Below, one piece after another: positions 1 to 64,000 of a DNA stretch of 64,000 bases. The position numbers and the translations under genes are program-made. The notes beneath the pieces were generated by a model, which did no database searches, was not told where the DNA came from, and saw nothing but the letters and a program-made list of their open reading frames with translations. The DNA comes from a virus. How positions within the stretch are numbered: the first letter of the stretch is position 1; each line of letters opens with the position of its first letter. The stretch spans positions 43,656-107,655 of the IMG/VR virus record IMGVR_UViG_3300028883_000036. One strand, given 5' to 3'.

Positions 1-444
1 TATATTTTCACATATATTTTTTATTGATCCAAAAGTATCTTTAAGTAATTCTTCATAACTGATTATTTGAACATTATTATTATCTATATATTCTTCCCAC
101 ACTTGATAATATTTCAAAAGATATTCTATACCATATATGCTTTTTATAAATGTAGAAATATTTTTTGTAGTAGAATAATCAATTTTACTTTTATTACATT
201 TATCTCTAACTTGATAATAAAAACTAATCATTACATCTTTTGGTTCTCTATATAAAAAAAGTTTATTTAACTTTCTTCTATTTTTAAAAAATTCTTCTGG
301 TAATAAAATTTCATTATCAAATTTTCTTCTTATAGCAGCAGATCCAACATGTGACATTCTAACATCATCAATACCAATATCTGTAAAAATATTTTTTAAC
401 CAATTTCTGCCACATTTAGGATGCTCTATTATTAAAATATTCAT
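1..444 (-). CDS. Sulfotransferase domain protein (runs off the left window edge; not in ORF track)
   Basis: Manual translation from ATG at 444 is open to position 1: MNILIIEHPKCGRNWL (5'-PSB loop PKxGxxW) ... LYREPKDVMISFYY (3'-PB motif RxPxDxxxSxY) ... ISYEELLKD. Confidence 0.85.
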   Translation of the reverse strand, partial: MNILIIEHPKCGRNWLKNIFTDIGIDDVRMSHVGSAAIRRKFDNEILLPEEFFKNRRKLNKLFLYREPKDVMISFYYQVRDKCNKSKIDYSTTKNISTFIKSIYGIEYLLKYYQVWEEYIDNNNVQIISYEELLKDTFGSIKNICENI

Positions 445-1096
445 AAAGTTTATTCTCTCTTATTTTCATTCCATATTTAAATTTATCTCTTATACTCTCA
501 AGATTGCTTCTTTCACTTGGATTAGGCTTTAATATATTATTATTGATTTTATCAGTTTCTATTTTCATCAAAAAACCTAAATAAATTCCATATTCACAAT
601 GTTCTAAAATTCTATTAAAAATTTTATCATCTATATCAATCAATTTAAGAAGATTTAAAATTTCTTTATAATAAGGTCTTATATCATATTCATTAAATTC
701 CAATGGTTTTTTGGATAATATATATTCTTCAGTCTTATTCATACATTCATCTTTTTCTTCTATAGATATTTCTTCAAAATAATCTGGAAAAATAGATTTA
801 TCACTATTTCTGTTTTTCTTTATTGCTCTTATTATATTTTGATTAACAAATAAAATATCATCCAATAATATATTAGATGCTATATCTAATTTTTTAATAT
901 CTTCTTTTTTAATATCATATATAAATCTACATATATAAATTCTAAGAATAAGAATTCTCAAAACTGGACAAATATGAAGTGCTGTTGTATCACTCCCATA
1001 ATTTTTCTTCTTTTTAATTAAATCTCTCTCATGAGTTTTAAGAAAATGTTCCAACCATTCATCATCAAATTTACTTTTTATTTTTTTTTCATCCAT
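416..1096 (-). CDS. Hypothetical protein in modification cluster
   Basis: 226-aa ORF overlapping both neighbours; no recognisable motif. Confidence 0.65.
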   Translation of the reverse strand: MDEKKIKSKFDDEWLEHFLKTHERDLIKKKKNYGSDTTALHICPVLRILILRIYICRFIYDIKKEDIKKLDIASNILLDDILFVNQNIIRAIKKNRNSDKSIFPDYFEEISIEEKDECMNKTEEYILSKKPLEFNEYDIRPYYKEILNLLKLIDIDDKIFNRILEHCEYGIYLGFLMKIETDKINNNILKPNPSERSNLESIRDKFKYGMKIRENKLYEYFNNRAS

Positions 1097-1997
1097 ATGT
1101 CTTATTAGCCCTTTTCTTTTTTCTTCTTTTTATTTCATTTTCAATTATAAGTTTTGAATTTCTACCTTCAATTTTTGGTACATGTTCAAATGGTATCCAA
1201 GGTGCAAGATGCATAATATTAGTTTCTTGACATATCCCTTCTTTTCCTGGTTTTCCATTTTCTATTCTCCATTCTTCCATTCTTGCATTTTCTCCAATAT
1301 GTCTTACCCACCTATATTCACCATGCCCCCCATAAAAATATGCCCCCATATTTTTTCTTAAATATTCAACATCCTTTTTTTTATCAGGAGTTCTTATAGT
1401 ATTTGTCATTCTTGCAGGAGCAGTTCTTTTATTTTTATTTTTCATTGCTTTTAAACAAATAGGTATTGAAAAACTTGATCTCCAAATAGCAGGTATAAAA
1501 GACCATGTTGAATACTGACTTAAAGTTATTCCAGAATCTATTTCAGGAAATTTAAATTCAGTTAATTTTATATTTGATTTATATTTAGGAATTCTATGTT
1601 TAGCAAAAACTATAAGATTTATATCATCTACATTTTCCATTAATCTTAAAATTCTATCTATTTCAATAGGTCTTTCAAAAATCCAATCATCTTGTAAATT
1701 AAAAAAGAAAGGTGTTTTTACCAAATTTAAAGTATAACTTGTTGTTCCTATTAAACCTAGTGGTGGATTATGATAGTGTATATTTTCTGGTTTAAATATA
1801 TCTTTTTGATTTTCAGCCCATTTTATTACTTTTTCACTTTCTTTAGGAATTACAAAATCCTCATGTAATATAAATCTATAATCTCCATAAAAATGAGCAA
1901 ATTTTAAAAAATGGTCTATTGTATATTTTAATTGTTCCAATCTACTTGAAGCAATAACCAAAATATCCATTTTTCTTTTTTCTAATGTATATTCCAT
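1089..1997 (-). CDS. GT-A fold (GT2-like) glycosyltransferase
   Basis: ILVIASSR..L..T start, ILHED, LQDDW DxD-like motif, P.IWR, RHIG; paralog of 2004..2990. Confidence 0.75.
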   Translation of the reverse strand: MEYTLEKRKMDILVIASSRLEQLKYTIDHFLKFAHFYGDYRFILHEDFVIPKESEKVIKWAENQKDIFKPENIHYHNPPLGLIGTTSYTLNLVKTPFFFNLQDDWIFERPIEIDRILRLMENVDDINLIVFAKHRIPKYKSNIKLTEFKFPEIDSGITLSQYSTWSFIPAIWRSSFSIPICLKAMKNKNKRTAPARMTNTIRTPDKKKDVEYLRKNMGAYFYGGHGEYRWVRHIGENARMEEWRIENGKPGKEGICQETNIMHLAPWIPFEHVPKIEGRNSKLIIENEIKRRKKKRANKTYG

Positions 1998-2003
1998 ATT
2001 TCA

Positions 2004-2990
2004 TTATTTACCCTTTTTCTTATTTTTTCTTTCTATAATGTCTTGCATTATTTTGATAGAATTTCTTCCTTTAATTTTTGGAATATGTTCAAATGGTATC
2101 CATCTTGCCATATTACTTATAGCAGGATTTTCTTGAGGATTATTTTCAGTTCCAGGTTTACCGTTATTCATTCTCCAATTTTCCATTCTTGCATTTTCTC
2201 CAATATGTCTACAATATCTTGGTTCTCCCCATTGACCCCAAAAGAAAACACCCATATTTTGATATAAAAAATCCATATCATCTTTTTTATCAGCATTTCT
2301 TAAATTGAATGTTATTTTAGCAGGAGCAGTTTTTTTCATACAAGTTCTTTGATTATTTGCTCTCATTGCATCTATAATAACAGGTTTAATAAAATTTGTT
2401 CTCCATAATCCAGGCATTAATTCCCATGTATTATTTAATGTCAAATATTGAGGAAATTGAGGAAAATAATATTCTCTAAAAAAAACAGTTTTCCTTGCAT
2501 GTGGAATAGATAATTTATAAAATAATATATTATTTACTTTTGAAACATGTTCCATTATATACATAGCTTTATCTAATTCAATTGGTCTTTCAAATACCCA
2601 ATCATCCTGCATATATAAAACAAAAGGAGATTTTGCACGTTTCATTAAATTGACTAATGCTTGTTCCAAACCTACTGGTGGATTGTTGCAAATTATATCT
2701 TCTTTTTTAAAATACCCACTATTTTCAGCCCACTTAACTAATTTTTCACTTTCTTTAGGAATTACAAAATCCTCATGTAATATAAATCTAAAATTTCCAT
2801 GAAAACAAAGATATGTTTCTAAATAATGCATAGTCAATTTTAATAGTTCTGGTCTAGAAGATGAAGTAATAATTACATCACAATCTCTTATAGTATTCCA
2901 ATCAGTAAGTTTTAAATTATCCATTGTTTTTCTATTTGCAGGTTTTCCTGAAATATTTTTTCTTCTTTCTCTAGGCATCCAATCTTTCAT
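2004..2990 (-). CDS. GT-A fold (GT2-like) glycosyltransferase
   Basis: VIITSSSRPELLKLT, ILHED, MQDDW, PGLWR, RHIG; start moved to ATG 2990 (ATGA overlap with upstream gene). Confidence 0.75.
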   Translation of the reverse strand: MKDWMPRERRKNISGKPANRKTMDNLKLTDWNTIRDCDVIITSSSRPELLKLTMHYLETYLCFHGNFRFILHEDFVIPKESEKLVKWAENSGYFKKEDIICNNPPVGLEQALVNLMKRAKSPFVLYMQDDWVFERPIELDKAMYIMEHVSKVNNILFYKLSIPHARKTVFFREYYFPQFPQYLTLNNTWELMPGLWRTNFIKPVIIDAMRANNQRTCMKKTAPAKITFNLRNADKKDDMDFLYQNMGVFFWGQWGEPRYCRHIGENARMENWRMNNGKPGTENNPQENPAISNMARWIPFEHIPKIKGRNSIKIMQDIIERKNKKKGK

Positions 2991-3592
2991 TTTACCCCCC
3001 ATATTTCTCTTATTATTTGAAAAGTTTCTGCATATTCATTTCCTATTTGTTGACCTCTAAAACAATTTAATTTTAAAGAAGTTTCTATATCTTGTTTTTT
3101 TAAATAAGGAACATATCTATTCAAACATTCTACTTTTTCTTCTATATCATCAAATACAATATATCTATTAGGATTAAAATCTGTAATAAGATATGATATA
3201 TTAAATGGATGTTCAGCTATTAATATAGAAGATTCATTATTTCTTCTTAATGCAGAAATACAAGCCTTATTTGCTATATAATGATCTTGATGAAAAGATA
3301 AGGATGGTATTATTATTTCATCATATCCATTTATTTTATCATCATAATAAGAAACTATATCTTTCATTTTAAGAGTATCCATTATAGAATCATATCCCAT
3401 AAAAGCTATATCATAAGTAAATTTCATTTCCTTTGATAAATCATTTACTAAATACATTCTATCATCATTATCATTTATTGCTTGATATATTATATGAAGT
3501 GATATTTTTTGTTTTTTGGAAAGTAGAAGATATGTCCAAGATGATAATATTTCATCATCAGCATGTGGGGATACAATTAAAACTTTTTTCAT
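2987..3592 (-). CDS. PIG-L/LmbE family N-deacetylase
   Basis: VLIVSPHADDE and HQDH metal-binding motifs; C-terminal YAETF. Confidence 0.88.
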   Translation of the reverse strand: MKKVLIVSPHADDEILSSWTYLLLSKKQKISLHIIYQAINDNDDRMYLVNDLSKEMKFTYDIAFMGYDSIMDTLKMKDIVSYYDDKINGYDEIIIPSLSFHQDHYIANKACISALRRNNESSILIAEHPFNISYLITDFNPNRYIVFDDIEEKVECLNRYVPYLKKQDIETSLKLNCFRGQQIGNEYAETFQIIREIWGVK

Positions 3593-4185
3593 AACAAAAT
3601 TTTATCTATAACAGATAATGGTTCAGGTTCACTATATTTTTGAAAAATTACTTTAAATGGATATTTATCTAAATCCATGTAATTTTTTCCACCAGCACCA
3701 GCAATATAGATTTCTCCTTTCAATTTTTTTACTATTTCTATAATTCTATCATCTGGATTTTCAGCATTAATATCTATTTCAGACGCTTTAACAAAAATAG
3801 AATTAAATCCTAAAATATTAGCTATAATTTTTGATAATTCACAATTTAATTCTAATAATTTTTTATGTTCCTTTTCTAGTACTTTTTTTATACGTTTCCA
3901 GTTACTATTATTTTTACATTTATAGTTCTGTTCTATAGTATTTATATGTTTTTTTACCCATTTATTACCATTAATCTCTATATCTAAAATTTTTTGTCCT
4001 AATTTATGTCTTACTGGAACAGTCAACCATTTTATTCCTTGATTTGTTCTTATCTTATTTCTATTCTGCCATCCATTTTTTTCATACTGAACATTATCAA
4101 GAAACACAAATATATCAGATTTGTCTATCTTATCGAAATATCCACCCCAAGGAAGATATTGTGGTTGATGTATTGAAATTATCAT
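3589..4185 (-). CDS. WbqC-family protein
   Basis: IHQPQYLPWGGYFDKI..SDIFVFLDNVQY..NGWQNRNKI..WLTVPV and YIAGAGGKNY are typical of WbqC. Confidence 0.9.
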   Translation of the reverse strand: MIISIHQPQYLPWGGYFDKIDKSDIFVFLDNVQYEKNGWQNRNKIRTNQGIKWLTVPVRHKLGQKILDIEINGNKWVKKHINTIEQNYKCKNNSNWKRIKKVLEKEHKKLLELNCELSKIIANILGFNSIFVKASEIDINAENPDDRIIEIVKKLKGEIYIAGAGGKNYMDLDKYPFKVIFQKYSEPEPLSVIDKILL

Positions 4186-4733
4186 TTTTCTAAAATCGTA
4201 AGTCCATTGTTGTTTTTATAATGTTTTTTTATTTTCCATTCAGTAGAAGAAACAAATTCATTAACTGCTTGCATAAGTCCTGGTTCAGATTTGTCTTCTC
4301 CAATATTACCATATGTTTCCGTATCATGTAAAATAATATATTTTTTTACTTTATTATTAAATAATTCTAATTCTTTTTTTAATTGCTTATATACATGAAA
4401 AGTATCAATAAATAAAATATCAGTTTCATCTATATCAATAGTTAAAACATCAGCTTGTATAAATTTAAAATCAATATTATTTTTATCTGCCCATTCTTTA
4501 AAAATAGGTAAATAAATTTTAAGTCTAGGCAAAATTTTTATATCATAACAAGTAAATTTCTTAGGACAACTCAATAACCATGCAGTAGTTGATTCACCCC
4601 ATCTAACACCAAATTCTGTAACAGTTAATCCCTTACCATATTTTATAAGAGTAGGTAAATGTTCTCTTATATCTGAATTATTCTTTCCTAAAAATTGATT
4701 ATATAATTTTTTAATATTCATATCCATACCCAT
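4182..4733 (-). CDS. Class I SAM-dependent methyltransferase (Methyltransf_24-like)
   Basis: SDIREHLPTL..EFGVRWGEST, DILFIDTFH.Y.QL..EL, IILHDT, NNNGLTIL. Confidence 0.85.
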   Translation of the reverse strand: MGMDMNIKKLYNQFLGKNNSDIREHLPTLIKYGKGLTVTEFGVRWGESTTAWLLSCPKKFTCYDIKILPRLKIYLPIFKEWADKNNIDFKFIQADVLTIDIDETDILFIDTFHVYKQLKKELELFNNKVKKYIILHDTETYGNIGEDKSEPGLMQAVNEFVSSTEWKIKKHYKNNNGLTILEK

Positions 4734-4778
4734 ATCCTCTAAAAATTTTAGAATTTTTAATTATTCTATTTACTCTAT

Positions 4779-5327
4779 CTATACAACTGTTTTCCCATTT
4801 AATTTGATATCTTCTTTCTGGCTTACATGTTTTTTTATAAACCCCTTCATATTCTTACTACATAAAAGTTCTATATTTTTTTCAATTTTATTCTTGCTCC
4901 AATTCCACCATTTTATTTTTAACAATTTATCTATTATATCTTCATCAAATCGTTTTTTTATTAATTTTGCTGGATTCCCACCTACTATGGAATATGGTTC
5001 AATATCTTTTGTTACTACCGTTTTTGCAGCTATTACAGAACCATCACTTATCTTAACTCCACCCATTATTGTTACACCATGCCCTATCCATACATCATTT
5101 CCAATTATAACATCACCCATACTTTTAGGATGCCCTTTAGGAAAATTATTACAATTCTTCCAAGATTTTTTAAATTCAGAAAATGGGTAAGTAGTTATCC
5201 AATTATAATTATGGCCTATATTTACAACTTGTATATCAGCTATTGAACAAAATTTTCCAATTATTATTTTTCCTGCACCATCTTCATTTATTTTTACAGC
5301 ATATGAATATTCACCCATTTTAATCAT
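4779..5327 (-). CDS. Hexapeptide-repeat O-acetyltransferase (CatB/Vat, LbH_XAT family)
   Basis: IGKFCSIA, TTYPF, IGNDVWIG, VVTKDIEPYSIVGGNPAKLIKKRF, KWWNW. Confidence 0.9.
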   Translation of the reverse strand: MIKMGEYSYAVKINEDGAGKIIIGKFCSIADIQVVNIGHNYNWITTYPFSEFKKSWKNCNNFPKGHPKSMGDVIIGNDVWIGHGVTIMGGVKISDGSVIAAKTVVTKDIEPYSIVGGNPAKLIKKRFDEDIIDKLLKIKWWNWSKNKIEKNIELLCSKNMKGFIKKHVSQKEDIKLNGKTVV

Positions 5328-6082
5328 AATATTCTCCTTTTTACTAATTCATTTAGAAATATTTCTTTAAATGTAGTCTTCATAATAGATTCTTTAATAT
5401 ACATTCCAAATTCTTTTCTTTTTTTGTTATCTCTCCATTCATCTATAACATCTAAAAAATTGTCTTGTGTATATTCTATTATATAAGGAGAATGAAATCC
5501 ATATCCAATAGTTTTTTCTTGAAACATAACCTTACCCTTACAAAAAATTAATGCCCCCCTTAAAGGTGTATATTTCCATGAATTACTATTTAGTATATTA
5601 ATATTAAATTTAGTTCTTTTAATTATTTTGTCTCTTTCTTCACCAAAAATCTTAAAATTATCAATGTTATATTTTTTTAATATATTCTTCCTTCTATTTT
5701 TAACATCAGTAACTCCACCACAAAAAAAGAAATTAATATCTTCTTCTAATTCATCACCAAAATAATCAAAATATTTAGAATATCCTATAGGTAAATATAT
5801 ATTATTATTTTCGAAAAAATCTAAAACTAAATCATATGAATCAGACCATACACTTGGTTGTTCTGTTTGAACAAGAATATTATATCCTCTTGATAATTTA
5901 TCATATGCAAATCTTCCATGAACAATAATATTAATATTATTAGATAATGGTAATCTCTTTGTTTTTAATGCTACCCAATGTGTTTCATATTCACATATTT
6001 CTGCTATACTATCTTCTATTGATTTTACTAATTCAATAAAAGTTTTTCTTCCTCCTGTGCATATTATGTTTACTTTTTTCAT
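5324..6082 (-). CDS. Putative GT-B glycosyltransferase
   Basis: LPIGYS, DINFFFCGG..RRKNIL, FGEERDKIIKRTKFNINI resemble a GT-B donor-binding C-terminal domain. Confidence 0.55.
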   Translation of the reverse strand: MKKVNIICTGGRKTFIELVKSIEDSIAEICEYETHWVALKTKRLPLSNNINIIVHGRFAYDKLSRGYNILVQTEQPSVWSDSYDLVLDFFENNNIYLPIGYSKYFDYFGDELEEDINFFFCGGVTDVKNRRKNILKKYNIDNFKIFGEERDKIIKRTKFNINILNSNSWKYTPLRGALIFCKGKVMFQEKTIGYGFHSPYIIEYTQDNFLDVIDEWRDNKKRKEFGMYIKESIMKTTFKEIFLNELVKRRIL

Positions 6083-6083
6083 A

Positions 6084-6668
6084 TTAATGATTTTTCTTAA
6101 ATATTTCTACTGCTTCAATTATTTTATTCATTTTTTTATCTTTTTCCCATTTACCATGATCCCCTTCAAATGGATATTTTTTCTTATATTCATCTAATTT
6201 TTTACATATTCTAAACGCCATATGATAAGCATTTTTTAGTTTACTCATAAAAGGCTCTAATTCCTCACATTCAAAATATTTTGCTATTTTATATACTTCA
6301 GCATAATATTTTACTAATTCATATCTTTTATAATTATTATCTGGTTCTTTAAAAAAATTATCTTCAATTATAGGTTCATATTTATATTCAGGTAATTTCT
6401 TTACTTCTTCTAAAAATTCTTCGATATAATCTTTATCATTTTCAAAAAATTCTTTCTGATTATTGTATGTAGGATCATCAAGTTTCTTAAAATCTTCAAG
6501 TTTACTAGTAGCATATTTTCCAAGAGGATTACATAACTGTAAATTCAAATATATATTTTTTATAAGTTTTTTTTCATAGTCTGAAAATGTTCTTTTTTCT
6601 TCCCATTTTTTAAATTCTTTATATGTATAAACTAATGCAAGACATATATTATTATTTCTATTGTACAT
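6084..6668 (-). CDS. Hypothetical protein
   Basis: 194-aa ORF in operon; no motif recognised. Confidence 0.65.
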   Translation of the reverse strand: MYNRNNNICLALVYTYKEFKKWEEKRTFSDYEKKLIKNIYLNLQLCNPLGKYATSKLEDFKKLDDPTYNNQKEFFENDKDYIEEFLEEVKKLPEYKYEPIIEDNFFKEPDNNYKRYELVKYYAEVYKIAKYFECEELEPFMSKLKNAYHMAFRICKKLDEYKKKYPFEGDHGKWEKDKKMNKIIEAVEIFKKNH

Positions 6669-7707
6669 TTAGAACCTCTTTGAATATTTTTCTTTCGCTT
6701 TCAGTTACCTTCTTCCAAGTCCAATTTTCTAATATGGTTTTTCTAGCATTCATACCCATTTCAAAACATTTTTGTTTATCATTTTTAAAATTCTGTATAA
6801 AATTTACAAATTTATTTATTTTAGTACCATTATCCTTATGTATAATAAATCCATTGTAATTATTTTTTATAAATTCAGGCATATTACCTATATGATTTGA
6901 TATAATTGGTTTTCCACATGCAGCAGCTTCTAGAGCAGGATTTGGTGTTCCATCAATTGTAGAAGCAACAATATAAAAATCAGCTTGATTATAAAATTCT
7001 CTCATTTTATTAGGAGAAAGAGCATTTGTATAATTTCTATCATTTATAATAAGTTTCACACCTGCTTCTCTACATGCTGGTATAATAATATCCTTTAATC
7101 CCTTTTCTTTTATAGGTTTACCAACATATGCGGCAACCAATTGTTCATTATCTCTTTTTGGTTTGCTTGACATTGGATAAAATATATTTTCATCTACTCC
7201 TCTAGTAGCACAAAAAGTTTTTCCATTATAGTGTTTTTTTAAATCTTCTAATGATAATAAATTATTTGCCCCTATTGCTTCACATCCTTTTGAAAATTTA
7301 TGAAAATTTGTTTTATTTTGAAATATAGGTTTTACAGTAGGAAATCCAGTAACAATAGTTATTATTTTCACATTACCCATCAATCTTTTTACATTCTTTT
7401 TAACTAACATAGTATGAAAAAGAAGATATATAAGATCATATTTTTTTATATTCTGTTTTTGAGAATTAACATAGTTTCTAAATTTATTAAAAAGAAAAAC
7501 TTCCTTATCATTGTTTATTTGTGTAAATTTTTTAACATCATTTACTGTAAAAACATCACTTAGTTTTCTTTCAATCATATCAAATCCTTCATTATCTACT
7601 AAATCAAAATCAAATTCATTAGATAAATATTTTTTGATATATTGTCCACGGACCCATCCCCCCCATCCTTTAACATCTGAAACCAATAAAATCTTTTTTT
7701 TATTCAT
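6658..7707 (-). CDS. GT4-family glycosyltransferase
   Basis: GVDENIFYP, YVGK..KEKG, FYNQAD..IVAS.IDGTPNPALEAAACGKPIIS..GNMPEFI. Confidence 0.9.
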   Translation of the reverse strand: MNKKKILLVSDVKGWGGWVRGQYIKKYLSNEFDFDLVDNEGFDMIERKLSDVFTVNDVKKFTQINNDKEVFLFNKFRNYVNSQKQNIKKYDLIYLLFHTMLVKKNVKRLMGNVKIITIVTGFPTVKPIFQNKTNFHKFSKGCEAIGANNLLSLEDLKKHYNGKTFCATRGVDENIFYPMSSKPKRDNEQLVAAYVGKPIKEKGLKDIIIPACREAGVKLIINDRNYTNALSPNKMREFYNQADFYIVASTIDGTPNPALEAAACGKPIISNHIGNMPEFIKNNYNGFIIHKDNGTKINKFVNFIQNFKNDKQKCFEMGMNARKTILENWTWKKVTESERKIFKEVLNVQ

Positions 7708-7969
7708 TAATATCCCTATATTTTACCCCGCCATTTACCATAGCTCTAACTAAAATAGTAGCCATTTTTCTTAAATCATGTAAACAAATTTCAGGAACAT
7801 CAATATCTTTTTCATTATCATTTTCTTGATAATTTTTTCTAAATTTATTTAAATATTCTTCTAATAAAATTATTTCTCCCGTAACTGACAATTTTTTTGA
7901 ATTAGGCCATTTTTTATCTTGATATTCTCTTTCTTCTGCTATTGCTTCTAATGCATGTTGTATATCCAT
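7700..7969 (-). CDS. Small all-alpha phage protein, possibly MazG-like
   Basis: AIAEEREYQDKKW ... LRKMATILVRAM pattern; GGAG RBS. Confidence 0.45.
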   Translation of the reverse strand: MDIQHALEAIAEEREYQDKKWPNSKKLSVTGEIILLEEYLNKFRKNYQENDNEKDIDVPEICLHDLRKMATILVRAMVNGGVKYRDINE

Positions 7970-7983
7970 TATATCTCCTTTTT

Positions 7984-8916
7984 TTACATTTGATTTAAAA
8001 TTGTTAAAACATTTTTAATTCTAATTTTACTTGAATGCATTTGTTGTATATAATTAAATGCATTTTCTCTCATTTTAGAAGTATCTTTATTCTTCCATTC
8101 ATTCCATAATTTTTTAACTTGATTTGGATTATTATAACTATTGAAAGGAACATATAAATCATCTGGAATAAAATCATCCATTCCATTGAACTTCCTCATA
8201 ATCATAAATGCTCCTGTTCCAAGATATTGAAAAGGTCTAACATCCATATAACCAGGAATTTCATAACCAACACATAAACCTAAAATACATTTAGCTGAAA
8301 CACTTAATTCTGGTGTTCTTTTTCTTAAATCTTGTCCTGATTGAGTCTTAAATATTTTTATAGGCATTATTTTTTGAAGGGATTCTATGAATTCTGCTCT
8401 ATTATCTGCCCATCCTTGTCTATGAGCACCAGGACTACCAGTAAATACAGGTATATTAAAGGCCAAATCAGAAGCAGGAGCAGACATTTTATCATAAGTA
8501 ATAGATGAGTATGGACAAAAGAAAACAGGTATTTTAAAAGCACTCTGACAGTTTTTAACCATTGGATATGATCCTACCAAAGCAAGATCAAATACCCCTC
8601 TTAAATCTCCCATATATCTATCATGGGTTCTAGCATCTGAGCATGTATGGATAATTTTTGTATCAATATTATTTTTTATATCTTTAAAAAATTGCAATAC
8701 TGTATTTACTGGATGAATATGAGAATGAAAACTCAAATGAGTAAATATAAAATCAGGATTATAATCTAATATTCTTTTTTTAATGATATTTAATGTATTT
8801 GATTTATAATCAATCTCAAGAACATCAACATTATTCAATTTTAATCCTTGTTTAAATGTTAAAACAAACCAACTATATCCTAATTTGGTATTACCTAATA
8901 TAACTGCTTTTTTCAT
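7984..8916 (-). CDS. GT-B glycosyltransferase (CgeB/Glyco_trans_1_2-like)
   Basis: NPDFIF, PVFTGS..RAEFI..L, AKCILG, YMDVRPFQYLGTGAF, ENAFNYIQQMHS...RI. Confidence 0.75.
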   Translation of the reverse strand: MKKAVILGNTKLGYSWFVLTFKQGLKLNNVDVLEIDYKSNTLNIIKKRILDYNPDFIFTHLSFHSHIHPVNTVLQFFKDIKNNIDTKIIHTCSDARTHDRYMGDLRGVFDLALVGSYPMVKNCQSAFKIPVFFCPYSSITYDKMSAPASDLAFNIPVFTGSPGAHRQGWADNRAEFIESLQKIMPIKIFKTQSGQDLRKRTPELSVSAKCILGLCVGYEIPGYMDVRPFQYLGTGAFMIMRKFNGMDDFIPDDLYVPFNSYNNPNQVKKLWNEWKNKDTSKMRENAFNYIQQMHSSKIRIKNVLTILNQM

Positions 8917-8925
8917 ATTATTCTC

Positions 8926-9126
8926 CTAATCATTATACATATACAAAGAACAATCATCATTATCTCTTGGATCATATTCTTCCCAATCATTTGCATTTAT
9001 CCATTCTTTAGGAACTCTACTAATAATTGATTCTGTATGATTTTTCCAAAATTTTACTTTTGGATAAGATGTTCTTCTTACAGCAGATCTAACATGACAC
9101 CATTCAATAGCTTCATTTAATTTCAT
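8926..9126 (-). CDS. Small protein, DUF2829 (Tad2)-like pattern
   Basis: MKLNEAIE..VRR.SY ... INANDWEEY resembles MxFxEAl..VxRxxW...ilAxDWe. Confidence 0.4.
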   Translation of the reverse strand: MKLNEAIEWCHVRSAVRRTSYPKVKFWKNHTESIISRVPKEWINANDWEEYDPRDNDDCSLYMYND

Positions 9127-9136
9127 AAAATTTTCC

Positions 9137-10381
9137 TTATTTATTCATTCCAAATATAGATCTAAACATTTTTCTATAATTTTCAGATTGAATTTTCCAA
9201 GTCCATCCTTCTTCTATAGTTTTTCTTGCATTATTTCCCATTCTAATTAATTCATTTCTATTCTGTTGAAAATATCTTATTTTATCAACATATGCTCCAA
9301 TTTTTCTTGGAACAAGAAATCCATTATAACCATCTATAATAAATTCAGGCATATTACCTATATGATTTGATATAATCGGCCTACCACATGCAGCAGCTTC
9401 TAGAGCAGGATTTGGTGTTCCATCTTCAATTGATGCAACTACAAAACAGTCCATTTGATTATATATTTGAGGCATTTGATCATGAGGTAATCTATCTTTC
9501 CAAGTTCTTAAATTGGTAATACTTTGAACATTAGCAGTTTTAATAGCAGGTATTATAAATTCTTTTTGTCCTTTTACTGGACATTCTTTTCCAACATGAC
9601 CAACTACTAATTTACCATCTTCTTTAATAGGAGTAATGGGTTTAAAAAGTTCTTCATTTACTCCATTTGGTATATAATGAGCTTTTTCAAATCCCATATC
9701 TTGTAGCTCTTTTAATAACATTATACTATTTGCATGGTGATGCCCTGCCATTTTCATTTTTGGAAAAATTACATTTCTTCTTCTATGTGCTGTTATTCCT
9801 GTTATTTTTTTTCTTTTAGGAACTCTTGATAAAAAATTAATATAAGAAAATCCATATGTAAAATAAAGATCATATTTTTTTTGATTAATTTGACTAGTTT
9901 TTACACATCCTTCACCTAATACGCATGTTATATCAATATCAAATTCATCAGATAAATATTTTTTTAAATATTGAGATTTTATCCACCATGCCCATCCTTT
10001 AACATCTGAAATAAATAATATTTTAGGTTTTCTATTAGAGTCAACTTTTATTGATTCTATTTTATTAAGTTCAGCTTTTTGTTGTTTATTAGGTTTAGCT
10101 TTTTGTTGTTTATTACCAACTCCTTTTCCTAATATTTTCTTATCTTTTAATTTTGGATTAACTTTAAATATTTCATCTAGTTTTTTCTTTATAAGATTTT
10201 TTTGATGCATTGCTTTATTAGTTGTTGCTTTTGCCTCTTGATTTTTTATTTTATTTATTTCTCTTTTTAAAGAACTTAATTTCACCTCATTCATTTTATG
10301 GATATTTTTTATATCTTCATCACTATATTTAAAATATTTCTGAACATCTTCTATCAATTGTCTAAGTTCTATATTATTCAT
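9137..10381 (-). CDS. GT4-family glycosyltransferase with basic N-terminal coiled-coil extension
   Basis: IPNGVNEELFKP, VGHVGK, IYNQMD..ASIEDGTPNPALEAAACGRPIIS; paralog of 6658..7707; start at ATGA overlap. Confidence 0.9.
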   Translation of the reverse strand: MNNIELRQLIEDVQKYFKYSDEDIKNIHKMNEVKLSSLKREINKIKNQEAKATTNKAMHQKNLIKKKLDEIFKVNPKLKDKKILGKGVGNKQQKAKPNKQQKAELNKIESIKVDSNRKPKILFISDVKGWAWWIKSQYLKKYLSDEFDIDITCVLGEGCVKTSQINQKKYDLYFTYGFSYINFLSRVPKRKKITGITAHRRRNVIFPKMKMAGHHHANSIMLLKELQDMGFEKAHYIPNGVNEELFKPITPIKEDGKLVVGHVGKECPVKGQKEFIIPAIKTANVQSITNLRTWKDRLPHDQMPQIYNQMDCFVVASIEDGTPNPALEAAACGRPIISNHIGNMPEFIIDGYNGFLVPRKIGAYVDKIRYFQQNRNELIRMGNNARKTIEEGWTWKIQSENYRKMFRSIFGMNK

Positions 10382-11247
10382 AAGCACTCTCTTATAATAT
10401 TAATTGCATAATCTATTGTAAATTCAGGCCATTCTTTTTCTATTTTATCAAATATTTCTTCTATAACAACATTTTTAACTTTTGACATAGTTGATACAAA
10501 ATAATCTAATTCTTTTATATCTTTAATTAATAATCCATTAAACATAGAATGAAAATATTTATGTTCTATAGGAAGTAAAGGTAAACATCCCATATTCATA
10601 GCATATAAATATTCTGGATTCAAGTAACCAATTTTATATGCTTTGTCTGTATCAAAAGCAACAGTAGTATTACCTTTATCATATATAGGATATCTATTAT
10701 TTAAAAAAATAAGATTATCTTTTCTATATTCTTCTTTCTTAAAATCAGATATAAACATTGTATCATATGCCACTTTTTTATCATGAAATACTCTTGAATA
10801 ATTTTGTATCCATTTTTCAAATCCTTTGATTTGATATTCTAATTTATAATAGGAGTATACTAAATCAAATTTTCTATGTTCATGATCAACTATAATTTTA
10901 GTATCATCTATCCATTCAGGAAGATATTTAAATCCAAATCTTTCTGAATTAATAGCAGGTTCAAATAAAAAAGTATTAAATTTACTACACCAATTTACTT
11001 CTTTTTCTGTCAATGAAAATGATCTATCAAATATAACAATAGGTATATCTGATTTTATATAAGTCTGTAATAAGGATGCTTGCTTTAACCAAGCACCCTC
11101 ATGTTCAGATATTTTAGAAACCCAATCAATAAATAAACCATCAATATCTATTGGATTTTTTGGATCAAAATCATCAATTAAAATAAAAGGTAAACCTAAC
11201 TTTTGTTTAAATTTTGTAGTTAATTTATTTGATAAAATTCCTATCAT
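10378..11247 (-). CDS. Putative divergent GT-B glycosyltransferase
   Basis: PIVIFD, RKFDLVYS, YKIGYLNPEYLYAMNMGCLPLL weakly resemble a GT-B C-terminal domain; cluster context. Confidence 0.45.
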   Translation of the reverse strand: MIGILSNKLTTKFKQKLGLPFILIDDFDPKNPIDIDGLFIDWVSKISEHEGAWLKQASLLQTYIKSDIPIVIFDRSFSLTEKEVNWCSKFNTFLFEPAINSERFGFKYLPEWIDDTKIIVDHEHRKFDLVYSYYKLEYQIKGFEKWIQNYSRVFHDKKVAYDTMFISDFKKEEYRKDNLIFLNNRYPIYDKGNTTVAFDTDKAYKIGYLNPEYLYAMNMGCLPLLPIEHKYFHSMFNGLLIKDIKELDYFVSTMSKVKNVVIEEIFDKIEKEWPEFTIDYAINIIRECL

Positions 11248-11249
11248 AA

Positions 11250-11639
11250 CTAATCCTCTTTTGGTGGAATTATACTTTTCTTTGCTCCTGTTTTTTTAGA
11301 TTTTACTTTTTTCAGCATTTCTTCATGATCATCTTTGCTAATTACAGTTCCTTCTAACATTGCTGTTTTAAGAATTACTGCTTTAACTGGATCACTTAAT
11401 GCATGACACCCACCATCAAATGATACCTCATCAATTTTAAGTCCTTTAAATCCTTTAACTTTATTTTTTGCAAATTTAACCAAAGTATTTATAGCTTCTT
11501 CACTAGTATAAGCAATAATACCAGCAGTATATGCTTGATCTTTACTGCTTCCTTTTACATCCATTTCATATCTGATCTTATAAAGACCAATTCCCTTTTC
11601 TGTTTTAAAATTATCATTTCTTTCTACATTTTCAATCAT
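11250..11639 (-). CDS. Hypothetical protein
   Basis: 129-aa ORF with GGAG RBS. Confidence 0.7.
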   Translation of the reverse strand: MIENVERNDNFKTEKGIGLYKIRYEMDVKGSSKDQAYTAGIIAYTSEEAINTLVKFAKNKVKGFKGLKIDEVSFDGGCHALSDPVKAVILKTAMLEGTVISKDDHEEMLKKVKSKKTGAKKSIIPPKED

Positions 11640-11641
11640 TT

Positions 11642-11866
11642 TTATTCTCCTTTATCTTCTTCCATATAATCATATATGGGAATATATTCAACACTTCCAT
11701 AAGATTTACTAATTATCTCATAGTAAGTTATTGGTTGTCCTATTTCTTTATTTTGCTTCTGACCAATTAGATTTTTTCCATAAAGAAAATAATCACCTAT
11801 TTCTAAATTATTCATATCAATTTCTTTATCAATTTCTTTTAATCTAATAAATATTGTTTTTCTCAT
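11642..11866 (-). CDS. Hypothetical protein
   Basis: Likely start MRKTIF at 11866 after GGAG and just past the dUTPase stop. Confidence 0.6.
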   Translation of the reverse strand: MRKTIFIRLKEIDKEIDMNNLEIGDYFLYGKNLIGQKQNKEIGQPITYYEIISKSYGSVEYIPIYDYMEEDKGE

Positions 11867-11867
11867 A

Positions 11868-12920
11868 TCAAACTCCTGTGCTACCAAATCCACATTCAGA
11901 TCTATTTGTATTTTCATTAAAACTATCTACTTCTATTATTTTTACATGAACTACTTGTCTAGGAATAGCTTGTAACATTCTAACTGGTAATTCTGGTTCT
12001 GGTTTTGATTTATCTATTTTTATCATTGGAGCTAATATTTCACCAGAATATCCTCTATCTATAATACCAATACTATTAGATAACATATATCCATATTTTG
12101 ATATAGAACTTCTAGGAACAATATCAACATACCATCCATATGCAGGTTTTATTTTTATTCCTGTTCCGAACCAATGAATATCACCATCTTCTTTTATTTT
12201 TCTATTAAAAGTTAAATCATATCCACAATCGGATGCTCTTTTTTTGAATGGAATAACAGCATTTTTATGAGTTTTTACTACTCTAAATTCTATAAATTTT
12301 TTATTATTTCCTATACCTTTTAATCCAGGCAAATAAGATGCCCAATCCAAATATCTATAAAATTTTCTATCCAAATAAATAGAAGCATTATCATATAATA
12401 ATGACAAGAAATCTAAAGCATTAATACCATAAAATAGTAACTTATCATTTATTTTATGTGATTCAATATTTATTTTACTTTGAATACCATATAATAATTT
12501 ATCAGATTTATTTGTAATTCCACATTCGGGACTATCTCTACCATCTGTGGTTCTAATATAACCATCTCCATCCATAACCCCTCTAATAAAATGTATTATA
12601 AAATCATCTTCAATTTCTGGAAAATCAACTATTTCTGATTTTTTACCACAATTTATTTTTAAATGTCTACATACATCCTTAATCATTTCTTTTGATGAAA
12701 GAGATATTCCTACTAAATTATTATCTTTTTTATTAATTGGTAATGAATCACAAATAATATTTCTTATTTTCTCAATTAATGATATATCTTTTTTATTAAT
12801 ATAAATTTGGATAATAGATTCACATATACTTCCATCTGCTGCTATAAATCCTAATATATATGCTTTTTCTTCTGAATCTATATTTTTGAAAAAATTTCTA
12901 TTAGTTATCATTTTTTTCAA
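11868..12920 (-). CDS. dut: LAGLIDADG homing-endonuclease domain fused to C-terminal dUTPase
   Basis: AYILGFIAADGS and HFIRGVMDGDG LAGLIDADG helices, LDRKF; then dUTPase motifs GYDL, GTG, PRSS, GIIDRGYSGEI, R..GFGSTG. Confidence 0.9.
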   Translation of the reverse strand: MKKMITNRNFFKNIDSEEKAYILGFIAADGSICESIIQIYINKKDISLIEKIRNIICDSLPINKKDNNLVGISLSSKEMIKDVCRHLKINCGKKSEIVDFPEIEDDFIIHFIRGVMDGDGYIRTTDGRDSPECGITNKSDKLLYGIQSKINIESHKINDKLLFYGINALDFLSLLYDNASIYLDRKFYRYLDWASYLPGLKGIGNNKKFIEFRVVKTHKNAVIPFKKRASDCGYDLTFNRKIKEDGDIHWFGTGIKIKPAYGWYVDIVPRSSISKYGYMLSNSIGIIDRGYSGEILAPMIKIDKSKPEPELPVRMLQAIPRQVVHVKIIEVDSFNENTNRSECGFGSTGV

Positions 12921-14023
12921 TTCTTTCCCTTTATTTTCTTTGGTTCTTCAACTTCAACTTCAGATTCAATCATTTGTTCTGCTCTTTCAACTTCTTCATT
13001 ATGTGAAGAATATCCTGTATCTTCTAACCATTTATCAAGCATATCCAAAAAATCATCACCAAGTTCTTCAATAGCTTTTATTGCATTAATTCTACCTTGA
13101 CCTAACCTTTCATCTCCCATTTTATACCATGCTCCATTCTGTTGAACAATATTAGCTTCAATAGCCAAATCAAGTAATCCTGCATATGATTGAACACCAT
13201 CATTAAAATCAATTTGAACAGTAGCATTTTGAAAAGGTGGATACCCCCTATTTTTTACTGTACTCGCTATAATTTCATTCCCAACTATAGCACCCCTTTC
13301 TTTTCCTTTTTTATTAGGAAATTCATATAATGCTCTTTTAACCAAAGTAACAAGAATACTTGGTAGAAGTTTCATTGCCTTACCACCACCAATTTTATCT
13401 GGATTATATTGATCATTTGGATTTCCATAATAGTGACCAGTACAAATACCAACACAATTTTGATTAATACATATATTCAAATATAATTTCAACATTGCTT
13501 TAATATCTTTTTGAAGCAATCCTTGATCTTGTTTTACATTACCATCTAATGCATCATTATATGCTTTTAATCTATTAAGACCACCAACAGAATCAAGACC
13601 AATTATCAATCCTTCTTCTCCTGTTTCCTTTATTTGAGCTAGTATTGGCATTACTTCATCAATCCAAGGAGTATAGATATAAAATATATTATTTACATCA
13701 AGACCCCATCTTGCACAAAAATCAGCATCACAACCACCTTCAGTATCTATAATAATAGGTTTATATCCTTGCTTCTGAGCATTAACCATACATAATACCA
13801 TAAATGATGATTTAAAAGTATGTTCTGGTCCAATAATTCCCATTAAATTTCTAGATTTAATTCCACCCCTTAAATTACCACTTAAAATACGATTCAAATC
13901 ATAACAAGGAGTCATTACTGAAAATCTATCTGCTGCTATGGTTGACTCTGACATTATAGAAGCATGAACACCCTTTACTTTTTTATCAATACTTTTTTTC
14001 AAATTATTAAAGAAATCATCCAT
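12917..14023 (-). CDS. uvsX: UvsX/RecA-like recombinase
   Basis: LNRILSG, Walker A GPEHTFKS, IDTEG, LDSVG, GGGKAM, KNR..PPF, GAWY..LGQGR; ATG 14023 follows GGAG. Confidence 0.93.
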   Translation of the reverse strand: MDDFFNNLKKSIDKKVKGVHASIMSESTIAADRFSVMTPCYDLNRILSGNLRGGIKSRNLMGIIGPEHTFKSSFMVLCMVNAQKQGYKPIIIDTEGGCDADFCARWGLDVNNIFYIYTPWIDEVMPILAQIKETGEEGLIIGLDSVGGLNRLKAYNDALDGNVKQDQGLLQKDIKAMLKLYLNICINQNCVGICTGHYYGNPNDQYNPDKIGGGKAMKLLPSILVTLVKRALYEFPNKKGKERGAIVGNEIIASTVKNRGYPPFQNATVQIDFNDGVQSYAGLLDLAIEANIVQQNGAWYKMGDERLGQGRINAIKAIEELGDDFLDMLDKWLEDTGYSSHNEEVERAEQMIESEVEVEEPKKIKGKN

Positions 14024-14177
14024 CAATTATCTCCTTTATTAATTCCCATTTTGCTTCGCATCCATCAAGTATACATTTTATGGGCTTAATATCATTCCCA
14101 ACTTTTATTTCACATTGTATATTATTATTACAATTTTTTTCTTTACAAATAAATATTTTATAATCTTGATTATTCAT
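14016..14177 (-). CDS. Small Cys-rich protein, 53 aa (not in ORF track)
   Basis: MNNQDYKIFICKEKNCNNNIQCEIKVGNDIKPIKCILDGCEAKWELIKEIIDG; fills the gap and overlaps both neighbours. Confidence 0.65.
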   Translation of the reverse strand: MNNQDYKIFICKEKNCNNNIQCEIKVGNDIKPIKCILDGCEAKWELIKEIIDG

Positions 14178-14388
14178 TTATTTCCTTCACTGAAATAAAA
14201 TTTGAAAATGCTACCTTTACAAAAATATAATCTTTATAATCATAAAATATAAGGATATTGCCATCTATTTTACAATAACGAGATTCAATTACTTCTTCAA
14301 TTACTTCTTCCCATTGTTTTTCTTTTTCTTTATCATATTTAACTTCATAATATTTAACTTTAAATTTTTTCATAATCATCTTTGTCAT
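14170..14388 (-). CDS. Hypothetical protein
   Basis: GGAG RBS before ATG 14388. Confidence 0.6.
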   Translation of the reverse strand: MTKMIMKKFKVKYYEVKYDKEKEKQWEEVIEEVIESRYCKIDGNILIFYDYKDYIFVKVAFSNFISVKEINE

Positions 14389-14408
14389 GATACATCTCCT
14401 TAATATAT

Positions 14409-14759
14409 TTATAATATTTTTACCCACTTATTATCTTTCTTACCTTCTATTTTAAGATTATTAGATTTTATTTGTTCTTCTACCATTTCATCAATAGATT
14501 TTCCATTCATTACCTGATAGACCATCATAGAATGCCATAATTTAAATTTAGGATGTTTAATCAAACCATCAAATGCTTCCTTGATATTTGCTTTTCTTTC
14601 ACGATTTGATTGACCAGTAGCCATAGCACCCGATTCTTTATGATGTATTCTTACACAATTTTGATGTTTATTTCTATATTGCCCACCTGCTCCTTTACCA
14701 GAAAAATATTCAATATTTAAATTTTTTTTAGTTACTGAAAATAATAATTCTTTTTTCAT
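14409..14759 (-). CDS. Stand-alone RF-1 (GGQ) peptidyl-tRNA hydrolase domain protein
   Basis: FSGKGAGGQYRNKHQNCVRIHH.ESG....Q..R.R.AN...A. Confidence 0.9.
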   Translation of the reverse strand: MKKELLFSVTKKNLNIEYFSGKGAGGQYRNKHQNCVRIHHKESGAMATGQSNRERKANIKEAFDGLIKHPKFKLWHSMMVYQVMNGKSIDEMVEEQIKSNNLKIEGKKDNKWVKIL

Positions 14760-14793
14760 TTTTTATTTTTCTCCATATGATAAATTCCAATTA

Positions 14794-17700
14794 TCATATA
14801 ATTACCCTTGAATATCCATCTTCTTTTATTACTTTATATTGATTATCAATTAATTCAGCATCAATTTCTTGTCTATGAGATATAATAAAAACTTTTTTAT
14901 TAGATTCATTTTGTTTCGTTTTTATAATCTTCATAATTTGATCCATACCAATACCATCAATAGAGCTATCTAATAATTCATCTAAAATTAAAATATCTGG
15001 AAAAAGACCACTTTGAACTTGTGCAATATCTAATAATGAAAGTTGTAAAGCAATATCAATACCCCTTCTTTCTCCCCCACTTAATGAATCATATGTTGCA
15101 TTTCTTATTCCTGGTCCTTTAATCTCAACATCTAACCATTTATCTATATTAACATAAAATCCATAATTTACTTCTGATAAATAATAATTTGTTTGTTTAT
15201 TTAAAAAAGGCATTATTTGTTTTATAGTAAATTGTTTTATATTTTCATCTTTGAGGATATACTTGATAGAATTCAAATAGTCAACAATATTATTAAGTTT
15301 AATTTTATTATCTTTTAATTCTTTTACATTTTCTTTTATTTTAAATATTTTTTCATTTTGTTCTTTAATCATTTCTTTCAATGATTTCACATGTCTTTTA
15401 ACTTCTTCTACTTGTGATTTCTTTATATCAAGTTCTTTTTCTTTAGCTTTTATTATAGAATGTTCTCTATTTAAATCAGTTAATCTATTATCCAATGCTT
15501 TTATTTTATTATTATGTTCTATTTGATTTTTTTTAAATATTTCTACAGCATCCATTCGATTTTGAGCTATTAAACTTTTTGATTCAATTAGCTCATCTTT
15601 ATTTTTTTCAGAATCAACATCTTTGATTTTACTTCTTAAATCATTCAATGTATCTTTAGTTTTATGAAGCACTTTAATTTTATTTTCATAAGTTTCTGTT
15701 TCTTTTTGATATTTTGTTGAATTTTTATCATAATCATCATATTCTTTTTGAACAACAATAATTCTTTTTTTAATAGATGTTATATCTTTCTTATGATGTT
15801 TTATTGGATCTTTAACATCCTGCCCACATGTAGGACATTTACCTTCAGCTAACAAAGCAAGTCCTTCTTCATTTTTTTTCAAATCAGCTTTAAGATTTGC
15901 TAATTCCTTATATAATTTTAATTTTGATAAATTAACATCATTCAATGATTTCTTATAACTTTCCAATTTTTTTCCAGCAATATCAATATCATTAATAATA
16001 TTATCAATATCTCCTGTTTTTTCTATAATATTATCAATACTTTTTTGAATTTTTTTATTTATTTTTCTTTGTTCTTCTAAATCATCTATGGCTTTTATTT
16101 CTTTTTCTATTTGTTTACATCGTGTATCTTCACTTGCTAAATATTTTTCATGTTTAATTTGAACAATAGAAAAATCCTTTTCCCTTTGTCTGATTTCATT
16201 ATTAGTGTTTACAATCTTTATATCCAAATCAGGATTATCTTCTTTGAGTTTATCTATTTTTTCTTGAATCTCATCTACCCCTTCTATGGATTCTTTTTTA
16301 CTTTTTATTTCAGTATGAAATTTATTTTTTAATACTTTAGATGATTCTATATTATCATTTCCTGAATTTATATCAGTATCAATTTTATATTTCTTATTTT
16401 CTATTTCCCTAAGTTTTTCATTACATAATTTATTCATATCAGAATAAATAATAAGTCCAAACATTCTTTCAAGAAATGCTCTCTTTTCAGGTTTTTTCAT
16501 ATTCATTATATTAGCTGAACTATTAACATTAGAATGAATTAAACTCATAAACATTTTTACATCCATTCCAAATATATTTTCAAACATAGACTGATAATCT
16601 GTTTTATGAGCATCTTGATCTAATAAATCACCATTTTTATATATTTCAAGTGAATTGGGTTTAAGTTTTCTATTGATTTCATATATATCATCATTTATTT
16701 TAAATCTAAATACTACCTGACAATTCTTTTTATTTTTCCAATTTACTATTTGATTTTGTTTTATATCTCTTGCAGTTTTACCAAATAAAGCAAATGGTAT
16801 AGTCTCAAGAAAAGAACTTTTACCTGCTCCATTGGATTTTCCTTTATCTTTATCAATTCCAGTTACAAAATTAACACCATTATGTAATGGTATTTCTTGC
16901 CATTTACTACCAAATGATAAAAAGTTTTGAAACCCAATATCAATACATTCAATTTTAGTTCCTTCAGCAATTTTTATATTAGATTTAGAATCTCCTGCTT
17001 CTTTCATTAATTTTTTAAATATATTTTTTAATAATTTAATATCAGTATTAGTTGAAAATGTTTGAGTTTCAATATATTGATCTACAATCTTTTCTTTACT
17101 ATCCATTTCAACACATTCATCTTCAGTAACTTCTTCTTCTGATTTTAAATTAGTAAAATTGACTGAATATAAAAATGGTTTACATTTTAAAATATTATCA
17201 ACAATTTCTTGATTAGCATTAGTTCCGAAATCTTTAGTAAATATTATTTTAACAATATTATCTTTTATTTCATTTTCATTTAATGGTTCAGAATTTGTAT
17301 ATATTTTTACAAATTTAGGAGCATCTTTATATTCTATAAATGTAAGTTTACCATCTTCAAATATATGATATCCTCTTACTCCACCAGCATCATGAAAAGT
17401 TTGCCCATAAGGAGCACCCAAATAAGTTATATTATATTTACTTGATGGAGTATGAAAATGCCCACTTAAAACTTTATCAAAATCCTTAAATGTTACTTTA
17501 TCTAACCCATCTTTGCATTTATATGAATCATTCATATGAAATCCATTAATAGCAAAATGACCAAAACAATATTTACTATTTTGAGTACTTGAAGGTATTT
17601 CCCCCCAAGGAACTAATAATATATCATCCAATTTAGTTATTTCATCAATAATTGATATATTATTATATTCTTTAAATAATTCTAATGTATTAGGTTGAAT

Positions 17701-17979
17701 TTGATTTTTATAGTAGCAATCATGATTTCCTACTATAATATAACTGTGAAGATTTTTTGCATGTTGCAGAATTTTTGCAATTCTATGTGCAGTATGTTGT
17801 GTTTTTGTATTAAGACTTTTTCTATTATTAAAAAAATCCCCTAAATGAATAAGTTGTGTAATATTGTTTTTAATACAATATTTTACAATATGTTTATAAA
17901 AATTAAGGACTATATTCAACCAAGCATCTGCATCAGAATATAATCCTAAATGAGTATCGCTTACAATTAATCTTTTCAC
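14794..17979 (-). CDS. Fused gp47 (Mre11/SbcD) nuclease and gp46 (Rad50/SbcC) ATPase
   Basis: SDTHLG, HLGDFF, VGNHD, GHFH phosphoesterase motifs; FQNFLSFG, NGAGKSS Walker A, CPTCGQ zinc hook, LSGGE, LILDE, IISH. Confidence 0.93.
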   Translation of the reverse strand: MKRLIVSDTHLGLYSDADAWLNIVLNFYKHIVKYCIKNNITQLIHLGDFFNNRKSLNTKTQHTAHRIAKILQHAKNLHSYIIVGNHDCYYKNQIQPNTLELFKEYNNISIIDEITKLDDILLVPWGEIPSSTQNSKYCFGHFAINGFHMNDSYKCKDGLDKVTFKDFDKVLSGHFHTPSSKYNITYLGAPYGQTFHDAGGVRGYHIFEDGKLTFIEYKDAPKFVKIYTNSEPLNENEIKDNIVKIIFTKDFGTNANQEIVDNILKCKPFLYSVNFTNLKSEEEVTEDECVEMDSKEKIVDQYIETQTFSTNTDIKLLKNIFKKLMKEAGDSKSNIKIAEGTKIECIDIGFQNFLSFGSKWQEIPLHNGVNFVTGIDKDKGKSNGAGKSSFLETIPFALFGKTARDIKQNQIVNWKNKKNCQVVFRFKINDDIYEINRKLKPNSLEIYKNGDLLDQDAHKTDYQSMFENIFGMDVKMFMSLIHSNVNSSANIMNMKKPEKRAFLERMFGLIIYSDMNKLCNEKLREIENKKYKIDTDINSGNDNIESSKVLKNKFHTEIKSKKESIEGVDEIQEKIDKLKEDNPDLDIKIVNTNNEIRQREKDFSIVQIKHEKYLASEDTRCKQIEKEIKAIDDLEEQRKINKKIQKSIDNIIEKTGDIDNIINDIDIAGKKLESYKKSLNDVNLSKLKLYKELANLKADLKKNEEGLALLAEGKCPTCGQDVKDPIKHHKKDITSIKKRIIVVQKEYDDYDKNSTKYQKETETYENKIKVLHKTKDTLNDLRSKIKDVDSEKNKDELIESKSLIAQNRMDAVEIFKKNQIEHNNKIKALDNRLTDLNREHSIIKAKEKELDIKKSQVEEVKRHVKSLKEMIKEQNEKIFKIKENVKELKDNKIKLNNIVDYLNSIKYILKDENIKQFTIKQIMPFLNKQTNYYLSEVNYGFYVNIDKWLDVEIKGPGIRNATYDSLSGGERRGIDIALQLSLLDIAQVQSGLFPDILILDELLDSSIDGIGMDQIMKIIKTKQNESNKKVFIISHRQEIDAELIDNQYKVIKEDGYSRVII

Positions 17980-17994
17980 AAATTACCCCTTTTT

Positions 17995-18438
17995 TTATTT
18001 TTTTACTTTTTTCTTCTTTTTCTTATTCCCCCTGATTTGTTGATAATCAATTCCACATATTTCAAAAAAAGACCAATCATCTGTAGAGTTTTCATCAGGA
18101 GTTATAAAATCTATATTTTTATAACAAATATCTTTTATCTTAGAATGTTTCTTTTGTTTAGATATATAATTCAAGAACGAATTATGTATAATTCTACTAA
18201 AATATGCAAATGGATTTGGATTATCAATTGTTATATCAAAATTATGCATATACTTTAAACATGTGAGTACAGCTTCACATATCATATCTTCTTTCCATGA
18301 ATATCCAGCAAAACTTCCTCTATCAGAATACTTTTTAGCTAAAAGCAATAACATTCTACCAAGTTCTTCAGTTTGAATCTCATCTTCTACATATATTTTT
18401 ATTTCTCTTAATAATTTTTCATTGTTAATATAATTCAT
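17995..18438 (-). CDS. T4 gp55-like late-transcription sigma factor
   Basis: YINNEKLL, FAGYSWKEDMI.EA...CLKY.HNFD, NPFAYFS.II.NSFL.YI.KQKK. Confidence 0.9.
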   Translation of the reverse strand: MNYINNEKLLREIKIYVEDEIQTEELGRMLLLLAKKYSDRGSFAGYSWKEDMICEAVLTCLKYMHNFDITIDNPNPFAYFSRIIHNSFLNYISKQKKHSKIKDICYKNIDFITPDENSTDDWSFFEICGIDYQQIRGNKKKKKKVKK

Positions 18439-18460
18439 AAATTCTCACTTTTTTAATTTC

Positions 18461-18490
18461 ATTATAACACACTTTCAATTCAATTGTTAA
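18461..18490 (-). promoter_or_regulatory. Sigma70-like promoter for the gp55-gp47/46-uvsX unit
   Basis: TTAACA-N18-TATAAT with TGn extended -10, 22 nt upstream of gp55 ATG. Confidence 0.6.
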
Positions 18491-18497
18491 CTAATTT

Positions 18498-18800
18498 TTA
18501 AGAATATCTTACTGCTCCATGAATATTTGTTGCCCATACATCACTAAATCTATAATTCACTGAACCTAAACTTCTTGTATCATCTACATCAGGACCATCA
18601 TCTACATTTCCACATAAAGGTCTTAACCACTTTGAATTATTATGAAAGAACATTTTATATCCCCCATATTGATCTGTAGCACCATTAATACTTGTAGACG
18701 TATTGTAAATTATTCTTCTTTCACTTGAAGCAGCAGCAGCAGGAGCAGATGCTTGTTCCATGAAATATTTTCCCTTCATTGTAATACCATGATTTTCCAT
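18498..18800 (-). CDS. Small tail-fibre-like virion protein
   Basis: PDVDDTRSLGSVNYRFSDVWATN resembles the P..D....LG....RW..lY fibre motif. Confidence 0.5.
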   Translation of the reverse strand: MENHGITMKGKYFMEQASAPAAAASSERRIIYNTSTSINGATDQYGGYKMFFHNNSKWLRPLCGNVDDGPDVDDTRSLGSVNYRFSDVWATNIHGAVRYS

Positions 18801-19138
18801 TATTTTTCCCCCTTATCAGATAATTTTCTTTCCAATTCTCTTTTCATATCTGATAAAAATGAATTGGATTCAAATAATTTAATTTTTATAGCTTCAAATT
18901 TCTTTTTATTTAATTTTTTTATTTTTTCCTCTATATCATTATTTTCAAATGTAAACCCAACTTTAGTTTTTCTACCTAATAATATATTTATATCATCCAT
19001 AATATTAATAACTTCATTTTTAATACCATATTTTTCTTCAATTTTATGAACTAGTTCTTCTTTGGAATTTTCAACAATTCCAACATTAAGTTTTCTAAAA
19101 TCTTCTATATCAGAATCTATGAATGATTTAAATTTCAT
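18800..19138 (-). CDS. Hypothetical protein with MKFKSFI leader
   Basis: 112-aa ORF; TATAAGTA late-promoter variant at 19153-19160. Confidence 0.6.
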   Translation of the reverse strand: MKFKSFIDSDIEDFRKLNVGIVENSKEELVHKIEEKYGIKNEVINIMDDINILLGRKTKVGFTFENNDIEEKIKKLNKKKFEAIKIKLFESNSFLSDMKRELERKLSDKGEK

Positions 19139-19164
19139 TATATGCCTAATAATACTTATATTTT

Positions 19165-21300
19165 TTATTCAATTACATCAAAATCTTCTATTGTAGCATT
19201 TAAATTATTATTAGCAGAATTATTATTTAAACCCCACACTTGAATATATCGTTGATTAGTAGCTGTCATATCTGCCGCATATTTAATATCTACATCTTTA
19301 ACTGTAACTCCTTCAAATGATCCTGTTTTTACAGTACCAGTTAATCTACCATAAGCAGGTGAACCACCATCATGATCAAAAAATAAACTAACATAATATT
19401 TTGTTCCTACAGAATATGCATATGAAGTTGATACCCCACCACCAGAAGAAGGATAATTTAATCTAATATTAAGATTACTACTTAAAATAGAAACTTCAAC
19501 ACCTGCAAAACCACCACTACCATGATAATTATTATATCCCCCTATATTAGTCGTTACACCAGCTAAAACACAAGCTAAAGTACCATCAACAGAAGATATT
19601 GTAAAAGAAAATTTTAATGTAAAATCACCAGTAAAATAACCTGCCCCTTTATCTAAATAAGCATATCCTTCACCTAAAGCATCAGCATCAGGACCAATAG
19701 TTGCTGTAGTAGATGTTAAAGATAATAAATTATTACTATCAACTTCTGTAAATGTAGTAAAATCAAGTCCAGCAGCAGCACTTGCACTTTCAGAGCTTGA
19801 ACTTGTAGAGCTTGAAGAACTTTCAGAGCTTGAAGATTTAGAGCTTGAAGATTTAGAGCTTGAACTTGAACTTCCAGAGCTTGAACTTGAAGATTCAGAG
19901 CTTGAACTTGAAGATTTAGAGCTTGAAGAACTTGAGCTTGAAGAACTATTTATACCATAAAGTTCAATTTCACCTATTTTAATTCCACTTGTTCCAGGTG
20001 TTAAAGTAGCAACATGTTCTATATCATCATATCTTACTTTAAACCATGTTCCACTTACAGCAACCCCACAAGTTTGATTAACTGGTATTGATCCTGTTGT
20101 TGCAAGAGATACATGAAATCCCCATTGTCCTTCTGCATATTGATGTAATGTTGGATTAACAACTGTTTTAACAAGAGTCCAATTAGAATTATTATCTGAA
20201 GTATAAAATTCAAATGTTCCTGCACTTGGAACCCATGCAGAAGGAATTAATGAATCATTTGTATTACCATAAACTTTAACTTTTGTTAGAGCTTGTTGTG
20301 AACCTAATTCTATACCATATGAATATTCATCTCTCCAATAAGTTCCAAAATCAATATATCTATTTTTATCTACTAATTTGCTTTCTTCAGTAGAAAAACT
20401 AGCTGAAGTTGGTGTACTATCAGGTTCTAATTTATATCCTTTCCATTCAGTAATTGGTTCACCTTTCAAACTACAAGAACTTGAACTACTACTTTTAGAG
20501 CTTGAACTTGAACTCAATGAACTTGAAGAAGAACTTGAACTCAATGAGCTTGAAGAAGAACTTGAACTCAATGAGCTTGAAGAAGAACTGGATGAACTTG
20601 ATATACTGATTGAATTACTGCTTGAGCTTGAGCTTGAACTCAATGAGCTTGAACTCAATGAGCTTGAACTGCTTGATTTTGAAGAAGAACTTTCAGATAA
20701 ACTTATAGAACTTGAGCTTGAAGAAGAACTACTAGCACATAAATAATCACCACTATTTAAAATAAAATTATCAAAATATGCAGTAATATTAGGTTTAACT
20801 GTCCAATTTTGTAAATAAATTCTAAATTCTACAGCATCCCTACCAATATCATTAGATTCTCCTACTTGGGACCAATTAAGACTTAAATTTTTATAATATC
20901 CTTGCCATGTTTTACCAATTCTTGTAATTCTAAATGCACCAGATGGAGCATTATTAGAAACAGCAGTTTGAGTTAAACTACCATCAATATATGATTGTTC
21001 AATATATGTAGTATTAGCACCACTTTGATAAATTCTTAATCTATTATCATCATCCCCGATGTATCTTGCTTCAAGAAATACTCCCCATCCACCAATTCCA
21101 TTATTTGCAGAAGGAGAAATATCCCAATCAACTTGAACATCAAAATCTCCACCTGAAATAATAGTTGCTCTATGTTGTAATAAAGAAGTATTTTTAGTAA
21201 AATTAACTTTGACAGTCAAATTATCACTACCACTAATAGCAGGAGTCCCTGCCGCCCCTTCTAATTTTACCCATCTATGTACATTAGGTTGTTGTGCCAT
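19165..21300 (-). CDS. Poly-serine multi-domain virion/fibre protein (ConA-like and discoidin-like beta domains)
   Basis: Three beta-rich domains separated by two long Ser tracts; middle domain IELG..ALTKVKVY..FEFYTSDNNSNWTLV..EIELYG is discoidin-like; first domain paralogous to one in 21311..23482. Confidence 0.65.
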   Translation of the reverse strand: MAQQPNVHRWVKLEGAAGTPAISGSDNLTVKVNFTKNTSLLQHRATIISGGDFDVQVDWDISPSANNGIGGWGVFLEARYIGDDDNRLRIYQSGANTTYIEQSYIDGSLTQTAVSNNAPSGAFRITRIGKTWQGYYKNLSLNWSQVGESNDIGRDAVEFRIYLQNWTVKPNITAYFDNFILNSGDYLCASSSSSSSSSISLSESSSSKSSSSSSLSSSSLSSSSSSSSNSISISSSSSSSSSSLSSSSSSSSLSSSSSSSSLSSSSSSKSSSSSSCSLKGEPITEWKGYKLEPDSTPTSASFSTEESKLVDKNRYIDFGTYWRDEYSYGIELGSQQALTKVKVYGNTNDSLIPSAWVPSAGTFEFYTSDNNSNWTLVKTVVNPTLHQYAEGQWGFHVSLATTGSIPVNQTCGVAVSGTWFKVRYDDIEHVATLTPGTSGIKIGEIELYGINSSSSSSSSSSKSSSSSSESSSSSSGSSSSSSKSSSSKSSSSESSSSSTSSSSESASAAAGLDFTTFTEVDSNNLLSLTSTTATIGPDADALGEGYAYLDKGAGYFTGDFTLKFSFTISSVDGTLACVLAGVTTNIGGYNNYHGSGGFAGVEVSILSSNLNIRLNYPSSGGGVSTSYAYSVGTKYYVSLFFDHDGGSPAYGRLTGTVKTGSFEGVTVKDVDIKYAADMTATNQRYIQVWGLNNNSANNNLNATIEDFDVIE

Positions 21301-21310
21301 TTTTTATTCC

Positions 21311-23482
21311 TTATCCACTCTCACTACTTGAACTAACTGAACTACTACTTGAACTTATAAAATAATCATTTATTCCAACATAACATGAAAATGATTCGCT
21401 TGAACTTTCAGAGCTTGAACTTTCAGAGCTTGAACTTTCAGAGCTTGAACTTTCAGAGCTTGAACTTTCAGAGCTTGAACTTTCAGAGCTTGAACTTTCA
21501 GAGCTTAAACTACTCAAACTGCTTGAACTTATAGAGCTACTACTTGAACTTATAGAGCTACTACTTGAACTTATAGAGCTACTACTTGAACTTATAGAAC
21601 TTGAGCTACTACTGCTTGAGCTACTTGAACTTGCTACACATGCCCAATTTCCAGAAACAAGAGTAAAATTATCAAATTCTCCATATGCATATGGTTTGTT
21701 AGTATAATTTTTAACATAAAGACCAAATTCTGTATCAATATTAGAACCAATATTAGTTCCACTTGCTATTTGTGACCATGTTCCACCAGTATTTCTATAA
21801 TATCCTTGCCATTGATTTCCTGTTCTTGCTATTCTAAATCCCCCACTTGTTTGAGTAGTACCAACAGCAGTATTTGTTACAACAACACCATTTTTATAAG
21901 TTGTTTCTACATAAGTTGTATTATGACCTTGAATATAAATTCTTAATCTATTATCATCATTATCTATTTCTCTAGCAACAAGTTCTAATATCCATCCAGC
22001 AGCAGACGGAGCAGGATTTTCAAGATATGGATTACTTGCTGATGGTAGATACCAATCTACTTGAGCATCAAAATCACTTCCTGATACAACATACCATCTA
22101 GAAATAACACCACTTATATTATTATCAAAATCTACTGATGCTTTTAATCTATTTCCACTTATAGTAGGTGAACTCATAACAATACCACTTCCACTTGGAT
22201 TACTTATAGTATAATCCCATTTATGTACATCTGGATCACTACCATCTATACCATCAAAATTATCATTTGGTGATACAAAACATGAACTACTTGAACTCTT
22301 TGAACTTGAACTTACAGAGCTACTAGATATAGAATCTGAACTACTGCTTATAGAACTTGAGCTTGAACTTACAGAACTTGAACTCAATGAACTTGAAGAA
22401 GAACTTACAGAGCTTGAAGAAGAAGAACTTTCAGAACTGCTTGAGCTTGAGCTTGATTCACTTGAGCTTGAAATTGAACTACTTGATTCTGAAGAAGAAC
22501 TCAAAGAACTTGAACTTTCAGAACTACTTGAAACTGAAGTTGAAGAACTTGATTCTGAAGAAGAAGAACTTGATTCTGAAGAAGAACTCAATGAACTTGA
22601 AGAAGAACTTGAAGAAGAACTTGAACTCAATGAGCTTGAAGAAGAACTTGAACTTGAACTCAATGAGCTTGAACTGCTTGAACTGAAAGAAACAGAACTA
22701 CTTGATTTTGAAGAAGAACTCACAGAAACAGAACTACTTGATTCAGAAATTGAACTTGAAGAACTTGTAGAACTTGAGCTTGAACTTATACTCAATGAAA
22801 ATGATTCACTTGAACTAGAAGAACTTTCAGAACTGCTTGAACTTTCAGAACTGCTTGAGCTTGAGCTTGATTCACTTGAACTTGAAATTGAACTGCTAGA
22901 TAGAGAACTTGAACTACTGCTTGAACTTGAACTAGAAGAACTTGAGCTTGAGCTTGAGCTTGAAGATGAAGAAATAAATCTTTCTTCAAGTAAATCTTGT
23001 AATTCAATTAAACAACTATTTTTATATTTTCTTTTTGCTCTTGCATCAGGACCAGGATCAGTTTGCACAACAATAGTACAATTAATAGGTTCATTTAAAA
23101 ATACAACAGCATTTCTACTACTACCAAAATAAATTCTTTTAAATTTAAATTCTTCTCTTGTTTCTGTTTTATATCCTGTTATCTGAACATATATTTGGTC
23201 TAAATAATGTGGTACTTCAATCCAATAAGTATCTCCTGATGGTGTCCAATCAGTTATAGTAAAACTAAAATGTTTATAAAAAACACCATCACCTGAAAAT
23301 ACAGGAAAAGCAGCATCTTTTAATGAATCAAATAAAGTAAATAATTGATTATTAGATATTACTTTATTAAATCTATTATTTGAATCATTTAATACAGCAA
23401 TATCCATTCCATGAGCACAACCGAATATATCACTTGAGCTTGAACTAGATGTTGATGATGATGAAGAACTTGAACTTGCCAT
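21311..23482 (-). CDS. Poly-serine virion protein with ConA-like domain
   Basis: About 230-aa central Ser tract plus N- and C-terminal tracts; DFDAQVDW...DDNRLRIY domain shared with 19165..21300. Confidence 0.65.
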   Translation of the reverse strand: MASSSSSSSSTSSSSSSDIFGCAHGMDIAVLNDSNNRFNKVISNNQLFTLFDSLKDAAFPVFSGDGVFYKHFSFTITDWTPSGDTYWIEVPHYLDQIYVQITGYKTETREEFKFKRIYFGSSRNAVVFLNEPINCTIVVQTDPGPDARAKRKYKNSCLIELQDLLEERFISSSSSSSSSSSSSSSSSSSSSSSLSSSSISSSSESSSSSSSSESSSSSESSSSSSESFSLSISSSSSSTSSSSSISESSSSVSVSSSSKSSSSVSFSSSSSSSLSSSSSSSSSSLSSSSSSSSSSSSLSSSSESSSSSSESSSSTSVSSSSESSSSLSSSSESSSSISSSSESSSSSSSSESSSSSSSVSSSSSSLSSSSVSSSSSSISSSSDSISSSSVSSSSKSSSSSCFVSPNDNFDGIDGSDPDVHKWDYTISNPSGSGIVMSSPTISGNRLKASVDFDNNISGVISRWYVVSGSDFDAQVDWYLPSASNPYLENPAPSAAGWILELVAREIDNDDNRLRIYIQGHNTTYVETTYKNGVVVTNTAVGTTQTSGGFRIARTGNQWQGYYRNTGGTWSQIASGTNIGSNIDTEFGLYVKNYTNKPYAYGEFDNFTLVSGNWACVASSSSSSSSSSSSISSSSSSISSSSSSISSSSSSISSSSLSSLSSESSSSESSSSESSSSESSSSESSSSESSSSESSSESFSCYVGINDYFISSSSSSVSSSSESG
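21399..21504. repeat. 15-nt tandem repeat encoding (SSSES)n
   Basis: About 7 copies of cttgaactttcagag. Confidence 0.85.
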
Positions 23483-23499
23483 TTAAATATTCCTTATCT

Positions 23500-24024
23500 T
23501 TATGGTGCAACACTTTCACTACTTGAACTTTCACTTGAAGATGAAGATGAAGATGAAAGTGAAGAAGAACTTATAGAACTTGAACTACTACTACTTGACC
23601 CACATCTAATAGTTGACCCAAAATCAAAATCAACGTGAGTATTTACTTTCCATCCCATAAAATTACTCATTGCCCTATTTAATCTTACAAGATTTCCAGA
23701 AACATTTACTGATTCATATTCACCAAATAAATGATCCCCCCTAATAATTCCACTTTTATCATTTTTAGACCAACTAATTATATATTGAGTATCCCATGTA
23801 TATCCTTGAGTAGAAGATCTAATATTATCTTTTACAAAAAAACTTAAAATTCCTTCTGAATTTGTTGTTAATGGTTGTGTTAATAAATTTCCATTTTTAT
23901 TAAATACATATATTTGAGTTAATGGATTATTATATTCATATAACCAAACAGAAGCAGAAGGAACAGGTATACCATCATCGTCTAATATCTTATACCAAAT
24001 ATGATTTAAAAATCCTCTAACCAT
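23500..24024 (-). CDS. Virion protein, prealbumin-like N-terminal domain, poly-Ser tail
   Basis: WYKILDDDGIPVPSASVWLY..TNSEG..FFV; paralog of the two upstream genes. Confidence 0.65.
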   Translation of the reverse strand: MVRGFLNHIWYKILDDDGIPVPSASVWLYEYNNPLTQIYVFNKNGNLLTQPLTTNSEGILSFFVKDNIRSSTQGYTWDTQYIISWSKNDKSGIIRGDHLFGEYESVNVSGNLVRLNRAMSNFMGWKVNTHVDFDFGSTIRCGSSSSSSSSISSSSLSSSSSSSSESSSSESVAP

Positions 24025-24823
24025 ATACACCTACTCTTACTTTAATATTATCAACTAACCAAATTCTTATAGTATTAGAAGTAATAGATTTTACAGTATC
24101 AGGTATTACAACATAATCATTATTTGCAAGAATACTTACTTTTGCAACTACAACAATTGGATATGCATTATTCAAACCATGTGTTATATCTGCATAGTAT
24201 CTACCACCACTTACACTCCAACTTGATACTTCTTCAGAATAAAATCTTGCAGCAGAAATATCTATAGATGTAGTAGATGCTGTTTGTGCTATTTGATACA
24301 TCTGATACCCTAATTTATTACTAATTACTTTATTTACAGTTTCATTCAAATTAAATAAATCAACAGGATGTAAATCATGAGGGCTTGCTGAAGGAACTAC
24401 TGAATCAACATGCATATCCCATTTATATCCTTGTTTATTTGAAATAACTTTATCTTTATCTTTATTACTTGGAATGCCTTTTATACTATCTGTTGTATCA
24501 ATAGGTCGTACAGGAGTAAAAACATAAAAATTATCAATTTCTTCTTCTATACCATCAATATTATTTTGCCAAACTATTTTAAACTGTTGGTCTACATTAT
24601 ACCCACCTTCTATTTCCCATGTATCACCTACCCAAAACTGAACAAATCCATATTTATTTGTTTTTAAATTTTCTGTAGATGATTTAGTTACAGAACCAAA
24701 TGTAGCATTTAAATAAATATCAGCTTCATTTAATGTACCTGCAAGATAAACTCTTACCTCTGCATCCTGTAGAGGATTTCCTTGTCTATCTATCATATAT
24801 TGCCAATAATCTATTCTTGCCAT
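24017..24823 (-). CDS. Virion protein, prealbumin-like domain plus 'THGLN' fibre repeat
   Basis: WQYMIDRQGNPL..AEVRVY..TNKYGFVQFW; ITHGLNNAYPIV. Confidence 0.65.
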   Translation of the reverse strand: MARIDYWQYMIDRQGNPLQDAEVRVYLAGTLNEADIYLNATFGSVTKSSTENLKTNKYGFVQFWVGDTWEIEGGYNVDQQFKIVWQNNIDGIEEEIDNFYVFTPVRPIDTTDSIKGIPSNKDKDKVISNKQGYKWDMHVDSVVPSASPHDLHPVDLFNLNETVNKVISNKLGYQMYQIAQTASTTSIDISAARFYSEEVSSWSVSGGRYYADITHGLNNAYPIVVVAKVSILANNDYVVIPDTVKSITSNTIRIWLVDNIKVRVGVYG

Positions 24824-24842
24824 ATTTTACCTAATCCTTCAT

Positions 24843-25721
24843 TTAAGTAGTACTTGAACTTGAACTTGAAGTTGAACTACTAGAACTTGAACTACCTTGA
24901 ACATTTACATTAACATTTACTTCATAATCCATAAATATTCTTGTTGCTGTAGAATTTAAATGTCTTATTCTTTTTGGTACTATTTCTTTTTTATCATTTA
25001 TTTTTGCAAGTCTAACTATTGTAGTTTTACCAATAATATTAGAATGAGATACATCTTTATAAAATATATCACCTGAAGGAGTCCATGTTGTTACTTCTTC
25101 TTGATGCTCATTAACCCCACCATATTCTAAAGATTCAGATCCTTCAGCAGTACACCATGTAATAATATCATAAAGCATTTTATTACTTACAACTTTATTA
25201 TATTTATTATCATCACATCCACTACTATAATCTACTGGATAAATATCATGTGGACTTGCTGATGGAACTACTGCATTAACATGTGACCACCATTTATTTC
25301 CATAAAAATCAGATATGAATTTATTTTTATCAGATACATCTGCACCTATATTTGTATTTTCCCATGAAAAAGCATTAGGCCAAGGATTTATATTTTGAAT
25401 AACTCCTGGTGCTATACCTGCTTTATACCATTCTAATCTAAATTCTTGAGTATATGGATACCCACCATCTTCCCATTCATTAGCTAACCAAAATTCGAAA
25501 AACCCATTACTATCTGTTTGAATTTCAGCTACACTACTTGTAGTATATGAAGAACCAGTTTCAGTTAAATATATCCTTGCTTCTGTAGTAGGATCATCAT
25601 TTAAATATAAATTAATATAAACATCAGAAATTGGAACTCCTTCTTCATTTAAAACATAATGCCAAAAATGAATTCTAGATAAACTAAAATACGATGATGA
25701 AGAAGAACTTGAACTTGCCAT
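24843..25721 (-). CDS. Virion protein with poly-Ser at both termini
   Basis: WHYVLNEEGVPI..TDSNGFFEFW; VVPSASPHD shared with 24017..24823. Confidence 0.65.
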   Translation of the reverse strand: MASSSSSSSSYFSLSRIHFWHYVLNEEGVPISDVYINLYLNDDPTTEARIYLTETGSSYTTSSVAEIQTDSNGFFEFWLANEWEDGGYPYTQEFRLEWYKAGIAPGVIQNINPWPNAFSWENTNIGADVSDKNKFISDFYGNKWWSHVNAVVPSASPHDIYPVDYSSGCDDNKYNKVVSNKMLYDIITWCTAEGSESLEYGGVNEHQEEVTTWTPSGDIFYKDVSHSNIIGKTTIVRLAKINDKKEIVPKRIRHLNSTATRIFMDYEVNVNVNVQGSSSSSSSTSSSSSSTT

Positions 25722-25755
25722 TTAAATATACCTATTTTAATAATTTATTTTAATT

Positions 25756-26949
25756 CTATCTATTATTTATATTATTTATACATTCTTCAATTGGTTCATC
25801 CCAATTTAAAGAATCTTTTTGCCTAAAAATTTCAATTGAATCATACCAATCACTTTTATTTCCATCACCAGACCATATGAAATATGGAACTATAGGAACA
25901 ATTACATATGTTTTCTTACCTATAGCACCAGCTAAATGAGCAATACATGTACAACTTGTTATTACAATATCCATCAATGATATTACAGCTAATGTATCTT
26001 CTAAGGTTTCAAGTTCAAGATCTTGAACATTGGATGGAGTTTTTGTTTTTACAGTTTCTTTTTGTAGAGAAAATAATTTTCCTTTTAATCTACTTGATAG
26101 CTTTTTAACAGGCAGAGTCCTTCTTTGATCGTGTTCAAATAGTTGTCCACCTTCCCACCTTAATCCTATGTTAAAGTCTCCAAGATCAAGCTTAGATTTC
26201 CATTTTTCCACATATTTAGCACTAGGCTTTATAAATGATTCTCCTGTAACTTTATTAAGTTTTAATTTTACAGGTAAACTCATGCTTGCAACCCAATAAT
26301 CATGTATCGGGTACATATCTTTTGTTGTAACAAACGAAACTTCATCCATTCTGTTAAATATTAATTTTGTTGTTTCCGTACATTTAACAAAAATTTCTGC
26401 TCCCATTTGTTTTAATTGTCTAAAAAATCTTGCAAATATAATTTCATCACCAATTCCACCTTCAGTAATAATAAAGAGTTTTTTGCCCTCTATTGATTCA
26501 CCATTCCATTCAGGAGTTGGAAATTGAATATTTTTTGTACCCCAACATCCAATATTTCTTCCATGTTCTAAACACTCCATTCCTTTTAAAAAATTTCCAT
26601 CTGATAAATTATACCATCCAAGATTAAAAATTGTTCTATTATCTTTAGGAAGTGTTTGTAAAATTTCAAATGCTTCCTTTTTTTTATTTACCCAAGGAAG
26701 ATATAAAGCTAATTCTCTTTTTGCATCTTCCCATTCTGTATCAAGCATTAAACATATATTCATATATTCTATAGCTTTTTCATATAAACTTGTATAATAA
26801 GCACATTTAGCAGTATTAAACCTTATTTTTTTATTTAATGGGTCCATTGCTAATGTGATTTCTGATTGTTTATATGCAAGATCATATACCTTATTTTGAA
26901 AAAATTGATAAGCCAATTGATCTGACATTTGTATAAATTGGTCTTTCAT
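25756..26949 (-). CDS. TPR-repeat plus GT9-like glycosyltransferase
   Basis: N-terminal TPR helices; PEWNGE, EGGIGDEI.FARF, MSLP, IGLRWEG, DT.A.I..MDIVITSCT..AHLAGA.GK, WY.S...FRQ...W. Confidence 0.85.
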   Translation of the reverse strand: MKDQFIQMSDQLAYQFFQNKVYDLAYKQSEITLAMDPLNKKIRFNTAKCAYYTSLYEKAIEYMNICLMLDTEWEDAKRELALYLPWVNKKKEAFEILQTLPKDNRTIFNLGWYNLSDGNFLKGMECLEHGRNIGCWGTKNIQFPTPEWNGESIEGKKLFIITEGGIGDEIIFARFFRQLKQMGAEIFVKCTETTKLIFNRMDEVSFVTTKDMYPIHDYWVASMSLPVKLKLNKVTGESFIKPSAKYVEKWKSKLDLGDFNIGLRWEGGQLFEHDQRRTLPVKKLSSRLKGKLFSLQKETVKTKTPSNVQDLELETLEDTLAVISLMDIVITSCTCIAHLAGAIGKKTYVIVPIVPYFIWSGDGNKSDWYDSIEIFRQKDSLNWDEPIEECINNINNR

Positions 26950-26971
26950 AACATTCTCTCTCCTTCACATA

Positions 26972-27613
26972 TTAATTCCAAAATGTTTTATACCATAACT
27001 TTGCCCTATCTAATATTTTCTGTTTATTTTGATCATAATTTCCAAGATGAAAAATTAAATTATATTCTGTTTCAACAGAAAATGGTTCTATATATTTCAA
27101 ACTATATTTAGCTAAATTTCTACTCATTATATACTCATCTACAATTTTTCTTTCTTGTTTTATTTTACAAAGAATATCTTCCATAGATAATTCTATTGGA
27201 AATTTCCATAGATCATGAGTATATTTTGTAGTAAATACAGCACATCCAGAAATACCAACATTTCTACCATCTCTTTTGAAATATATGTCATTTACATCTA
27301 ATTGATTGCTTGCATAATAATTATCTTTAAAAGAACAATAAGTTTCTGGTATATTTTTAAGAAATGGATTATAACAATCAGGATGTATCAATACATCTAA
27401 ATCTAATAACATATTAAAATCATAATTTTTTCCATCTTCATATACCTGAAGCTTTTCTGTTAACAAAGGCCATTCATTAAACTTTCTTTCTTTTATAATA
27501 TTTAAATCTGATCCAATCTTCTTACAATATCTTTCTATTGTAGGTAATGTTAAACTTTTTAATTCAGGAAAATAATTTCCTATATCTATAACATGCACAC
27601 ATATTGATTTCAT
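26972..27613 (-). CDS. GT-A glycosyltransferase (GT8/GT34-like)
   Basis: TLPTIERYCKKIG, EKLQVYE, LLDLDVLIHPD DxD motif. Confidence 0.7.
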   Translation of the reverse strand: MKSICVHVIDIGNYFPELKSLTLPTIERYCKKIGSDLNIIKERKFNEWPLLTEKLQVYEDGKNYDFNMLLDLDVLIHPDCYNPFLKNIPETYCSFKDNYYASNQLDVNDIYFKRDGRNVGISGCAVFTTKYTHDLWKFPIELSMEDILCKIKQERKIVDEYIMSRNLAKYSLKYIEPFSVETEYNLIFHLGNYDQNKQKILDRAKLWYKTFWN

Positions 27614-27630
27614 ATTTTACCTTTTATTTT

Positions 27631-30600
27631 CTATATTCTAATTCCAGCACAACCAACACCTGCTTGATTTTGGTCTGTAGACCCTATTTTTAACCAATCT
27701 GTTTCCGAACCAACTTGTTCTGGAAGGGAATGTGAAATTATAGTACCATCAGCTAATTGACCATAAGAATTATTGCCCCATGACCATAAAGTTCCATCAG
27801 TTTTAATAGCAAAAGTACTATTGATACCACTATAAACAGAAGACCATGTATCAGTACCAACTTGAGTAGGAGAATTTACAGCACCCCCTGTAAGACCAAG
27901 CTGTAAATCAGTATTATTACCCCATGACCATAAAGTTCCATCGGTTTTAACAGCATGAGATGTTAACTCACTACCAGCTATTTCATCAGACCAATCTGTT
28001 AATGCCCCTATTTGAACAGGAGATGATTTAGATACTATAGTACCATCACCTAATTGACCTTCTAAATTTCTACCCCATGACCATAAAGTTCCATCGGTTT
28101 TAACAGCAATAGTATGATATGTTCCATCTTTAACATTACTCCAATTCGTATCACTACCAACTTGAGTAGGAGAACTTCTATGTGTAGTTGCTCCCTGATC
28201 ACCTAGTCCTAATTGACCATATAAATTACTACCCCATGACCATAAAGTTCCATCAGTTTTAATAGCATGACATGTGTATTGACATTGTGATATAACTGCC
28301 CAATCTGTTAATGCCCCTATTTGAATAGGAGATGATTTAGATACTATAGTACCATCACCTAATTGACCATTATTATTATATCCCCATGACCATAAAGTTC
28401 CATCGGTTTTAATAGCTAAACATGAACTAATACCATCTGTAGAACAATATTCCCAATCTGTTAATGCCCCTACTTGTGTTAATACTGATTTTGATGAAGT
28501 TGAACCATTACCAAGACCACCATTAGAACCATACCCACAAGTCCAAAGTGTTCCATCAAGTTTTATAACAATATTAAGAGCACCCATATCAACTTCTTTC
28601 CATGTAGTATCTGAACCAACTTGAGTAGGAGATGATCTTCTATCTGTATCATTTAAACCAAGTTGACCAAAAGGATTAAATCCCCATGCAAATAATTCAC
28701 CAACAATAGCTGTACTTGAACTACTTGAACTTGATGTTGATTCACTTGAGCTTGAACTTGATATGCTTGAACTTGATACTGAACTACTACTTGATGAACT
28801 TGTAGAACTTGAAGATGAAGAATTAAGTGCTTCTATTCTATAATGAAAAAAACATTGAACCCCTTCAGGTTTATGTAATGTACTACATCTTGAATACATT
28901 ATTAAATCATCAAGATAATTAAAAAGACCAACTTCAGTTATATCAACATCTGAATAATCTTTAGGAACAATAAAATCAACTAAAACTTGTTGACTTCCAT
29001 ATTGCTCTATTGCTTCATATGCTCCACTCGTTACAGGAGATTCTAAATCATTTTCAACAAATGGATTCCATAATGTACTTGTTCCTGTTCCTACTTTCCA
29101 ATATCCCAAAACATCAGGACATATTCCTATTCCAAGTATATCACAATTATATGGAGAATAAACAACTCTATCTCTTAATACTTGAATTATATGAGCATAT
29201 CCTCTTTTATTTTCAGCCCAATAAATTTCTAAATTATCTTGATCAATAATAACTATTCTATCAGGAGATATTGTTTCATATGTAGTAATGTCATAACATT
29301 GAACGATAACCCATGAATTTAACTTATGTTCTATAGACCATTTAGTAGATGGATCATATTGATTATGAATATAATCAGATCTTCTTACCAATGATCCACC
29401 TGAAACAGCAGTATTCCAAGTTGTTTGTATAATATCTTGAGTAGGAATATCATTTATATAAGGAATAACTCTATAACCATTTGTATCCCAATGCATAGCT
29501 ATTGGTCCTGGTGCCGCTGATGTACCAATATAACCTGATGGAGTATTAGTAGATAAATTATGAGTTATATTCCATATATCTGCTCCTGCACTTACATAAT
29601 TTTCATTATAAAAACTAATTCCATTAGCCGCTGATCCTGCAATAGCAGCAACCCCTCTTACTGACTCATTAAAAGTTAATTCTACTGCATTATCACTAAG
29701 CATATGTACTGTATCAGGTTGTACTAATTTTGCTCCTACACTTGTTGGTCCTACAAAAACCCAAGGCTGAACCAAAATATATTTACTGTTTAAATTATGT
29801 GTAATTGTCCATTTTTTAGATGCAAATTGTTGAAAATGTGAATCAGTATTAAAACCACCACTACTTCTTCCCCCCGCTGATATAAATCGTGACCCTGTAA
29901 AAAAAGTATTCATAAATCCATTTGAATTTTTCGGATATAATGCTACTGAATCACCAATTCTATCAACTTTTGCCAATGGAGCAATTAATTCTTCATAATG
30001 AGCATATTTATTAACTGGTTTGACATAATCAAAATTAGTTATTAATTCATCTATAATATCTTCACTAATAATTGTATCATTATCAAATATATCACCTAAT
30101 GGTTCAGTAGATAAATCTACTTGAACCTTATAATGTGGTGTAATAACAGGATACCCTGAGTTAGTAATTGTTTGAGTATATGTATTATTAAGAGAAAGAC
30201 CATATATAGTTCCAGACCATTTTTGATGCCCTGTAATTCTTTTACCATTCAAAACAGTTAAAATTGAATATGAATTAACTGAACTTAAAGAAAGAGAAAA
30301 TGTTTCAAGTAAATCCCCAACTAATCTATTTTCTGTACTATAAACTCTTACTCTTAATACTGCATCTGTTCTATCTATAGTAAGATAATATGGAGTATTA
30401 TATGTATAAACATATGTAGATTTAGTACTATTTTCAATTCCACTTTTAGATTCACCTAACCTAAAGAAAATATTACTACCTGATGCTTCAAAACTACAAT
30501 AAATATAATCACCTACATGATCTGATATTTGAGCTACTTCATTACTTAAAGACCAAAAAACCAAATTAGAAGGTTGATTTAAATAAACATTTTCATCCAT

Positions 30601-31782
30601 TTTAATACCAATTGAATGAATAAAATTACCGCTATATATAGGAGTAGCTGCACTTAAATATATTGTTTGAGTAGTTAATCTTGTAGGATCATATTCAGTA
30701 ATAGAAATTTGATTTTCTTTAATATCACCAACTGAGCAATTTAAATCATCATAATTAAATAGTATATAATTTTCTTCTGTTCCTGTATCCCAAGCAAAAG
30801 TTAAACAATTTCCTGATGGTGCTACTCTTGTATGAACAGGATAATTATCAGGATTATATCTTGAATAATAATAATCACCAGCACCACCACTAGGTTGAAT
30901 ACCATAAAATTCTAAAAAATGATAATCTTCAAACTCATCAGTTAATTTTCCAAATGTATCATCTATATTCTGAACACACCATTCCCCCCATCTTTCATAT
31001 ATATTTAAATGATTACTAGTATTTTTCGAAAATAACTTCCATACTATATAAAGAGCATTATATGTTCCTATTCTTTTTAAAAAATATGGTAAATTTTCTA
31101 CCCATTCTCTCAATGAAAGTTCATCAAGAACTTCTTCTGATATTTCCACTCCATATGTACTTGCAATATAAGCTAACCATCTTATATCAATTTCTTTTGC
31201 ATCAAACATAGACCAAAATGTTTTTGTCATATTATACATCTCATGATGTACTTGATCCCAATAAACCTTTAACCATTCTTCCATATTAACAGTTTGATTA
31301 TGTTGTGGAATTCCCTTTAAAGTAAAATCTTTAAGTCCTTCAAATTCAATTGAATATGTATTTATTTCATTACTTACAGGCCAAATTTTACCAAAGAATA
31401 AAAATGTTTTTTCTTGATTACAATAATTATGATATAAATCATCTTGTTCTGGTCTTGCTAACCAATAATGAAAAAAAGAATCTTTTCTAAAATACATTTC
31501 ATTACCGATATCAAAAGCACTAGAAGCAACAGAAAAAGTAGATTCAAGACCTTCATATGTCATTTTAAATCTATTACCAACTATTTCTTTAATCTTAAAT
31601 CTATGCCCAACATACCCTCTATCAGAATTATCTTCATAAAGAATAGTATATACCCCACCTTGACTTACTACAGTACGATTAGGACCAATCAATACACTTT
31701 TTTGAGTACCTACTCTTTCTGCAACTAAAATATCAAAATATGACTTCAATAATTTATAATTAGGATCTGAAAATTTCCCCAT
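27631..31782 (-). CDS. Large baseplate wedge (gp7-like)/fibre protein with poly-Ser linker and C-terminal RCC1/BLIP-II propeller
   Basis: D..WLAYIA.TYG ... LK.IGTY..L (P2 gpI/gp7-like), KPVN, W.ITHNL repeats, ITEVGLF, then about 7 KTDGTLWSWG.N..GQLG repeats. Confidence 0.75.
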   Translation of the reverse strand: MGKFSDPNYKLLKSYFDILVAERVGTQKSVLIGPNRTVVSQGGVYTILYEDNSDRGYVGHRFKIKEIVGNRFKMTYEGLESTFSVASSAFDIGNEMYFRKDSFFHYWLARPEQDDLYHNYCNQEKTFLFFGKIWPVSNEINTYSIEFEGLKDFTLKGIPQHNQTVNMEEWLKVYWDQVHHEMYNMTKTFWSMFDAKEIDIRWLAYIASTYGVEISEEVLDELSLREWVENLPYFLKRIGTYNALYIVWKLFSKNTSNHLNIYERWGEWCVQNIDDTFGKLTDEFEDYHFLEFYGIQPSGGAGDYYYSRYNPDNYPVHTRVAPSGNCLTFAWDTGTEENYILFNYDDLNCSVGDIKENQISITEYDPTRLTTQTIYLSAATPIYSGNFIHSIGIKMDENVYLNQPSNLVFWSLSNEVAQISDHVGDYIYCSFEASGSNIFFRLGESKSGIENSTKSTYVYTYNTPYYLTIDRTDAVLRVRVYSTENRLVGDLLETFSLSLSSVNSYSILTVLNGKRITGHQKWSGTIYGLSLNNTYTQTITNSGYPVITPHYKVQVDLSTEPLGDIFDNDTIISEDIIDELITNFDYVKPVNKYAHYEELIAPLAKVDRIGDSVALYPKNSNGFMNTFFTGSRFISAGGRSSGGFNTDSHFQQFASKKWTITHNLNSKYILVQPWVFVGPTSVGAKLVQPDTVHMLSDNAVELTFNESVRGVAAIAGSAANGISFYNENYVSAGADIWNITHNLSTNTPSGYIGTSAAPGPIAMHWDTNGYRVIPYINDIPTQDIIQTTWNTAVSGGSLVRRSDYIHNQYDPSTKWSIEHKLNSWVIVQCYDITTYETISPDRIVIIDQDNLEIYWAENKRGYAHIIQVLRDRVVYSPYNCDILGIGICPDVLGYWKVGTGTSTLWNPFVENDLESPVTSGAYEAIEQYGSQQVLVDFIVPKDYSDVDITEVGLFNYLDDLIMYSRCSTLHKPEGVQCFFHYRIEALNSSSSSSTSSSSSSSVSSSSISSSSSSESTSSSSSSSTAIVGELFAWGFNPFGQLGLNDTDRRSSPTQVGSDTTWKEVDMGALNIVIKLDGTLWTCGYGSNGGLGNGSTSSKSVLTQVGALTDWEYCSTDGISSCLAIKTDGTLWSWGYNNNGQLGDGTIVSKSSPIQIGALTDWAVISQCQYTCHAIKTDGTLWSWGSNLYGQLGLGDQGATTHRSSPTQVGSDTNWSNVKDGTYHTIAVKTDGTLWSWGRNLEGQLGDGTIVSKSSPVQIGALTDWSDEIAGSELTSHAVKTDGTLWSWGNNTDLQLGLTGGAVNSPTQVGTDTWSSVYSGINSTFAIKTDGTLWSWGNNSYGQLADGTIISHSLPEQVGSETDWLKIGSTDQNQAGVGCAGIRI
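27991..28368. repeat. Near-identical 69-nt direct repeat inside the RCC1 coding region
   Basis: 27991-28059 vs 28300-28368 differ at 1 of 69 positions. Confidence 0.85.
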
Positions 31783-32196
31783 TTAGCTTACCTTTATTTT
31801 TTTAATAGCATCATCAAGTTTTTTCTTAATATCATTTCTTCTTTCTAATAAATCTTTATAATCTTGTTGTAATATAACGTCTTCAGGATATCTTCTCATT
31901 TGTCTTTTTAATTCAAATAAATCATTAGTTAATTTATCATACATAAATTGAAAATATCTAACATCAGATTTATATTGTTGATTTTCTAAAGCACCAGCAA
32001 CTTTAATTTCCAAATTTTGTACTTCTTTTTCGGCATATACTTCAACTTTATCAACTCTTGTATTAGTAGCATAATGAACTTCAAATCCCCATATACCACC
32101 AACAATTGCAAATACTGTTGCAACAGCAGATAAAACAACAATTACTTTTTTAGTGAAATAACTTGTCCATGTTTTTTTATCTATTTCATCTACCAT
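31783..32196 (-). CDS. Membrane-anchored coiled-coil protein
   Basis: TM segment VIVVLSAVATVFAIVGGIWGF followed by a helical region. Confidence 0.65.
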   Translation of the reverse strand: MVDEIDKKTWTSYFTKKVIVVLSAVATVFAIVGGIWGFEVHYATNTRVDKVEVYAEKEVQNLEIKVAGALENQQYKSDVRYFQFMYDKLTNDLFELKRQMRRYPEDVILQQDYKDLLERRNDIKKKLDDAIKKIKVS

Positions 32197-32208
32197 TATT
32201 ATCTCCCA

Positions 32209-33921
32209 TTATGTTTCTTCAAATATTTTTACTGTGTTACTTGATAAATAAGGAAACTGATTCAATCCTAATTGAATAGGTCTTAACATATTATCTCTAT
32301 TTGTCCAAGGAGCATTAGACCATTTTGGAAATAATGTTGGATCATCAGAATTAACATTATATTCATATATAGTTTTATTAATGTTAATATCTCTTATATT
32401 TAAATTTCTTATTCCTTTGATATATTCAAAATTATCATCAGGAGATACATTACTTGTATCTATTAAATATTCTGTTATATCATTAAAATCTATTTCACTA
32501 TTAAACAATTGATTTTCAGCCCTAAAATAATAAATAAGTTTATTCAAAACATCTGTTTGAATATCAGCAAAATCATATATTCTTTTCTTTCTTACACCAA
32601 TTTCAAAACTAAAATATATTAAATCAGGAATTTCCATTATTTCATATGCTGATATCATTTTTCTTGGTCTTAAATAAAGAAGTAATTCATTTTCCCATGC
32701 AGAAGAATATCCTATTGGAATTAATATAGATTCTGTTTCATTCCAATCCGTAGTAATAGTACCCGCTGAAGTTTGAATTGTACTATTATTAAAATCTTCA
32801 GGAATAACACTAATATGAACTAAATTATATTCTTGTGGATCTCCTGAACCAGAAGGAACTAAATCTTGTTCACCATAAGCATTAGCTTTAATAACATCTG
32901 ATCTTGCTGATAAAAATGAATTATATGCTGTAGCATTTACATCTCTAAATTGTGATCTCAAAGCTGATTGAGAATTAAATCTAATTTCATCAATAGTTTC
33001 AGGAGCAGAAGCACCTATACTTGCTGCACTTAATGACATAGTAATTACATTATTATTAACATAAGAAGTAGTTATCCCTCTAGTAAGTTCTATAAATTCA
33101 TCTGAATTAATTACCCATGTTTCATCTGCATCTTCACCAATACTTCCATCTGTTCCTAAACTATCTAATGCTATTATAGATATATCATCATCTATTGTGG
33201 GAACATTTCTTGATGAATTAAATACTATTTTATTTCTTCTATATCTATCATATATTGACATATATACATTATCTGAAGATTCAATAACATCTAAATAAAA
33301 ATCTGAAACTCTTGTCCATTCTGTATCATTTACTGTAACTCTAATACTTGGTAATTCATCTGTTAAATCATCATCATATCCATATTCAGAAGGAAGAATT
33401 AACTCATTATCAATTAAATCATCACCTGTATATCCAGTTAAATTAACTAATTCTCCTTGTCTTACTGGAACATTTATAACGGTATCTGTACTTGAAGCTG
33501 TAACTTGTACTGAAGCTGTAGTAGCAAATAAAATTTGATTTCCATCAGTATCTTGTCTTCCTGAATCTAATTGTTTCCAAGGCAACACCCTAAGAACATC
33601 TCCTACTTGTGTTCCTGATACAGCTACTTGTAAAGTACATCTAGCAGATCTTGTTCCTTTTGGTTCATATCCTATTTGTCTTGCCAATCTATTTGCTGCT
33701 TCATAAACATCAGCAGTTTCAAGAAAATTATTTTTTGCTATTTTATTTATAAAAAATGTATTTAATTCACTTACATAAGCATTTAACTCCATTAAAATAG
33801 AAATATTAGATCCTTCAAAATCATAATCTTTAAATACTTCACTATTTTGAAGTTCTGTTTTGAATTTTTCTATTAGAGTTAAAAAATCTGTAGAAAGATA
33901 TTCAGGGGTAAATTCAGCCAT
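32209..33921 (-). CDS. Baseplate wedge subunit, T4 gp6-like
   Basis: DF..L...K..L...FKDYDFEGSNISILMELNAY, FLETA...A.RLA.QIGY.P, GA.PETIDEIR..S. Confidence 0.92.
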   Translation of the reverse strand: MAEFTPEYLSTDFLTLIEKFKTELQNSEVFKDYDFEGSNISILMELNAYVSELNTFFINKIAKNNFLETADVYEAANRLARQIGYEPKGTRSARCTLQVAVSGTQVGDVLRVLPWKQLDSGRQDTDGNQILFATTASVQVTASSTDTVINVPVRQGELVNLTGYTGDDLIDNELILPSEYGYDDDLTDELPSIRVTVNDTEWTRVSDFYLDVIESSDNVYMSIYDRYRRNKIVFNSSRNVPTIDDDISIIALDSLGTDGSIGEDADETWVINSDEFIELTRGITTSYVNNNVITMSLSAASIGASAPETIDEIRFNSQSALRSQFRDVNATAYNSFLSARSDVIKANAYGEQDLVPSGSGDPQEYNLVHISVIPEDFNNSTIQTSAGTITTDWNETESILIPIGYSSAWENELLLYLRPRKMISAYEIMEIPDLIYFSFEIGVRKKRIYDFADIQTDVLNKLIYYFRAENQLFNSEIDFNDITEYLIDTSNVSPDDNFEYIKGIRNLNIRDININKTIYEYNVNSDDPTLFPKWSNAPWTNRDNMLRPIQLGLNQFPYLSSNTVKIFEET

Positions 33922-33934
33922 TATTCAATTCTCC

Positions 33935-34312
33935 TTATCGTGTTAATATAAAACTCACAGTTTCAACTTCATCACTACCTATTATTGTAAAGTTGAGTCT
34001 ACATCTGTATGCATTTTGATCATACAATGGTTCAATATCAAATCTTGTAATATCAATTCTATTTTCCCAAATTTTAATAGCATCAATTAAATTTTCCGCT
34101 ATTTGTCTTGCAGAAATTTCATCAATAGGTTCAAACAAAAGATGTTTTACATTAGAAGCAAAAGTAGGTAGCATTCTTCTTTCCCCTTGAACAGTCAAAA
34201 TAATATTAGTTATACTATTAAATATTGCATCCACATCAGTATCTTTTTCAACATCTCCATCAGACTGTTTTGTAAAACTTCCATCATAATCACTATAAAA
34301 TACTGTTGCCAT
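33935..34312 (-). CDS. Baseplate wedge subunit gp25-like
   Basis: DAIFNSITNIILT.QGERRMLPTFAS....LLFEP ... IWENRI. Confidence 0.92.
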   Translation of the reverse strand: MATVFYSDYDGSFTKQSDGDVEKDTDVDAIFNSITNIILTVQGERRMLPTFASNVKHLLFEPIDEISARQIAENLIDAIKIWENRIDITRFDIEPLYDQNAYRCRLNFTIIGSDEVETVSFILTR

Positions 34313-34691
34313 TTTTTATCCTCTTTGGGTTTATTTTAATAGAATCTATCTTTCTATCTTTATTTATCTTTAATTGTTTGCATTTTTTAGAATTTTCAGT
34401 AATTAATATGCATTCTGTTTCTTCTTTTGCTTTTTTATTATATAAAATGATATGTTTTTTCTTTTTATAATATTCTTTATTATATTTCTTTATTGCATTT
34501 TTATTATTCTTCTTCCATTTTTCATTACATTTCTGTTGTATTAATTTTCCTTTTTGAGAAGATTTATATTTTTTGGTAATTTTTCTCATACAATCCCTAC
34601 AATATATATTTTTACCATCAGGATTAGATGTTTTTTTACCAAACTTCCCAATTTTTCTATTTCTACCACAACATTTACATATCTTCTTCAT
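34293..34691 (-). CDS. Zn-finger basic protein resembling the N-terminus of an HNH/EndoVII homing endonuclease, no nuclease domain seen
   Basis: CKCC...F.K....DG...YCRDC followed by a Lys-rich helix. Confidence 0.55.
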   Translation of the reverse strand: MKKICKCCGRNRKIGKFGKKTSNPDGKNIYCRDCMRKITKKYKSSQKGKLIQQKCNEKWKKNNKNAIKKYNKEYYKKKKHIILYNKKAKEETECILITENSKKCKQLKINKDRKIDSIKINPKRIKNGNSIL

Positions 34692-34842
34692 TTTTTTTAT
34701 GTTTCTTTTTTCTACTATATTTTGATTTATCTTTAAAAAATTGACTACCTTTAGCAGTAGGAATTCTTAATGCTTTCTTTTGATCTAAAGTATCTCTTTT
34801 TTTCTTTTTAGCTTCAGGTAAATATTTATCTATCAAATTCAT
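34675..34842 (-). CDS. 55-aa basic peptide with MNLIDKYLPE leader and ArfA-like YxRKxKH motif (not in ORF track)
   Basis: MNLIDKYLPEAKKKKRDTLDQKKALRIPTAKGSQFFKDKSKYSRKKKHKKNEEDM; GGAG upstream; starts 2 nt after the cca stop. Confidence 0.75.
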   Translation of the reverse strand: MNLIDKYLPEAKKKKRDTLDQKKALRIPTAKGSQFFKDKSKYSRKKKHKKNEEDM

Positions 34843-34843
34843 T

Positions 34844-36274
34844 CTAAACTCCTGTTATCTTTTTGATATATTTTTCAATTTCTTCTTTGTCTTCTATATC
34901 ATGGTCCATTATCCATTCTGTAGTTTGAGTTATTATCTTTCCAATTTTAGGTCCAGGTTTTAATCCTGTCCATTTTATTACATCTTTACCATCCACCAAT
35001 TTAATCTGTTTATTGAGTTGTTTAGCACCAAACTTTTCTTTAACCTTAACGGCTTTATCAACAATTTTTTCAAATTCTCCTGCATGACTAAACATATGTC
35101 CTCTTGCATATTCATCAGCTTTTCCAACACTAACCAATACATCCCAATTATTATCAGAAACAAGTTTAGCTATTTTAGAAGGTTTCATATCAAGAATCTT
35201 ATGAAACTTCATATGATTTCCAACTGCAAATATAAGAGCATCTTTTTCTTTATTACTCATTCTTAATCTATCAGCTATAGCATTCACTAAATCAATTGAT
35301 TTCCTAGCATGACCAAGATATTTGGGTAATCCTTTATCATGAGACAAAGTTATACCTTTACCTACATCGTGTAAAAGTATAGCCAAATTTTTAATCGGAT
35401 CAGCAGAATCACTCTTTTTAAGTGCTGCCATGACATGACTATATACTGTACCACCTTGCCCCCTTGTTTCTGGATGATGTTGTAAATTTTCTCTATACCA
35501 TTTCAAATTAACTATTTCAGGTAATATATGTTTAAGAAGTTTTAACTTATCCAACATATCAATATATTTTGCAAATTTATCTCCACTCTGAGAAGCAGAT
35601 TTCATCAATTCATCTTTAATTCTTTCAGGTGCAAGTCCTGTTATATTATGAGCTAATTTTTGTGCTGCTTTACTTGTATTTTTATCAACCTCAAAATCAA
35701 GTTTAGCTGCAAATCTTGCAAGTCTCATCATCCTCAAATAATCCTCACCAAACCGCTTGTAAGGATCACCAACAGTTTTTAAAACTTTATCTTTGATATC
35801 CCTCTTACCATCAAAATAATCTACAATTTCACCCTTAGAATTGATTCCCATTGCATTTATAGTAAAATCTCTCCTTTCAACATCCTCTTTAAACTTTCCT
35901 GTTATTGTAACCGATTCTGGTCTTCTACCATCAAAATAAGTTCCATCATTTCTAAACTGAGCTATTTCAAAATCATATCCACCTTGTTTCACAACTACAA
36001 TTCCAAAACTTTTTGATTTACCTATATCATATGTTTTAAACATAGTAGATAATTCATCCATAGGCATATTAGTTGCTATATCAACATCATGAGGTTTTAA
36101 ATTACCTAATACAATATCTCTTACACTTCCACCTACTATATAAGCCTTATATTTCTTCTTATTTATCTTATTTAGTATATCAACAGCTACTTTTAATTCT
36201 TTATTTCTTCTTATATAAGATTGCCAATCTTGTAATTTTTCTTTTGCTTCATTCAAATATCTTGTTAGTCTCAT
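34844..36274 (-). CDS. cca: Class II tRNA nucleotidyltransferase (CCA-adding) with HD domain
   Basis: VGGSVRD, DVDIAT, EDVERRDFTINAM, RFGEDYLRMMRLARF, ERIKDE, HHPE..H..LLHDVGK..GHA HD domain. Confidence 0.93.
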   Translation of the reverse strand: MRLTRYLNEAKEKLQDWQSYIRRNKELKVAVDILNKINKKKYKAYIVGGSVRDIVLGNLKPHDVDIATNMPMDELSTMFKTYDIGKSKSFGIVVVKQGGYDFEIAQFRNDGTYFDGRRPESVTITGKFKEDVERRDFTINAMGINSKGEIVDYFDGKRDIKDKVLKTVGDPYKRFGEDYLRMMRLARFAAKLDFEVDKNTSKAAQKLAHNITGLAPERIKDELMKSASQSGDKFAKYIDMLDKLKLLKHILPEIVNLKWYRENLQHHPETRGQGGTVYSHVMAALKKSDSADPIKNLAILLHDVGKGITLSHDKGLPKYLGHARKSIDLVNAIADRLRMSNKEKDALIFAVGNHMKFHKILDMKPSKIAKLVSDNNWDVLVSVGKADEYARGHMFSHAGEFEKIVDKAVKVKEKFGAKQLNKQIKLVDGKDVIKWTGLKPGPKIGKIITQTTEWIMDHDIEDKEEIEKYIKKITGV

Positions 36275-36693
36275 TATATATACCCATATTTTTTTGCATT
36301 TTTTATTGATTTATTAGACATAGCAACAGGAATTTTTTTCATACCTAAATCTCTTAATACAGCATATCTATGTCTTCCATTTCCAAAAGATATTCTACCA
36401 ATATCATCAATATCAACAGAAGAAACTATAATATTTCCTTCAGGAGATTCACCTAACCATCTTTTTCTTTCATCTTCTGGTTTTTCTATAATTTCTTTAA
36501 ACATTTTATATCTACCACCAATAGCATTCCCACTTCCACCTTTACCAATATAAAAATTTTTATCCCTTGACCATTCTTTATCAAATTTATTAACAATTAC
36601 TTTTACAATTTTTCTATCAGTTTCAAATTTAGCCTTTTCAAATTTTAAAGACTTCAAATCAATTCCTTCATTCAAATATCTTTTAAATTTCAT
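36274..36693 (-). CDS. ParB/Srx-like domain protein with MKFKRYLNE leader
   Basis: ISFGNGRHRYAVLRDLGMKKIPV. Confidence 0.65.
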   Translation of the reverse strand: MKFKRYLNEGIDLKSLKFEKAKFETDRKIVKVIVNKFDKEWSRDKNFYIGKGGSGNAIGGRYKMFKEIIEKPEDERKRWLGESPEGNIIVSSVDIDDIGRISFGNGRHRYAVLRDLGMKKIPVAMSNKSIKNAKKYGYI

Positions 36694-37406
36694 TAAAAAT
36701 ACCTCTTTGGATTTTTAGTAGAACTACCTGTAGCAGCATTAATAGTTTCATTTATTTCTTTCTGAACTATTTCTGATTTAGCTTTAAAAGATTTTATATT
36801 ATCTTTTAATGCAGTATCAAATCCTGTCATTAATATATCTTCATCAAAACTTCCATCTTCCGCAAGATATAAATCATCTGTAACTGTAGTAACTCTATCT
36901 TGTAATAATTGTATTTGATCTGCATATTCTGATGCCTGTTGTGATAAAGAAACACATTGTAATTTTTTATTTATTGCAGCAATTAAATCACTAATTTCAC
37001 TAGTAAGCCCCCAAATTTTTTGTAAAGCTTTCATCAAATCACTTTCAGGTAATGCCAATATTTCACTAATAGCATCTAATCCATCTTCAATATTATTCAA
37101 TACATTATTCGCATATTTTTTTATATTAGCCAAAGCAATACTTAAACAATCTCCTACAAGATCATTTATAGGTTCAATATCTGATACTGATGCACATAAA
37201 ACTTCAGAAGTCAAAGCATTTAAAGCAGTATTAATAGTACTAGATGGAGATATGCTATTAGGATCAAAACCTGTTCCTTGAGATCTAAAATCATCTACAT
37301 ATGGAGTTATCCCTCTTGCTTGTGCTTCAAGTGTATCTATCTCCCCTGTACTTGTATCTATAATATTTTGTAAAGGATCTATACTATTATTTTGATTACA
37401 AGTCAT
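36693..37406 (-). CDS. Hypothetical helical baseplate-associated protein
   Basis: 237-aa acidic helical ORF directly after gp5. Confidence 0.6.
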   Translation of the reverse strand: MTCNQNNSIDPLQNIIDTSTGEIDTLEAQARGITPYVDDFRSQGTGFDPNSISPSSTINTALNALTSEVLCASVSDIEPINDLVGDCLSIALANIKKYANNVLNNIEDGLDAISEILALPESDLMKALQKIWGLTSEISDLIAAINKKLQCVSLSQQASEYADQIQLLQDRVTTVTDDLYLAEDGSFDEDILMTGFDTALKDNIKSFKAKSEIVQKEINETINAATGSSTKNPKRYF

Positions 37407-37414
37407 ATCTTCTC

Positions 37415-38683
37415 CTAGCTTGCTTGAGTATTTGTTGTTAATTCACTAGAACTCATTTGTTGATTAGGTGGATCAGTAGTTCCCCCACCATCACCATTTT
37501 CTTTATGAGTATGAGAATTATACACTGAAGCAGCAGTAGCATTCATTATTTTCTTTAATGATCCTTGATTAGCAAGATTTACTGTTCCTGTTAAATTTAT
37601 TGTAGGAGCAGTAACAGTAGTAGTACCATCTGATGTAATATTAGCTGCTCCTGTTACAGTAATATTTAATGCACCACCAATATCTTCTGTTTTATTACCA
37701 CCAATATCTTCTGTTTTATTACCATCAATATCTTCTGTTTTATTACCATCAATATCTTCTGTTTTATTACCACCAATATCTTCTGTTTTATTACCACCAA
37801 TAGTTTGACTCATGTTATTTGTAATTTGTTCTTCTTTGCTACCATTTATTTCTATAGTTTCATCTTCAGCTATTCTCTTTTTTGATCCTGCATCTATAGT
37901 AAGATTTCTTTGTTGTTTAATATGAATGTTTTTACCTTCAGCAATTATTTCATATTTTTCTCCATCATTTTTAACAACCATATTTCCATTATTATCAATT
38001 TCAATAAAACTATTAGATGGATGATAAAGATGTAATCTAGTAGAACCAGGAGTTGAATCTAATTCAATTGTTATTCCACCATGAGTAGCAATAACATGAT
38101 TATGAGGATATTGTGAATTATAAGGTGAAATGGGTTCCGACCAACTACCACCCAAAGCTGTTGGAACACCTAAATCTCTTTCATTATTTTTTGTTGTTAC
38201 TAAAGTTTCTTTTGATATTCCTCTTGATAATCTATGAAAATCAGGTTCACCTAATCTACCATTAACAGGATATTGCCCATCAGGATCTTTAAAGCCATCA
38301 CTTTTATTTGTTTCTCTATTATTATTTGAATATTGTTCCTTTGATTCAGGTATTCCTGGCAAAGAAGCAAAATATCTTGGTTCAGAAGGATTAGAATTTT
38401 CAAAAAATACCATTACTTGTGACCCTTGTAATGGAACAGCCCATGAACCAAATCCACTTATAGATCCTTCATGAATAGGCATACAAGGTTCAGCCCAAGG
38501 TAATTCATCTGTTGGTATACCTTCTATATCATTCTTTGTAATCTTTGGTGTATGTAATCCATGTATTCTTATTCTAACTCTACCTGCTTTTAATGGATCT
38601 TTATTATCTTCAACAACACCACGATAAAAACCAGTTAAATTTTCAATATTAATTCTTAAATCTTTTGGTGGATTTTTAAGCAT
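37415..38683 (-). CDS. Baseplate central spike gp5-like (OB fold, beta-helix, HxH tip; no lysozyme domain seen)
   Basis: GVVEDNKDPLKAGRVRIRIHGLH, LPWA, YP.NHV..T.GG..E.D.TPG..R...YHPS, GGNKTEDI repeats, YNSHTH. Confidence 0.9.
   Translation of the reverse strand: MLKNPPKDLRINIENLTGFYRGVVEDNKDPLKAGRVRIRIHGLHTPKITKNDIEGIPTDELPWAEPCMPIHEGSISGFGSWAVPLQGSQVMVFFENSNPSEPRYFASLPGIPESKEQYSNNNRETNKSDGFKDPDGQYPVNGRLGEPDFHRLSRGISKETLVTTKNNERDLGVPTALGGSWSEPISPYNSQYPHNHVIATHGGITIELDSTPGSTRLHLYHPSNSFIEIDNNGNMVVKNDGEKYEIIAEGKNIHIKQQRNLTIDAGSKKRIAEDETIEINGSKEEQITNNMSQTIGGNKTEDIGGNKTEDIDGNKTEDIDGNKTEDIGGNKTEDIGGALNITVTGAANITSDGTTTVTAPTINLTGTVNLANQGSLKKIMNATAASVYNSHTHKENGDGGGTTDPPNQQMSSSELTTNTQAS
37673..37801. 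repeat. 24-nt tandem repeat encoding 8-aa beta-helix units (G/D)GNKTEDI
   Basis: About 5.5 copies of acca(c/t)caatatcttctgttttatt. Confidence 0.9.
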
Positions 38684-38691
38684 TATTACTC

Positions 38692-40011
38692 CTATTTACT
38701 TAATATTCTTATTTGTTGAATATCTCCTTCTTGACGTATATTTGTTATTTTTGATTTATATAAAATTTTACTATCAATATTTGTATATGCATTTTTAATT
38801 AAAACTAATCTTTGCCTATATGGATATGTACTACCTGGATCAAATGAATGAGTGACACTTTTTATTAAATATTTACCTTCAAGCAAATCGTTATAAGCTA
38901 CATAATCTCCTTTATTTCTAAATGCACTAGGCCAAGCTATCTGTATTTGCTGTCCTGCAAATCTTTTTTCATGTCCTTCAACAATTAAATTTACAATAAA
39001 TTGCATATTATATCTTTTTGACCAATCATTATAAGCTATATTATCAAGAAGAAAATCATCATTCCCACCAACAATAACATTTGATGATAAAACATCATCC
39101 ATTTGATTATATAAAGTTTTACTGCCTAGCATAACAGTATTATCAGCCCCATCTGAATATACATATTCATGATTTAATAATTTCTTTGTATTAAAATCAT
39201 ATCCTTTCCATACTCCACCTCTTAAAACTGAATTTGAATTTCTATCAAGCCCACTCATCCACCATTCAAGGATCTTATTTTCAGCAGATACTTCTGCTTT
39301 ATCAAATGAATATTTTATAGGATCATATGTTTTTCCTAAATCATATAACAAGTAATTCATTGTAACAAGATTATGACTAATTCCTTTATCTGTATTATTA
39401 AAACATAAATACCCACTTGTTCCTGAATCTTTCCCCTTTGCCCTTCTCATTAACCATCTCATAGCTGTTTGAGGATTCCAATAGGGAATAATAAAATCTG
39501 TTTTATTACTACTTTCTTCTACATTAAAAACTCTACCAGCTTGTTTAAAAAATACCATATTATTCAATATATCTTTCATTATATCAGAATAATATTTATC
39601 ACTCCAACTTCTACTATATTTTCTTAAAGAAAAACCAGTATAAAATGGATCAACAAAATTCATAGTAATAAGATTATCACTTTCTTCTCTCATACCTGAA
39701 CCTGTTTGTTGAATCTTACCAACTTTCCATATGTCAAAAATTAATTCTCTATTCTTTTGTTTTCCATCTTTCCCAACAGAATATATAATAGCTAACTTTT
39801 CATTTCCTGTAAATGGGCCATATTGCATTATATTATATCTATCATTTATAGTAATAGTTCCAGTAAGACAGAACTTAAATATATCTTCTATAAAATATAA
39901 TTTATTAATATCTGCATTGTTTAAAACAATAGGTTGTTTTTCTGTAATTAACAATACACTAAAAATATTTTTTTTAAGTTCTACCTTTCCTTTATCATAA
40001 TCTGTTTGCAT
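38692..40011 (-). CDS. Baseplate hub protein (gp27-like)
   Basis: EDIF...TG.I.I.D, IPYWNP..A..WL, LEGKYLIKSVTH; lies between gp53 and gp5. Confidence 0.75.
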   Translation of the reverse strand: MQTDYDKGKVELKKNIFSVLLITEKQPIVLNNADINKLYFIEDIFKFCLTGTITINDRYNIMQYGPFTGNEKLAIIYSVGKDGKQKNRELIFDIWKVGKIQQTGSGMREESDNLITMNFVDPFYTGFSLRKYSRSWSDKYYSDIMKDILNNMVFFKQAGRVFNVEESSNKTDFIIPYWNPQTAMRWLMRRAKGKDSGTSGYLCFNNTDKGISHNLVTMNYLLYDLGKTYDPIKYSFDKAEVSAENKILEWWMSGLDRNSNSVLRGGVWKGYDFNTKKLLNHEYVYSDGADNTVMLGSKTLYNQMDDVLSSNVIVGGNDDFLLDNIAYNDWSKRYNMQFIVNLIVEGHEKRFAGQQIQIAWPSAFRNKGDYVAYNDLLEGKYLIKSVTHSFDPGSTYPYRQRLVLIKNAYTNIDSKILYKSKITNIRQEGDIQQIRILSK

Positions 40012-40012
40012 A

Positions 40013-40399
40013 TTATTCTTCCGCTATTTTTTCAAGATCTGTTATTAATTGATATACATAATCATCTCTCAAAACATTTAATAAATCACCATCTTCAAGT
40101 TCTTCAAATGGATTTGAAATATTATTTAATAGTGCTATAACCCACCATAAATAAGGAGTATTATAAAGATTATAAGAAACATTATCCCAATATTCACCAT
40201 TTGATACTTCATATGTTTCAAAAAATGAAATATCACTAAGAATATCTTCATTAACTATATAACTTCTAAAAATATTCATAAATTTAGTTTCTCTATCTTC
40301 ATCTAATAAAATATTAAATAATCTTAAAAAACTAAATGAATTTCTTTCAACACCCGTTAATTCAAAAAAACTTTTAGTAGTGTATTCAGTTACAGACAT
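40013..40399 (-). CDS. Baseplate wedge gp53-like (LysM-like)
   Basis: YEVSNGEYWDNVSYNLY.TPYLWWVIALLNNISNPF. Confidence 0.88.
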   Translation of the reverse strand: MSVTEYTTKSFFELTGVERNSFSFLRLFNILLDEDRETKFMNIFRSYIVNEDILSDISFFETYEVSNGEYWDNVSYNLYNTPYLWWVIALLNNISNPFEELEDGDLLNVLRDDYVYQLITDLEKIAEE

Positions 40400-40408
40400 A
40401 TTATCTCC

Positions 40409-40726
40409 TTACCTTAAATCTATAGTTTTACCACAATGAGGACAAACAATTCCTTTATTATGCCCTTGTCTTCCTCTACCACCATGAGGATGAGCAGTAG
40501 TATAAGCCATCACACCATCTTCAGATTCCATGATACCTTCATCAAATTCAAATATAATATTACCTTCAGAATCTCTTATAAGCATCTTATCCATTTTCTT
40601 CTTATATATTACTTGATTTTTTTTAGCTGTATCAATTGATTTAAAAAATACATTATCAATAGTATCTACAGGTTTATAAGTAGCTTTCCTATTTAAATAT
40701 TTTTCCATTTTTTCTTGTGTATTCAT
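40409..40726 (-). CDS. Hypothetical protein with KYLN leader and C-terminal CPHCG
   Basis: MNTQEKMEKYLN; VCPHCGK. Confidence 0.65.
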   Translation of the reverse strand: MNTQEKMEKYLNRKATYKPVDTIDNVFFKSIDTAKKNQVIYKKKMDKMLIRDSEGNIIFEFDEGIMESEDGVMAYTTAHPHGGRGRQGHNKGIVCPHCGKTIDLR

Positions 40727-40775
40727 AATACCCCCCTTTGAACATAGATATCCTACATTAATTATATCTAATTAT

Positions 40776-40783
40776 TATTTATA
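40776..40783 (-). promoter_or_regulatory. T4-type late promoter TATAAATA
   Basis: Exact TATAAATA upstream of the baseplate operon, just downstream of a terminator. Confidence 0.6.
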
Positions 40784-40800
40784 TATTTTAGGGAGATTTT

Positions 40801-40853
40801 AAAAGAAAAAGAAAAAGAAAAAGAAAAAAGGGGAGATGCTTGGCATCCCCCCC
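40801..40853 (-). terminator. Rho-independent terminator
   Basis: GGGGGGATGC-CAA-GCATCTCCCC 10-bp stem followed by repeated U5-6 tracts. Confidence 0.8.
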
Positions 40854-40920
40854 TTAACTAAAAGGAGTCAAAATAAAACTATAATTATAATCTTATCTTA
40901 ACAAAGGAAAACATAAAAAA

Positions 40921-41076
40921 TTAATTACATTTTGTAGAAAAAATATCTTGATTTTCACCTGAAGCAAAAATATCAGATTGACTACCTGTATTCCAAGCTT
41001 CTTCTGAAGATTGTTCTATATCTTCAGGATCAATCAAAAAATCATCATCTCCAAAAAAATCGTCAAATGGCATCAT
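40921..41076 (-). CDS. 51-aa acidic microprotein (not in ORF track)
   Basis: MMPFDDFFGDDDFLIDPEDIEQSSEEAWNTGSQSDIFASGENQDIFSTKCN; AAGGAG RBS; own promoter and terminator. Confidence 0.75.
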   Translation of the reverse strand: MMPFDDFFGDDDFLIDPEDIEQSSEEAWNTGSQSDIFASGENQDIFSTKCN

Positions 41077-41136
41077 TTTCTCCTTTTTGTTATAGATTAT
41101 TAATCCAATATAAATAAACCATTAACTTATATTCAA

Positions 41137-41165
41137 ATCATATATCATAAAAACGCTAATGTCAA
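41137..41165 (-). promoter_or_regulatory. Near-consensus sigma70 promoter
   Basis: TTGACA-N17-TATGAT, about 60 nt upstream of the acidic microprotein. Confidence 0.7.
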
Positions 41166-41821
41166 GTATTTTTTATCAATGGTTTAATAAAATCTTTAAA
41201 AACTCTCATATATTTTAAATGATAATCATCATTTGATCCTGCCGATATATCATTTTTTGTACTATGAGCTATAAAATATGCATTTGGTTCAGGAACACCA
41301 ATATAACCATTCGCAAAACATTTCAATAAAAATGCATAATCTAATAATCTCTTATATTTATTATCAGTTACAAGCTTAACTTTTTCAATCACAGTCGATC
41401 TAAATAACGAATTCGAACTTATATAATTACCTTGAATTAACCTATTAATATCATAAGGCATTGCTGGAAAACTAGCATTTATATGCCCCTTAAACTGAAA
41501 TGATGCATAACAATACCCAATATTTGAATTCATATTATTCAATTTATCATATAATTTGTCAAGTAAATTCCTACCAGCTTCAATATCACGATCAATCATC
41601 ATATAGTAAGGTGGTAGCTTACCAAACTTATTTTTAAACCATTTAATGCCCTCTATGGCATTTGTGGGTATGTTTTTATTACCTGCACTTGATATCCAAT
41701 AAAAAGGAGTTTTATTCCTTTTTAATGTTTTTTTGGTATGCTTGCTTATATTATGATCTGGTAATAATGGAGTAACAACCAAAATTTGAGGATTTTTACA
41801 TTCTTTAATAATATTAATCAT
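41162..41821 (-). CDS. GT2-like glycosyltransferase
   Basis: ILVVTP, MMIDRD DxD, L..LY..L, GNYISSNSLFR, RLLDYAFLL. Confidence 0.8.
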   Translation of the reverse strand: MINIIKECKNPQILVVTPLLPDHNISKHTKKTLKRNKTPFYWISSAGNKNIPTNAIEGIKWFKNKFGKLPPYYMMIDRDIEAGRNLLDKLYDKLNNMNSNIGYCYASFQFKGHINASFPAMPYDINRLIQGNYISSNSLFRSTVIEKVKLVTDNKYKRLLDYAFLLKCFANGYIGVPEPNAYFIAHSTKNDISAGSNDDYHLKYMRVFKDFIKPLIKNT

Positions 41822-41827
41822 AAAAGT

Positions 41828-41856
41828 ACCATATCATATTATTTATAAATTGTAAA
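41828..41856 (-). promoter_or_regulatory. Nested sigma70-like and late promoters
   Basis: TTTACA-N17-TATGGT containing TATAAATA (41840-41847) in its spacer. Confidence 0.5.
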
Positions 41857-41863
41857 GATTTTT

Positions 41864-42844
41864 TTATGGATTAGCATATGGAGAAGATGGTGGTGTAAAA
41901 TCTACTCCTTGATATGCTGCATAATTTAATATTCTAAGTTCATCAATATACATATCTATATTATTACTTCCATCACCATCAAATCCAATTCTTAATGGAT
42001 CTCCATTATCATATATCGTTCCAGAAAATGCTACAGGTGAATTATCTTTTGTTCCATTCCAATAGAAATATAAATTATTTCCATATCTCTCAAAAGCAAA
42101 ATGTCTCCATGATGCTGCTCCAATATAATATGAACCACCAACATGAGTCCATGCACCAGCACCAGCAGTAGCTACAGCAAATGTTGGTCTTCCTGCTCCT
42201 TGTGTTTGAAGTTTTCCCCAACGATAAGAATTAGCAGTAATACTTTTACTTATAAAATGAGAATCACCAGGATAATCTACAAGACGCATCCAGCAATCAA
42301 TAGTAAAATCTTTATCACCAAAAGCAAGTACTGAATGATGAGCAACATCAAGCCAAGTATTTGCTGCTACATGACATGAATAACTTCCAAATTTAGACGT
42401 TCCAGACCTTACAGCACCATTTAAAGTTACACTATGACTATAATTTGATGAATCAGTCAATCCTACATCATCCATATGCATTAAAAGAATTATTTGTTCT
42501 GTTGCACTCTCACTACTTGAAGAACTTTTACTACTTGAGCTTGAAGATTCAGAGCTTGAACTTATAGAACTGCTACTTTCAGAGCTTGAACTTATAGAAC
42601 TGCTACTTTCAGAGCTTGAACTTGAAGATTCAGAGCTTGAACTTATAGAACTGCTACTTTCAGAGCTTGAACTTATAGAACTGCTACTTTCAGAGCTTGA
42701 ACTTATAGAACTACTACTTTCAGAGCTTGAACTTATAGAACTGCTACTTTCAGAGCTTGAACTTATAGAACTACTACTTGAACTACTTGAAGATGATCTT
42801 ATAGTAATATAAAAAGCTAAATTTTGTTGTGATTTAAAACTCAT
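41864..42844 (-). CDS. Poly-serine linker plus LamG/ConA-like domain virion protein
   Basis: LLMHMD..TDSS, FGDKDFTIDCW, WRHFA.ERYG...YWNG, LRIG, YIDELRI. Confidence 0.8.
   Translation of the reverse strand: MSFKSQQNLAFYITIRSSSSSSSSSSISSSSESSSSISSSSESSSSISSSSESSSSISSSSESSSSISSSSESSSSSSESSSSISSSSESSSSISSSSESSSSSSKSSSSSESATEQIILLMHMDDVGLTDSSNYSHSVTLNGAVRSGTSKFGSYSCHVAANTWLDVAHHSVLAFGDKDFTIDCWMRLVDYPGDSHFISKSITANSYRWGKLQTQGAGRPTFAVATAGAGAWTHVGGSYYIGAASWRHFAFERYGNNLYFYWNGTKDNSPVAFSGTIYDNGDPLRIGFDGDGSNNIDMYIDELRILNYAAYQGVDFTPPSSPYANP
42548..42776. repeat. 30-nt tandem repeat encoding (SSSISSSSES)n
   Basis: About 6-7 copies of ttcagagcttgaacttatagaactgctact. Confidence 0.85.
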
Positions 42845-42846
42845 AT

Positions 42847-42966
42847 TTATCCTGTACTTGTAGAAGAACTAGAAACAGAACTAGAACTAGAACTTAAAGA
42901 ACTTGAACTGCTTGAGCTACTTGAACTTGATGATCTAAATACTATTTCATAATATAAATCTGCCAT
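42847..42966 (-). CDS. 39-aa poly-serine microprotein (not in ORF track)
   Basis: MADLYYEIVFR then 23 Ser in the last 28 residues; GAGGA RBS; fills the gap between two genes. Confidence 0.75.
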   Translation of the reverse strand: MADLYYEIVFRSSSSSSSSSSSSLSSSSSSVSSSSTSTG

Positions 42967-42973
42967 ATATCCT

Positions 42974-43282
42974 CTAACAAATATCTGTAACTAAAATTTT
43001 TGTGCAATGATTTGTGATATCACCATCATTTCTATGTATTTCCCAATAAAGATCATATTCAGCAGCACTAGCTGTTATCGTTTGAGTTACTGTTGTCCAT
43101 ATTTGATTTTTATAAACTCTTGCAGCAGAACGTGAAACTAAAACATTATCTTTTATAGACCCTTTAATTTGATAATAAGCACCAGAAGGATAAAAAGCTT
43201 CTCCTGTACTTCTATTCCATACATTTAATTGTACAGTAGACTTATTATTTCTGCTTAATTCTATATATGTTTTGTCTGCCAT
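42974..43282 (-). CDS. Small Ig/BppU-like virion protein
   Basis: Beta-rich, T..A.EYDLYWEI pattern; structural context. Confidence 0.5.
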   Translation of the reverse strand: MADKTYIELSRNNKSTVQLNVWNRSTGEAFYPSGAYYQIKGSIKDNVLVSRSAARVYKNQIWTTVTQTITASAAEYDLYWEIHRNDGDITNHCTKILVTDIC

Positions 43283-43785
43283 TATTTTTTCCTTTTAGTT
43301 TTTTTCTTTTTTCTAAATGTTATAGCTTTCTTAAATTTACTTAGTAAAGCTGTTGTTATTTTCTTACTAAAATCTTTCGAAAATGTTGATACAACTACTT
43401 TTTCTATATTATCAAATGGTATTTCTTCTAAATTTCTTATATAATAATTAGGTTTAAAAAAATATCTTCTTATAGCTGGTTTTAAATATGGATATTTTGA
43501 TATAACCTTTCTCCATGTAAATTTTATATTTCCTGATCTATCTAATTCTTTCATCCATATCTTTAAAAATCTTTTTCTTTGTGCTCTTGGAATATAAGTA
43601 AAATTGATACATTGAAATATTCTCCATTGATGCCCTGAATTTTGATGAATACCTTCTATAGATGCCATAAAAATTACAGTAGGTTTTGGATCATGTTCCC
43701 AAGCTTGATATTTAAATCTATAAAAATGACCTGAACGTAGAGCAACACCTTTAAACTTCTTTCTATAAATATGTCTTAAAGCCAT
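43282..43785 (-). CDS. DNA end protector gp2-like
   Basis: GHFYRFKY...D.KP.VI, INFTYIP..QR, YPYLKPAIRRY. Confidence 0.75.
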   Translation of the reverse strand: MALRHIYRKKFKGVALRSGHFYRFKYQAWEHDPKPTVIFMASIEGIHQNSGHQWRIFQCINFTYIPRAQRKRFLKIWMKELDRSGNIKFTWRKVISKYPYLKPAIRRYFFKPNYYIRNLEEIPFDNIEKVVVSTFSKDFSKKITTALLSKFKKAITFRKKKKTKRKK

Positions 43786-44055
43786 TTATTTCATCCAATC
43801 TATTATTTGATTAACTGTACCTTGCCCACCAATTATATACTTTCCATATGTATTAATTAATTTTTTAACTTTCTTTTTATCACCTTTTTTCATTGCCCAT
43901 GAAACATTAGCAGTTATTTCCCCTTCTTTACCTTTCATTACTTTAGCAATTTGTTCTAATGCATCAGCAAGACTACTTTTATCATATTTAGAAGAATCAA
44001 ATTTCATATTAGGAATATATTTGGCTTCACCTATATATTTTTCTATTAAATCCAT
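43786..44055 (-). CDS. Small head/internal-type protein, leader MDLIEKYIGE
   Basis: Shared N-terminal leader family. Confidence 0.65.
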   Translation of the reverse strand: MDLIEKYIGEAKYIPNMKFDSSKYDKSSLADALEQIAKVMKGKEGEITANVSWAMKKGDKKKVKKLINTYGKYIIGGQGTVNQIIDWMK

Positions 44056-44056
44056 A

Positions 44057-44344
44057 TTATTTTCCTAACCCTTTTATGATTTCTTTAGGTGAAGCATTAA
44101 GATATTTTGCTGATTTTAATGATTTATTTATCGCCTTTTTAATATCATTAAAAAGAATTCCATAAACTTTATTATAATCTTTTATATCACCAAATGTAGA
44201 ATATTCCAAAGGAAGTAATTTTTCTAATTGAGAAATAGCAATTCTCTTTTCACCCATTATCGCTCTTGTCATAGCATCAGCAACACCATTTACATTAGAT
44301 GATGATTCATTTAATTTCAAATCAATCTTTTCCATTATATTCAT
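44057..44344 (-). CDS. Small head/internal-type protein, leader MNIMEKIDLKLNE
   Basis: AAGGAG RBS plus leader nearly identical to that of 44384..44659. Confidence 0.7.
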   Translation of the reverse strand: MNIMEKIDLKLNESSSNVNGVADAMTRAIMGEKRIAISQLEKLLPLEYSTFGDIKDYNKVYGILFNDIKKAINKSLKSAKYLNASPKEIIKGLGK

Positions 44345-44673
44345 ATCAATTCTCCTTACTAAATTCATTTATTTAATCTAATCTTATTGCATTCTTTTAT
44401 ATTCAATTAACATAGTACGAACAGCATCAATATATCTAATAATTGCTTGACTCATATTTGATTTATCTCTATTATAATCCAAATCGCTTATCATAGATGT
44501 TCCACCAACAATATCTTCCATTTTTTCTATTTCTTTACTAATGTTACTAGTTATTTTATTAAATTCTTTTGATTTTTTTATAAGATCATTAAAATTACGT
44601 TCCAATCCACTTACATTAGCTTCATTTAATTTTAAATCAATCTTTTCCATTAAATCCATATCAATTCTCCTTA
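44306..44673. repeat. Duplicated 53-nt RBS-plus-leader cassette
   Basis: 44306-44358 vs 44621-44673: 50 of 53 nt identical; identity ends exactly after the ..LNE codon. Confidence 0.9.
44384..44659 (-). CDS. Small head/internal-type protein, leader MDLMEKIDLKLNE
   Basis: AAGGAG RBS; shared leader. Confidence 0.7.
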   Translation of the reverse strand: MDLMEKIDLKLNEANVSGLERNFNDLIKKSKEFNKITSNISKEIEKMEDIVGGTSMISDLDYNRDKSNMSQAIIRYIDAVRTMLIEYKRMQ

Positions 44674-44955
44674 TTAAACAAAATTCCAAACTTGTCCTTG
44701 ACCAGCTTTAAATTCATCTATTTCATCAGAATCTTCAAGTTCCATTTCTTTCTTAACTCCTGCAAAATGACCTTCAGCATTAGTACCAGCAAGACTAATA
44801 TAATCATCACCAAATAATGCTTCTACTCTATCTCCTGGTCTAAAATCCCCCCACCAATTTAAAAATTGAATTGGTCTTGTTCCATCAACCATATCCCCTT
44901 TTACATATGTTTCAGACACAAACATATCTAATTTTTTTAATAATTCATCTCCCAT
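44674..44955 (-). CDS. Small protein, leader MGDELLKKLDMFVSE
   Basis: GGAG RBS; leader variant. Confidence 0.65.
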   Translation of the reverse strand: MGDELLKKLDMFVSETYVKGDMVDGTRPIQFLNWWGDFRPGDRVEALFGDDYISLAGTNAEGHFAGVKKEMELEDSDEIDEFKAGQGQVWNFV

Positions 44956-44965
44956 TTTTATCTCC

Positions 44966-45394
44966 TTATTTATTTAGCCATTCTTTATGATTATCAGGAT
45001 CAATATAACCTTTAATTTTCATTACGACTGATGTTAAATAATCCCATTTATCCATTTCTGTATTAAAATTAAATTTTCCCCATCCTGCTATACTAATTTT
45101 ATCTTTTGTTAAATTAATAATATGTTTATCAGAAAATATATTAGGTATTCTCTTATTCAATTCTTTTTTTATATCTTTTCTATATTCACTCCATCCTTTA
45201 TCAGTACTCAAATTATATTTACTTAATTTTATACTCTTTAAAGCATCACTAACTTTTTTATAATAATCAGTTTCAGATTTTACAGTTTCTTTATATTCTT
45301 TCTTTTTATTTCCTTCTAATTTATCATAAATTTGTTTTCTTTTTCTATTTCTACCAAATATATCTTCACATAAATATTTATCTATTAAATTCAT
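44966..45394 (-). CDS. Small protein, leader MNLIDKYLCE
   Basis: Shared leader. Confidence 0.7.
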   Translation of the reverse strand: MNLIDKYLCEDIFGRNRKRKQIYDKLEGNKKKEYKETVKSETDYYKKVSDALKSIKLSKYNLSTDKGWSEYRKDIKKELNKRIPNIFSDKHIINLTKDKISIAGWGKFNFNTEMDKWDYLTSVVMKIKGYIDPDNHKEWLNK

Positions 45395-45443
45395 AATCTA
45401 TTTTCCATTTATTTAATATTACCAAATAACTTTTAAATCTCAT
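45378..45443 (-). pseudogene. Leader-only 21-aa ORF MRFKSYLVILNKWKIDYEFNR (possible cassette remnant)
   Basis: ATGA overlap with gp4 stop; begins like MKFKRYLNE / MKFKSFI. Confidence 0.35.
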
Positions 45444-45889
45444 TTATTATTCCTAAATAAATCCTTTTCTGTTAATATTATAAATTCATAACCAAGTTTT
45501 TTACAATACATTTTTGCTGCTTTAAATTTTGCTTGATTAGTAAGAAATGTAGTTTCTCTCATCATCATTGTTTTTTTACTTTTCCCACCTTTTTTTCTTG
45601 GCATTCTTAAATCTTTTTCTGGTTTTACTTCTATAATAAACTTCTTTCTATTTTTAAACATTACATAAAAATCAGGATAATATATTCTATTTTTACCTTT
45701 AAGACCATCAAAATAAGGTATTCTATGTCCCTCACTTGACCATTCTAAAACTTGTTTGTTATAATCAAGCCACTGACATACTTTATATTCCCATGAAGAT
45801 CTACATACTATTGGATATGTTCCACAATATTTTTCAGTATATTCTGGTATATATTCACGTTCATTTTTATTTCTTTTGTATTTCTTCAT
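45440..45889 (-). CDS. Head completion nuclease gp4-like (TnsA-type PD-(D/E)xK)
   Basis: KY.G..PIVCRSSWE, WSSE..IPY, YYPDFY, IIEVKP, NQAKFKAA, LTEKDL. Confidence 0.92.
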   Translation of the reverse strand: MKKYKRNKNEREYIPEYTEKYCGTYPIVCRSSWEYKVCQWLDYNKQVLEWSSEGHRIPYFDGLKGKNRIYYPDFYVMFKNRKKFIIEVKPEKDLRMPRKKGGKSKKTMMMRETTFLTNQAKFKAAKMYCKKLGYEFIILTEKDLFRNNK

Positions 45890-46315
45890 CTACATAAATT
45901 TTCTAATTCTCTTTCCTCTTGCAGTTTTACCTTGAGATACTTTTCTTTTCTTCATTCTATTCCATTGTTTATATTTAGTGGTTCTTCTGAATTTTTTAGC
46001 TTTCAATTTTAAAGCTGCTCTATTCCTTCTATATTCCATTCTTCTTTTTCTTTTATCAGAAGGTTTGATTTTAACTTTTCTTGCTGTTACAGCTTCTTCA
46101 ACATCATCATCAAAAATATTATCAATGTTATCATCTGCAATTTGATCAATTATTTCTGTCAATTCTTCAACTTGATCTTCAGAAAGATTATCAGTATTAA
46201 GATTAATAATAAATTCCATCATTTTATTCATCATTGAAACATCTTCTTCAGGATAGTATTCATCAGAATCTTTATCATTTAGGTAATCTTCAAGTTTTTT
46301 CTGAATATCACTCAT
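45890..46315 (-). CDS. Prohead core-like protein (gp68-like), acidic N-terminus and basic C-terminus
   Basis: Acidic half ending VEE, then an Arg/Lys-rich half; paralog of 46648..47106. Confidence 0.55.
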   Translation of the reverse strand: MSDIQKKLEDYLNDKDSDEYYPEEDVSMMNKMMEFIINLNTDNLSEDQVEELTEIIDQIADDNIDNIFDDDVEEAVTARKVKIKPSDKRKRRMEYRRNRAALKLKAKKFRRTTKYKQWNRMKKRKVSQGKTARGKRIRKFM

Positions 46316-46339
46316 TAGTTTATCTCCTTTTTTTAAATA

Positions 46340-46603
46340 TTAATCATCATATCCATATACCTTCCCACCTTTTTTCTTCTTTGTTTCTCCTGATGCATTC
46401 CATTTTTTATCTACCTCATTAAAAAAATCATCTTGTTTATTTTTGGGAAGATCTTTATAGCTTTTTACTTTCCATTTCTTTAACATTTTTTTAAAGAACT
46501 CATCATATTCTTTACCACCAACTTTTCTTTTAGCTTCTAATACTCTATCTAACCTATTTTCTATTTTATCAATTTGTGATTCAATTTTATCTATAATTCT
46601 CAT
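46340..46603 (-). CDS. Small head-associated protein
   Basis: YDEFFKKMLKKW...L...Q.DFFNEVDKKW motif I associate with T4-like phage head proteins. Confidence 0.55.
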   Translation of the reverse strand: MRIIDKIESQIDKIENRLDRVLEAKRKVGGKEYDEFFKKMLKKWKVKSYKDLPKNKQDDFFNEVDKKWNASGETKKKKGGKVYGYDD

Positions 46604-46647
46604 TATCTATTCTCCTATTATTTTAAAATAGTTACAGAAATTTTCTT

Positions 46648-47106
46648 TTAGTTATTTCTATCACTTCTCTTTCTTACATGATATTTAACTTTTCTTCTTC
46701 CTGTAGATGTTCTTCCTTGACTTTCTAATCTTTCTTTAGTTCTTAATCTTTTCCTACCTTCAGAACTTCTTTTTAATCTTTCTTTCCTTTTTTTAATTTG
46801 TGTTTTATTTGTACTATACCATTTTTTTGATGCTTGATTTTTAGTTGAAGTTGACATTCTAGCAAGTTTAGGATTTCCTTCTTCCTGTATATCTTCAACT
46901 TCAACTTCAAGTTTTTCTATCATATCTATTACTTCTTCAATTTGAGAATCAGTTAATTTATCTGGTTCAAGATTAATTATAAAATTTGCCATTTTTGAAA
47001 ATATTTTTTCATCAAATGAAAAACTAGTATCCACCTTAGTCTTTCCTTTAGGTAATATATTATTCTCTTGTTCAAGAATATCATCTATCTTATCAAATAA
47101 ATTCAT
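46648..47106 (-). CDS. Prohead core-like protein, leader MNLFDKIDDILEQE
   Basis: KM.NFIINL.PD.L.D.Q.EE shared with 45890..46315; basic C-terminus. Confidence 0.55.
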   Translation of the reverse strand: MNLFDKIDDILEQENNILPKGKTKVDTSFSFDEKIFSKMANFIINLEPDKLTDSQIEEVIDMIEKLEVEVEDIQEEGNPKLARMSTSTKNQASKKWYSTNKTQIKKRKERLKRSSEGRKRLRTKERLESQGRTSTGRRKVKYHVRKRSDRNN

Positions 47107-47108
47107 AT

Positions 47109-47822
47109 CTAACCCCAAAAATAATCAAAAAAATCTTCTTCATCGACTTTAGCAAGTCTCATAAATGTATCAGCTACATTCATATCAATAACCTTTTTCT
47201 TAACTGAAGATTCACATTTATTCATTTTCTGTTTCATATTTTTTAACCAAAATGACATTTCTCTAAATGCAGTATCTTCATTTGATTCACTTACCATTTC
47301 TAATGCTTCTTTTACAGGACTTTTTTTCTTTTTATCTTTCTTTTTCTTATCACCTTTTTTAGCAACCTTTAATTCATATTCATCACCATCATCTTCATCT
47401 TCTTCAGGTGGTAATTCTTCTTCAGGTGGTGCTTCTTCATCAGTAGGTGGTGGTCCATTTCCTTGCCCATCTAATACATCTCTTACTCTTGATTCTTGTT
47501 TCTCAAATGCAGGTAAAACTTGACCCTTTCTATCAACAGCATTAACAATAGCTCTTAATGCCATTATAAATTCAGAATATTCTTTAGACATATCAGCTAA
47601 AAGTTGATGAGCTTTTTTAACAAACATTGGATTATCTTCAACAGCTATAATTTGATCTTCTAAGCTATCAATAAATTCTTCAATTCTATCATCCAATTCA
47701 TGAAGCTTATTAAGCATTTTTTTATTTTTACCATTTTTTTTAGTATCGTCATTCTTTTTTTTAGTATCATTATTTTTTTTCTTAACTGCTTCATTTAAAA
47801 TTTTTCTAAGATGTTCTCCCAT
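47109..47822 (-). CDS. Acidic/Pro-rich scaffold- or core-like protein
   Basis: MGEHLRKILNE leader; PPPTDEEAPPEEELPPEEDEDD. Confidence 0.55.
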   Translation of the reverse strand: MGEHLRKILNEAVKKKNNDTKKKNDDTKKNGKNKKMLNKLHELDDRIEEFIDSLEDQIIAVEDNPMFVKKAHQLLADMSKEYSEFIMALRAIVNAVDRKGQVLPAFEKQESRVRDVLDGQGNGPPPTDEEAPPEEELPPEEDEDDGDEYELKVAKKGDKKKKDKKKKSPVKEALEMVSESNEDTAFREMSFWLKNMKQKMNKCESSVKKKVIDMNVADTFMRLAKVDEEDFFDYFWG

Positions 47823-47824
47823 TA

Positions 47825-48124
47825 TTATCTCCTTTCCATTTCTTCAGCATCCTTATTAATAGATTCTAAATGCTTTGAAATAGAATCATCCATTTTTTCA
47901 TATGCTATTGATATTGAATCTCTCATCTTTTTATATTTAGGATTTACAACTTTTTTTCCTTGCATCATCAATCCCATAGCTTTCATATAATACTGACTAA
48001 ATTCATTAAATGCATTTCTCAATGAATATACTCCTTCTCTATACATTTGAATTTTCTTATCATCACTTGATTCATAAATTTTATCATCAATTAAATATTT
48101 TTCAATTTTCCTCATATTCATCAC
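47825..48124 (-). CDS. Small protein, leader KIEKYLIDDKIYE
   Basis: Shared leader. Confidence 0.65.
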   Translation of the reverse strand: MMNMRKIEKYLIDDKIYESSDDKKIQMYREGVYSLRNAFNEFSQYYMKAMGLMMQGKKVVNPKYKKMRDSISIAYEKMDDSISKHLESINKDAEEMERR

Positions 48125-48327
48125 ATAATCCCCCCATCAATTAATTTCATTACTTGTTCTCTTATATCTTTATCCAATATAGAAAGAATTTTATCTTTAT
48201 CATTAGATTTTTTAATAATTTCAATTATATCTTCTAAATCTCTACCCATATTTAAAGATAAAGAAATAGCATCTTTTTTTTCTTGTATTGATAAATATCC
48301 ATCAATTTTTTCTAAAAGTAATTTCAT
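48121..48327 (-). CDS. Small protein, leader MKLLLEKIDGYLSIQE
   Basis: First gene after a late promoter. Confidence 0.65.
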   Translation of the reverse strand: MKLLLEKIDGYLSIQEKKDAISLSLNMGRDLEDIIEIIKKSNDKDKILSILDKDIREQVMKLIDGGIM

Positions 48328-48335
48328 ATCACTAA

Positions 48336-48398
48336 TATTTATATTTTTTTATCTAATTGAAATCATATTTTGTATTTTTTTCTATTTTTTTATAAATA
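48336..48398. promoter_or_regulatory. Divergent T4-type late promoters
   Basis: TATAAATA on minus (48336-48343) and on plus (48391-48398) in the divergent intergenic region. Confidence 0.7.
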
Positions 48399-48490
48399 TA
48401 TCTTAGAATAAAAAATCATATTTTAATAAAAAATAGAAAAAAAATTCTATACATATGATATGATTGTAATAAATAAAATAAGGAGAAAAA

Positions 48491-48886
48491 ATGAGCAACG
48501 ATCATGATTTATTAATTGAAGTAAAAACAGCATTTGATACTAAAATGAGTTCTTTATGTTCAACTATAACTGAATTGAAAGCAGATATAAAAGAATTAAA
48601 AAATAAACCATATCCATGTATAGAACAATCAGATAGATGTAACGATAAATTTGAAGAAATAAATAAAAAAATGGATAATAGACCTAAATGGAACCAAATA
48701 GTAACTATACTTCTTATTTTAGTTGGAATAACATCAGGAGTAATAGGATTTAATTTTAATCAAGATATAAATAGAGATGAAAAAATTAATATAGTAACAG
48801 AAAAAGTTATTAAAAATGAACATGCAATAAAGTATTTAAATACCTTTAATGGAATAACTGATACTACTAAAAAAATAAAACAATAA
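48491..48886 (+). CDS. Single-TM coiled-coil membrane protein (holin/lysis accessory)
   Basis: Coiled coil, then IVTILLILVGITSGVIGF; first gene of the lysis module. Confidence 0.55.
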   Translation: MSNDHDLLIEVKTAFDTKMSSLCSTITELKADIKELKNKPYPCIEQSDRCNDKFEEINKKMDNRPKWNQIVTILLILVGITSGVIGFNFNQDINRDEKINIVTEKVIKNEHAIKYLNTFNGITDTTKKIKQ

Positions 48887-48895
48887 TGGCGAATT

Positions 48896-49324
48896 ATGTT
48901 AAAAAAAGTTTATTTGTTTAGAACTACAACCAGTAACCAAGGAACAAAAGGTATATTAGCAACAGATGGATTTGATTGTAAAACATTAGAACTTCCTTGG
49001 AGAAATAATAAAAGAAACATATCATGTATACCTACTGGTGAATATATAGTTAAAATAAGACAATCTCCGAAATTTGGTAGAATATATTGGATTACTGATG
49101 TAAATGGAAGAAGTTGGATACTTATGCATAGTGGAAATGTTGCTGGTGATATATCAAAAGGATTCAGAACTCATGTAAATGGATGTATATTAGTAGGAAA
49201 ACAATTTGGTGAATTATATGGACAACAAGCCATACTAAATTCAAGAATTACTTTAAGAAAATTTATGAATTATATGAAATATGAACCATTCAAATTAAAA
49301 ATAATTGGTGAACATATAATATAA
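48896..49324 (+). CDS. DUF5675-family putative peptidoglycan enzyme (endolysin candidate)
   Basis: T.G.L...CKTLELPWRNN.RNISCIP.GEY, V.GRS.ILMH.GN, GCILVG. Confidence 0.85.
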   Translation: MLKKVYLFRTTTSNQGTKGILATDGFDCKTLELPWRNNKRNISCIPTGEYIVKIRQSPKFGRIYWITDVNGRSWILMHSGNVAGDISKGFRTHVNGCILVGKQFGELYGQQAILNSRITLRKFMNYMKYEPFKLKIIGEHII

Positions 49325-49334
49325 GGAGAATATC

Positions 49335-49988
49335 ATGTTAATAGAAACTATACTTGGCGGTGTGACAGGAATTATAGGTAATGTTGTTGGTGCATTTTTC
49401 AAACATAAACAAGCAAAAATAGAACTTGAAACAAAAAAATTAGAATTCAGTCATGAAGCTAAAATGGTAGAACTTGAAACCAAAGCAATGATTTTAGAAG
49501 CAAAAGCTAATATAAAAATTACTCAAGCACAAGCAGAAGGAGCAATTGAATTAGAAGATGCCAAAGCTTATATAGAATCTCAAAAAGAAGGAAACAAATC
49601 ATTATTTAATAATAAATGGATTGATTCTTTATTAACTGTAGAAAATAAATGGGCAAAAATAATTACTATTCCAGTAGCAAGTATAATAGCTATCCTATTT
49701 GGGTTTGTTGATTTTTTAAGAGGATTGATTAGACCAGCATTAACAATTTATCTATGTGGTATAACTACATGGATTACATGGATGGCATGGAAAATAATGA
49801 ATTTAGAAGGACTAACCATTACTGCATTACAAGCAACAAATATATTTAATGATGTAACAAGCATAGTAACTTATCTTACTATTTCTTGTGTTACTTGGTG
49901 GTTCGGTGATAGAAGAATGTCAAAATCTATAATGGAAATAAAAGGATTTGATGCAAAAAAACTAGATAATGAAATAAATATAAAATAG
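49335..49988 (+). CDS. Holin-like multi-TM protein
   Basis: GLIRPALT, VTWWFGDR motif of 3TM holins. Confidence 0.75.
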   Translation: MLIETILGGVTGIIGNVVGAFFKHKQAKIELETKKLEFSHEAKMVELETKAMILEAKANIKITQAQAEGAIELEDAKAYIESQKEGNKSLFNNKWIDSLLTVENKWAKIITIPVASIIAILFGFVDFLRGLIRPALTIYLCGITTWITWMAWKIMNLEGLTITALQATNIFNDVTSIVTYLTISCVTWWFGDRRMSKSIMEIKGFDAKKLDNEINIK

Positions 49989-49999
49989 AGGAATAAAAT

Positions 50000-50371
50000 A
50001 TGAATTTAATAGATAAATACTTAGGAGAAGGATATTCACAAAATACACCATCAGAAATAATAACAGCTATACAAAGAAAAGGGAAAAAAATAGCAAATGA
50101 TCCCTTTGATATTAATAAAGCATATTTTAATTTAGATGGAACTGTATATAAAGCAGGAGTTGGTAAAGGTGTTGTCAATATGGGAGACATAAAAAGTTTT
50201 ATTAAAAAGGTAAAAACTGGAAAATTAAAAGCTAAATTAGTTGAAGGTAAAACATCATCAACACAAATGCAATGCATGGAATGTGGTCATAAATTCAAAA
50301 AGAAATTAGGAAGAAATACATTTGAAGTGAAATGTCCGAAGTGTAAAGGATATGATACTGAACCAGTATAA
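50000..50371 (+). CDS. Zn-ribbon protein with MNLIDKYLGE leader
   Basis: CMECGHKF...KCPKCKG. Confidence 0.75.
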   Translation: MNLIDKYLGEGYSQNTPSEIITAIQRKGKKIANDPFDINKAYFNLDGTVYKAGVGKGVVNMGDIKSFIKKVKTGKLKAKLVEGKTSSTQMQCMECGHKFKKKLGRNTFEVKCPKCKGYDTEPV

Positions 50372-50384
50372 TAGGAGATTAAAT

Positions 50385-50579
50385 ATGAATAAAATAGAAA
50401 AATACTTAAATGAAGGTAAAAATGATTATATTGTTACTTCTTATGGAACTATAATCAATATAAAAAATGGATATAAATTTGCTGATGAAAATGAATTAAC
50501 TGAAATACAAAAAAAATTCGGTAAAATTGCTAAAGAATGTAAAATAAAAATAGGAAGAATAGATATCACACCAAAATAG
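50385..50579 (+). CDS. Small protein, leader MNKIEKYLNE
   Basis: GGAG RBS before ATG 50385. Confidence 0.7.
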   Translation: MNKIEKYLNEGKNDYIVTSYGTIINIKNGYKFADENELTEIQKKFGKIAKECKIKIGRIDITPK

Positions 50580-50587
50580 GAGAAACA

Positions 50588-50953
50588 ATGAGATATTTCA
50601 GATATTTAACAGAAGAAAATGTTATATCAAAAGCATTAAATCTTCCAGAACCTAAAGTTGGTGGTGATTATCCCCCTGAAAAGGTTAAAAGATATATAAA
50701 AATAATTGAAGATGCTTTAGCAGCAATGGCAAATAAAGAAGAAAGTGAATCTAATGATGCTATTGTATCTGATTTAAGAGATAAAAAAAGTAAATGGAAA
50801 AATGTAAATAAAGAAACAAAACCAACTAAAACTAAATTGGAAGTTCCCCCTGATCAAGAAGAAGAACCACCACCTGAACAGGAAGAACCACCACAAAAAA
50901 AAGAAGAACCAAAAGAAAGTAAAATTGAGAAAATGTTTAGAAAAATGCTCTAA
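50588..50953 (+). CDS. Small protein, leader MRYFRYLTEE, Glu/Pro-rich tail
   Basis: GGAG RBS; leader. Confidence 0.7.
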   Translation: MRYFRYLTEENVISKALNLPEPKVGGDYPPEKVKRYIKIIEDALAAMANKEESESNDAIVSDLRDKKSKWKNVNKETKPTKTKLEVPPDQEEEPPPEQEEPPQKKEEPKESKIEKMFRKML

Positions 50954-53627
50954 CACCACTCATATCACTATCTATAATTGCTTCTTTTCCTATTGGATTA
51001 AGAAGCAATCTTACTTTCTTAACAAAAAATTTATCAATCATTGTTTCTGAATCAAACTGAACAACATCATCAAATTCTTTGGGCCATTCATGAAAAGTAA
51101 TTGTTTCTATATTATATGGATTCTTTTTAATATAGATAACTTTTGCCTTTAGACCTTCATGTATATCCTCATATTTATTTTCTATACCAAGTTCCTTCAA
51201 TAAAAGTCTATAGCTATAAACCCCCTTAACATGCCAAGGAGTACCTTTTTTTGGAATACCGCCACCTAAATATTTCCTTATATTATTGATACCTATATTA
51301 GCTGCTAAATCTTCAGGAGTAAGTTGATTTAACTCTTTCTTATACTTCCTCATAGCTTTCCCAATATCTTCATCATTTTTCTGCTTCATTATCATTTCCA
51401 TAATAGATTTTAATCTTGGTCTAATAGCTTCAGCAGATTCAGACCTTACAATTTCAAGACCAGTTACTTTAATATCGTTCTTAGGAACACCTTCTTTATT
51501 CAATAACCAATAAGCATATTTCTTTTTCTTCACAAATAAAGCTGTTTTAGCAATAATCTCTTGTTTAAAAGCAATCTTAAAATCTTTTACTTGAGAATTA
51601 TAATCTCTTAATTGAGTTTCATTAAATATTCTACTATCAATATATTGCTCCATAAGAGCAGATATTTCTTTAATAAGTTCAATCTTTTCATCATCATCTA
51701 TTTCTTCCCATAATGAACTATTAATATCTTTTATCCATTCACCTAATCCAACAAACAATGAATCGGTATCTATATATTTCACAAAATCTTTTCTTTCAGA
51801 ATTCCCTTCCCAAGTTGCTTGCAAAGAATCAAGTAAATCATTAAAATTCCATTGAAATCCTTGATCATGTTCAAGAAGAAAATTACCATTCAATAAATCA
51901 TTACAAAATGTTTGTCCTGATTTAATAGTATGTCTACCACAAGCTGTAATAGCTTCTGCTATATGAACATTAAAATATCTTGAATAAGGAACAGATAATA
52001 TACCAAAAAAAGCATTCATCATAATTTTCAAAGCAAGTTGTAATGAATCAAGTTCTCTTTCTCTTTCTTTATATTTCTTTTGTTCAAGTCCTTCACATTT
52101 ATTAGCTTTTAAACCATATTCCTTTCTCTTACCTTTTACTTCTTTACGTTTAAAAAATACATTCTTTTCAACCTTGGCAACAACACCTTCTTTATTCGTA
52201 ATAAATATAGAACCACATGGAGATATTGCAAATAATCCTTTTTTTAATGCAATATTAAATTTTCTAAGTGAATTTCCCTCAATAGAAATAAGTTTCCATT
52301 CTCCTTTTACTTCTTTAACAATTTTAAATTCAGGAAATTCCCTATTTCTTGTATAAGATAATATTTCTTCTTCTTGTAATCTTATTATTCTTCCAAAAAA
52401 TGTTTCATTAGACATATTTAAAGCAATAATATGAGATGGATAAGATGAAGTAATATCAATATCTACTACCCATTCATGCATACCCTTTTGAGGTTCTTTA
52501 ACATGAGCAGCAGGAAAAGGTTTTTGTTCCCCACCAGCAAAATGTGGAGCACATAATCTATTTCTTCTATAATAAGAAAGCATTAATCCTTCTATCAATT
52601 GAGTTTGAGCATTATAGTTTCTCATAGGTGATTTACAAAGCAAACTTAATGCTTGAATCATTCGAATATAACCAAGTTTATTTTCTAAATCATTTACTCT
52701 TTCACAATCTATAATATTATAATCAACAAATTCATTCCAATCTTCCTCAACTTGTTCTCTCATTGAATCATATGAATTTTCTAACTTACCAACACCTAAT
52801 TCAGTTTGACATACATATTCAAGAGTATATCTTTCAAGATTTTTACCATACCATTTATATACATTATAATAATCAAGTATAGTAAGTCCTGCTATATCAA
52901 TATTCATTTCATCTGAACTTTTTTGTTTCCATACATTAACAACATTAATAGGAGACATTTTACTATACATTTTCTTTCCTTCTTCTTCTCCCCATAAAAC
53001 ATTTGCTCTATTAATCATATAAGGAAGATCAAATGACCAAATATTATATCCACTTAAAACATCACATGGAAATTTATTTAGATAAGCAAAATATCTTCTT
53101 ATCAAATCTTCTTCACTATCACATGAAATATATTTTGAACTCTTATAATTTCCTGTATATAGTCTTAACCTAAAAGGATCATAACCAAATGTAACATTAT
53201 TACAATTTAATCCATTTCTAATTGTTGCAAGAATTACAGGATCTTTGGGGTTTTTCCAATCAGGAAACCCACGTTCAGGAAGTACTTCAATATCAGTATA
53301 ATATACTTTTAAAGCAGGTACATCCATTTTATCATCTGGAATACCATAATATCTTTCAGCAAGAAATTGAATTTCATTCTTTACATTATTCTCAAAAACA
53401 TTATGATTATTATGTTCTTGTAAAAAATTATAATAATCATAATATGAATTAAAATTTCTTTTACTTACATTTTTTCCAAAAATAGTTTTAGCATCTGCTT
53501 CTTTTTCTGTGGAAGGTAAAAATAGATAAGGTGTCCAAGGTATTACATCATATAAATTTTCTCCATTAATTTGTTCCCATAAATGTATTTCAGATTTTTT
53601 TGTATTATAATAACAATTTTTAAACAT
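50937..53627 (-). CDS. Family B DNA polymerase (gp43-like)
   Basis: ExoI DIE, ExoII GYNIWSFDLPY, ExoIII YNIID; region II DITSSYPS, region III KIMMNAFFG, region I YIDTDS, KKKYA. Confidence 0.97.
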   Translation of the reverse strand: MFKNCYYNTKKSEIHLWEQINGENLYDVIPWTPYLFLPSTEKEADAKTIFGKNVSKRNFNSYYDYYNFLQEHNNHNVFENNVKNEIQFLAERYYGIPDDKMDVPALKVYYTDIEVLPERGFPDWKNPKDPVILATIRNGLNCNNVTFGYDPFRLRLYTGNYKSSKYISCDSEEDLIRRYFAYLNKFPCDVLSGYNIWSFDLPYMINRANVLWGEEEGKKMYSKMSPINVVNVWKQKSSDEMNIDIAGLTILDYYNVYKWYGKNLERYTLEYVCQTELGVGKLENSYDSMREQVEEDWNEFVDYNIIDCERVNDLENKLGYIRMIQALSLLCKSPMRNYNAQTQLIEGLMLSYYRRNRLCAPHFAGGEQKPFPAAHVKEPQKGMHEWVVDIDITSSYPSHIIALNMSNETFFGRIIRLQEEEILSYTRNREFPEFKIVKEVKGEWKLISIEGNSLRKFNIALKKGLFAISPCGSIFITNKEGVVAKVEKNVFFKRKEVKGKRKEYGLKANKCEGLEQKKYKERERELDSLQLALKIMMNAFFGILSVPYSRYFNVHIAEAITACGRHTIKSGQTFCNDLLNGNFLLEHDQGFQWNFNDLLDSLQATWEGNSERKDFVKYIDTDSLFVGLGEWIKDINSSLWEEIDDDEKIELIKEISALMEQYIDSRIFNETQLRDYNSQVKDFKIAFKQEIIAKTALFVKKKKYAYWLLNKEGVPKNDIKVTGLEIVRSESAEAIRPRLKSIMEMIMKQKNDEDIGKAMRKYKKELNQLTPEDLAANIGINNIRKYLGGGIPKKGTPWHVKGVYSYRLLLKELGIENKYEDIHEGLKAKVIYIKKNPYNIETITFHEWPKEFDDVVQFDSETMIDKFFVKKVRLLLNPIGKEAIIDSDMSGVRAFF

Positions 53628-53670
53628 ATTTTATGTCCATCCTATTTAATATATTTTACTCCTTTCTTTT

Positions 53671-53746
53671 TGGTAGGGGGGGTGGGATTCGAACCCACAC
53701 TGGAAGGATTTTAAGTCCTTTGACTCTGCCGTTGGCCTACCCCCCC
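53671..53746 (-). tRNA. tRNA-Leu (anticodon TAA), short variable loop, encoded CCA
   Basis: GGGGGGG..AAGGA-CTTAAAA-TCCTT-CCAGT-GTGGG TTCGAAT CCCAC CCCCCCT ACCA. Confidence 0.92.
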
Positions 53747-53778
53747 ATTATACTTTTCTGATATATAACATTTTTAAT

Positions 53779-53857
53779 TGGTAGGGATAGAAGGATTCGA
53801 ACCTTCAGATTCTTGATTTTGAATCAAGTGCCTATACCAAAATTCGGCTATATCCCC
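53779..53857 (-). tRNA. tRNA-Leu (anticodon CAA), short variable loop, encoded CCA
   Basis: GGGGATA..CTTGA-TTCAAAA-TCAAG-AATCT-GAAGG TTCGAAT CCTTC TATCCCT ACCA. Confidence 0.92.
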
Positions 53858-53860
53858 TTG

Positions 53861-53936
53861 TGGTAGGGATGGGTGGATTCGAACCACCACTGAATAGCTT
53901 CTAAGACTATTGACTCTGCCGTTGGTCTACATCCCC
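53861..53936 (-). tRNA. tRNA-Leu (anticodon TAG), short variable loop, encoded CCA
   Basis: GGGGATG..ATAGT-CTTAGAA-GCTAT-TCAGT-GGTGG TTCGAAT CCACC CATCCCT ACCA. Confidence 0.92.
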
Positions 53937-53939
53937 ATA

Positions 53940-54239
53940 TTACCATTTATCTTCCGTTGAACCATATAAATCATCATTAGAAAATTTATCTTCATTTTCA
54001 TTATCATTATCGTTTTCTATTTCTTCTTTTGTATTTTTAAATTCTTCTTTTACTTTTGAAACTAATTTATCCACTACTGATTTTTTTGATTTATCAACTT
54101 CTTCAATTTCAGGTTTACTATTTTCTATAATATCAATCTTCTTATCATCTACATCATCACCACCGAAAAAAAGATTATACATAACAATACCAAAAAATAT
54201 TATACCAAATGGAAACGGAAACCCATCTTCTTTAGCCAT
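53940..54239 (-). CDS. Small membrane-anchored acidic protein
   Basis: N-terminal TM FPFGIIFFGIVMYNLFFG. Confidence 0.65.
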   Translation of the reverse strand: MAKEDGFPFPFGIIFFGIVMYNLFFGGDDVDDKKIDIIENSKPEIEEVDKSKKSVVDKLVSKVKEEFKNTKEEIENDNDNENEDKFSNDDLYGSTEDKW

Positions 54240-54253
54240 TATTATTCTCCCTT

Positions 54254-54886
54254 CTATATTCTAAAATCATCTTCAGAAAATAACCAATCACTTTTTCTTT
54301 CAAATTTAGTATCTCTAAATAAAACAATATCATTTCTTAAAATTGGTATTCCTTCTCCTGAATTATAAATACAATAAGCAGGATGAATAGTAAATAAAAC
54401 AGGATATTCTATATTACTTCCTTTTAATTTGAAAGAATTAAATTCTCCCCTTTGACCTAAAATACCATAAAAGTTTCCTGTAAATATATATTTAGCATAA
54501 TTTCCCAAACAAAGTATTTTTTCAGGATTTACAACTTTAATATATTTTCTTAAATAATCCTGACAAGTAATTATTTGATCTTCATTCGGTTTTCCATTTC
54601 TTGTTCCTGATACTGGTCTGCATTGAACAGTATTTATAATCAAAAAATCTTTTGATTCAAGTCCTGCATTAGATAATTCTTTCGTTAATATTTCACCAGC
54701 AGCACCAACAAAAGGGGTTTGTCTCCTAACTTCATTCCATCCAGGTGCTTCAGCAATTATAACATATTTAGCATTTGAAGTCCAAAATGGAATTGCAGTA
54801 CCATTCATAGATAAACTACATTTTTTACATGTTTCAACTTGTTTATCTAATAAATGAAGCATTTTTATTTGTTTAGAAGATAACAT
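54254..54886 (-). CDS. Family 4 uracil-DNA glycosylase (4Fe-4S)
   Basis: CKKC.L, AEAPG..E...PFVG.AG, NTVQCRP..N..P, C, LG..A, TIHPAY. Confidence 0.92.
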   Translation of the reverse strand: MLSSKQIKMLHLLDKQVETCKKCSLSMNGTAIPFWTSNAKYVIIAEAPGWNEVRRQTPFVGAAGEILTKELSNAGLESKDFLIINTVQCRPVSGTRNGKPNEDQIITCQDYLRKYIKVVNPEKILCLGNYAKYIFTGNFYGILGQRGEFNSFKLKGSNIEYPVLFTIHPAYCIYNSGEGIPILRNDIVLFRDTKFERKSDWLFSEDDFRI

Positions 54887-56274
54887 TATTCCCTTCTTCT
54901 CCTTCTTCTTGTATTGTTTTCTTCTAAATTTTCATGATCTACTCTCCCCCTTTCATCACCTGAAACAGTAGCTTCATCAATCCATTCATCCAATTCACAA
55001 CTATCATACATTTTTAAGCTTTTTTTGTCAAGATAAAATCTCTCTATATGACCTACCCTTCCCCCAATCCTTGATTTAGTAATTTTATAAAGAATTTCAG
55101 ATTCATATACCATTTGTTCCTCATCTGTTCCCATTATAGCCATAAAATCAGCAGTTGCAGGTATGCCCATTGATTCGGCAATATGATTGAAATCAGTCTC
55201 ATTAAAATTTATAAAAAAACCCTCTCTATTTAACTGACTAACTGATACAAAAGGACATTTAAACTCAAATGATAATGCTCTTATTTCTTCTGACACTCTC
55301 TTTATCGCAGAATACATATTATTATCAACTTTATATGCAGCTTTCATCAAATTAATATAATCCACATATACTATATCAATATTTATGCCTCTCAACATTA
55401 ACTCTCTTAAATATATTCTAAAATCCAGTATTGAAGCATTACCTGTTGGATATTGTTTTATAAATAATTCCCCTCTATTTTCAGTATCTTTAACAGCAGA
55501 TAATCTATTCATAAGATTTCTTTTATAATTTCTTGATAGATACATTCTATTAACATCAAGACCAGAATAAATACCATCAAATCTTTGAGCAAAAGCATCT
55601 TGAGACATTTCTAATGTAAGAATTACTACATTATGACCATTTTTAACTTGTCTTGCAGCAAAATTAGCCATTGTGTTTGATTTACCACCATGAATTTTTG
55701 CTGTTAAAACATTAAATGTAAGGGGTGGGAATCCACCATTGATAAGTTCATCAAATACTGGAAAATATGTTGGTATTCTATTTTCAGTTGTTGTAAATAT
55801 CCTTCTAAGTCTTACTCCTAAATCTTCAAAATATTTTAATCCAAGATCAACTTTAATATCTTTAATTAATGCTTCTTCAATTCTTTTTTGTATTATATTT
55901 CTTCTTTCAGGATCTTCAACATCATCAACAGATTCTATAATAGCAAGTTTAAGAGCTTTTTCTTTTAAATAATCATTAGACTGATTAAGTAAAAACTCAT
56001 AACTATCTGTTACGTTAAAATCTGTTTGTTCTGATTGATCTATTATTCTTCTTATATCATCAGGATTTTCAGAAGAATTTATAATAGCATCTCTAGATGG
56101 TATCGTTTTATATTCTTCTGCATAATCTCTACAAAATCTAAAAGCATGACTTATATTAGGATCATCAAAATATTCTGGTTTAAACACACTTGAAGTTAAA
56201 ATAAGAAAATCTTTATCAGATAATATACCCTTCAGAATAATTTTTTCAATAAAATCTGAATTTAATCTTTCCAT
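54886..56274 (-). CDS. Replicative helicase gp41/DnaB-like
   Basis: Walker A AKIHGGKS, TLEMS, IKQYPT, VDYINLM, SQLNREG, AES.G.PATAD, KSR.G. Confidence 0.95.
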   Translation of the reverse strand: MERLNSDFIEKIILKGILSDKDFLILTSSVFKPEYFDDPNISHAFRFCRDYAEEYKTIPSRDAIINSSENPDDIRRIIDQSEQTDFNVTDSYEFLLNQSNDYLKEKALKLAIIESVDDVEDPERRNIIQKRIEEALIKDIKVDLGLKYFEDLGVRLRRIFTTTENRIPTYFPVFDELINGGFPPLTFNVLTAKIHGGKSNTMANFAARQVKNGHNVVILTLEMSQDAFAQRFDGIYSGLDVNRMYLSRNYKRNLMNRLSAVKDTENRGELFIKQYPTGNASILDFRIYLRELMLRGINIDIVYVDYINLMKAAYKVDNNMYSAIKRVSEEIRALSFEFKCPFVSVSQLNREGFFINFNETDFNHIAESMGIPATADFMAIMGTDEEQMVYESEILYKITKSRIGGRVGHIERFYLDKKSLKMYDSCELDEWIDEATVSGDERGRVDHENLEENNTRRRRRRE

Positions 56275-56282
56275 AGAAAATC

Positions 56283-56311
56283 ACTATACACCATTTTAAT
56301 AAAAATGTTAA
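56283..56311 (-). promoter_or_regulatory. Sigma70-like promoter for the helicase-UDG-tRNA-polymerase unit
   Basis: TTAACA-N17-TATAGT, same -35 variant as at gp55. Confidence 0.55.
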
Positions 56312-56353
56312 CATTTTTATTTTTTTATGTTATTATTTTTTTATGTTATATCA

Positions 56354-56365
56354 TATTTATAAATA
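56354..56365. promoter_or_regulatory. Palindromic TATTTATAAATA (late promoter on both strands)
   Basis: TATAAATA on plus at 56358-56365, 18 nt before uvsY; on minus at 56354-56361. Confidence 0.5.
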
Positions 56366-56383
56366 TAATAAGGAGAAATATAT

Positions 56384-56806
56384 ATGAATGAACATGAAGA
56401 ATTAAAACAAATATTTGATCAACTTAAAGAAGAACATAAAATAGAAGAATTAGCTACATTTTCTGATCTTGATATAGGGGAAAAACTACAAAAGAACGAA
56501 ATGATGGTTATAAAATACAAAGAAATGTACTATAATGAACTCAATAAATATGAAATTCTTGAAAGAAAAATGGATGCTTTAAAAGGAATAAGATACAAAT
56601 ATTATAAATTTGATGATGAAAATGAGTTTAATAAAAAAGAAATAGAAGATTATTGTCTTCCTTCTGATCCTCAAATTATTCAAATAAAAAAGATAATGTT
56701 AAAACAACAAATTAAAGTAAGATTCTTTGATATGTGTTGGAAAGCATTTAATTCAATGGGATGGTCAATGAAAACATTTTCAGATAGGGAAAAACATGGA
56801 TTATAA
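56384..56806 (+). CDS. uvsY: UvsY-like recombination mediator
   Basis: About 140-aa helical protein, KY..Y..E, RYKYY, D..I, F..MGWSMK; adjacent to uvsW. Confidence 0.75.
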   Translation: MNEHEELKQIFDQLKEEHKIEELATFSDLDIGEKLQKNEMMVIKYKEMYYNELNKYEILERKMDALKGIRYKYYKFDDENEFNKKEIEDYCLPSDPQIIQIKKIMLKQQIKVRFFDMCWKAFNSMGWSMKTFSDREKHGL

Positions 56807-58202
56807 AGTAGAATTAACATTATGTAATAATTATAAAATAAGAATAAAAAGCAATCATTATACTTATGTAGAAAAAATGTCAGAAGAATTTGCTATCCAT
56901 GTAAAAGGATATTATTGGATGGGAAAATATAAATCTGGTATGTGGGATGGAAAAACTCATTTTATAACTGAGGCAGGATTAATGCCTTATGGACTACTTC
57001 TTGATTTCATTAAAAAAAGCAAAGAATTATTTCCAGAAGTTAAAATATGTCCTGATGATGGGGTAAAAAATTTATTTAAAGCAGATAAAATAGAAATAAA
57101 TTATGATCTATCTTTATATCCAAGACCATATCAAAAAGAAGCAATAGAATTTTGTTTAAAATATTCAAAAGGAATAATAAGAAGTTCTACTGCTAGTGGA
57201 AAAAGCTTAGTAATATCTTATATATTATATAATTTAATAAAAAATAGAGCAATAACTAATGTTAGAAAATGTTTAATTATTGTTCCATCTACACAACTTG
57301 TAGAACAATTTAGAACAGATATGATTAAATATGGTCTACCTGAAGCAATGATAGGTAGAGTATATACAGGCCATAAAGATTGGGATAAACATATTGTTAT
57401 ATCTACATGGCAATCACTCAAGAACAATCACAAAAAATTACCACTGTTCCATGCAGTTATTGGAGATGAATGCCATCAGGTAAAAGCACATGAACTAAAG
57501 AATATATTCTCAAAACTAAAATGCAACTATAGATTTGGTTTTACTGGTACAATGCCTAATCATATATCAGAACAATACAATATCAAATCATTCTTAGGAC
57601 CAATTCTAAAAGAATTCGGTTCAGGTTTCCTTGCAGAAGAAGGATATATATCCAAATGTAATGTTAAAGTATTAAAAATACCATACCCTGATGGAACAAT
57701 AGCAAAAGATTATAAAAGTATTAAAGATGAATGTTTTAATGACTCAAACCGATTAAACCTTATAGCTAAAATTATAAATGAAATTAATGATAATATACTT
57801 CTACTTGTATCATATATAGATGAAGGGGATAAACTAGAAAAACTTATCAACAGAAGAACAGATAAAAAAGTTGTATTTTTATCAGGAAAAGATAAAGTAA
57901 ATATAAGAGAAGAATGGAGACAAAAAATTATAAATGAAAACAACATTGCTTTAATTGCAACATACGGTATAATGGCAGTTGGTATAAATATCCCCAACCT
58001 AAAATATTTAATTCTTGCATCACCAACCAAATCAAAAATAAGAACACTTCAAAGTATAGGTAGAACCCTACGATTACATAAAAATAAAATAGATGGAGCA
58101 ACAATATTTGATCTTATTGATGATGTTAAATTTCTAAAAAAACATGGAGAAAAAAGAATTAGCTATTACGAAAATGAAGGATTTAATATTGAATATTTAT
58201 GA
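56796..58202 (+). CDS. uvsW: UvsW-like SF2 helicase
   Basis: KYKSGMWDGK, PRPYQ, TASGKS, IVPS..LV.Q, STWQS, DECH, GFTGT, GINIPNL, QSIGR.LR. Confidence 0.95.
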   Translation: MDYKVELTLCNNYKIRIKSNHYTYVEKMSEEFAIHVKGYYWMGKYKSGMWDGKTHFITEAGLMPYGLLLDFIKKSKELFPEVKICPDDGVKNLFKADKIEINYDLSLYPRPYQKEAIEFCLKYSKGIIRSSTASGKSLVISYILYNLIKNRAITNVRKCLIIVPSTQLVEQFRTDMIKYGLPEAMIGRVYTGHKDWDKHIVISTWQSLKNNHKKLPLFHAVIGDECHQVKAHELKNIFSKLKCNYRFGFTGTMPNHISEQYNIKSFLGPILKEFGSGFLAEEGYISKCNVKVLKIPYPDGTIAKDYKSIKDECFNDSNRLNLIAKIINEINDNILLLVSYIDEGDKLEKLINRRTDKKVVFLSGKDKVNIREEWRQKIINENNIALIATYGIMAVGINIPNLKYLILASPTKSKIRTLQSIGRTLRLHKNKIDGATIFDLIDDVKFLKKHGEKRISYYENEGFNIEYL

Positions 58203-58622
58203 TACATCTTTTGCAAAATTAATAGCTGTTTCCCTTGCTTGATCATCTGTTTTAATGGTATATTCTCCTTTTGTATTACCACATGTATCAGACTTTACAG
58301 TATCACCAACTTTAAAACCAGCAATAGCTCTATGACTAAAACCATACCATTTACCATCTGCTTCAGCTTTACCAACAGAACACCCTGCTTTACTATCCAT
58401 TTTTAACCCAATCCAATCTTTAAAATGAACCTTGGGTTTTTTATCAGTATATCTTGGTAAATTCCTCAAGGTTCTTTTCTCCATTGGAATATCAGTTTTA
58501 ATATAATCTGTTCTTTTATATGTCTTCATCCTAAGTGTATTAGGATTCAAGTCCTTTACTTTATGAGGTTTCAATTTTTTTACTATAAATGTTTTATTAT
58601 CATACTCTCTAAACCCAGGCAT
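58197..58622 (-). CDS. Hypothetical phage protein
   Basis: Start MPGFREY at 58622; GKWYGFSHRAIAGF.VGD..A..FA..VS motif. Confidence 0.7.
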   Translation of the reverse strand: MPGFREYDNKTFIVKKLKPHKVKDLNPNTLRMKTYKRTDYIKTDIPMEKRTLRNLPRYTDKKPKVHFKDWIGLKMDSKAGCSVGKAEADGKWYGFSHRAIAGFKVGDTVKSDTCGNTKGEYTIKTDDQARETAINFAKDVS

Positions 58623-58624
58623 TT

Positions 58625-59938
58625 TTATTTCTCTCCATGATCTACATAAGAAGTAAATTGACCAACAACCCCATTTTCTGCATCCCATATATAACTTTCA
58701 GCAGCATGATAATTTTTTATATATCCTTTTTTATAATGCCATTGATCTGTACCAGCAATTGAAGGTATCATTCTAACAACCGTTCCAGGCATTGTATCAA
58801 CATTAATCCAATGCATTTGCATTTTCTTATGTTTATGCCCAATATGAATTTCTCTATATTTTGAATTGCCCCAAAGTACAGGTTCTTCAGTAGCCATTAT
58901 TGAAGGTAAATCTCTCAATGGTTCTTCAATACCATGAGTATATCCAATCAAACATTTACCAAATGGATAATATTTTCTCCATTTAGGTGATTTATCTACT
59001 ACTACATCTGGATCATTTGAAAAAACTTCAGATAGAACATCACACATATAATAAGATACATTTGGATCATGATTACCAGGAACCCAACATACATGAACAG
59101 GAGCAACTTCTCTACAATAATTAATTGCTTTTATTACAGATTTCTTTGCTTGTTGATAAATTTTAATCAATCTTGAATCAGCATCTAATAAGTTTCTATG
59201 CATAGGAGTTTGATTACTTGGATCATCAATATGTAAAAAATCATTTCCAAATGGAAATAAAATTTTAGATGGTTTATAACCTGAAGATTTTGCCAATAAA
59301 TCTTGAACAGCAAATAAAAATACATCTTCAGCTATATCAATATCATAATCATGTCCTGTTTCTTTATCCCACGCAAGCATACCAAAATGAACATCCATCA
59401 AAGCTATTTCCAATAAATAATTTCCATCTAAATTATATTTTTTTACAGGAGTTTTAATTTTTGGTATTTCTTTAATAAGTTCTCTAATAGCTTCAACCCA
59501 TTCCATATTATGAAGTTTTTTCAACCAAACTTGAATTTTATACATTGTAACTGTCTTTGGTTTATCAATCATAATAGGATTACCTTTGGGATCTTTCCTT
59601 CCTGTATCAGTCTTAACCTTCAATGTCACTTGCCAAGACCCAATGGTATACCTATCCACCTTCCATTGTGTCATATCCACTTCAGCAACTTTTAAAGCTT
59701 GTTCTAGAGTTGTAATTGTAAGAGATTCCAAGTTTAACTTGGCATTATTTTTTGAGGTTTTATTGAATTCTATCTTTTCTTCTAAAGGTTTATGTCCTTG
59801 TTCTATGGTATTCTTTTTTAATGGTCTTATTACTTTTCTTATATAAGACTCACTTACTTCTAATTTACTTGCTAATTTACCCCTATTAAACATAGGGTCT
59901 TTATAATATTTCTCTCTTATAATATCAGCTTTATTCAT
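58625..59938 (-). CDS. HTH plus calcineurin-like metallophosphoesterase
   Basis: N-terminal LASKLEVSESYIRK; DVHFG, GNDFLH.D, PGNHD, THG, HIGHKH. Confidence 0.85.
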   Translation of the reverse strand: MNKADIIREKYYKDPMFNRGKLASKLEVSESYIRKVIRPLKKNTIEQGHKPLEEKIEFNKTSKNNAKLNLESLTITTLEQALKVAEVDMTQWKVDRYTIGSWQVTLKVKTDTGRKDPKGNPIMIDKPKTVTMYKIQVWLKKLHNMEWVEAIRELIKEIPKIKTPVKKYNLDGNYLLEIALMDVHFGMLAWDKETGHDYDIDIAEDVFLFAVQDLLAKSSGYKPSKILFPFGNDFLHIDDPSNQTPMHRNLLDADSRLIKIYQQAKKSVIKAINYCREVAPVHVCWVPGNHDPNVSYYMCDVLSEVFSNDPDVVVDKSPKWRKYYPFGKCLIGYTHGIEEPLRDLPSIMATEEPVLWGNSKYREIHIGHKHKKMQMHWINVDTMPGTVVRMIPSIAGTDQWHYKKGYIKNYHAAESYIWDAENGVVGQFTSYVDHGEK

Positions 59939-59968
59939 ACATATTCCCCCTTTATTAATTACACATAT

Positions 59969-60505
59969 TTATATTATTATATCATCAATTCTATTTAACA
60001 AAGATTCATTTTTTACTTCAGCATCTTTAAATTCTGCACCATCTTTTTTAGCATCTATTTCAACATGAGCTTCTTTATCAACACCAACTTGATCTTCCCC
60101 CCCTTTTCTCCAAGGTTGACCAGCTTGTTTAAATCTCAATGTAGTTAAATCATCAGGAACTTGTTTCATTTTTGCCCAAATTCTTTTCCATGTTTCTTTA
60201 GGAAATAAATCTTTCATAGACATTAAAGTATTAGAATAATTTTCAAAATCTTCCATTCCCATTGAATTTTCAAACTCATCCCATTTCCAATCACTATCAT
60301 CAAGTTCCCATGAATCTTGGAAATCAGTTAGTTTATTAAAATATGGTGTTCTTTTGTATTTCTCACCATAAACAATGTTTCCTGGACTTCTATCATCATC
60401 TGTCGAAATTCCAGTGCCATTATCAGGATATCCTCTACTATATGTAGTTTCATTTAAAAATTCTAATGCTTCAAATAACGTATATCTTCCTTTTCTTTTT
60501 TTCAT
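59969..60505 (-). CDS. Hypothetical head-type protein
   Basis: ..LEFLNE near the N-terminus; C-terminal NESLLNRIDDII. Confidence 0.6.
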   Translation of the reverse strand: MKKRKGRYTLFEALEFLNETTYSRGYPDNGTGISTDDDRSPGNIVYGEKYKRTPYFNKLTDFQDSWELDDSDWKWDEFENSMGMEDFENYSNTLMSMKDLFPKETWKRIWAKMKQVPDDLTTLRFKQAGQPWRKGGEDQVGVDKEAHVEIDAKKDGAEFKDAEVKNESLLNRIDDIII

Positions 60506-60549
60506 ATTACCCCAATAAAAAGTTATTAATATCACAAAAACATAAATCT

Positions 60550-61056
60550 TTATTTTTTATTACCTTTTCTCCAAGAAGTCGAACCTTTAGCAGTATCTAT
60601 AAGCCTTGCACAAAACCCTTTAGCTTTATCCTCATCCCATCCTGATTTGCCTTTCATTCTTATCACACATTTATCAAAAAATCCATGTTCTTTAGGATCT
60701 GCACCAATTGTTTTACCAAATTTTTCTACTGATTTTTTCCCCCATCCAGCAGCTTCAATTGCTTTTTCATTCAACTCATCATCATTAAGAAATTCATTAG
60801 TTTCACGAATAAGATTTTCAACTTCCAATTTATCTAAAATATCTAATTCTTCTGATTCAGGAACCATTCTAATAAATCTTGGATTTCTACCCGCTTTTAC
60901 TGCTTTTTTTATTCTTTTTTCAGCTTCTTGTTTTGTATATCTTTTTCCTTTATCATCAAATTTAGCATCATCTAAACTCATCCAATCATGAGTAATACCT
61001 TTTATTTCTACTCTATATTTTTTTTGTTCATTTAAATATTTATCTTCTTTATTCAT
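60550..61056 (-). CDS. Head/internal-type protein, leader MNKEDKYLNE
   Basis: Several internal LxE sites; C-terminal FFDKC..M......A.GFCA motif. Confidence 0.65.
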   Translation of the reverse strand: MNKEDKYLNEQKKYRVEIKGITHDWMSLDDAKFDDKGKRYTKQEAEKRIKKAVKAGRNPRFIRMVPESEELDILDKLEVENLIRETNEFLNDDELNEKAIEAAGWGKKSVEKFGKTIGADPKEHGFFDKCVIRMKGKSGWDEDKAKGFCARLIDTAKGSTSWRKGNKK

Positions 61057-61447
61057 CTTTCCCCCATAGTTCAGGTATATAAGCACCTGATTTTTTATCG
61101 AATTTTAATCCTTTTCTTCCTAATATATTAGTTTCTGTTGGATTATCGAATTCATCTTCTATGGGTTCTTTTCTTGCTAAATCAATAATATCCCTTTTAG
61201 TAGTAAAACCTGTTCTTGTTTGACCAGAACCAATAATATTAGTAGTAGTGTTAGAAACATAAGAACCACCAACTACAGAAGATTCATTTTTTATAGGAAC
61301 ACATACTTTCTTTACTTTATCATATATAGTACCTTTAGGACATTTACCACCAATTACATCTATACTTCCTTTAGCAGTATTAGTAGCTACATCTCCTGCT
61401 ACAGTCATATCAGATATCATAATGTCTAATTTTTTTAATAAGTCCAT
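61049..61447 (-). CDS. Protein with leader MDLLKKLDIMISD and CPKG..Y......CVP motif
   Basis: KCPKGTIYDKVKKVCVP. Confidence 0.7.
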   Translation of the reverse strand: MDLLKKLDIMISDMTVAGDVATNTAKGSIDVIGGKCPKGTIYDKVKKVCVPIKNESSVVGGSYVSNTTTNIIGSGQTRTGFTTKRDIIDLARKEPIEDEFDNPTETNILGRKGLKFDKKSGAYIPELWGKDE

Positions 61448-61449
61448 AA

Positions 61450-61929
61450 TTATCCCATTTTAGAATCAACTTTCACATTAGAAAGTTTTCCTTTCGGTAA
61501 ATGACCATTTTTAACATGAGAAGCAATCATATCTTCAAATTTTTTCTTTGCTGCTTTTTCATCATTACCAACTACAGGTAATGTGACTTTTTTCTTACCA
61601 GCACTACCAGCATCAAAAATACCTGAAAAATTAAAAATTGATTCATTTATATCTTCTTTCATTCCTTTAGCTGTATTCCAAATTTTTTTCATATCAGAAT
61701 CAATATATTTCAGAAAATCTTTCGATTTCATTCCTTTTGTAGGCACCATAGCATGACCAATATATTCTCTACTATTTAAATCTCTAAATTGAATTTTAAC
61801 TTCTTTATTTCCTGGTTTCCATAATACCTCTACTTGAGTTTTTTTATCCATCATTCTATTAGATATACCCATATCATTATACCATTTAGTTTCATTTATA
61901 ACACCATCAATTTTTTCTGTTATATCCAT
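61450..61929 (-). CDS. Protein with leader MDITEKIDGVINE
   Basis: Two small domains, each preceded by INE. Confidence 0.7.
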   Translation of the reverse strand: MDITEKIDGVINETKWYNDMGISNRMMDKKTQVEVLWKPGNKEVKIQFRDLNSREYIGHAMVPTKGMKSKDFLKYIDSDMKKIWNTAKGMKEDINESIFNFSGIFDAGSAGKKKVTLPVVGNDEKAAKKKFEDMIASHVKNGHLPKGKLSNVKVDSKMG

Positions 61930-61939
61930 TACTTCCCCC

Positions 61940-62194
61940 CTATGCCTTTACCTTTCTAAATCCCCAATCAAACATTCCAATTTGCATCATCATTTTTTGA
62001 GCATCATTTTTTTTATCAAATTTAACTGTTAATGAATTTTTGGCTTTATCAATAATTTTAAATCCTTTACGAATAGTTTTATTAAGCCAATCTTCTAAAT
62101 GTTTTTGATCATTTTTAGGAACATCCACTTGTAAAGCCATTTCATTCATATCATCTTCTTGTAATATAAAATCAATTTTATCTGTTATGTCCAT
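61940..62194 (-). CDS. Protein with leader MDITDKIDFILQE
   Basis: Shared leader; GGGGGA RBS. Confidence 0.7.
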   Translation of the reverse strand: MDITDKIDFILQEDDMNEMALQVDVPKNDQKHLEDWLNKTIRKGFKIIDKAKNSLTVKFDKKNDAQKMMMQIGMFDWGFRKVKA

Positions 62195-62778
62195 TATTCA
62201 TCCCCCTTTCCTTTTCTCATTCTCTTTTTTTCTCCTGCTCCAACTGGAACACATTTCTTTTGAATAGGTCAGTATTTCTCACCTTCAGGACATTTTTTTT
62301 CATCTTGTTCTAATATATTATGAAATTTAGATTTCTTTTTTATTTCTTCAATCTTTTTTTCAATCTTTTTTTCATTTATTTCTTCTTTTATTTCTTCTTC
62401 TTCCTCATATACACTAGATACAGATATATCTACTTTTGGTATTAAATTAGAAAGTTCTTCTACTATATCTTCTATTTTAGCTTCTACTTTTATTGGATTT
62501 TTAATTTTAATTTTATCTTGCCAAGGAATTAAATATGTATCTATAGCAATCAATTCTAATTTAGCATCTAAAAGACTACCATCTTTTAATTTATTATTTA
62601 TTTTAGATATAGGACTTACTTCAACCACAATATCACCATTATCAATTTTTATAGGAAATCCATATTCCATTCCTTCAACAACAATTCTCATTGATCCTTT
62701 AAGATCTTGTGGTTGTACTCCACTCAAACTTATCTTAAATCTAAGTTTCTTAGATTCATTTATATTTATACTAATCAT
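62194..62778 (-). CDS. Probable selenoprotein, 194 aa, with UGA read-through at 62269-62271 (ORF track stops at 62269)
   Basis: ..KKCPEGEKY-UGA-PIQKKCVPVGAGEKKRMRKGKGDE-TAA; read-through TAA overlaps next ATG (TAATG); SECIS-like hairpin. Confidence 0.65.
62236..62251 (-). promoter_or_regulatory. Candidate bacterial SECIS element
   Basis: UGUUCC-AGUU-GGAGCA hairpin; stem starts 17 nt and loop 23 nt after the UGA; G then U in the apical loop. Confidence 0.55.
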
Positions 62779-62980
62779 AATATACTCCTATAATTTTGAC
62801 ATATATATCTTCTTTTTCTTCTTCTAATATACTATTTATAATAATTTGTGGTTTTTGTTTTTCCCATCCATAAGAAGACCCCCCACCACCTGAATCAATA
62901 AGACGTTCTATTACCTCACTTTCTCCACCCCCACAAGGAAACTGTGTAAACATACCCATTGTTGCTATTGCTACTGACAT
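62771..62980 (-). CDS. Small Gly-rich virion-type protein
   Basis: MSVAIATMG..GGGGSS; AGGA RBS. Confidence 0.6.
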   Translation of the reverse strand: MSVAIATMGMFTQFPCGGGESEVIERLIDSGGGGSSYGWEKQKPQIIINSILEEEKEDIYVKIIGVYYD

Positions 62981-62993
62981 ATATTTATCCTAT

Positions 62994-64000
62994 TTAACTA
63001 GAAAATGTTTCTGTTCTTGTTTCAGCAAGTTCATCATCAGAAAGTACTCTATTAAAAACAACAAATTCATCAATTTTTCCATCAAGATGATAATCACCAA
63101 CTAATGTATATCTTCCAACAGTAAAATAAATACCAGGAGTCAATATTGACATTTGATTTGAAAATTGTCCTGATGTATTTATAATATATGAACCAGCAGT
63201 ATCATCCCAAACTTTATATTTATAATCATAAGTATCTCCATCATATGTCACTTCCCAATGATACCATCTACCTGTGGTAACTTGGACTGAAGAATCAAAG
63301 GTTTCAGCACTTCCACCATTATTGTATCCAACAAATAAGAAAGGATAATATGAAGTTGTAACTGCTTTCACACCAATTGCATAAGAACGTTGATTTGTAG
63401 CTGTATTATAAAGGCAAATTAATCCAAGTGTAGCTGTTAACGATTCAAATTTTACCCATCCACAAAAAGTAAAAGTTCTATTTGTAGTTCCTTGTTTACC
63501 AGGAAAATTATCAGACAAATTAACATTTTGTATGGTAAAATATTCTGAATTCTGCTTTTCTAAATCAGCACATGCAGAACCTTCTTTATAATCAACTGTT
63601 TCTGTTCCAACAGTATTTATGTCTTCAAGAGTATTTGTTCCTTTTGAATCAGTAGTTAAAGCACCTGATTCAAAACGCCAAAGTGCAACTGCATCTGTAA
63701 AGATATTTCCGCTTACACTTTCAGAGCTTGAACTTCCAGAGCTTGAACTTGAACTTTTAGAGCTTGAAGAAGAAGAACTTGATTTTGAACTGCTACTGGA
63801 ACTTTTAGAGCTTGAAGAAGAACTTGAACTTTTAGAGCTTGAAGAAGAACTTGAACTTTTAGAGCTTGAAGAAGAACTTGAACTTTTAGAGCTTGAAGAA
63901 GAAGAACTTGATTTTGAACTGCTACTGGAACTTTTAGAGCTTGAAGAAGAACTTGAACTTTTAGAGCTTGAAGAAGAACTTGAACTTTTAGAGCTTGAAG
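62994..64000 (-). CDS. Poly-serine plus LamG/ConA-like protein (5' end beyond window)
   Basis: Frame stays open upstream of 63518 (AVALWRFESGA..DSKG.NTL) into a Ser tract running to the window edge; FTFCGWVK, GRWYH, VGR, GKIDEF..FNRVLS..E. Confidence 0.85.
   Translation of the reverse strand, partial: SSSKSSSSSSSSKSSSSSSSSKSSSSSSKSSSSSSSSKSSSSSSSSKSSSSSSSSKSSSSSSSSKSSSSSSKSSSSSSSSKSSSSSSGSSSSESVSGNIFTDAVALWRFESGALTTDSKGTNTLEDINTVGTETVDYKEGSACADLEKQNSEYFTIQNVNLSDNFPGKQGTTNRTFTFCGWVKFESLTATLGLICLYNTATNQRSYAIGVKAVTTSYYPFLFVGYNNGGSAETFDSSVQVTTGRWYHWEVTYDGDTYDYKYKVWDDTAGSYIINTSGQFSNQMSILTPGIYFTVGRYTLVGDYHLDGKIDEFVVFNRVLSDDELAETRTETFSS
63720..64000. repeat. 27-nt-based tandem repeats encoding (K)SSSSSSSS
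   Basis: Repeated ttttagagcttgaagaagaacttgaac units. Confidence 0.85.

Follow-up and report, generated by a model that had tools for sequence, protein, structure and literature searches.

An uncultured marine T4-related phage, a distant myovirus of the T4 superfamily, encodes a large set of proteins that share short N-terminal leaders in front of mostly unrelated payloads. We regard these leaders as an unusually expanded T4-type capsid-targeting (internal-protein) system whose consensus is new and which extends to a CCA-adding enzyme; the tagged proteins would be packaged, cleaved and injected. Most likely the set adds a large, new case to a system already known.

The leader ORFs lie on an IMG/VR contig of 107.6 kb, a half-genome fragment (about 51% complete) whose last part is the analysed window, a stretch of 64 kb with 25-30% GC. 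The lineage is known from environmental metagenomes; its DNA polymerase shares only about 28% identity with that of any GenBank phage, and the closest cultured gp21, that of cyanophage S-PM2, is 48% identical.

Distribution and anatomy of the leaders

The pattern M.{3,4}[DE]K[YI][LID] gave 15 six-frame matches in the contig, 14 within 11 codons of a gene start, none inside a gene and one in a non-coding frame. By chance, shuffling the N-termini gave 0.29 matches (maximum 3) and shuffling whole proteins 0.94; Markov-1 simulated genomes gave 1.8 six-frame matches (maximum 4). The motif is strictly N-terminal, about 50-fold above shuffles, and was not found at 591 internal methionines. Leader pieces (EKI, KID, EKY, DKY, YLN, KYL, MEK) also came top in an unbiased tripeptide test, although each alone is modestly enriched (p about 1e-3 to 1e-4 only). 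An HMM trained on this window alone matched at the N-terminus in relatives in about 15 of 19 cases; distant T4-like contigs gave 1.5%. A sequence-only reading of this DNA had listed such N-termini, all of which we recovered at the coordinates given, and the motif is far in excess of the AT-rich background (14 observed for 0.29 expected from shuffles). Its count of more than 20 leader ORFs is reached only with loose candidates included: we graded 16 as solid (34842, 36274, 36693, 44055, 44344, 44659, 45394, 47106, 48115, 48327, 50000, 50385, 50588, 61056, 61929 and 62194) and six as loose (47822, 46315, 46603, 44955, 61447 and 40708).

All 22 are confined to about 34.6-62.3 kb of the window, where they make up 22 of 45 ORFs; the contig's other 121 ORFs, which have the same composition, carry none (Fisher 3e-15). 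The leader ORFs belong to the structural part of the contig, and none of the 35 small ORFs in a plus-strand array at contig 12-27 kb has a leader. An ORF at 18800-19138 (MKFKSFIDSD...), at the left edge of the region first proposed, lacks a Glu at the proper position and is doubtful. Each leader Met is preceded by its own Shine-Dalgarno sequence, and no conservation was found in the DNA upstream of the leader ORFs. The codons after the leader ATG are A-rich, which is common for early codons of highly expressed AT-rich genes.

Three dialects were distinguished: A (MxxxRYLxE), B (MNLIDKYLxE) and C ([DE]KIDxx[LI]xE), with the broader patterns M[KR]xx[KR][YF][LI]xE, MxL[IV][DE]KYLxE and [DE]KI[DQ]xx[LIY]..[LI]xE, respectively. 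Among the 18 solid or near-solid leaders, nine measure 9-10 aa, eight 11-16 aa and one 23 aa. They end in [LI]-x-E, usually followed by A, G, S or T: P1 is E in 18/18 and P3 is L, I or V in 17/18, while P1' is A, G, S or T in 12/18, compared with 22% at internal [LI]xE sites (p 5e-5). The leaders are amphipathic (helical moment 1.85 vs 0.90, p 1e-8). Type B has I or V at position 4 and Y at position 7, the targeting positions by the T4 rule, and type A has Y or F two residues ahead of x-E. Asp replaces the terminal Glu at 46315, 48115 and 61447; in T4, Asp at that leader position blocks processing.

Leader ORFs and their payloads

The ORFs are on the minus strand unless stated, and a slash precedes the residue that follows the leader. 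Within the baseplate operon, the type B leader MNLIDKYLPE/A opens a 55-aa ORF with a very basic payload and a weak DUF7230 match (34675-34842). Next to it, the type A leader MRLTRYLNE/A precedes a class II CCA-adding tRNA nucleotidyltransferase of 476 aa (34844-36274), whose PHROG 2244 and Pfam PolyA_pol matches begin at residue 41-44. Orthologues in relatives G1 and G2 retain a leader (MRFTRYLTE and MRLTQYINE), making three genomes in all. The 139-aa ORF that follows (36274-36693; type A, MKFKRYLNE/G) carries a payload whose predicted fold may resemble ParB-N/Srx, a lead only (ESM Atlas, TM 0.66-0.70). A loose candidate at 40409-40708 reads MEKYLNRK, without Glu, and its G1 orthologue begins MKIEKIEKYLDKK.

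The main cluster encloses two leader-free context genes, homologues of the gp2-type DNA-end protector (43282-43785, minus strand; phrog_429, E 4e-8) and of the gp4-type head-completion (head closure) protein (45440-45889, minus strand; phrog_218, E 2e-44), and adjoins gp53/gp5/gp27-type baseplate genes. Its leader ORFs are co-oriented and interleaved with the gp4, gp2 and baseplate genes. Two type B ORFs are orphan variable cassettes: 43786-44055 (MDLIEKYIGE/A, 89 aa) and 44966-45394 (MNLIDKYLCE/D, 142 aa). Between them lie two type C ORFs, 44057-44344 (MNIMEKIDLKLNE/S, 95 aa) and 44384-44659 (MDLMEKIDLKLNE/A, 91 aa), whose leaders form a 58-nt duplication with 93% identity, and a loose ORF of the conserved family fam8 (44674-44955, MGDELLKKLDMFVSE/T, 93 aa). 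In the payload at 44057-44344 we found homology to a head-slot ORF as well as to the extension at the C-terminus of a relative's gp21 (38% over 60 aa, E 8e-7).

Beyond the gp4 homologue, a loose leader with Asp replacing Glu (MSDIQKKLEDYLND; 45890-46315, 141 aa), whose orthologues have the leader end ...YL[KNQT]E, belongs to a paralogue of the type C ORF 46648-47106 (MNLFDKIDDILEQE/N, 152 aa, conserved family fam1). These are separated by a loose, long leader at 46340-46603 (MRIIDKIESQIDKIENRLDRVLE/A, 87 aa). The leader MGEHLRKILNE/A, graded loose, starts a Lys-rich, predicted disordered protein of 237 aa (47109-47822), in whose orthologues conservation is limited to ...L[NL]E/[AG]. A type B leader with Asp follows (47825-48115, MRKIEKYLIDDKIYE/S, 96 aa), and the first gene of this leftward cluster is of type C (48121-48327, MKLLLEKIDGYLSIQE/K, 68 aa). 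The late-promoter motif TATAAATA lies 16 nt upstream of it (48343) and also ahead of the hub operon (40783). This motif is not enriched genome-wide (48 observed vs about 64 expected), so that late expression of the leader ORFs is argued by operon context only. Sigma-70-type sites were uninformative in this respect.

Two further sets lie near replication genes. Beside the DNA polymerase, three plus-strand ORFs were found: 50000-50371 (type B, MNLIDKYLGE/G, 123 aa, with a C-terminal zinc-ribbon), 50385-50579 (type B, MNKIEKYLNE/G, 64 aa, orphan) and 50588-50953 (type A, MRYFRYLTE/E, 121 aa). Leader swapping was observed in the last of these: in some orthologues the same payload follows a leader of type A, in others one of type B. 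The set at 60.5-62.2 kb comprises 60550-61056 (type B, MNKEDKYLNE/Q, 168 aa), the loose 61049-61447 (MDLLKKLDIMISD, 132 aa, orthologues beginning MDIVNKIDKLLGD) and two type C orphans, 61450-61929 (MDITEKIDGVINE/T, 159 aa) and 61940-62194 (MDITDKIDFILQE/D, 84 aa).

That the payloads are mostly unrelated, as had been noticed from the letters alone, was confirmed by all-against-all BLAST of the trimmed payloads, which gave one related pair (46315/47106) among 22. With Pfam and PHROGs they are mostly orphans, and no transmembrane segments were found in them. They are basic and rich in Lys (16.1% vs 10.8%, p 8e-6), the control set of the charge test containing some spurious ORFs; in T4, lysines of the internal proteins contact DNA (PMC3012670). 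Several payloads are charged, helical or disordered, and roughly every second leader family of the window is conserved throughout the lineage.

Head modules of relatives and competing readings

A gp21-like protease, which the sequence-only reading had expected elsewhere in the genome, was not found on the 51%-complete contig but is present in relatives of the lineage, so that the link between protease and leaders runs through relatives only. The lineage's Peptidase_S77 protease and T4 gp21 share 39% identity, and their His and Ser motifs align. The protease was identified in 40 related head modules, and relative G5 has both the gp21-type protease and leader ORFs on one contig. The MCP of the lineage is homologous to gp23 from residue 7 on and begins in leader style, as do the lineage's own gp21 (MKLITE) and scaffold (MDKLLEMLGVQKLEE). 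In the 40 head modules, the slot between portal, gp21 and scaffold holds 81 small ORFs, of which 40 have leaders, many of them between gp21 and scaffold, compared with 21 of 407 elsewhere (p 4e-21, an optimistic value as the regexes for dialects A-C were composed after data inspection). The small ORFs of this slot are hypervariable (0-9 per slot). Some relatives, and also S-PM2, have no ORF in the slot, which indicates that its contents are dispensable for head assembly. Cassette turnover was seen: in syntenic slots of six genomes (G0, G1, G5, L006, L008 and L011), unrelated payloads stand behind the same leader.

We consider it probable that the shared N-terminal peptides are T4-type capsid-targeting propeptides, cleaved by a gp21-type protease, with the payloads retained and part of them ejected; the interpretation first drawn from the sequence is supported in its in silico parts. 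We propose that the amphipathic leader helix of 9-16 residues would dock a newly made protein onto the scaffolding core during prohead assembly. The phage's gp21-type serine protease would then cut behind the terminal [LI]-x-Glu and the mature, mostly Lys-rich payload would remain with the DNA inside the head, and some or all of the payloads would be ejected into the next host cell. Dialects A, B and C would do the same job. A tag so short and portable would allow the recruitment of new payloads and their exchange as cassettes. A bolder version, which we hold only tentatively, is that at least 20 tagged proteins are packed and injected, among them a ParB-N-like protein and an entire CCA-adding enzyme for tRNA repair. 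This would amount to an injected proteome on the scale of jumbo phages, addressed by a portable 10-residue tag in three interchangeable dialects that descends from the T4 CTS (capsid-targeting sequence).

The leader proteins might instead be prohead-core or scaffold accessories like T4 gp67, gp68 and gp22, degraded by the protease and expelled, with no enlarged injected proteome. Each of the T4 core proteins likewise has a short N-terminal peptide with L/I-x-E at its end (gp67 MEGLIE, gp68 MLLIPE, gp22 MLKEQLIAE, gp24 MAKINELLRE), and the many leader ORFs between gp21 and scaffold, the lineage-wide conservation of about half of the families and the charged, helical or disordered character of several payloads point the same way. 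We nevertheless judge this unlikely for the set as a whole: the tagged payloads include a zinc-ribbon protein, a ParB-N-like predicted fold and a 476-aa CCA-adding enzyme that has kept its leader in three genomes, unrelated orphans in variable slots are the pattern of accessory effectors rather than of assembly parts, and the slot can be empty. Some leader proteins may still be degradable core components rather than injected effectors, and the conserved leader families would fit structural core proteins as well as effectors. This alternative departs from the capsid-targeting reading solely in what becomes of the payloads and what they do.

A function of the N-terminus unrelated to the capsid, as a tag that binds some factor of the host or phage, as a degron or as a feature of mRNA translation initiation, appears improbable. 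The head location of the leader proteins is deduced, some of the ORFs have replication genes nearby and the codons behind the ATG are A-rich; however, conservation is at the protein level, with dialects of differing codons and lengths exchanged on the same payload, and only [LI]-x-E with a small residue behind it never varies. Moreover, leaders are strongly associated with the gp21/scaffold slot, bona fide head proteins start with similar peptides and the 121 other ORFs of the contig lack a leader despite the same composition. Finally, an origin of the motif in AT-rich codon usage, with its frequent Lys, Ile, Tyr, Leu, Asn, Asp and Glu, or in recent gene duplication, suggested by the low GC, the modest tripeptide enrichment and the one duplicated leader pair, is refuted by the shuffle and positional controls, and the unrelated payloads, the unconserved upstream DNA and the N-terminal HMM matches in relatives also speak against it.

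Significance and comparison with known systems

Of all phage products, injected internal proteins are the earliest to face host defences. If the tag works as in T4, the leader ORFs of uncultured T4-like phages could be listed from sequence alone, and candidates for anti-defence and takeover proteins would come in a large, already sorted collection, although an anti-defence role of the payloads is pure conjecture. Were the injected-proteome reading true, the tag would be a sequence handle for injected first-strike proteins, anti-defence proteins among them, in metagenomes across the T4 superfamily. A packaged CCA-adding enzyme would suggest that tRNA repair is delivered as soon as infection begins.

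The concept of capsid targeting of internal proteins is already established for T-even phages (PMC3012670, PMC9026906, PMC12373910). T4 gp21 cuts after L/I-x-E, and the CTS has 10 aa, of which residues 4 and 7 serve targeting and 8 and 10 processing (PMC9026906). T4 ipII and ipIII read MKTYQEFIAE/A, as the sequence-only reading had correctly quoted, and type B here reads M-N-L-I-D-K-Y-L-x-E. As in the CTS of IPI-III, a 10-residue tag at the Met has hydrophobic or aromatic residues at 4 and 7, Leu or Ile at 8 and Glu at 10, followed by Ala, Gly or Ser. The payloads are likewise unrelated, small and Lys-rich, and the genes lie, like ipI, outside the head module, near genes 2, 4, 53 and 5, with a gp21 homologue in the lineage. 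In contrast to the single T4 consensus, three interchangeable dialects (MNLIDKYLxE, MxxxRYLxE and [DE]KIDxxLxE) are used here, on 16-22 ORFs in half a genome against three tagged proteins in T4. One tag is on a large CCA-adding enzyme, tagged ORFs also occur inside the head-module slot, and the system is known from its sequence alone. A further dialect, MRAxEFIxE, occurs in the even more distant contig L046; its resemblance, with that of type A, to MKTYQEFIAE suggests that the CTS may be an old trait of the T4 superfamily as a whole rather than one peculiar to T-even phages.

In the hypervariable T-even Ip loci, at least 10 Ips were recognised by their signal sequence (PMC3012670, PMC12373910), and T4 Ip1-3 each specifically inhibit a different GmrSD type IV restriction enzyme (PMC12373910). 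Cassette turnover with unrelated payloads behind the same leader at syntenic positions is common to both, whereas the present lineage is uncultured, its scale per genome is larger and its payloads have no homology to any T-even Ip. The propeptides of T4 gp24, gp22, gp67, gp68 and gp21 are also short N-terminal peptides with an L/I-x-E end (at residues 6-10 in T4), but they belong to single conserved structural genes, not to a portable tag on many unrelated payloads. In the giant phages phiKZ, 201phi2-1 and SPN3US, about 19 or more head proteins are cut after Glu by a distant gp21 homologue (PMC9026906). Their ejection or inner-body proteins form a large packaged and ejected proteome processed by a gp21-related protease. 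Their motif is S/A-x-E at the end of long propeptides, with no short common N-terminal tag, and they belong to another phage group with another capsid size.

The phage and the distribution of its leader genes

The stretch covers bases 43656-107655 of a single IMG/VR viral contig of 107,655 bp with 27% GC. It encodes a gp43-type DNA polymerase (50937-53627), a nuclease in which homologues of gp47 (SbcD-like) and gp46 (SbcC-like) are fused into one 1061-aa ORF (14794-17979), gp6 (32209-33921), a gp25-like wedge protein (33935-34312), gp5 (37415-38683), a gp27-like hub protein (38692-40011), a gp53-like wedge protein (40013-40399), a gp2-type DNA-end protector (43282-43785) and a gp4-type head-completion protein (45440-45889). 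With a polymerase only about 28% identical to that of any GenBank phage, this uncultured phage is placed far from the known members of the T4 superfamily, to which it belongs. Poly-serine runs occur at or near the N-terminus of large, presumably structural proteins (21311-23482, 24843-25721 and 41864-42844), and similar proteins were found in two related genomes, G1 and G5. In addition, the ORF at 11868-12920 contains ...YILGFIAADG..., which resembles the LAGLIDADG homing-endonuclease motif.

The sequence-only reading had proposed that more than 20 ORFs share a short N-terminal leader. The N-termini of a non-overlapping ORF set bore out the individual leaders, and the total reaches 22 if six loose cases are included, but only 16 are solid. 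Their starts are confined to 34.6-62.3 kb of the window, where they represent 22 of 45 ORFs vs. 0 of 121 over the remainder of the contig. The ORF at 18800-19138 was doubtful and was rejected as a member. We then searched the six frames of the contig for M-x(3-4)-[DE]-K-[YI]-[LID]. This pattern has 15 matches: 14 lie no more than 11 codons from a gene start, the other falls in a frame that does not code, and the interior of genes has none. The controls are far lower, with 0.29 N-terminal matches (maximum 3) when residues 2-30 of each protein are shuffled, 0.94 when whole proteins are shuffled, and 1.8 six-frame matches (maximum 4) in Markov-simulated genomes. An unbiased test for tripeptides enriched in residues 1-20 over the rest of the proteome ranked EKI, KID, EKY, DKY, YLN and KYL highest, each only modestly significant.

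A separate Shine-Dalgarno sequence precedes every leader methionine, upstream DNA is not conserved, codons differ between leaders, and the repeated DNA within the cluster is restricted to the leader-coding stretch. What is shared is therefore the peptide, not the DNA around it. PeSL-type mobile regulatory cassettes (PMC2839356) or other flanking DNA repeats were rejected as its cause, because only the leader-coding stretch itself is repeated. A 58-nt direct repeat with 93% identity (44306-44363 and 44621-44678) spans the Shine-Dalgarno sequence and the leader in two neighbouring genes whose payloads differ (the payload being the rest of the protein). Cassettes could be exchanged by recombination at such leader-coding stretches. 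The exact DNA pattern of one leader type (type B, described below) retrieved only four short contigs from IMG/VR; this was too unproductive, and relatives were collected by protein-based locus searches.

The late-promoter motif TATAAATA is not enriched in this AT-rich genome and therefore cannot date the expression of leader genes. A scan for sigma-70 promoters and terminators was uninformative except for one strong intrinsic terminator, the only one in 33.5-51.5 kb (40855-40827, minus strand). It is directly followed by TATAAATA at 40783 (minus strand), ahead of the baseplate-hub operon, and two leftward transcription units probably meet here.

Leader dialects and their payloads

Leaders fall into three dialects. 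Type A has 9 residues (MRLTRYLNE, MKFKRYLNE, MRYFRYLTE), type B has 10 (MNLIDKYL[PCG]E, MDLIEKYIGE, MNKIEKYLNE, MNKEDKYLNE) and type C has 13-16 (MDITEKIDGVINE, MDITDKIDFILQE, M..MEKIDLKLNE, MNLFDKIDDILEQE, MKLLLEKIDGYLSIQE). All three end in [LIV]-x-E, with Asp as the final residue in some leaders. In 12 out of 18 leaders A, G, S or T follows, vs. 22% after internal [LI]xE sites (P = 5e-5), and the helical hydrophobic moment is high (1.85 vs. 0.90 at other N-termini; P = 1e-8). Once the leaders were trimmed, a single related pair was found among the payloads, which upholds the earlier view that most of them are unrelated. Payloads are Lys-rich (16.1% vs. 10.8%; P = 8e-6) and net basic, and none has a TM-like segment. 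The tag is thus strictly N-terminal, amphipathic and terminated by [LI]-x-E, on unrelated Lys-rich proteins.

Searches of Pfam, PHROGs and the ESM Atlas left nearly all payloads as orphans, including a 237-aa Lys-rich leader protein for which nothing was recognised. The only leads were a CCA-adding enzyme, a zinc ribbon and a ParB-N-like fold. The last concerns a 139-aa tagged protein (36274-36693), whose predicted structure groups with ParB-N/Srx-like folds in the ESM Atlas (TM 0.66-0.70). GmrSD, against which the T4 internal proteins (Ips) act, likewise has a ParB-N-like N-terminal domain (PMC12373910). At 48491-49988 (plus strand) are three genes without a leader, of 131, 142 and 217 aa, with matches to PHROGs 1501 and 6637 (function unknown). 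The N-terminus of the 217-aa product is hydrophobic and rich in Gly, and the trio is also conserved beside the leader clusters of G1 and G5.

The leader behaves as a portable module. An HMM trained solely on the 10-aa leaders of the window found its best matches in relatives at the N-terminus in about 15 out of 19 cases, and the more distant genome G2 has its own dialect, MR[LF]KQYINE. The CCA-adding enzyme retains a leader in our contig, G1 and G2, its enzyme domains beginning only at residue 41-44. Orthologues of the payload encoded at 50588-50953 (plus strand) carry a type A leader in most genomes and type B (MLIEKYLGE) in two. In the family of the gene at 47109-47822 (minus strand), only ...L[NL]E, then A/G, is conserved within the leader. 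Across six genomes, synteny revealed a conserved backbone including gp4 and gp2, around which lie type B-leader ORFs of 82-142 aa with payloads unrelated in each genome. About half of the leader families recur throughout the lineage, as would be expected of structural proteins no less than of effectors.

The protease and the head module

The sequence-only reading suggested looking for a gp21-like protease gene elsewhere in the genome. No Peptidase_S77 gene was found on the contig, which is about 51% complete (CheckV), but the relative G5 (polymerase 60% identical) encodes one together with a syntenic leader cluster on one 34.6-kb contig. With the G5 protease as query, we fetched 40 related head modules, in which PHROGs assignments give the order portal, protease, scaffold, major head protein. 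The lineage protease and T4 gp21 share 39% identity, and their His and Ser motifs align; its closest cultured homologue is that of cyanophage S-PM2 (48% identical). The interval between portal and scaffold genes (hereafter the slot) contains 0-9 small orphan ORFs, varying in number and content among contigs, most of which start with dialect A, B or C. Leader-positive ORFs represent 40 out of 81 in the slot vs. 21 out of 407 in the other parts of these loci (Fisher 4e-21, an optimistic value because the regexes were written after the data had been seen), and internal methionines are leader-positive at 0-0.6%.

The lineage gp21 (MKLITE...), scaffold (MDKLLEMLGVQKLEE...) and MCP (M.IRDLVKKWDAVLKEG...) also have N-termini in the leader style. 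The MCP aligns with gp23 from residue 7; although the N-termini are homologous, the gp23 cleavage site falls in a gapped region, and the cut proposed between ...FLME and T is thus no more than a guess. Most head modules of contigs L067-L104 have a conserved ORF of about 66 aa (...ALDHFENDEFVDAKEI...) after the portal gene and immediately upstream of gp21 (e.g. L074:9782-9985); its location and its acidic tail make it a possible equivalent of T4 gp67. One relative (L075:9998-10819) has a gp21 with about 70 additional residues at the C-terminus, and this extension has homologues in the payload encoded at 44057-44344 (38% over 60 aa) and in a small ORF that precedes gp21 in contig L073.

The tag thus shows genetic linkage to the gp21/scaffold module, one dialect can replace another, and payloads change behind it. 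By T4 precedent, it would dock onto the scaffolding core and be cut off by gp21, and the payload would remain with the DNA and then be ejected. How the 16-22 tagged proteins would divide between injected effectors and degradable core parts is, together with their functions, the least certain point, and an anti-defence role of the payloads can be proposed by analogy only.

Comparison with T4 and other T-even phages

In the T4 sequence, ipII and ipIII start with MKTYQEFIAE, then A, and ipI has a longer leader ending in ITE, then A. Gp21 cleaves after L/I-x-E, and the first 10 residues of IPIII, its capsid-targeting sequence (CTS), are enough for packaging; residues 4 and 7 are important for targeting, residues 8 and 10 for processing, and Asp at position 10 blocks processing and leaves targeting unaffected (PMC9026906). 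Type B resembles this CTS, with I/V at position 4, Y at position 7, L/I at position 8 and E at position 10. Each of the other T4 prohead-core proteins likewise has a short N-terminal peptide that ends in L/I-x-E (gp67 MEGLIE, gp68 MLLIPE, gp21 MNEPQLLIE, gp22 MLKEQLIAE, gp24 MAKINELLRE). Moreover, ipI is about 2 kb from T4 genes 2, 4, 53 and 5, as the leader cluster here surrounds gp4/gp2. Cyanophage S-PM2 differs in its compact head-gene arrangement, with an empty slot.

Among other distant T4-like contigs (209 kb), only 3 out of 205 ORFs are leader-positive, all on one 4.5-kb IMG/VR contig (L046; polymerase about 25% identical) with the dialect MRAxEF[LI]xE. There, MRANEFLSE, MRAIEFINE and MRATEFITE start three different proteins (325, 224 and 220 aa). 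The closeness of this dialect to the T4 CTS suggests that CTS-type tags are widespread in the T4 superfamily. Of the three dialects of the window, type A seems to be the ancestral one. In the literature searched, we found no paper describing CTS families outside T-evens.

T-even Ips are diverse proteins with only the CTS in common (PMC3012670); their known number is at least 10, and Ip1, Ip2 and Ip3 inhibit one GmrSD enzyme each, a different one in every case (PMC12373910). The kind of system, i.e. the T4 CTS and the T-even Ip cassettes, is already known. What is new is the lineage, the three-dialect consensus, how many leader genes one genome has, the presence of such genes in a slot of the head module, and the tagged CCA-adding enzyme.

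Follow-up and report, generated by a model that had tools for sequence, protein, structure and literature searches.

The capsid targeting sequence of phage T4 is known on a few small anti-restriction proteins and on Alt. In the T4 genome (NC_000866) ipII and ipIII start with MKTYQEFIAE/A (a slash marks the end of a leader throughout). Mutagenesis in T4 attributed targeting to residues 4 and 7 and processing to residues 8 and 10 of this sequence, and the gp21 protease cleaves after L/I-X-E, at the end of a propeptide of about 10-19 residues (PMC9026906). Genes of the Alt family are found among baseplate genes and their products are loaded into the head; head packaging also holds for the ParB domain of phage P1 DdrB (PMC5512222). 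CCA-adding enzymes encoded by jumbo phages have been read as RNA repair against host RNase-type defences (PMC7824862), while the survey of polyvalent proteins by Iyer et al. (2017) included no CCA-adding enzyme. In the full-text literature we found no publication on a virion-associated enzyme of this kind; one Klebsiella phage paper names both a CCA enzyme and the virion, and the protein concerned is a non-virion one.

The 64,000-nt stretch of viral DNA analysed here (the window) encodes a class II CCA enzyme, a ParB/Srx-fold protein and a lysine-rich peptide, each beginning with a short leader (table 1). The coordinates, the N-termini and the junctions (TAATG, TAATG and a 1-nt gap) bear out the original prediction of three coupled genes that start with this leader. 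Their placement between gp5 and gp25 also holds as regards position, but the genes located there number five, not three, with a conserved 237-aa gene and a 132-aa CxxC zinc-ribbon gene that both lack the leader. The former matches no family; the latter has weak PHROG matches to endonuclease VII and Lar-like proteins. The leader genes are embedded in a gp27-gp5-gp25-gp6 baseplate operon, part of a tightly packed run from 40726 to 27631 in which intergenic distances range from -20 to +13 nt; a 194-nt gap lies ahead of it. These neighbours support the late-type structural operon that had been put forward as the setting and, given such an operon, the leader genes would be expressed late. The gap ahead of the run contains TATAAATA, the T4 late-promoter consensus, a clue to late expression that is suggestive only, and a gp55-like late sigma factor is encoded elsewhere in the window. 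Overall, TATAAATA occurs no more often than expected (19 and 9 sites versus 22.6 and 16), and it was dropped as a general late-promoter signal. No near cultured relative of the window's phage was found by megablast, and megablast combined with tblastn against 50,697 phage records recovered distant relatives only and no cultured member of the clade.

Table 1. Features of the window discussed in the text (positions count from the first letter of the window).
Feature	Position	Strand	Leader	Details
gp55-like late sigma factor	17995-18438	-		phrog_234 8.5e-29
gp25 baseplate wedge protein	33935-34312	-		Pfam PF04965 6.7e-12
CxxC zinc-ribbon gene	34293-34691	-		132 aa; no leader; in 18 loci
Lysine-rich peptide gene	34675-34842	-	MNLIDKYLPE/A	55 aa; 10-aa leader at 34813-34842
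Class II CCA enzyme gene	34844-36274	-	MRLTRYLNE/A	476 aa; leader at 36248-36274
HD phosphohydrolase-like region of CCA enzyme	35105-35482	-		about residues 265-390
ParB/Srx-fold gene	36274-36693	-	MKFKRYLNE/G	139 aa; leader at 36667-36693
Conserved gene after gp5	36693-37406	-		237 aa; no leader; in 13 related loci
gp5-like baseplate spike	37415-38683	-		Pfam Gp5_OB 3e-15 and Gp5 C-terminal repeats; upstream, same operon
TATAAATA, T4 late-promoter consensus	40776-40783	-		in 194-nt gap ahead of packed run
Leader ORF	43786-44055	-	MDLIEKYIGE/A	89 aa
Leader ORF	44966-45394	-	MNLIDKYLCE/D	142 aa
Leader ORF	50000-50371	+	MNLIDKYLGE/G	123 aa, zinc-ribbon-like
Leader ORF	50385-50579	+	MNKIEKYLNE/G	64 aa
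Leader ORF	50588-50953	+	MRYFRYLTE/E	121 aa
Leader ORF	60550-61056	-	MNKEDKYLNE/Q	168 aa

The leader is composed of 9-10 residues and ends in (Y/F)(L/I)xE. Its main form, mostly of 9 residues, follows M-[KR]-[FL]-x-[KR]-Y-[LI]-x-E, and a 10-residue form follows M-[DN]-L-[IV]-[ED]-K-Y-[LI]-x-E; the L/I-x-E element is in itself a short motif. When gene products with [YF][LI]xE ending at residues 8-12 were counted, 9 were found on the window's contig against 1.1 expected (Poisson P 3e-6), and 19 against 1.7 in a 156-kb relative (P 2.5e-14). The sampled clade contains 90 distinct leader ORFs, with the terminal Glu (position 0) invariant in 90/90. Position -3 is Y or F in 88/90, a value to be read with the Y/F/W that our search pattern imposed there, whereas -6 was left free and is nonetheless F, L, I or V in 80/90. 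The other pattern-free positions are also strongly biased, K/R prevailing at -7 and -4. The leader and the T4 sequence agree in hydrophobic or aromatic residues at -6 and -3, L/I at -2 and an invariant Glu at 0. Likeness among the leader genes begins exactly at the ATG, the DNA upstream being unrelated. Taken together, the sequences support the leader as a portable address tag acting at the protein level, probably of the T4 capsid-targeting type.

The head machinery of related phages provides additional clues. Relatives encode T4-type portal (8.5e-96), Peptidase_S77 (8.4e-29), T4 scaffold (1.9e-14) and Gp23 (3.7e-72) genes, and leader ORFs are positioned between the prohead protease and the scaffold. 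Both the S77 protease and the T4-type scaffold core are present in two relatives, G010 and G011, the proteases being 35-39% identical to T4 gp21 and having the N-terminal LI(T)E in common. In G011 the S77 protease gene shares a single 161.6-kb contig with a CCA orthologue and a ParB-like gene that both bear the leader; the CCA orthologue is 70% identical to that of the window, starts with MRFKRYLAEA and lies within an island of leader genes. Cargo carried by the leader in relatives consists mostly of enzymes (C39 peptidase, Zeta/AAA_33 kinase, NT5C, RimK ATP-grasp). The window's own contig, about 51% complete, has no head module, and so the link to the protease rests on relatives with 60-70% identical markers. 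PF03420 and PF07068 had no match on this contig and five related ones (19-70% complete), where the controls were equally silent, and PHROG scans of 40 large ORFs from three contigs returned replication, sugar and RNA-repair genes and no head genes. A weak Portal_T4 match in the 156-kb relative was discarded because it sat in a 59-aa frame. Alignment of the major capsid protein with T4 gp23 showed that the FLTE/A column is not conserved, and only L-x-E candidates for a cut site emerged.

In an alternative scenario the leader would not be a packaging signal but a shared N-terminal element with some other function, for instance as context for translation initiation or coupling, as a degron, as a handle for chaperones or as the pro-piece of a zymogen, with the enzymes acting late in the producer cell. 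The AT-rich genome narrows codon choice, so that short N-terminal similarity arises more easily, and the leader is absent from the remaining RNA-repair genes of the phage (RtcB, RNA ligase, Ro60-like and GGQ factor), which function without it; repair could thus also follow ordinary expression. We nevertheless consider this scenario rather unlikely, given the extent of the enrichment (P 3e-6 to 2.5e-14), the invariant terminal Glu together with a T4-like pattern of conserved positions, the dissimilar upstream regions and the occurrence of leader genes in a head-core cluster. Moreover, there is a case in which these cargo modules form one chain with a minor head protein: a 2230-aa protein of an unrelated phage combines a MuF-type minor-head N-terminus with adjacent CCA and ParB-like modules.

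The 476-aa product can be placed among CCA enzymes with several lines of evidence. Pfam recognises the PolyA_pol head (PF01743, 5e-32) and the RNA-binding neck (PF12627, 7.5e-12), NCBIfam CCA models match at 2e-75 to 3e-49, and the closest solved structures are the CCA-adding enzymes 6ibp and 1miv. Across 14 orthologues the motifs GGxVRD (G48 G49 V51 R52 D53), DxD (D63 D65), RRD (R134 R135 D136) and EDxxR (E177 D178 R181) are invariant. The scores stay below the NCBIfam equivalog cut-offs (NF009814, 254 versus 290 bits; TIGR02692, 183 versus 439; NF008137, 168 versus 451). On sequence grounds, membership of the CCA family is clear, while the scores do not settle product specificity: they would suit an enzyme that adds A, CC or poly(A) as well as one that adds CCA. 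The HD region is less firmly recognised: the Pfam HD match (E 0.0033, 18.2 bits) falls below the 22-bit cut-off, and the alignment to NF008137, the E. coli-type CCA/repair model, covers profile positions 2-325 of 409. Its residues H267, H280, H302-D303, H354, H358 and D387 are invariant in the 14 orthologues. Of the full class II CCA enzyme with HD domain originally proposed, the family assignment therefore stands with Pfam, NCBIfam and PDB, and the HD part is weaker. The AF2 model built from 14 orthologues was too poor to use (pLDDT 53).

The leader, MRLTRYLNE in the window and predicted to be cleaved there after Glu9, is retained in 16/16 CCA orthologues read, which are 57-85% identical. Ahead of the usual CCA N-terminus there are about 22 extra residues, the 9-aa leader plus about 14 clade-specific ones; nothing in known enzymes corresponds to the conserved residues 10-23 (W17, Y20, N24). 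The suggestion that MRLTRYLNE is an extension missing from bacterial Cca was confirmed by alignment. NCBIfam CCA profiles start at residues 24-43, residue 7 of 1miv pairs with residue 29, and the Vibrio phage D181 enzyme begins directly with MKIYLVGG; in these profiles, the PDB relatives and D181, no bacterial or other phage CCA enzyme carries the leader. All three tRNA-Leu genes of the window (3/3) end in ACCA, in agreement with the earlier statement that the phage tRNAs already encode CCA, and this favours repair over maturation. The missed cut-offs and the unmatched residues 10-23 could also be expected if the protein were a related class II nucleotidyltransferase (a poly(A) polymerase, an A- or a CC-adding enzyme) acting on other RNAs, for example the phage's tRNA-like RNAs or decay-marked host RNA, and PcnB models do match (3.6e-46). 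This is unlikely, since CCA-adding enzymes lead the matches in both NCBIfam and PDB (2e-75, compared with 3.6e-46 for PcnB) and the protein has the nucleotide-selecting EDxxR motif and a putative HD region like that of E. coli Cca.

The 139-aa protein yielded a confident AF2 model (pLDDT 87) whose sole disordered stretch is residues 1-9. Foldseek retrieved Osa, Noc, KorB, sulfiredoxin, ParB and SbnI as top matches, nearly all of them ParB/Srx proteins (best E 3.6e-3, probability 1.00), and a profile comparison with SbnI gave 0.028. NGRHRYAVLRD, which includes the Arg-containing active-site motif GRHR, is invariant among 18 ParB-like homologues. As judged from the model, the protein is a member of the ParB/sulfiredoxin superfamily fold. 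A canonical partition ParB, which has HTH DNA-binding and dimerisation domains and a ParA partner, is ruled out by the length of 139 aa, the single domain and the lack of a Pfam ParBc match. The gene is a singleton in a variable slot of the locus, and the protein is also present on a 160,163-bp contig. One homologue begins with MKTYKELIAES, 8/10 identical to the T4 tag; in a search for its genomic context, tblastn against phages gave partial Nodularia siphovirus matches only, and a metagenome scan gave two contigs, both below 2 kb. The protein has no link to translation, which speaks against its proposed part in translation rescue; polyvalent proteins delivered with the virion contain members of its family as modules of DNase/NTPase type.

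The 55-aa peptide is extremely basic and lysine-rich. Eight orthologues, with a leader of either type, have RIPT...KDKSKYSRKKKHKK in common, and DUF7230 matches at 25 bits, below its cut-off. It had been called ArfA-like and it is, like ArfA, a small basic protein; its KDKSKYSRKKKH resembles the E. coli ArfA tail KGKGSYMRKGKH (7/12 identical). However, ArfA Pfam PF03889 gives no match at E <= 0.1, and BLASTP against E. coli ArfA, run as a single pair, aligns just these 12 lysine-rich, low-complexity residues (E 0.012) and nothing of the RF2-binding N-terminal part, so that membership of the ArfA family is rejected. The GGQ factor (14409..14759) and the tRNA-Leu genes, tentatively assigned to the same strategy in the original prediction, have no leader and belong to other modules. 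The suggested translation-rescue kit is only partly supported; instead of a dedicated kit, the three genes more plausibly represent a few items of a larger and variable head-loaded cargo.

In this context, we put forward as fairly probable that the leader is a head-loading tag, equivalent in this clade to the T4 capsid targeting sequence. All three tagged products (CCA/HD enzyme, ParB/Srx-fold protein, basic peptide) would be made late, alongside the baseplate proteins, and the leader would dock them into the scaffolding core of the prohead. There, the S77 (gp21-type) prohead protease would clip the leader after the invariant Glu, and the mature cargo would remain in the DNA-filled head, to exit together with the DNA when the next cell is infected. 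Being already made, the CCA/HD enzyme might rebuild tRNA 3' ends, or clean them, ahead of all phage translation; such ends might have been damaged by a defence toxin or in a starved host. As for the packaged and delivered enzyme of the original prediction, tag conservation and the T4-type head genes of relatives give good support to packaging of the tagged proteins, a step that we infer from sequence; removal of the leader, exit from the head, and what the CCA enzyme acts on and when are put forward conditionally.

Alternatively, head loading might be true and the cargo might act in the particle or the producer cell only, in core assembly, in neutralising DNA charge or in relation to capsid pressure, so that the CCA enzyme would not be a functional ejected effector. 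The extreme basicity of the 55-aa peptide, as in T4 internal proteins, and the small leader ORFs between protease and scaffold, which resemble core components, would agree with such a role. Nevertheless, it seems quite improbable in view of the catalytic motifs and HD residues kept invariant in 14 CCA orthologues, the mostly enzymatic cargo of relatives, and the finding that proteins fused to the T4 tag are ejected and work once delivered (PMC9026906). Loading into the tail or baseplate lumen, as with the N-terminal signals of extracellular contractile injection system cargo, would suit genes located in a baseplate operon between spike gp5 and gp25, but is highly improbable, since the same leader is also found on genes that separate the prohead protease from the scaffold and on gene islands distant from the tail genes, the protease itself starts with a leader-like LI(T)E, and Alt-family products are head-loaded despite their genes lying near baseplate genes (PMC5512222).

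On a broader scale, we give even chances to the possibility that an uncultured sediment and aquatic T4-type clade uses a 9-residue tag as a general label for dozens of interchangeable head-delivered enzymes, including CCA/HD repair before the first phage protein, and that the MuF-fused CCA and ParB-like modules of unrelated phages reflect a convergent, widespread virion-delivered tRNA repair. If the head-loading reading is true, distant relatives of T4 use the T4 device at a much larger scale and on a housekeeping-type RNA enzyme, and repairing the host translation apparatus on arrival would be a step of counter-defence. Defences that target tRNA are usually viewed as outrunning the expression of phage genes, a timing argument that would change with a repair enzyme made beforehand and injected. 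Being short and with a clear consensus, the tag also offers a practical means of cataloguing putative injected effectors among phage genomes from metagenomes.

Compared with known systems, the tagged genes are most like those of T4 IPI, IPII, IPIII and Alt. They have in common a short propeptide that ends in L/I-x-E and is hydrophobic or aromatic at -3 and -6, a portable tag on unrelated and fast-changing cargo genes, late-type structural neighbours and, as seen in relatives of the window's phage, an S77 protease, a scaffold core and a gp23 capsid. Unlike in T4, the consensus is M[KR][FL]x[KR]Y[LI]xE and not MKTYQEFIAE, there are about 9 tagged genes in half a genome and 19 in a relative versus a handful, and enzymes of full size (CCA/HD, RimK-like, C39 peptidase, P-loop kinase, nucleotidase) are among the predicted cargo. 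The CCA enzyme itself resembles E. coli Cca and Bacillus-type enzymes (1miv, 6ibp) in its Pol-beta head with GGxVRD, DxD, RRD and EDxxR, its neck and its putative HD-type C-terminal half, and departs from bacterial Cca in the additional N-terminal residues (the leader plus a W/Y-containing stretch) and in its location in a phage baseplate operon. Similarly to the jumbo-phage CCA enzymes, it would serve the phage in repairing damage from RNase-type defences of the host; the jumbo-phage genes have been presented as normally expressed ones, with neither a head-loading tag nor virion association reported (PMC7824862). Finally, the ParB/Srx module is also found in giant multidomain polyvalent proteins that phages encode (Iyer et al. 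2017), such as the 2230-aa MuF fusion with its CCA module, which are virion-delivered early effectors, the very role proposed for the tagged proteins of the window; unlike in polyvalent proteins, the modules are here separate genes, each with its own tag, instead of parts of one chain.

By sequence, the phage belongs to the T4-type myoviruses, among which it branches deeply. The IMG/VR virus contig comprises 107,655 bp (27% G+C, completeness estimate ~51%), the window being its right-hand 64 kb. Its DNA polymerase B is ~28% identical to cyanophage and rhizobiophage counterparts, and the phage has a fused gp46/47-type nuclease together with UvsX and a DnaB-type helicase. Baseplate genes (gp27-like, gp5, gp25 and gp6) and a gp55-like late sigma factor are also encoded. 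The nuclease is a single 1061-aa ORF (14794-17979) with SbcD-like (residues 1-343) and SbcC-like (293-1060) PHROGs matches. A 1383-aa fibre-like protein (27631-31782) has a long poly-serine linker followed by GxLWSWGxNxxGQLGDG repeats resembling RCC1-type blades; structural proteins of relatives have Ser-rich tracts too (DNA stretch L087, 8923-12844). A larger protein collection places the window's ParB-like protein (P0001) on a 160,163-bp contig, and thus a longer assembly of this phage exists.

From gp27-like to gp6, all nine genes lie on the minus strand; intergenic gaps range from -20 to +13 nt, and the junctions of the three leader genes are TAATG, TAATG and a 1-nt gap. The original prediction correctly placed this trio between gp5 and gp25, although two untagged genes share the interval. 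Late expression of this trio is suggested by how the operon is built, by the gp55-like factor and by a TATAAATA in the gap upstream; the TATAAATA motif has no overall enrichment.

Features of the window and related sequences (operon genes in order)
Feature	Sequence	Coordinates	Strand	Remark
gp27-like	window	38692-40011	minus	first in operon order
gp5	window	37415-38683	minus	
237-aa gene	window			
139-aa protein	window	36274-36693	minus	leader
CCA enzyme, 476 aa	window	34844-36274	minus	leader
55-aa peptide	window	34675-34842	minus	leader
132-aa zinc-ribbon gene	window			
gp25	window	33935-34312	minus	
gp6	window	32209-33921	minus	last in operon order
Leader gene	window	43786-44055		
Leader gene	window	44966-45394		
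Leader gene	window	50000-50371		
Leader gene	window	50385-50579		
Leader gene	window	50588-50953		
Leader gene	window	60550-61056		
116-aa GGQ protein	window	14409-14759		no leader; NCBIfam matches include PrfH
Ro60-like (phrog_850)	G000 contig	747-2189		no leader
RNA ligase	G000 contig	15159-16442		no leader
Nucleotidyltransferase	G000 contig	17637-18626		no leader
RtcB-type ligase	G000 contig	19746-20945		no leader
2230-aa protein	L103 (IMGVR_UViG_3300018018_000009) and L104	L103:649-7341		MuF-type minor head domain, CCA module, ParB-like module

The motif [YF][LI]xE, counted when ending at residues 8-12, is found in nine genes of this contig, where its frequency in the rest of the proteins predicts 1.1 (P 3e-6), and in 19 genes of a 156-kb relative, where 1.7 are expected (P 2.5e-14). 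Fetched DNA of the clade of uncultured T4-type relatives contains 90 distinct leader ORFs, with the consensus M-[KR]-[FL]-x-[KR]-Y-[LI]-x-E, mostly followed by A, D or G, or a 10-residue form, M-[DN]-L-[IV]-[ED]-K-Y-[LI]-x-E. Similarity runs from the ATG to the Glu codon while upstream regions are unrelated, and either leader type is found on orthologues of the 55-aa peptide, thus indicating that the tag is a protein module that can be exchanged, not a DNA repeat. These patterns mark the leader as genuine and as working at the level of the protein. One 55-aa orthologue (L005:11427-11627) has no N-terminal leader but ends in ...KLIDKYL.K, leader-like words that cassette shuffling may have left behind.

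We read the leader as a probable T4-type capsid targeting sequence, given four matching positions, the head machinery of relatives and their gp21-like proteases. T4 ipII and ipIII (NC_000866) start MKTYQEFIAE/A and the ipI propeptide terminates in ITE/A; counting back from the terminal Glu (0), the clade leader shares a hydrophobic residue at -6, an aromatic at -3 and L/I at -2. Residues 1-10 of IPIII are enough to load a protein into the head, with residues 4 and 7 chiefly governing targeting and 8 and 10 processing; gp21 cleaves after L/I-X-E and itself has an LIE motif near its N-terminus (PMC9026906). The clade proteases, 35-39% identical to gp21, likewise begin LI(T)E. Capsid protein propeptides of the clade contain VL(N/T)E/G and (W/H)L(Q/M)E/(A/G), candidate sites whose cut position alignment cannot fix.

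The head module is absent from the window's contig, itself ~51% complete. A 34.6-kb relative contig (DNA polymerase 60% identical, gene order in common) carries matches to T4 portal (8.5e-96), Peptidase_S77 (8.4e-29), T4-type scaffold (1.9e-14) and Gp23 (3.7e-72), with small ORFs starting MDRIDEKIIEA, MDLVEKYIGG and MKNLVDKYLGEA between protease and scaffold. A 161.6-kb contig has the same layout of protease, leader ORFs and scaffold, and on the same molecule a CCA orthologue (70% identical, MRFKRYLAEA) within an island of leader genes and a ParB-like gene with the leader MRLKRYLTEA. In a 231.7-kb contig (G012:C1:79026-80828), a Peptidase_S77 match lies within a 1109-aa open frame, which may represent a fusion of a prohead protease with further domains.

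The CCA enzyme matches PolyA_pol head (5e-32) and RNA-binding neck (7.5e-12) in Pfam, and NCBIfam CCA models at 2e-75, 1e-53 and 3e-49, ahead of PcnB (3.6e-46), all NCBIfam scores being below equivalog cut-offs; its best solved relatives are CCA-adding enzymes (6ibp, 1miv). GGxVRD, DxD, RRD and EDxxR are invariant in 14 aligned orthologues, as is a set of His/Asp in the HD-type region, where Pfam HD is weak (E 0.0033, below cut-off); the match to an E. coli-type CCA/repair model reaches profile position 325 of 409. The leader is kept in 16/16 orthologues read (57-85% identical), and beyond it lies a second conserved stretch (W17, Y20, N24). Alignment to bacterial models and structures starts only at residues 24-43, the best cultured-phage match has no such leader, and the Vibrio phage D181 enzyme begins MKIYLVGG; both stretches are thus clade-specific, bearing out the prediction of an extension absent from bacterial homologues. 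All three tRNA-Leu genes already encode CCA, as had been claimed. The enzyme would be packaged, clipped after Glu9, ejected and available to repair tRNA 3' ends at the start of infection. Literature searches returned accounts of the T4 tag and, separately, of phage CCA enzymes, but none of a virion-loaded CCA enzyme.

In 23 related loci the gp5 and 237-aa genes are followed by variable leader genes, CCA, a second set of variable leader genes and then the zinc-ribbon gene, gp25 and gp6, always in this order. CCA is the fixed element of the slot, and the ParB-like gene occurs there only in the window. Among the leader-tagged proteins of relatives are a C39-like peptidase, a Zeta/AAA_33-type P-loop kinase, an NT5C nucleotidase and RimK-type ATP-grasp enzymes. 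A separate arrangement, a "peptidase" gene (phrog_16701) between two paralogues of ~310-350 aa, is kept in two relatives (G001:C1:106884-110258, equivalent to L038:6884-10258, and G8 24956-28158), and the window's right end (~62990-63520) may hold the start of such a block.

The 55-aa peptide, which had been labelled ArfA-like, is conserved (RIPT...KDKSKYSRKKKHKK) and strongly basic; it has no match to the ArfA model and shares with E. coli ArfA only a 12-residue lysine-rich stretch. We take it for an internal protein, small and basic; that it binds ribosomes as ArfA does is possible but unlikely. RtcB, RNA ligase, the Ro60-like protein, the nucleotidyltransferase, the GGQ protein and the tRNAs are all leaderless, which speaks against a single, coherent "translation-rescue kit" delivered by injection; the GGQ factor and tRNA-Leu genes, proposed as possible parts of the same counter-defence strategy, fall outside the tagged set. 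In ribosome repair, PrfH works as a partner of RtcB2.

The ParB-like label of the 139-aa protein holds at the level of fold but not as a partition ParB: nearly all top Foldseek matches are ParB/Srx-fold proteins (Osa, Noc, KorB, sulfiredoxin, ParB, SbnI), SbnI is weakly found by profile search, and a GRHR motif is invariant among its homologues (17 found). Its structure model is confident (pLDDT 87), with disorder at exactly residues 1-9. Many homologues bear the clade's leader, and one (P0014; ENA, contigs up to 10.7 kb) starts MKTYKELIAES, identical to the T4 tag at 8/10 positions. The domain recurs inside giant multidomain phage proteins. The first 350 residues of the 2230-aa protein match MuF-type (minor head/head morphogenesis) proteins from 532 phage records, the CCA module (residues 1266-1692) is 29% identical to the window's enzyme (2e-27), aligning from its residue 24, and the ParB-like module beside it (1785-1881) is 43% identical. 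By these domain matches it is a polyvalent head protein with the same two modules that adjoin in the window, giving independent support that both travel together as virion cargo. Such a fusion fits the concept of polyvalent proteins, in which the ParB domain of P1 DdrB is head-packaged and the Alt family is baseplate-linked yet head-loaded (PMC5512222).

Follow-up and report, generated by a model that had tools for sequence, protein, structure and literature searches.

A phage gene on the minus strand (62194..62778) carries an in-frame UGA at codon 170, which is probably read as selenocysteine (Sec) through the SelB/SECIS pathway of the host. Conservation of the UGA, its alternation with Cys, conservation of the coding sequence that follows, and the presence and features of a hairpin downstream are direct observations. 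From these sequence comparisons the UGA is inferred to be decoded, an inference that does not extend to the residue inserted. There is no expression or proteomic evidence for the Sec assignment, and incorporation of selenium has not been shown.

The window, i.e. the whole 64-kb stretch of DNA that was analysed, forms the end of a 107.7 kb virus record with 27% GC that is about 51% complete (CheckV). The phage is uncultured and comes from marine sediment. Nearly all genes of the window lie on the minus strand, and all coordinates given here refer to features on that strand.

The reading frame continues beyond an in-frame UGA

Under translation table 11, the frame beginning at 62778 stops at the TGA at 62269-62271, in the middle of the segment K-C-P-E-G-E-K-Y-stop-P-I-Q-K-K-C-V-P, as the original prediction had stated. 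Reading through this codon, which is followed by C (UGA-CCU), adds 24 sense codons up to a TAA at 62194-62196, whose last A is also the A of the ATG of the next gene (TAATG). The predicted continuation to this junction is present in the sequence; the predicted addition of 25 codons counted the stop, and the gap filled is 74 nt and not 75. The complete read-through gene has 193 sense codons (169 + UGA + 24). Its 24-codon extension (62197..62268), which is translated only if the UGA is decoded, supplies the rest of a 16-residue module, C-P-E-G-E-K-Y-U-P-I-Q-K-K-C-V-P (62245..62292; predicted to be a beta-hairpin; U, the proposed Sec), and a basic Gly/Lys/Arg tail ending in GDE. The gene downstream (61940..62194) encodes 84 residues, begins M-D-I-T-D-K-I-D, and is preceded by a purine-rich GGGGGA run at about 62201-62206, to which a ribosome-binding role is assigned by sight only.

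The codons for C-V-P-V-G-A form the hairpin that had been proposed (62236..62251). It consists of a 6 bp stem, UGUUCC/GGAGCA, with one G-U pair and an AGUU loop that starts 23 nt past the UGA. A nearby paralog (61049..61447) contains the same module with identical spacing at 61295-61342, which agrees with the prediction, but has Asp rather than Cys at the UGA column. Its C-V-P is not followed by a hairpin, and relatives of this paralog have either Asp or Cys at the column.

The TGA is genuine and TGA is elsewhere an ordinary stop

In the probable source metagenome run, the TGA site is covered at a depth of 20 without variants (contig-level data). Another marine-sediment study, independent of the first, yielded a contig that matches 62189-62339 without a difference, TGA included. 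Together these exclude an assembly error, which had been named as an outcome that would refute the proposal, and chance is ruled out by the retention of the TGA in 25 different related sequences. An error of assembly or sequencing, or a gene recently inactivated by mutation (pseudogene), has nothing to support it as an explanation of the TGA beyond the bare presence of a stop. Identical contigs obtained from the runs of two independent studies, and retention of the TGA in the 25 sequences from many samples, have already refuted it, and we give it practically no weight.

About 14 other genes in the window stop at TGA, with read-through tails of 0-9 codons and frequent ATGA overlaps, in line with the earlier remark that TGA is an ordinary stop in this genome. 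The single other 24-codon TGA read-through tail in the window simply enters the next gene. TGA is otherwise a normal stop in related contigs as well. A scan of the whole record revealed one credible in-frame TGA in 107 kb and no other candidate Sec site, and coding density is already about 90% under table 11. These data bear on the possibility that TGA is a sense codon throughout the phage or its host (Trp in code 4, Gly in code 25), or that stops are recoded in part of the genome. The low GC content (27%) would be compatible with such a code, and the record does have a suppressor-type tRNA, but its anticodon is CUA and would read TAG, not TGA. Apart from the ordinary TGA stops, the coding density and the solitary in-frame TGA, this possibility is opposed by the absence of TGG and the presence of just one, unrelated Gly at the UGA column, and by the lack of any UCA tRNA in the record or in 1 Mb of fetched related loci. 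Global recoding is thus hardly credible. Site-specific recoding, as originally proposed, withstood this comparison: no genome-wide reassignment of TGA was detected, and the hairpin and the alternation with Cys speak in its favour.

Homologs carry UGA or Cys at the same column

When the read-through product served as a protein query, 16 relatives were found. Four database homologs with 62-72% identity terminate exactly at the residue preceding the UGA. The database homolog P0005 has Cys at the UGA column and continues without interruption into P-I-R-K-K-C-V-P-V-G. IMG/VR loci were then considered that had been retrieved through the conserved N-terminal domain, without the UGA as a criterion. 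Three orthologs among them, L007, L008 and L009, are only 34-38% identical to the window's protein in the N-terminal domain. Each has TGA in the corresponding position, and beyond it a conserved frame whose tail varies by in-frame indels and which meets the next gene at a TAATG junction, as in the window. The proposal that the residues past the UGA are coding is borne out by these loci. Another member of the window's own family (L022) has TGT at the column. Assignment of the UGA to a Cys position is accordingly supported by P0005 and L022, and not by the paralog from which it had been argued.

To sample the module more widely, a degenerate DNA pattern for its 16-residue motif, CPxGxx[YWF]-X-PxxKxCVP, with TGA, TGT and TGC weighted equally at X, was scanned against IMG/VR, JGI metagenome contigs and GTDB genomes. 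It matched 40 distinct sequences: 28 with TGA, 7 with TGT and 5 with TGC. Two matches (L061 and L041) look like chance matches and were left out; hairpin comparisons were made with 25 distinct TGA and 11 distinct Cys sequences. With the codon left unrestricted, the column in IMG/VR was occupied by Asp in 51 cases, TGA in 7, Cys in 2, and Gly and Ser in 1 each, and Trp was not found. The single Gly belongs to an unrelated sequence. This composition indicates that the module in the form CPxGxx[YF]-D-PxxKxCVP is widespread in phages and that one sub-lineage changed the Asp to Cys or UGA. That Asp predominates at this position in phages is not what one usually sees at a Sec site.

Pairs of Sec and Cys members occur inside at least three or four families; outside the window's family, Cys copies are L029 and L033, L028 and L046, and L062. 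The alignment of the UGA column, which had been suggested as a check, therefore gave the alternation of Cys with TGA in several protein families. Conservation of several residues of the module is partly circular, because the retrieval pattern fixes their codons. The evidence free of this circularity is that from the loci found by their N-terminal domain, from the long frames downstream of the UGA and from the hairpin contrasts. In GenBank phages, no DNA or protein match was found to the region, the Sec protein or the paralog.

The module occurs in several phage protein families

The UGA/Cys form of the module was found in at least five protein contexts (families A-E). Family A is the Ig-like family of the window, with the module at the C-terminus. 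Members of family B consist of a short leader and the module (UGA in L010, Cys in L028 and L046). Family D has a conserved N-terminal part of 70 residues, and in family E the protein starts M-N-K-K with the module immediately after. Leaders of the type M-D-x-x-x-K-I-D start several of the module-bearing families and also the genes neighbouring the one in the window.

Family C is the most informative with respect to coding. The module comes 13-27 codons after the start, the UGA occupies codon 14-27, and the frame then stays open for another 160-314 codons, so that these proteins would be abolished if translation stopped at the UGA. Frames of this length are not expected by chance in DNA of about 33% GC. 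A C-terminal domain, phrog_28651, is common to the members with UGA and those with Cys (L029, L033), and there is no start codon in the conserved stretch directly past the UGA. Public predictions begin the family-C proteins at an internal Met downstream of the UGA. In the protein atlas a family-C protein matched only unnamed viral clusters, below 0.9.

A genuine stop at the UGA, with the 169-residue protein as the only product and the following 74 nt as an untranslated regulatory spacer for the next gene, has to be weighed against these observations. Some family members (L003, L004 and L011-L014) have no module and end just ahead of its position, which means that a shortened protein might be functional. 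The conserved end of the extension also overlaps the ribosome-binding region of the next gene, and gene callers end the homologs at this codon. Such a spacer would leave unexplained why the second half of the module shows protein-level conservation, its indels keeping the frame and Cys orthologs running on without a break, and why other families have 160-314 codons past the UGA which are homologous to the Cys forms and have no early start. We consider a genuine stop very unlikely.

A SECIS-like hairpin follows the UGA

All 25 distinct TGA sequences have a compact hairpin with a stem of 5-8 bp, a loop of 3-5 nt and a loop start 23-26 nt past the UGA. The 5' arm is made of the Cys-Val-Pro codons. 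The loops in the TGA copies are AGUU, GUU, GGA, GGG, GGU, GUA, CGGGU and UGGAU, and G is found at loop position 1 or 2 in 25 of 25 TGA copies versus 2 of 11 Cys copies (Fisher p = 6e-7). The stem is missing from most Cys copies. The one Cys copy that keeps it (L062) has the loop AAUU, and in the Cys orthologs of family C base changes in the 3' arm disrupt the stem. The mean free energy of the best hairpin is -7.2 kcal/mol in the TGA group and -4.6 kcal/mol in the Cys group (Mann-Whitney p = 4e-4). The expectation that the hairpin would be conserved with the UGA is thus met, every TGA copy having it and the Cys copies being degraded.

The stability of the hairpin was compared with that of synonymous recodings of the same protein sequence. 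The TGA group gave a mean z of -1.8, with 48% of the sequences at p<0.05, and the Cys group a mean z of +0.13, with 0% at p<0.05. Hairpins of the TGA group are more stable than the protein sequence demands, and those of the Cys group are not. The window hairpin taken singly is not more stable than its synonymous recodings (z -0.55, p 0.36), and the amino acids of its sub-type (C-V-P-V-G-x-G) largely fix the hairpin by themselves.

The published bSECIS model specifies a loop of 3-9 nt, an upper stem of 4-16 bp, a distance from UGA to loop of 16-37 nt, a G in the first two loop positions that is mostly followed by G or U, and a minimum free energy of -7.5 kcal/mol or lower (PMC13188914). Loop and stem are within these limits both in the window (4 nt and 6 bp) and in the family (3-5 nt and 5-8 bp), as is the spacing, which is 23 nt for the window copy and 23-26 nt across the family. 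The loop G is present in the AGUU of the window as in all 25 TGA copies. Energy is borderline: the window hairpin alone gives -7.0 to -7.3 kcal/mol against the limit of -7.5, a 63-nt stretch beginning with the CCU next to the UGA reaches -8.3 kcal/mol, and the hairpins of the family range from -4.6 to -9.7 kcal/mol. In the window the hairpin is largely fixed by the peptide it encodes and is borderline in energy; the case for Sec rests on the family and not on the window copy alone. A search of Rfam matched no SECIS family and returned sub-threshold noise only.

Three hairpin registers coexist. A single consensus structure on the ungapped alignment of the 25 sequences was dropped for this reason, and the registers were analysed one by one. 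Within each register 88-93% of the cells are paired, versus 31-69% when the 3' partner is slid. The Val wobble is the only freely variable base of the 5' arm; it shows double-sided changes and is never unpaired, its pairs being C-G/U-A/U-G, A-U/U-A and C-G/U-A/A-U/U-G in the respective registers. The hairpin persists with differing amino acids encoded in the 3' arm (PVGxG, PEGQ, PAGQG, PLER, PLED). Only one pair in each register covaries on both sides, and the controls obtained by shuffling are modest (16-28 of 500), because the 5' arm is frozen by the Cys-Val-Pro codons. Counting pairs with a free choice of register gave 25/25 for TGA and 10/11 for Cys copies, which does not separate the two groups and was not used as evidence.

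Proposed decoding of the UGA

Purposeful reading of the UGA could also insert a residue other than Sec. A near-cognate tRNA may insert Trp, Cys or Arg, with the hairpin and the weak UGA-C context promoting read-through, or SelB may deliver Cys. Delivery by SelB of a Cys-charged tRNA with a UCA anticodon has been described in some bacteria. Conservation of the UGA, the open frame and the hairpin show that the codon is read and not the identity of the residue. Of the Sec machinery, searches for tRNA-Sec, selB and selD found none in this record or in four related large ones, all five being only 38-79% complete. Matches to the tRNA-Sec model (RF01852) in the related records are ordinary Leu, Ser, Tyr and Gly tRNAs. 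Against insertion of another residue, Cys takes the place of the UGA in homologs, and Trp and Arg are never seen there. The hairpin has the bSECIS features, including the loop G that is read by SelB, and the Cys copies have lost exactly those features; moreover, a UCA-anticodon suppressor tRNA was not found in the record or in the 1 Mb of related loci. Decoding with a residue other than Sec is therefore regarded as unlikely, though it cannot be dismissed.

For the Sec reading, the following sequence of events is proposed from the arrangement of the gene. The mRNA encoding C-V-P-V-G-A in the module would fold into the 6 bp hairpin with its loop 23 nt past the UGA, and host SelB carrying Sec-tRNA(Sec) would bind this hairpin on the mRNA under translation. 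Which SECIS a SelB recognises is species-specific. Delivery of Sec by SelB would compete with release factor 2 (RF2) at codon 170, inside the module. Where Sec is inserted, translation would proceed through 24 more codons to the TAA overlapping the next ATG and yield the 193-residue product; where termination wins, a 169-residue product would result. Both the decoders, SelB and Sec-tRNA(Sec) from a host that uses Sec, and the identity of the residue as Sec are inferred, and the host has not been identified. The only match in prokaryote genomes (GTDB) was a 1.6 kb contig in a Woesearchaeota MAG, identical to L007. Woesearchaeota are not taken as the host, because the contig is too short and the binning too weak.

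Read-through had also been suggested to tune translational coupling to the genes downstream. This remains possible in family A with its conserved TAATG junction, but it cannot account for the UGA in general, since the UGA lies early in long proteins in other families.

Predicted structure and possible role of the protein

AlphaFold2, run with a 24-sequence alignment, predicts an N-terminal Ig-like beta-sandwich at residues 1-95 (62494..62778; pLDDT about 90), which contains an EYGFP motif. It is followed by a Glu/Lys-rich linker at residues 100-150 (62329..62481) that is predicted to be disordered (pLDDT <50) and is variable in length among homologs. The module is modelled as a beta-hairpin with strands at 167-170 and 175-178 (pLDDT about 80), and residue 170 closes the first of these strands. 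The protein would thus comprise an Ig-like sandwich, a charged disordered linker, a Cys-Pro-x-Gly hairpin module and a basic tail. Foldseek matched the sandwich to Ig-like domains of phage connector, neck and baseplate proteins and to uncharacterized proteins of uncultured tailed phages. The predicted fold suggests, and does not prove, a particle-associated protein, and it is also all that points to the late or virion-region protein originally proposed.

No family was found in Pfam or PHROGs for the window's protein or its small neighbours, nor for the Asp-type marine module proteins. The Asp paralog of the window and L114 gave sub-threshold matches to Pfam CBM_14 (16.8 and 18.7 bits; curated cut-off, 22.1), at profile positions 28-49. 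The module resembles the C-terminal 'CPxGxxF[DN]...C' motif of this peritrophin-A domain in sequence and spacing, and most phage copies have the Asp. It has only 2 of the 6 Cys residues of the domain and scores below the cut-off, so the similarity is taken as the resemblance of one hairpin and not as membership. As a guess, residue 170 could be redox-active or could form a reduction-resistant selenylsulfide with either of the Cys residues on its two sides, the protein being particle-associated and the phage an inhabitant of anoxic sediment.

Discussion

To our knowledge, Sec insertion has been seen as a cellular trait, and the host enzymes captured by poxviruses are the only viral cases. The phrases 'phage selenoprotein' and 'phage-encoded selenoprotein' are absent from about 8.4 million full texts. 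In the literature searched there was no selenoprotein of a bacterial virus, and 'viral selenoprotein' was used of eukaryotic viruses alone. A review of the prokaryotic selenoproteome from 2026 does not mention phages or viruses (PMC13188914). The viral selenoprotein literature (e.g. PMC6769590, PMC1802603) concerns viruses of eukaryotes, whose selenoproteins include the glutathione-peroxidase homologs of poxviruses. Those cases have in common with the present one a UGA-Sec protein encoded by the virus and the use of the host Sec machinery. They differ in being captured host enzymes with a eukaryotic SECIS and SBP2, whereas here a bacterial-type element within the reading frame occurs in a phage-specific protein family.

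The closest likeness is to bacterial selenoprotein genes, of which E. coli fdhF, with an in-frame SECIS read by SelB, is the prototype. Shared features are an in-frame UGA followed by C, a small stem-loop directly downstream within the coding sequence, a loop G followed by U or G, and a spacing of 23-26 nt inside the published 16-37 (PMC13188914). Cys homologs exist in both, and outside the Sec site TGA serves as a normal stop. In contrast to the bacterial genes, the gene described here is viral and would have to borrow SelA, SelB, SelD and tRNA-Sec from its host. The phage protein is no known redox enzyme; its 16-residue module belongs to proteins of unknown function and recurs together with the hairpin as a unit in unrelated protein contexts. 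The phage stem is also short and of borderline stability.

Large phages are known to reassign TAG or TGA in late genes by means of their own suppressor tRNAs. As in those phages, the present gene is complete only if a stop is read as sense. Their genes contain many in-frame stops each and are accompanied by a matching suppressor tRNA, whereas here there is one UGA in 107 kb, at a fixed column and with a local RNA signal. What is known is therefore the bacterial mechanism; what is new is its use by a bacterial virus and a phage-specific module, carrying its own SECIS, in several families.

Module and hairpin together would make up a compact unit of about 60 nt that occurs, with UGA or Cys, in at least five phage protein families. 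From this a broader proposal may be drawn, which is tentative and which we hold to be doubtful at present: that T4-like and jumbo phages of marine sediments possess a portable Sec cassette of about 60 nt (Cys-x6-Sec-x5-Cys) whose own codons are the SECIS, and that it has spread over at least five families. Host SelB would be hijacked to place selenium in particle-associated or injected proteins, e.g. as a selenylsulfide surviving in a reducing, sulfidic habitat, and infectivity would depend on selenium and on a Sec-using host.

If the Sec reading is true, gene callers systematically truncate or split genes with this UGA module. A clue to host range would follow too, as only a Sec-decoding cell could serve as host. 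With the SECIS contained in its own codons, the module would amount to a naturally occurring Sec tag of very small size, of interest for selenoprotein engineering. It would mean that phages exploit the SelB pathway of their hosts, and selenium supply and the Sec capacity of the host would become determinants of phage fitness in sediments.

Module-bearing proteins and their annotation

In family C, the module-bearing proteins with UGA near the N-terminus (L024:956-1510, minus strand, and relatives alike), public gene predictions begin at an internal Met 3′ of the UGA. The N-terminal module is absent from databases because these predictions start after the UGA. The conserved C-terminus of the family matches phrog_28651, the function of which is unknown.

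In its Asp form (CPPGFKYDPVQKVCVP and variants), the module occurs widely among marine phage contigs of 33–37% GC. At L072, L075, L094 and L138, and at some 50 other loci of IMG/VR, it is embedded in long proteins with a high Pro/Thr and Gln/Lys/Glu content, for which neither a Pfam nor a PHROG family was found. A 654-residue protein (L114:5777-7738, plus strand) carries an Asp-type module flanked by strongly acidic stretches and by unusual repeats of Tyr, Pro and Gly (YPYPYYGKYPYPYY...).

One copy, L067 (contig CBFCXS010000229.1; 1.6 kb), is identical to the phage gene L007 and retains the TGA. The contig is assigned to a 'Candidatus Woesearchaeota' MAG, the sole host-type label on any copy; this placement is probably a binning artefact.

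Genomic surroundings of the proposed Sec gene

Immediately upstream of the Sec gene lies a minus-strand gene (62994-64000, continuing past the window end) encoding a very long, near-perfect Ser/Lys repeat (S-S-S-K-S-S-S-S...) followed by a globular C-terminal domain of ~170 residues; no PHROG family was found for this protein. Two small plus-strand islands (48491-50371 and 56384-58202), with a 468-residue ORF among their genes, break the otherwise minus-strand gene array of the window.

ARAGORN called a tRNA with anticodon CUA, of the amber suppressor type, on the plus strand of the whole record (G000 23421-23496), outside the window and ~20 kb before its start. TAG terminates 3 of the 51 plus-strand ORFs of the record, as against 22 of 110 on the minus strand. 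From this plus-strand scarcity and the tRNA, local TAG read-through may occur in the record. The CUA tRNA does not decode the TGA of the Sec gene.

A leader, M-D/E-x-x-x-K-I/L-D-x-x-L, is common to the small neighbouring genes (61940-62194, 61450-61929 and 61049-61447, all minus strand) and several module-bearing families, being present also in L027, L028, L042, L048, L062 and L063. This leader is similar to those that target proteins to the capsid or are cleaved by a protease, and in some families it immediately precedes the Sec/Cys module.
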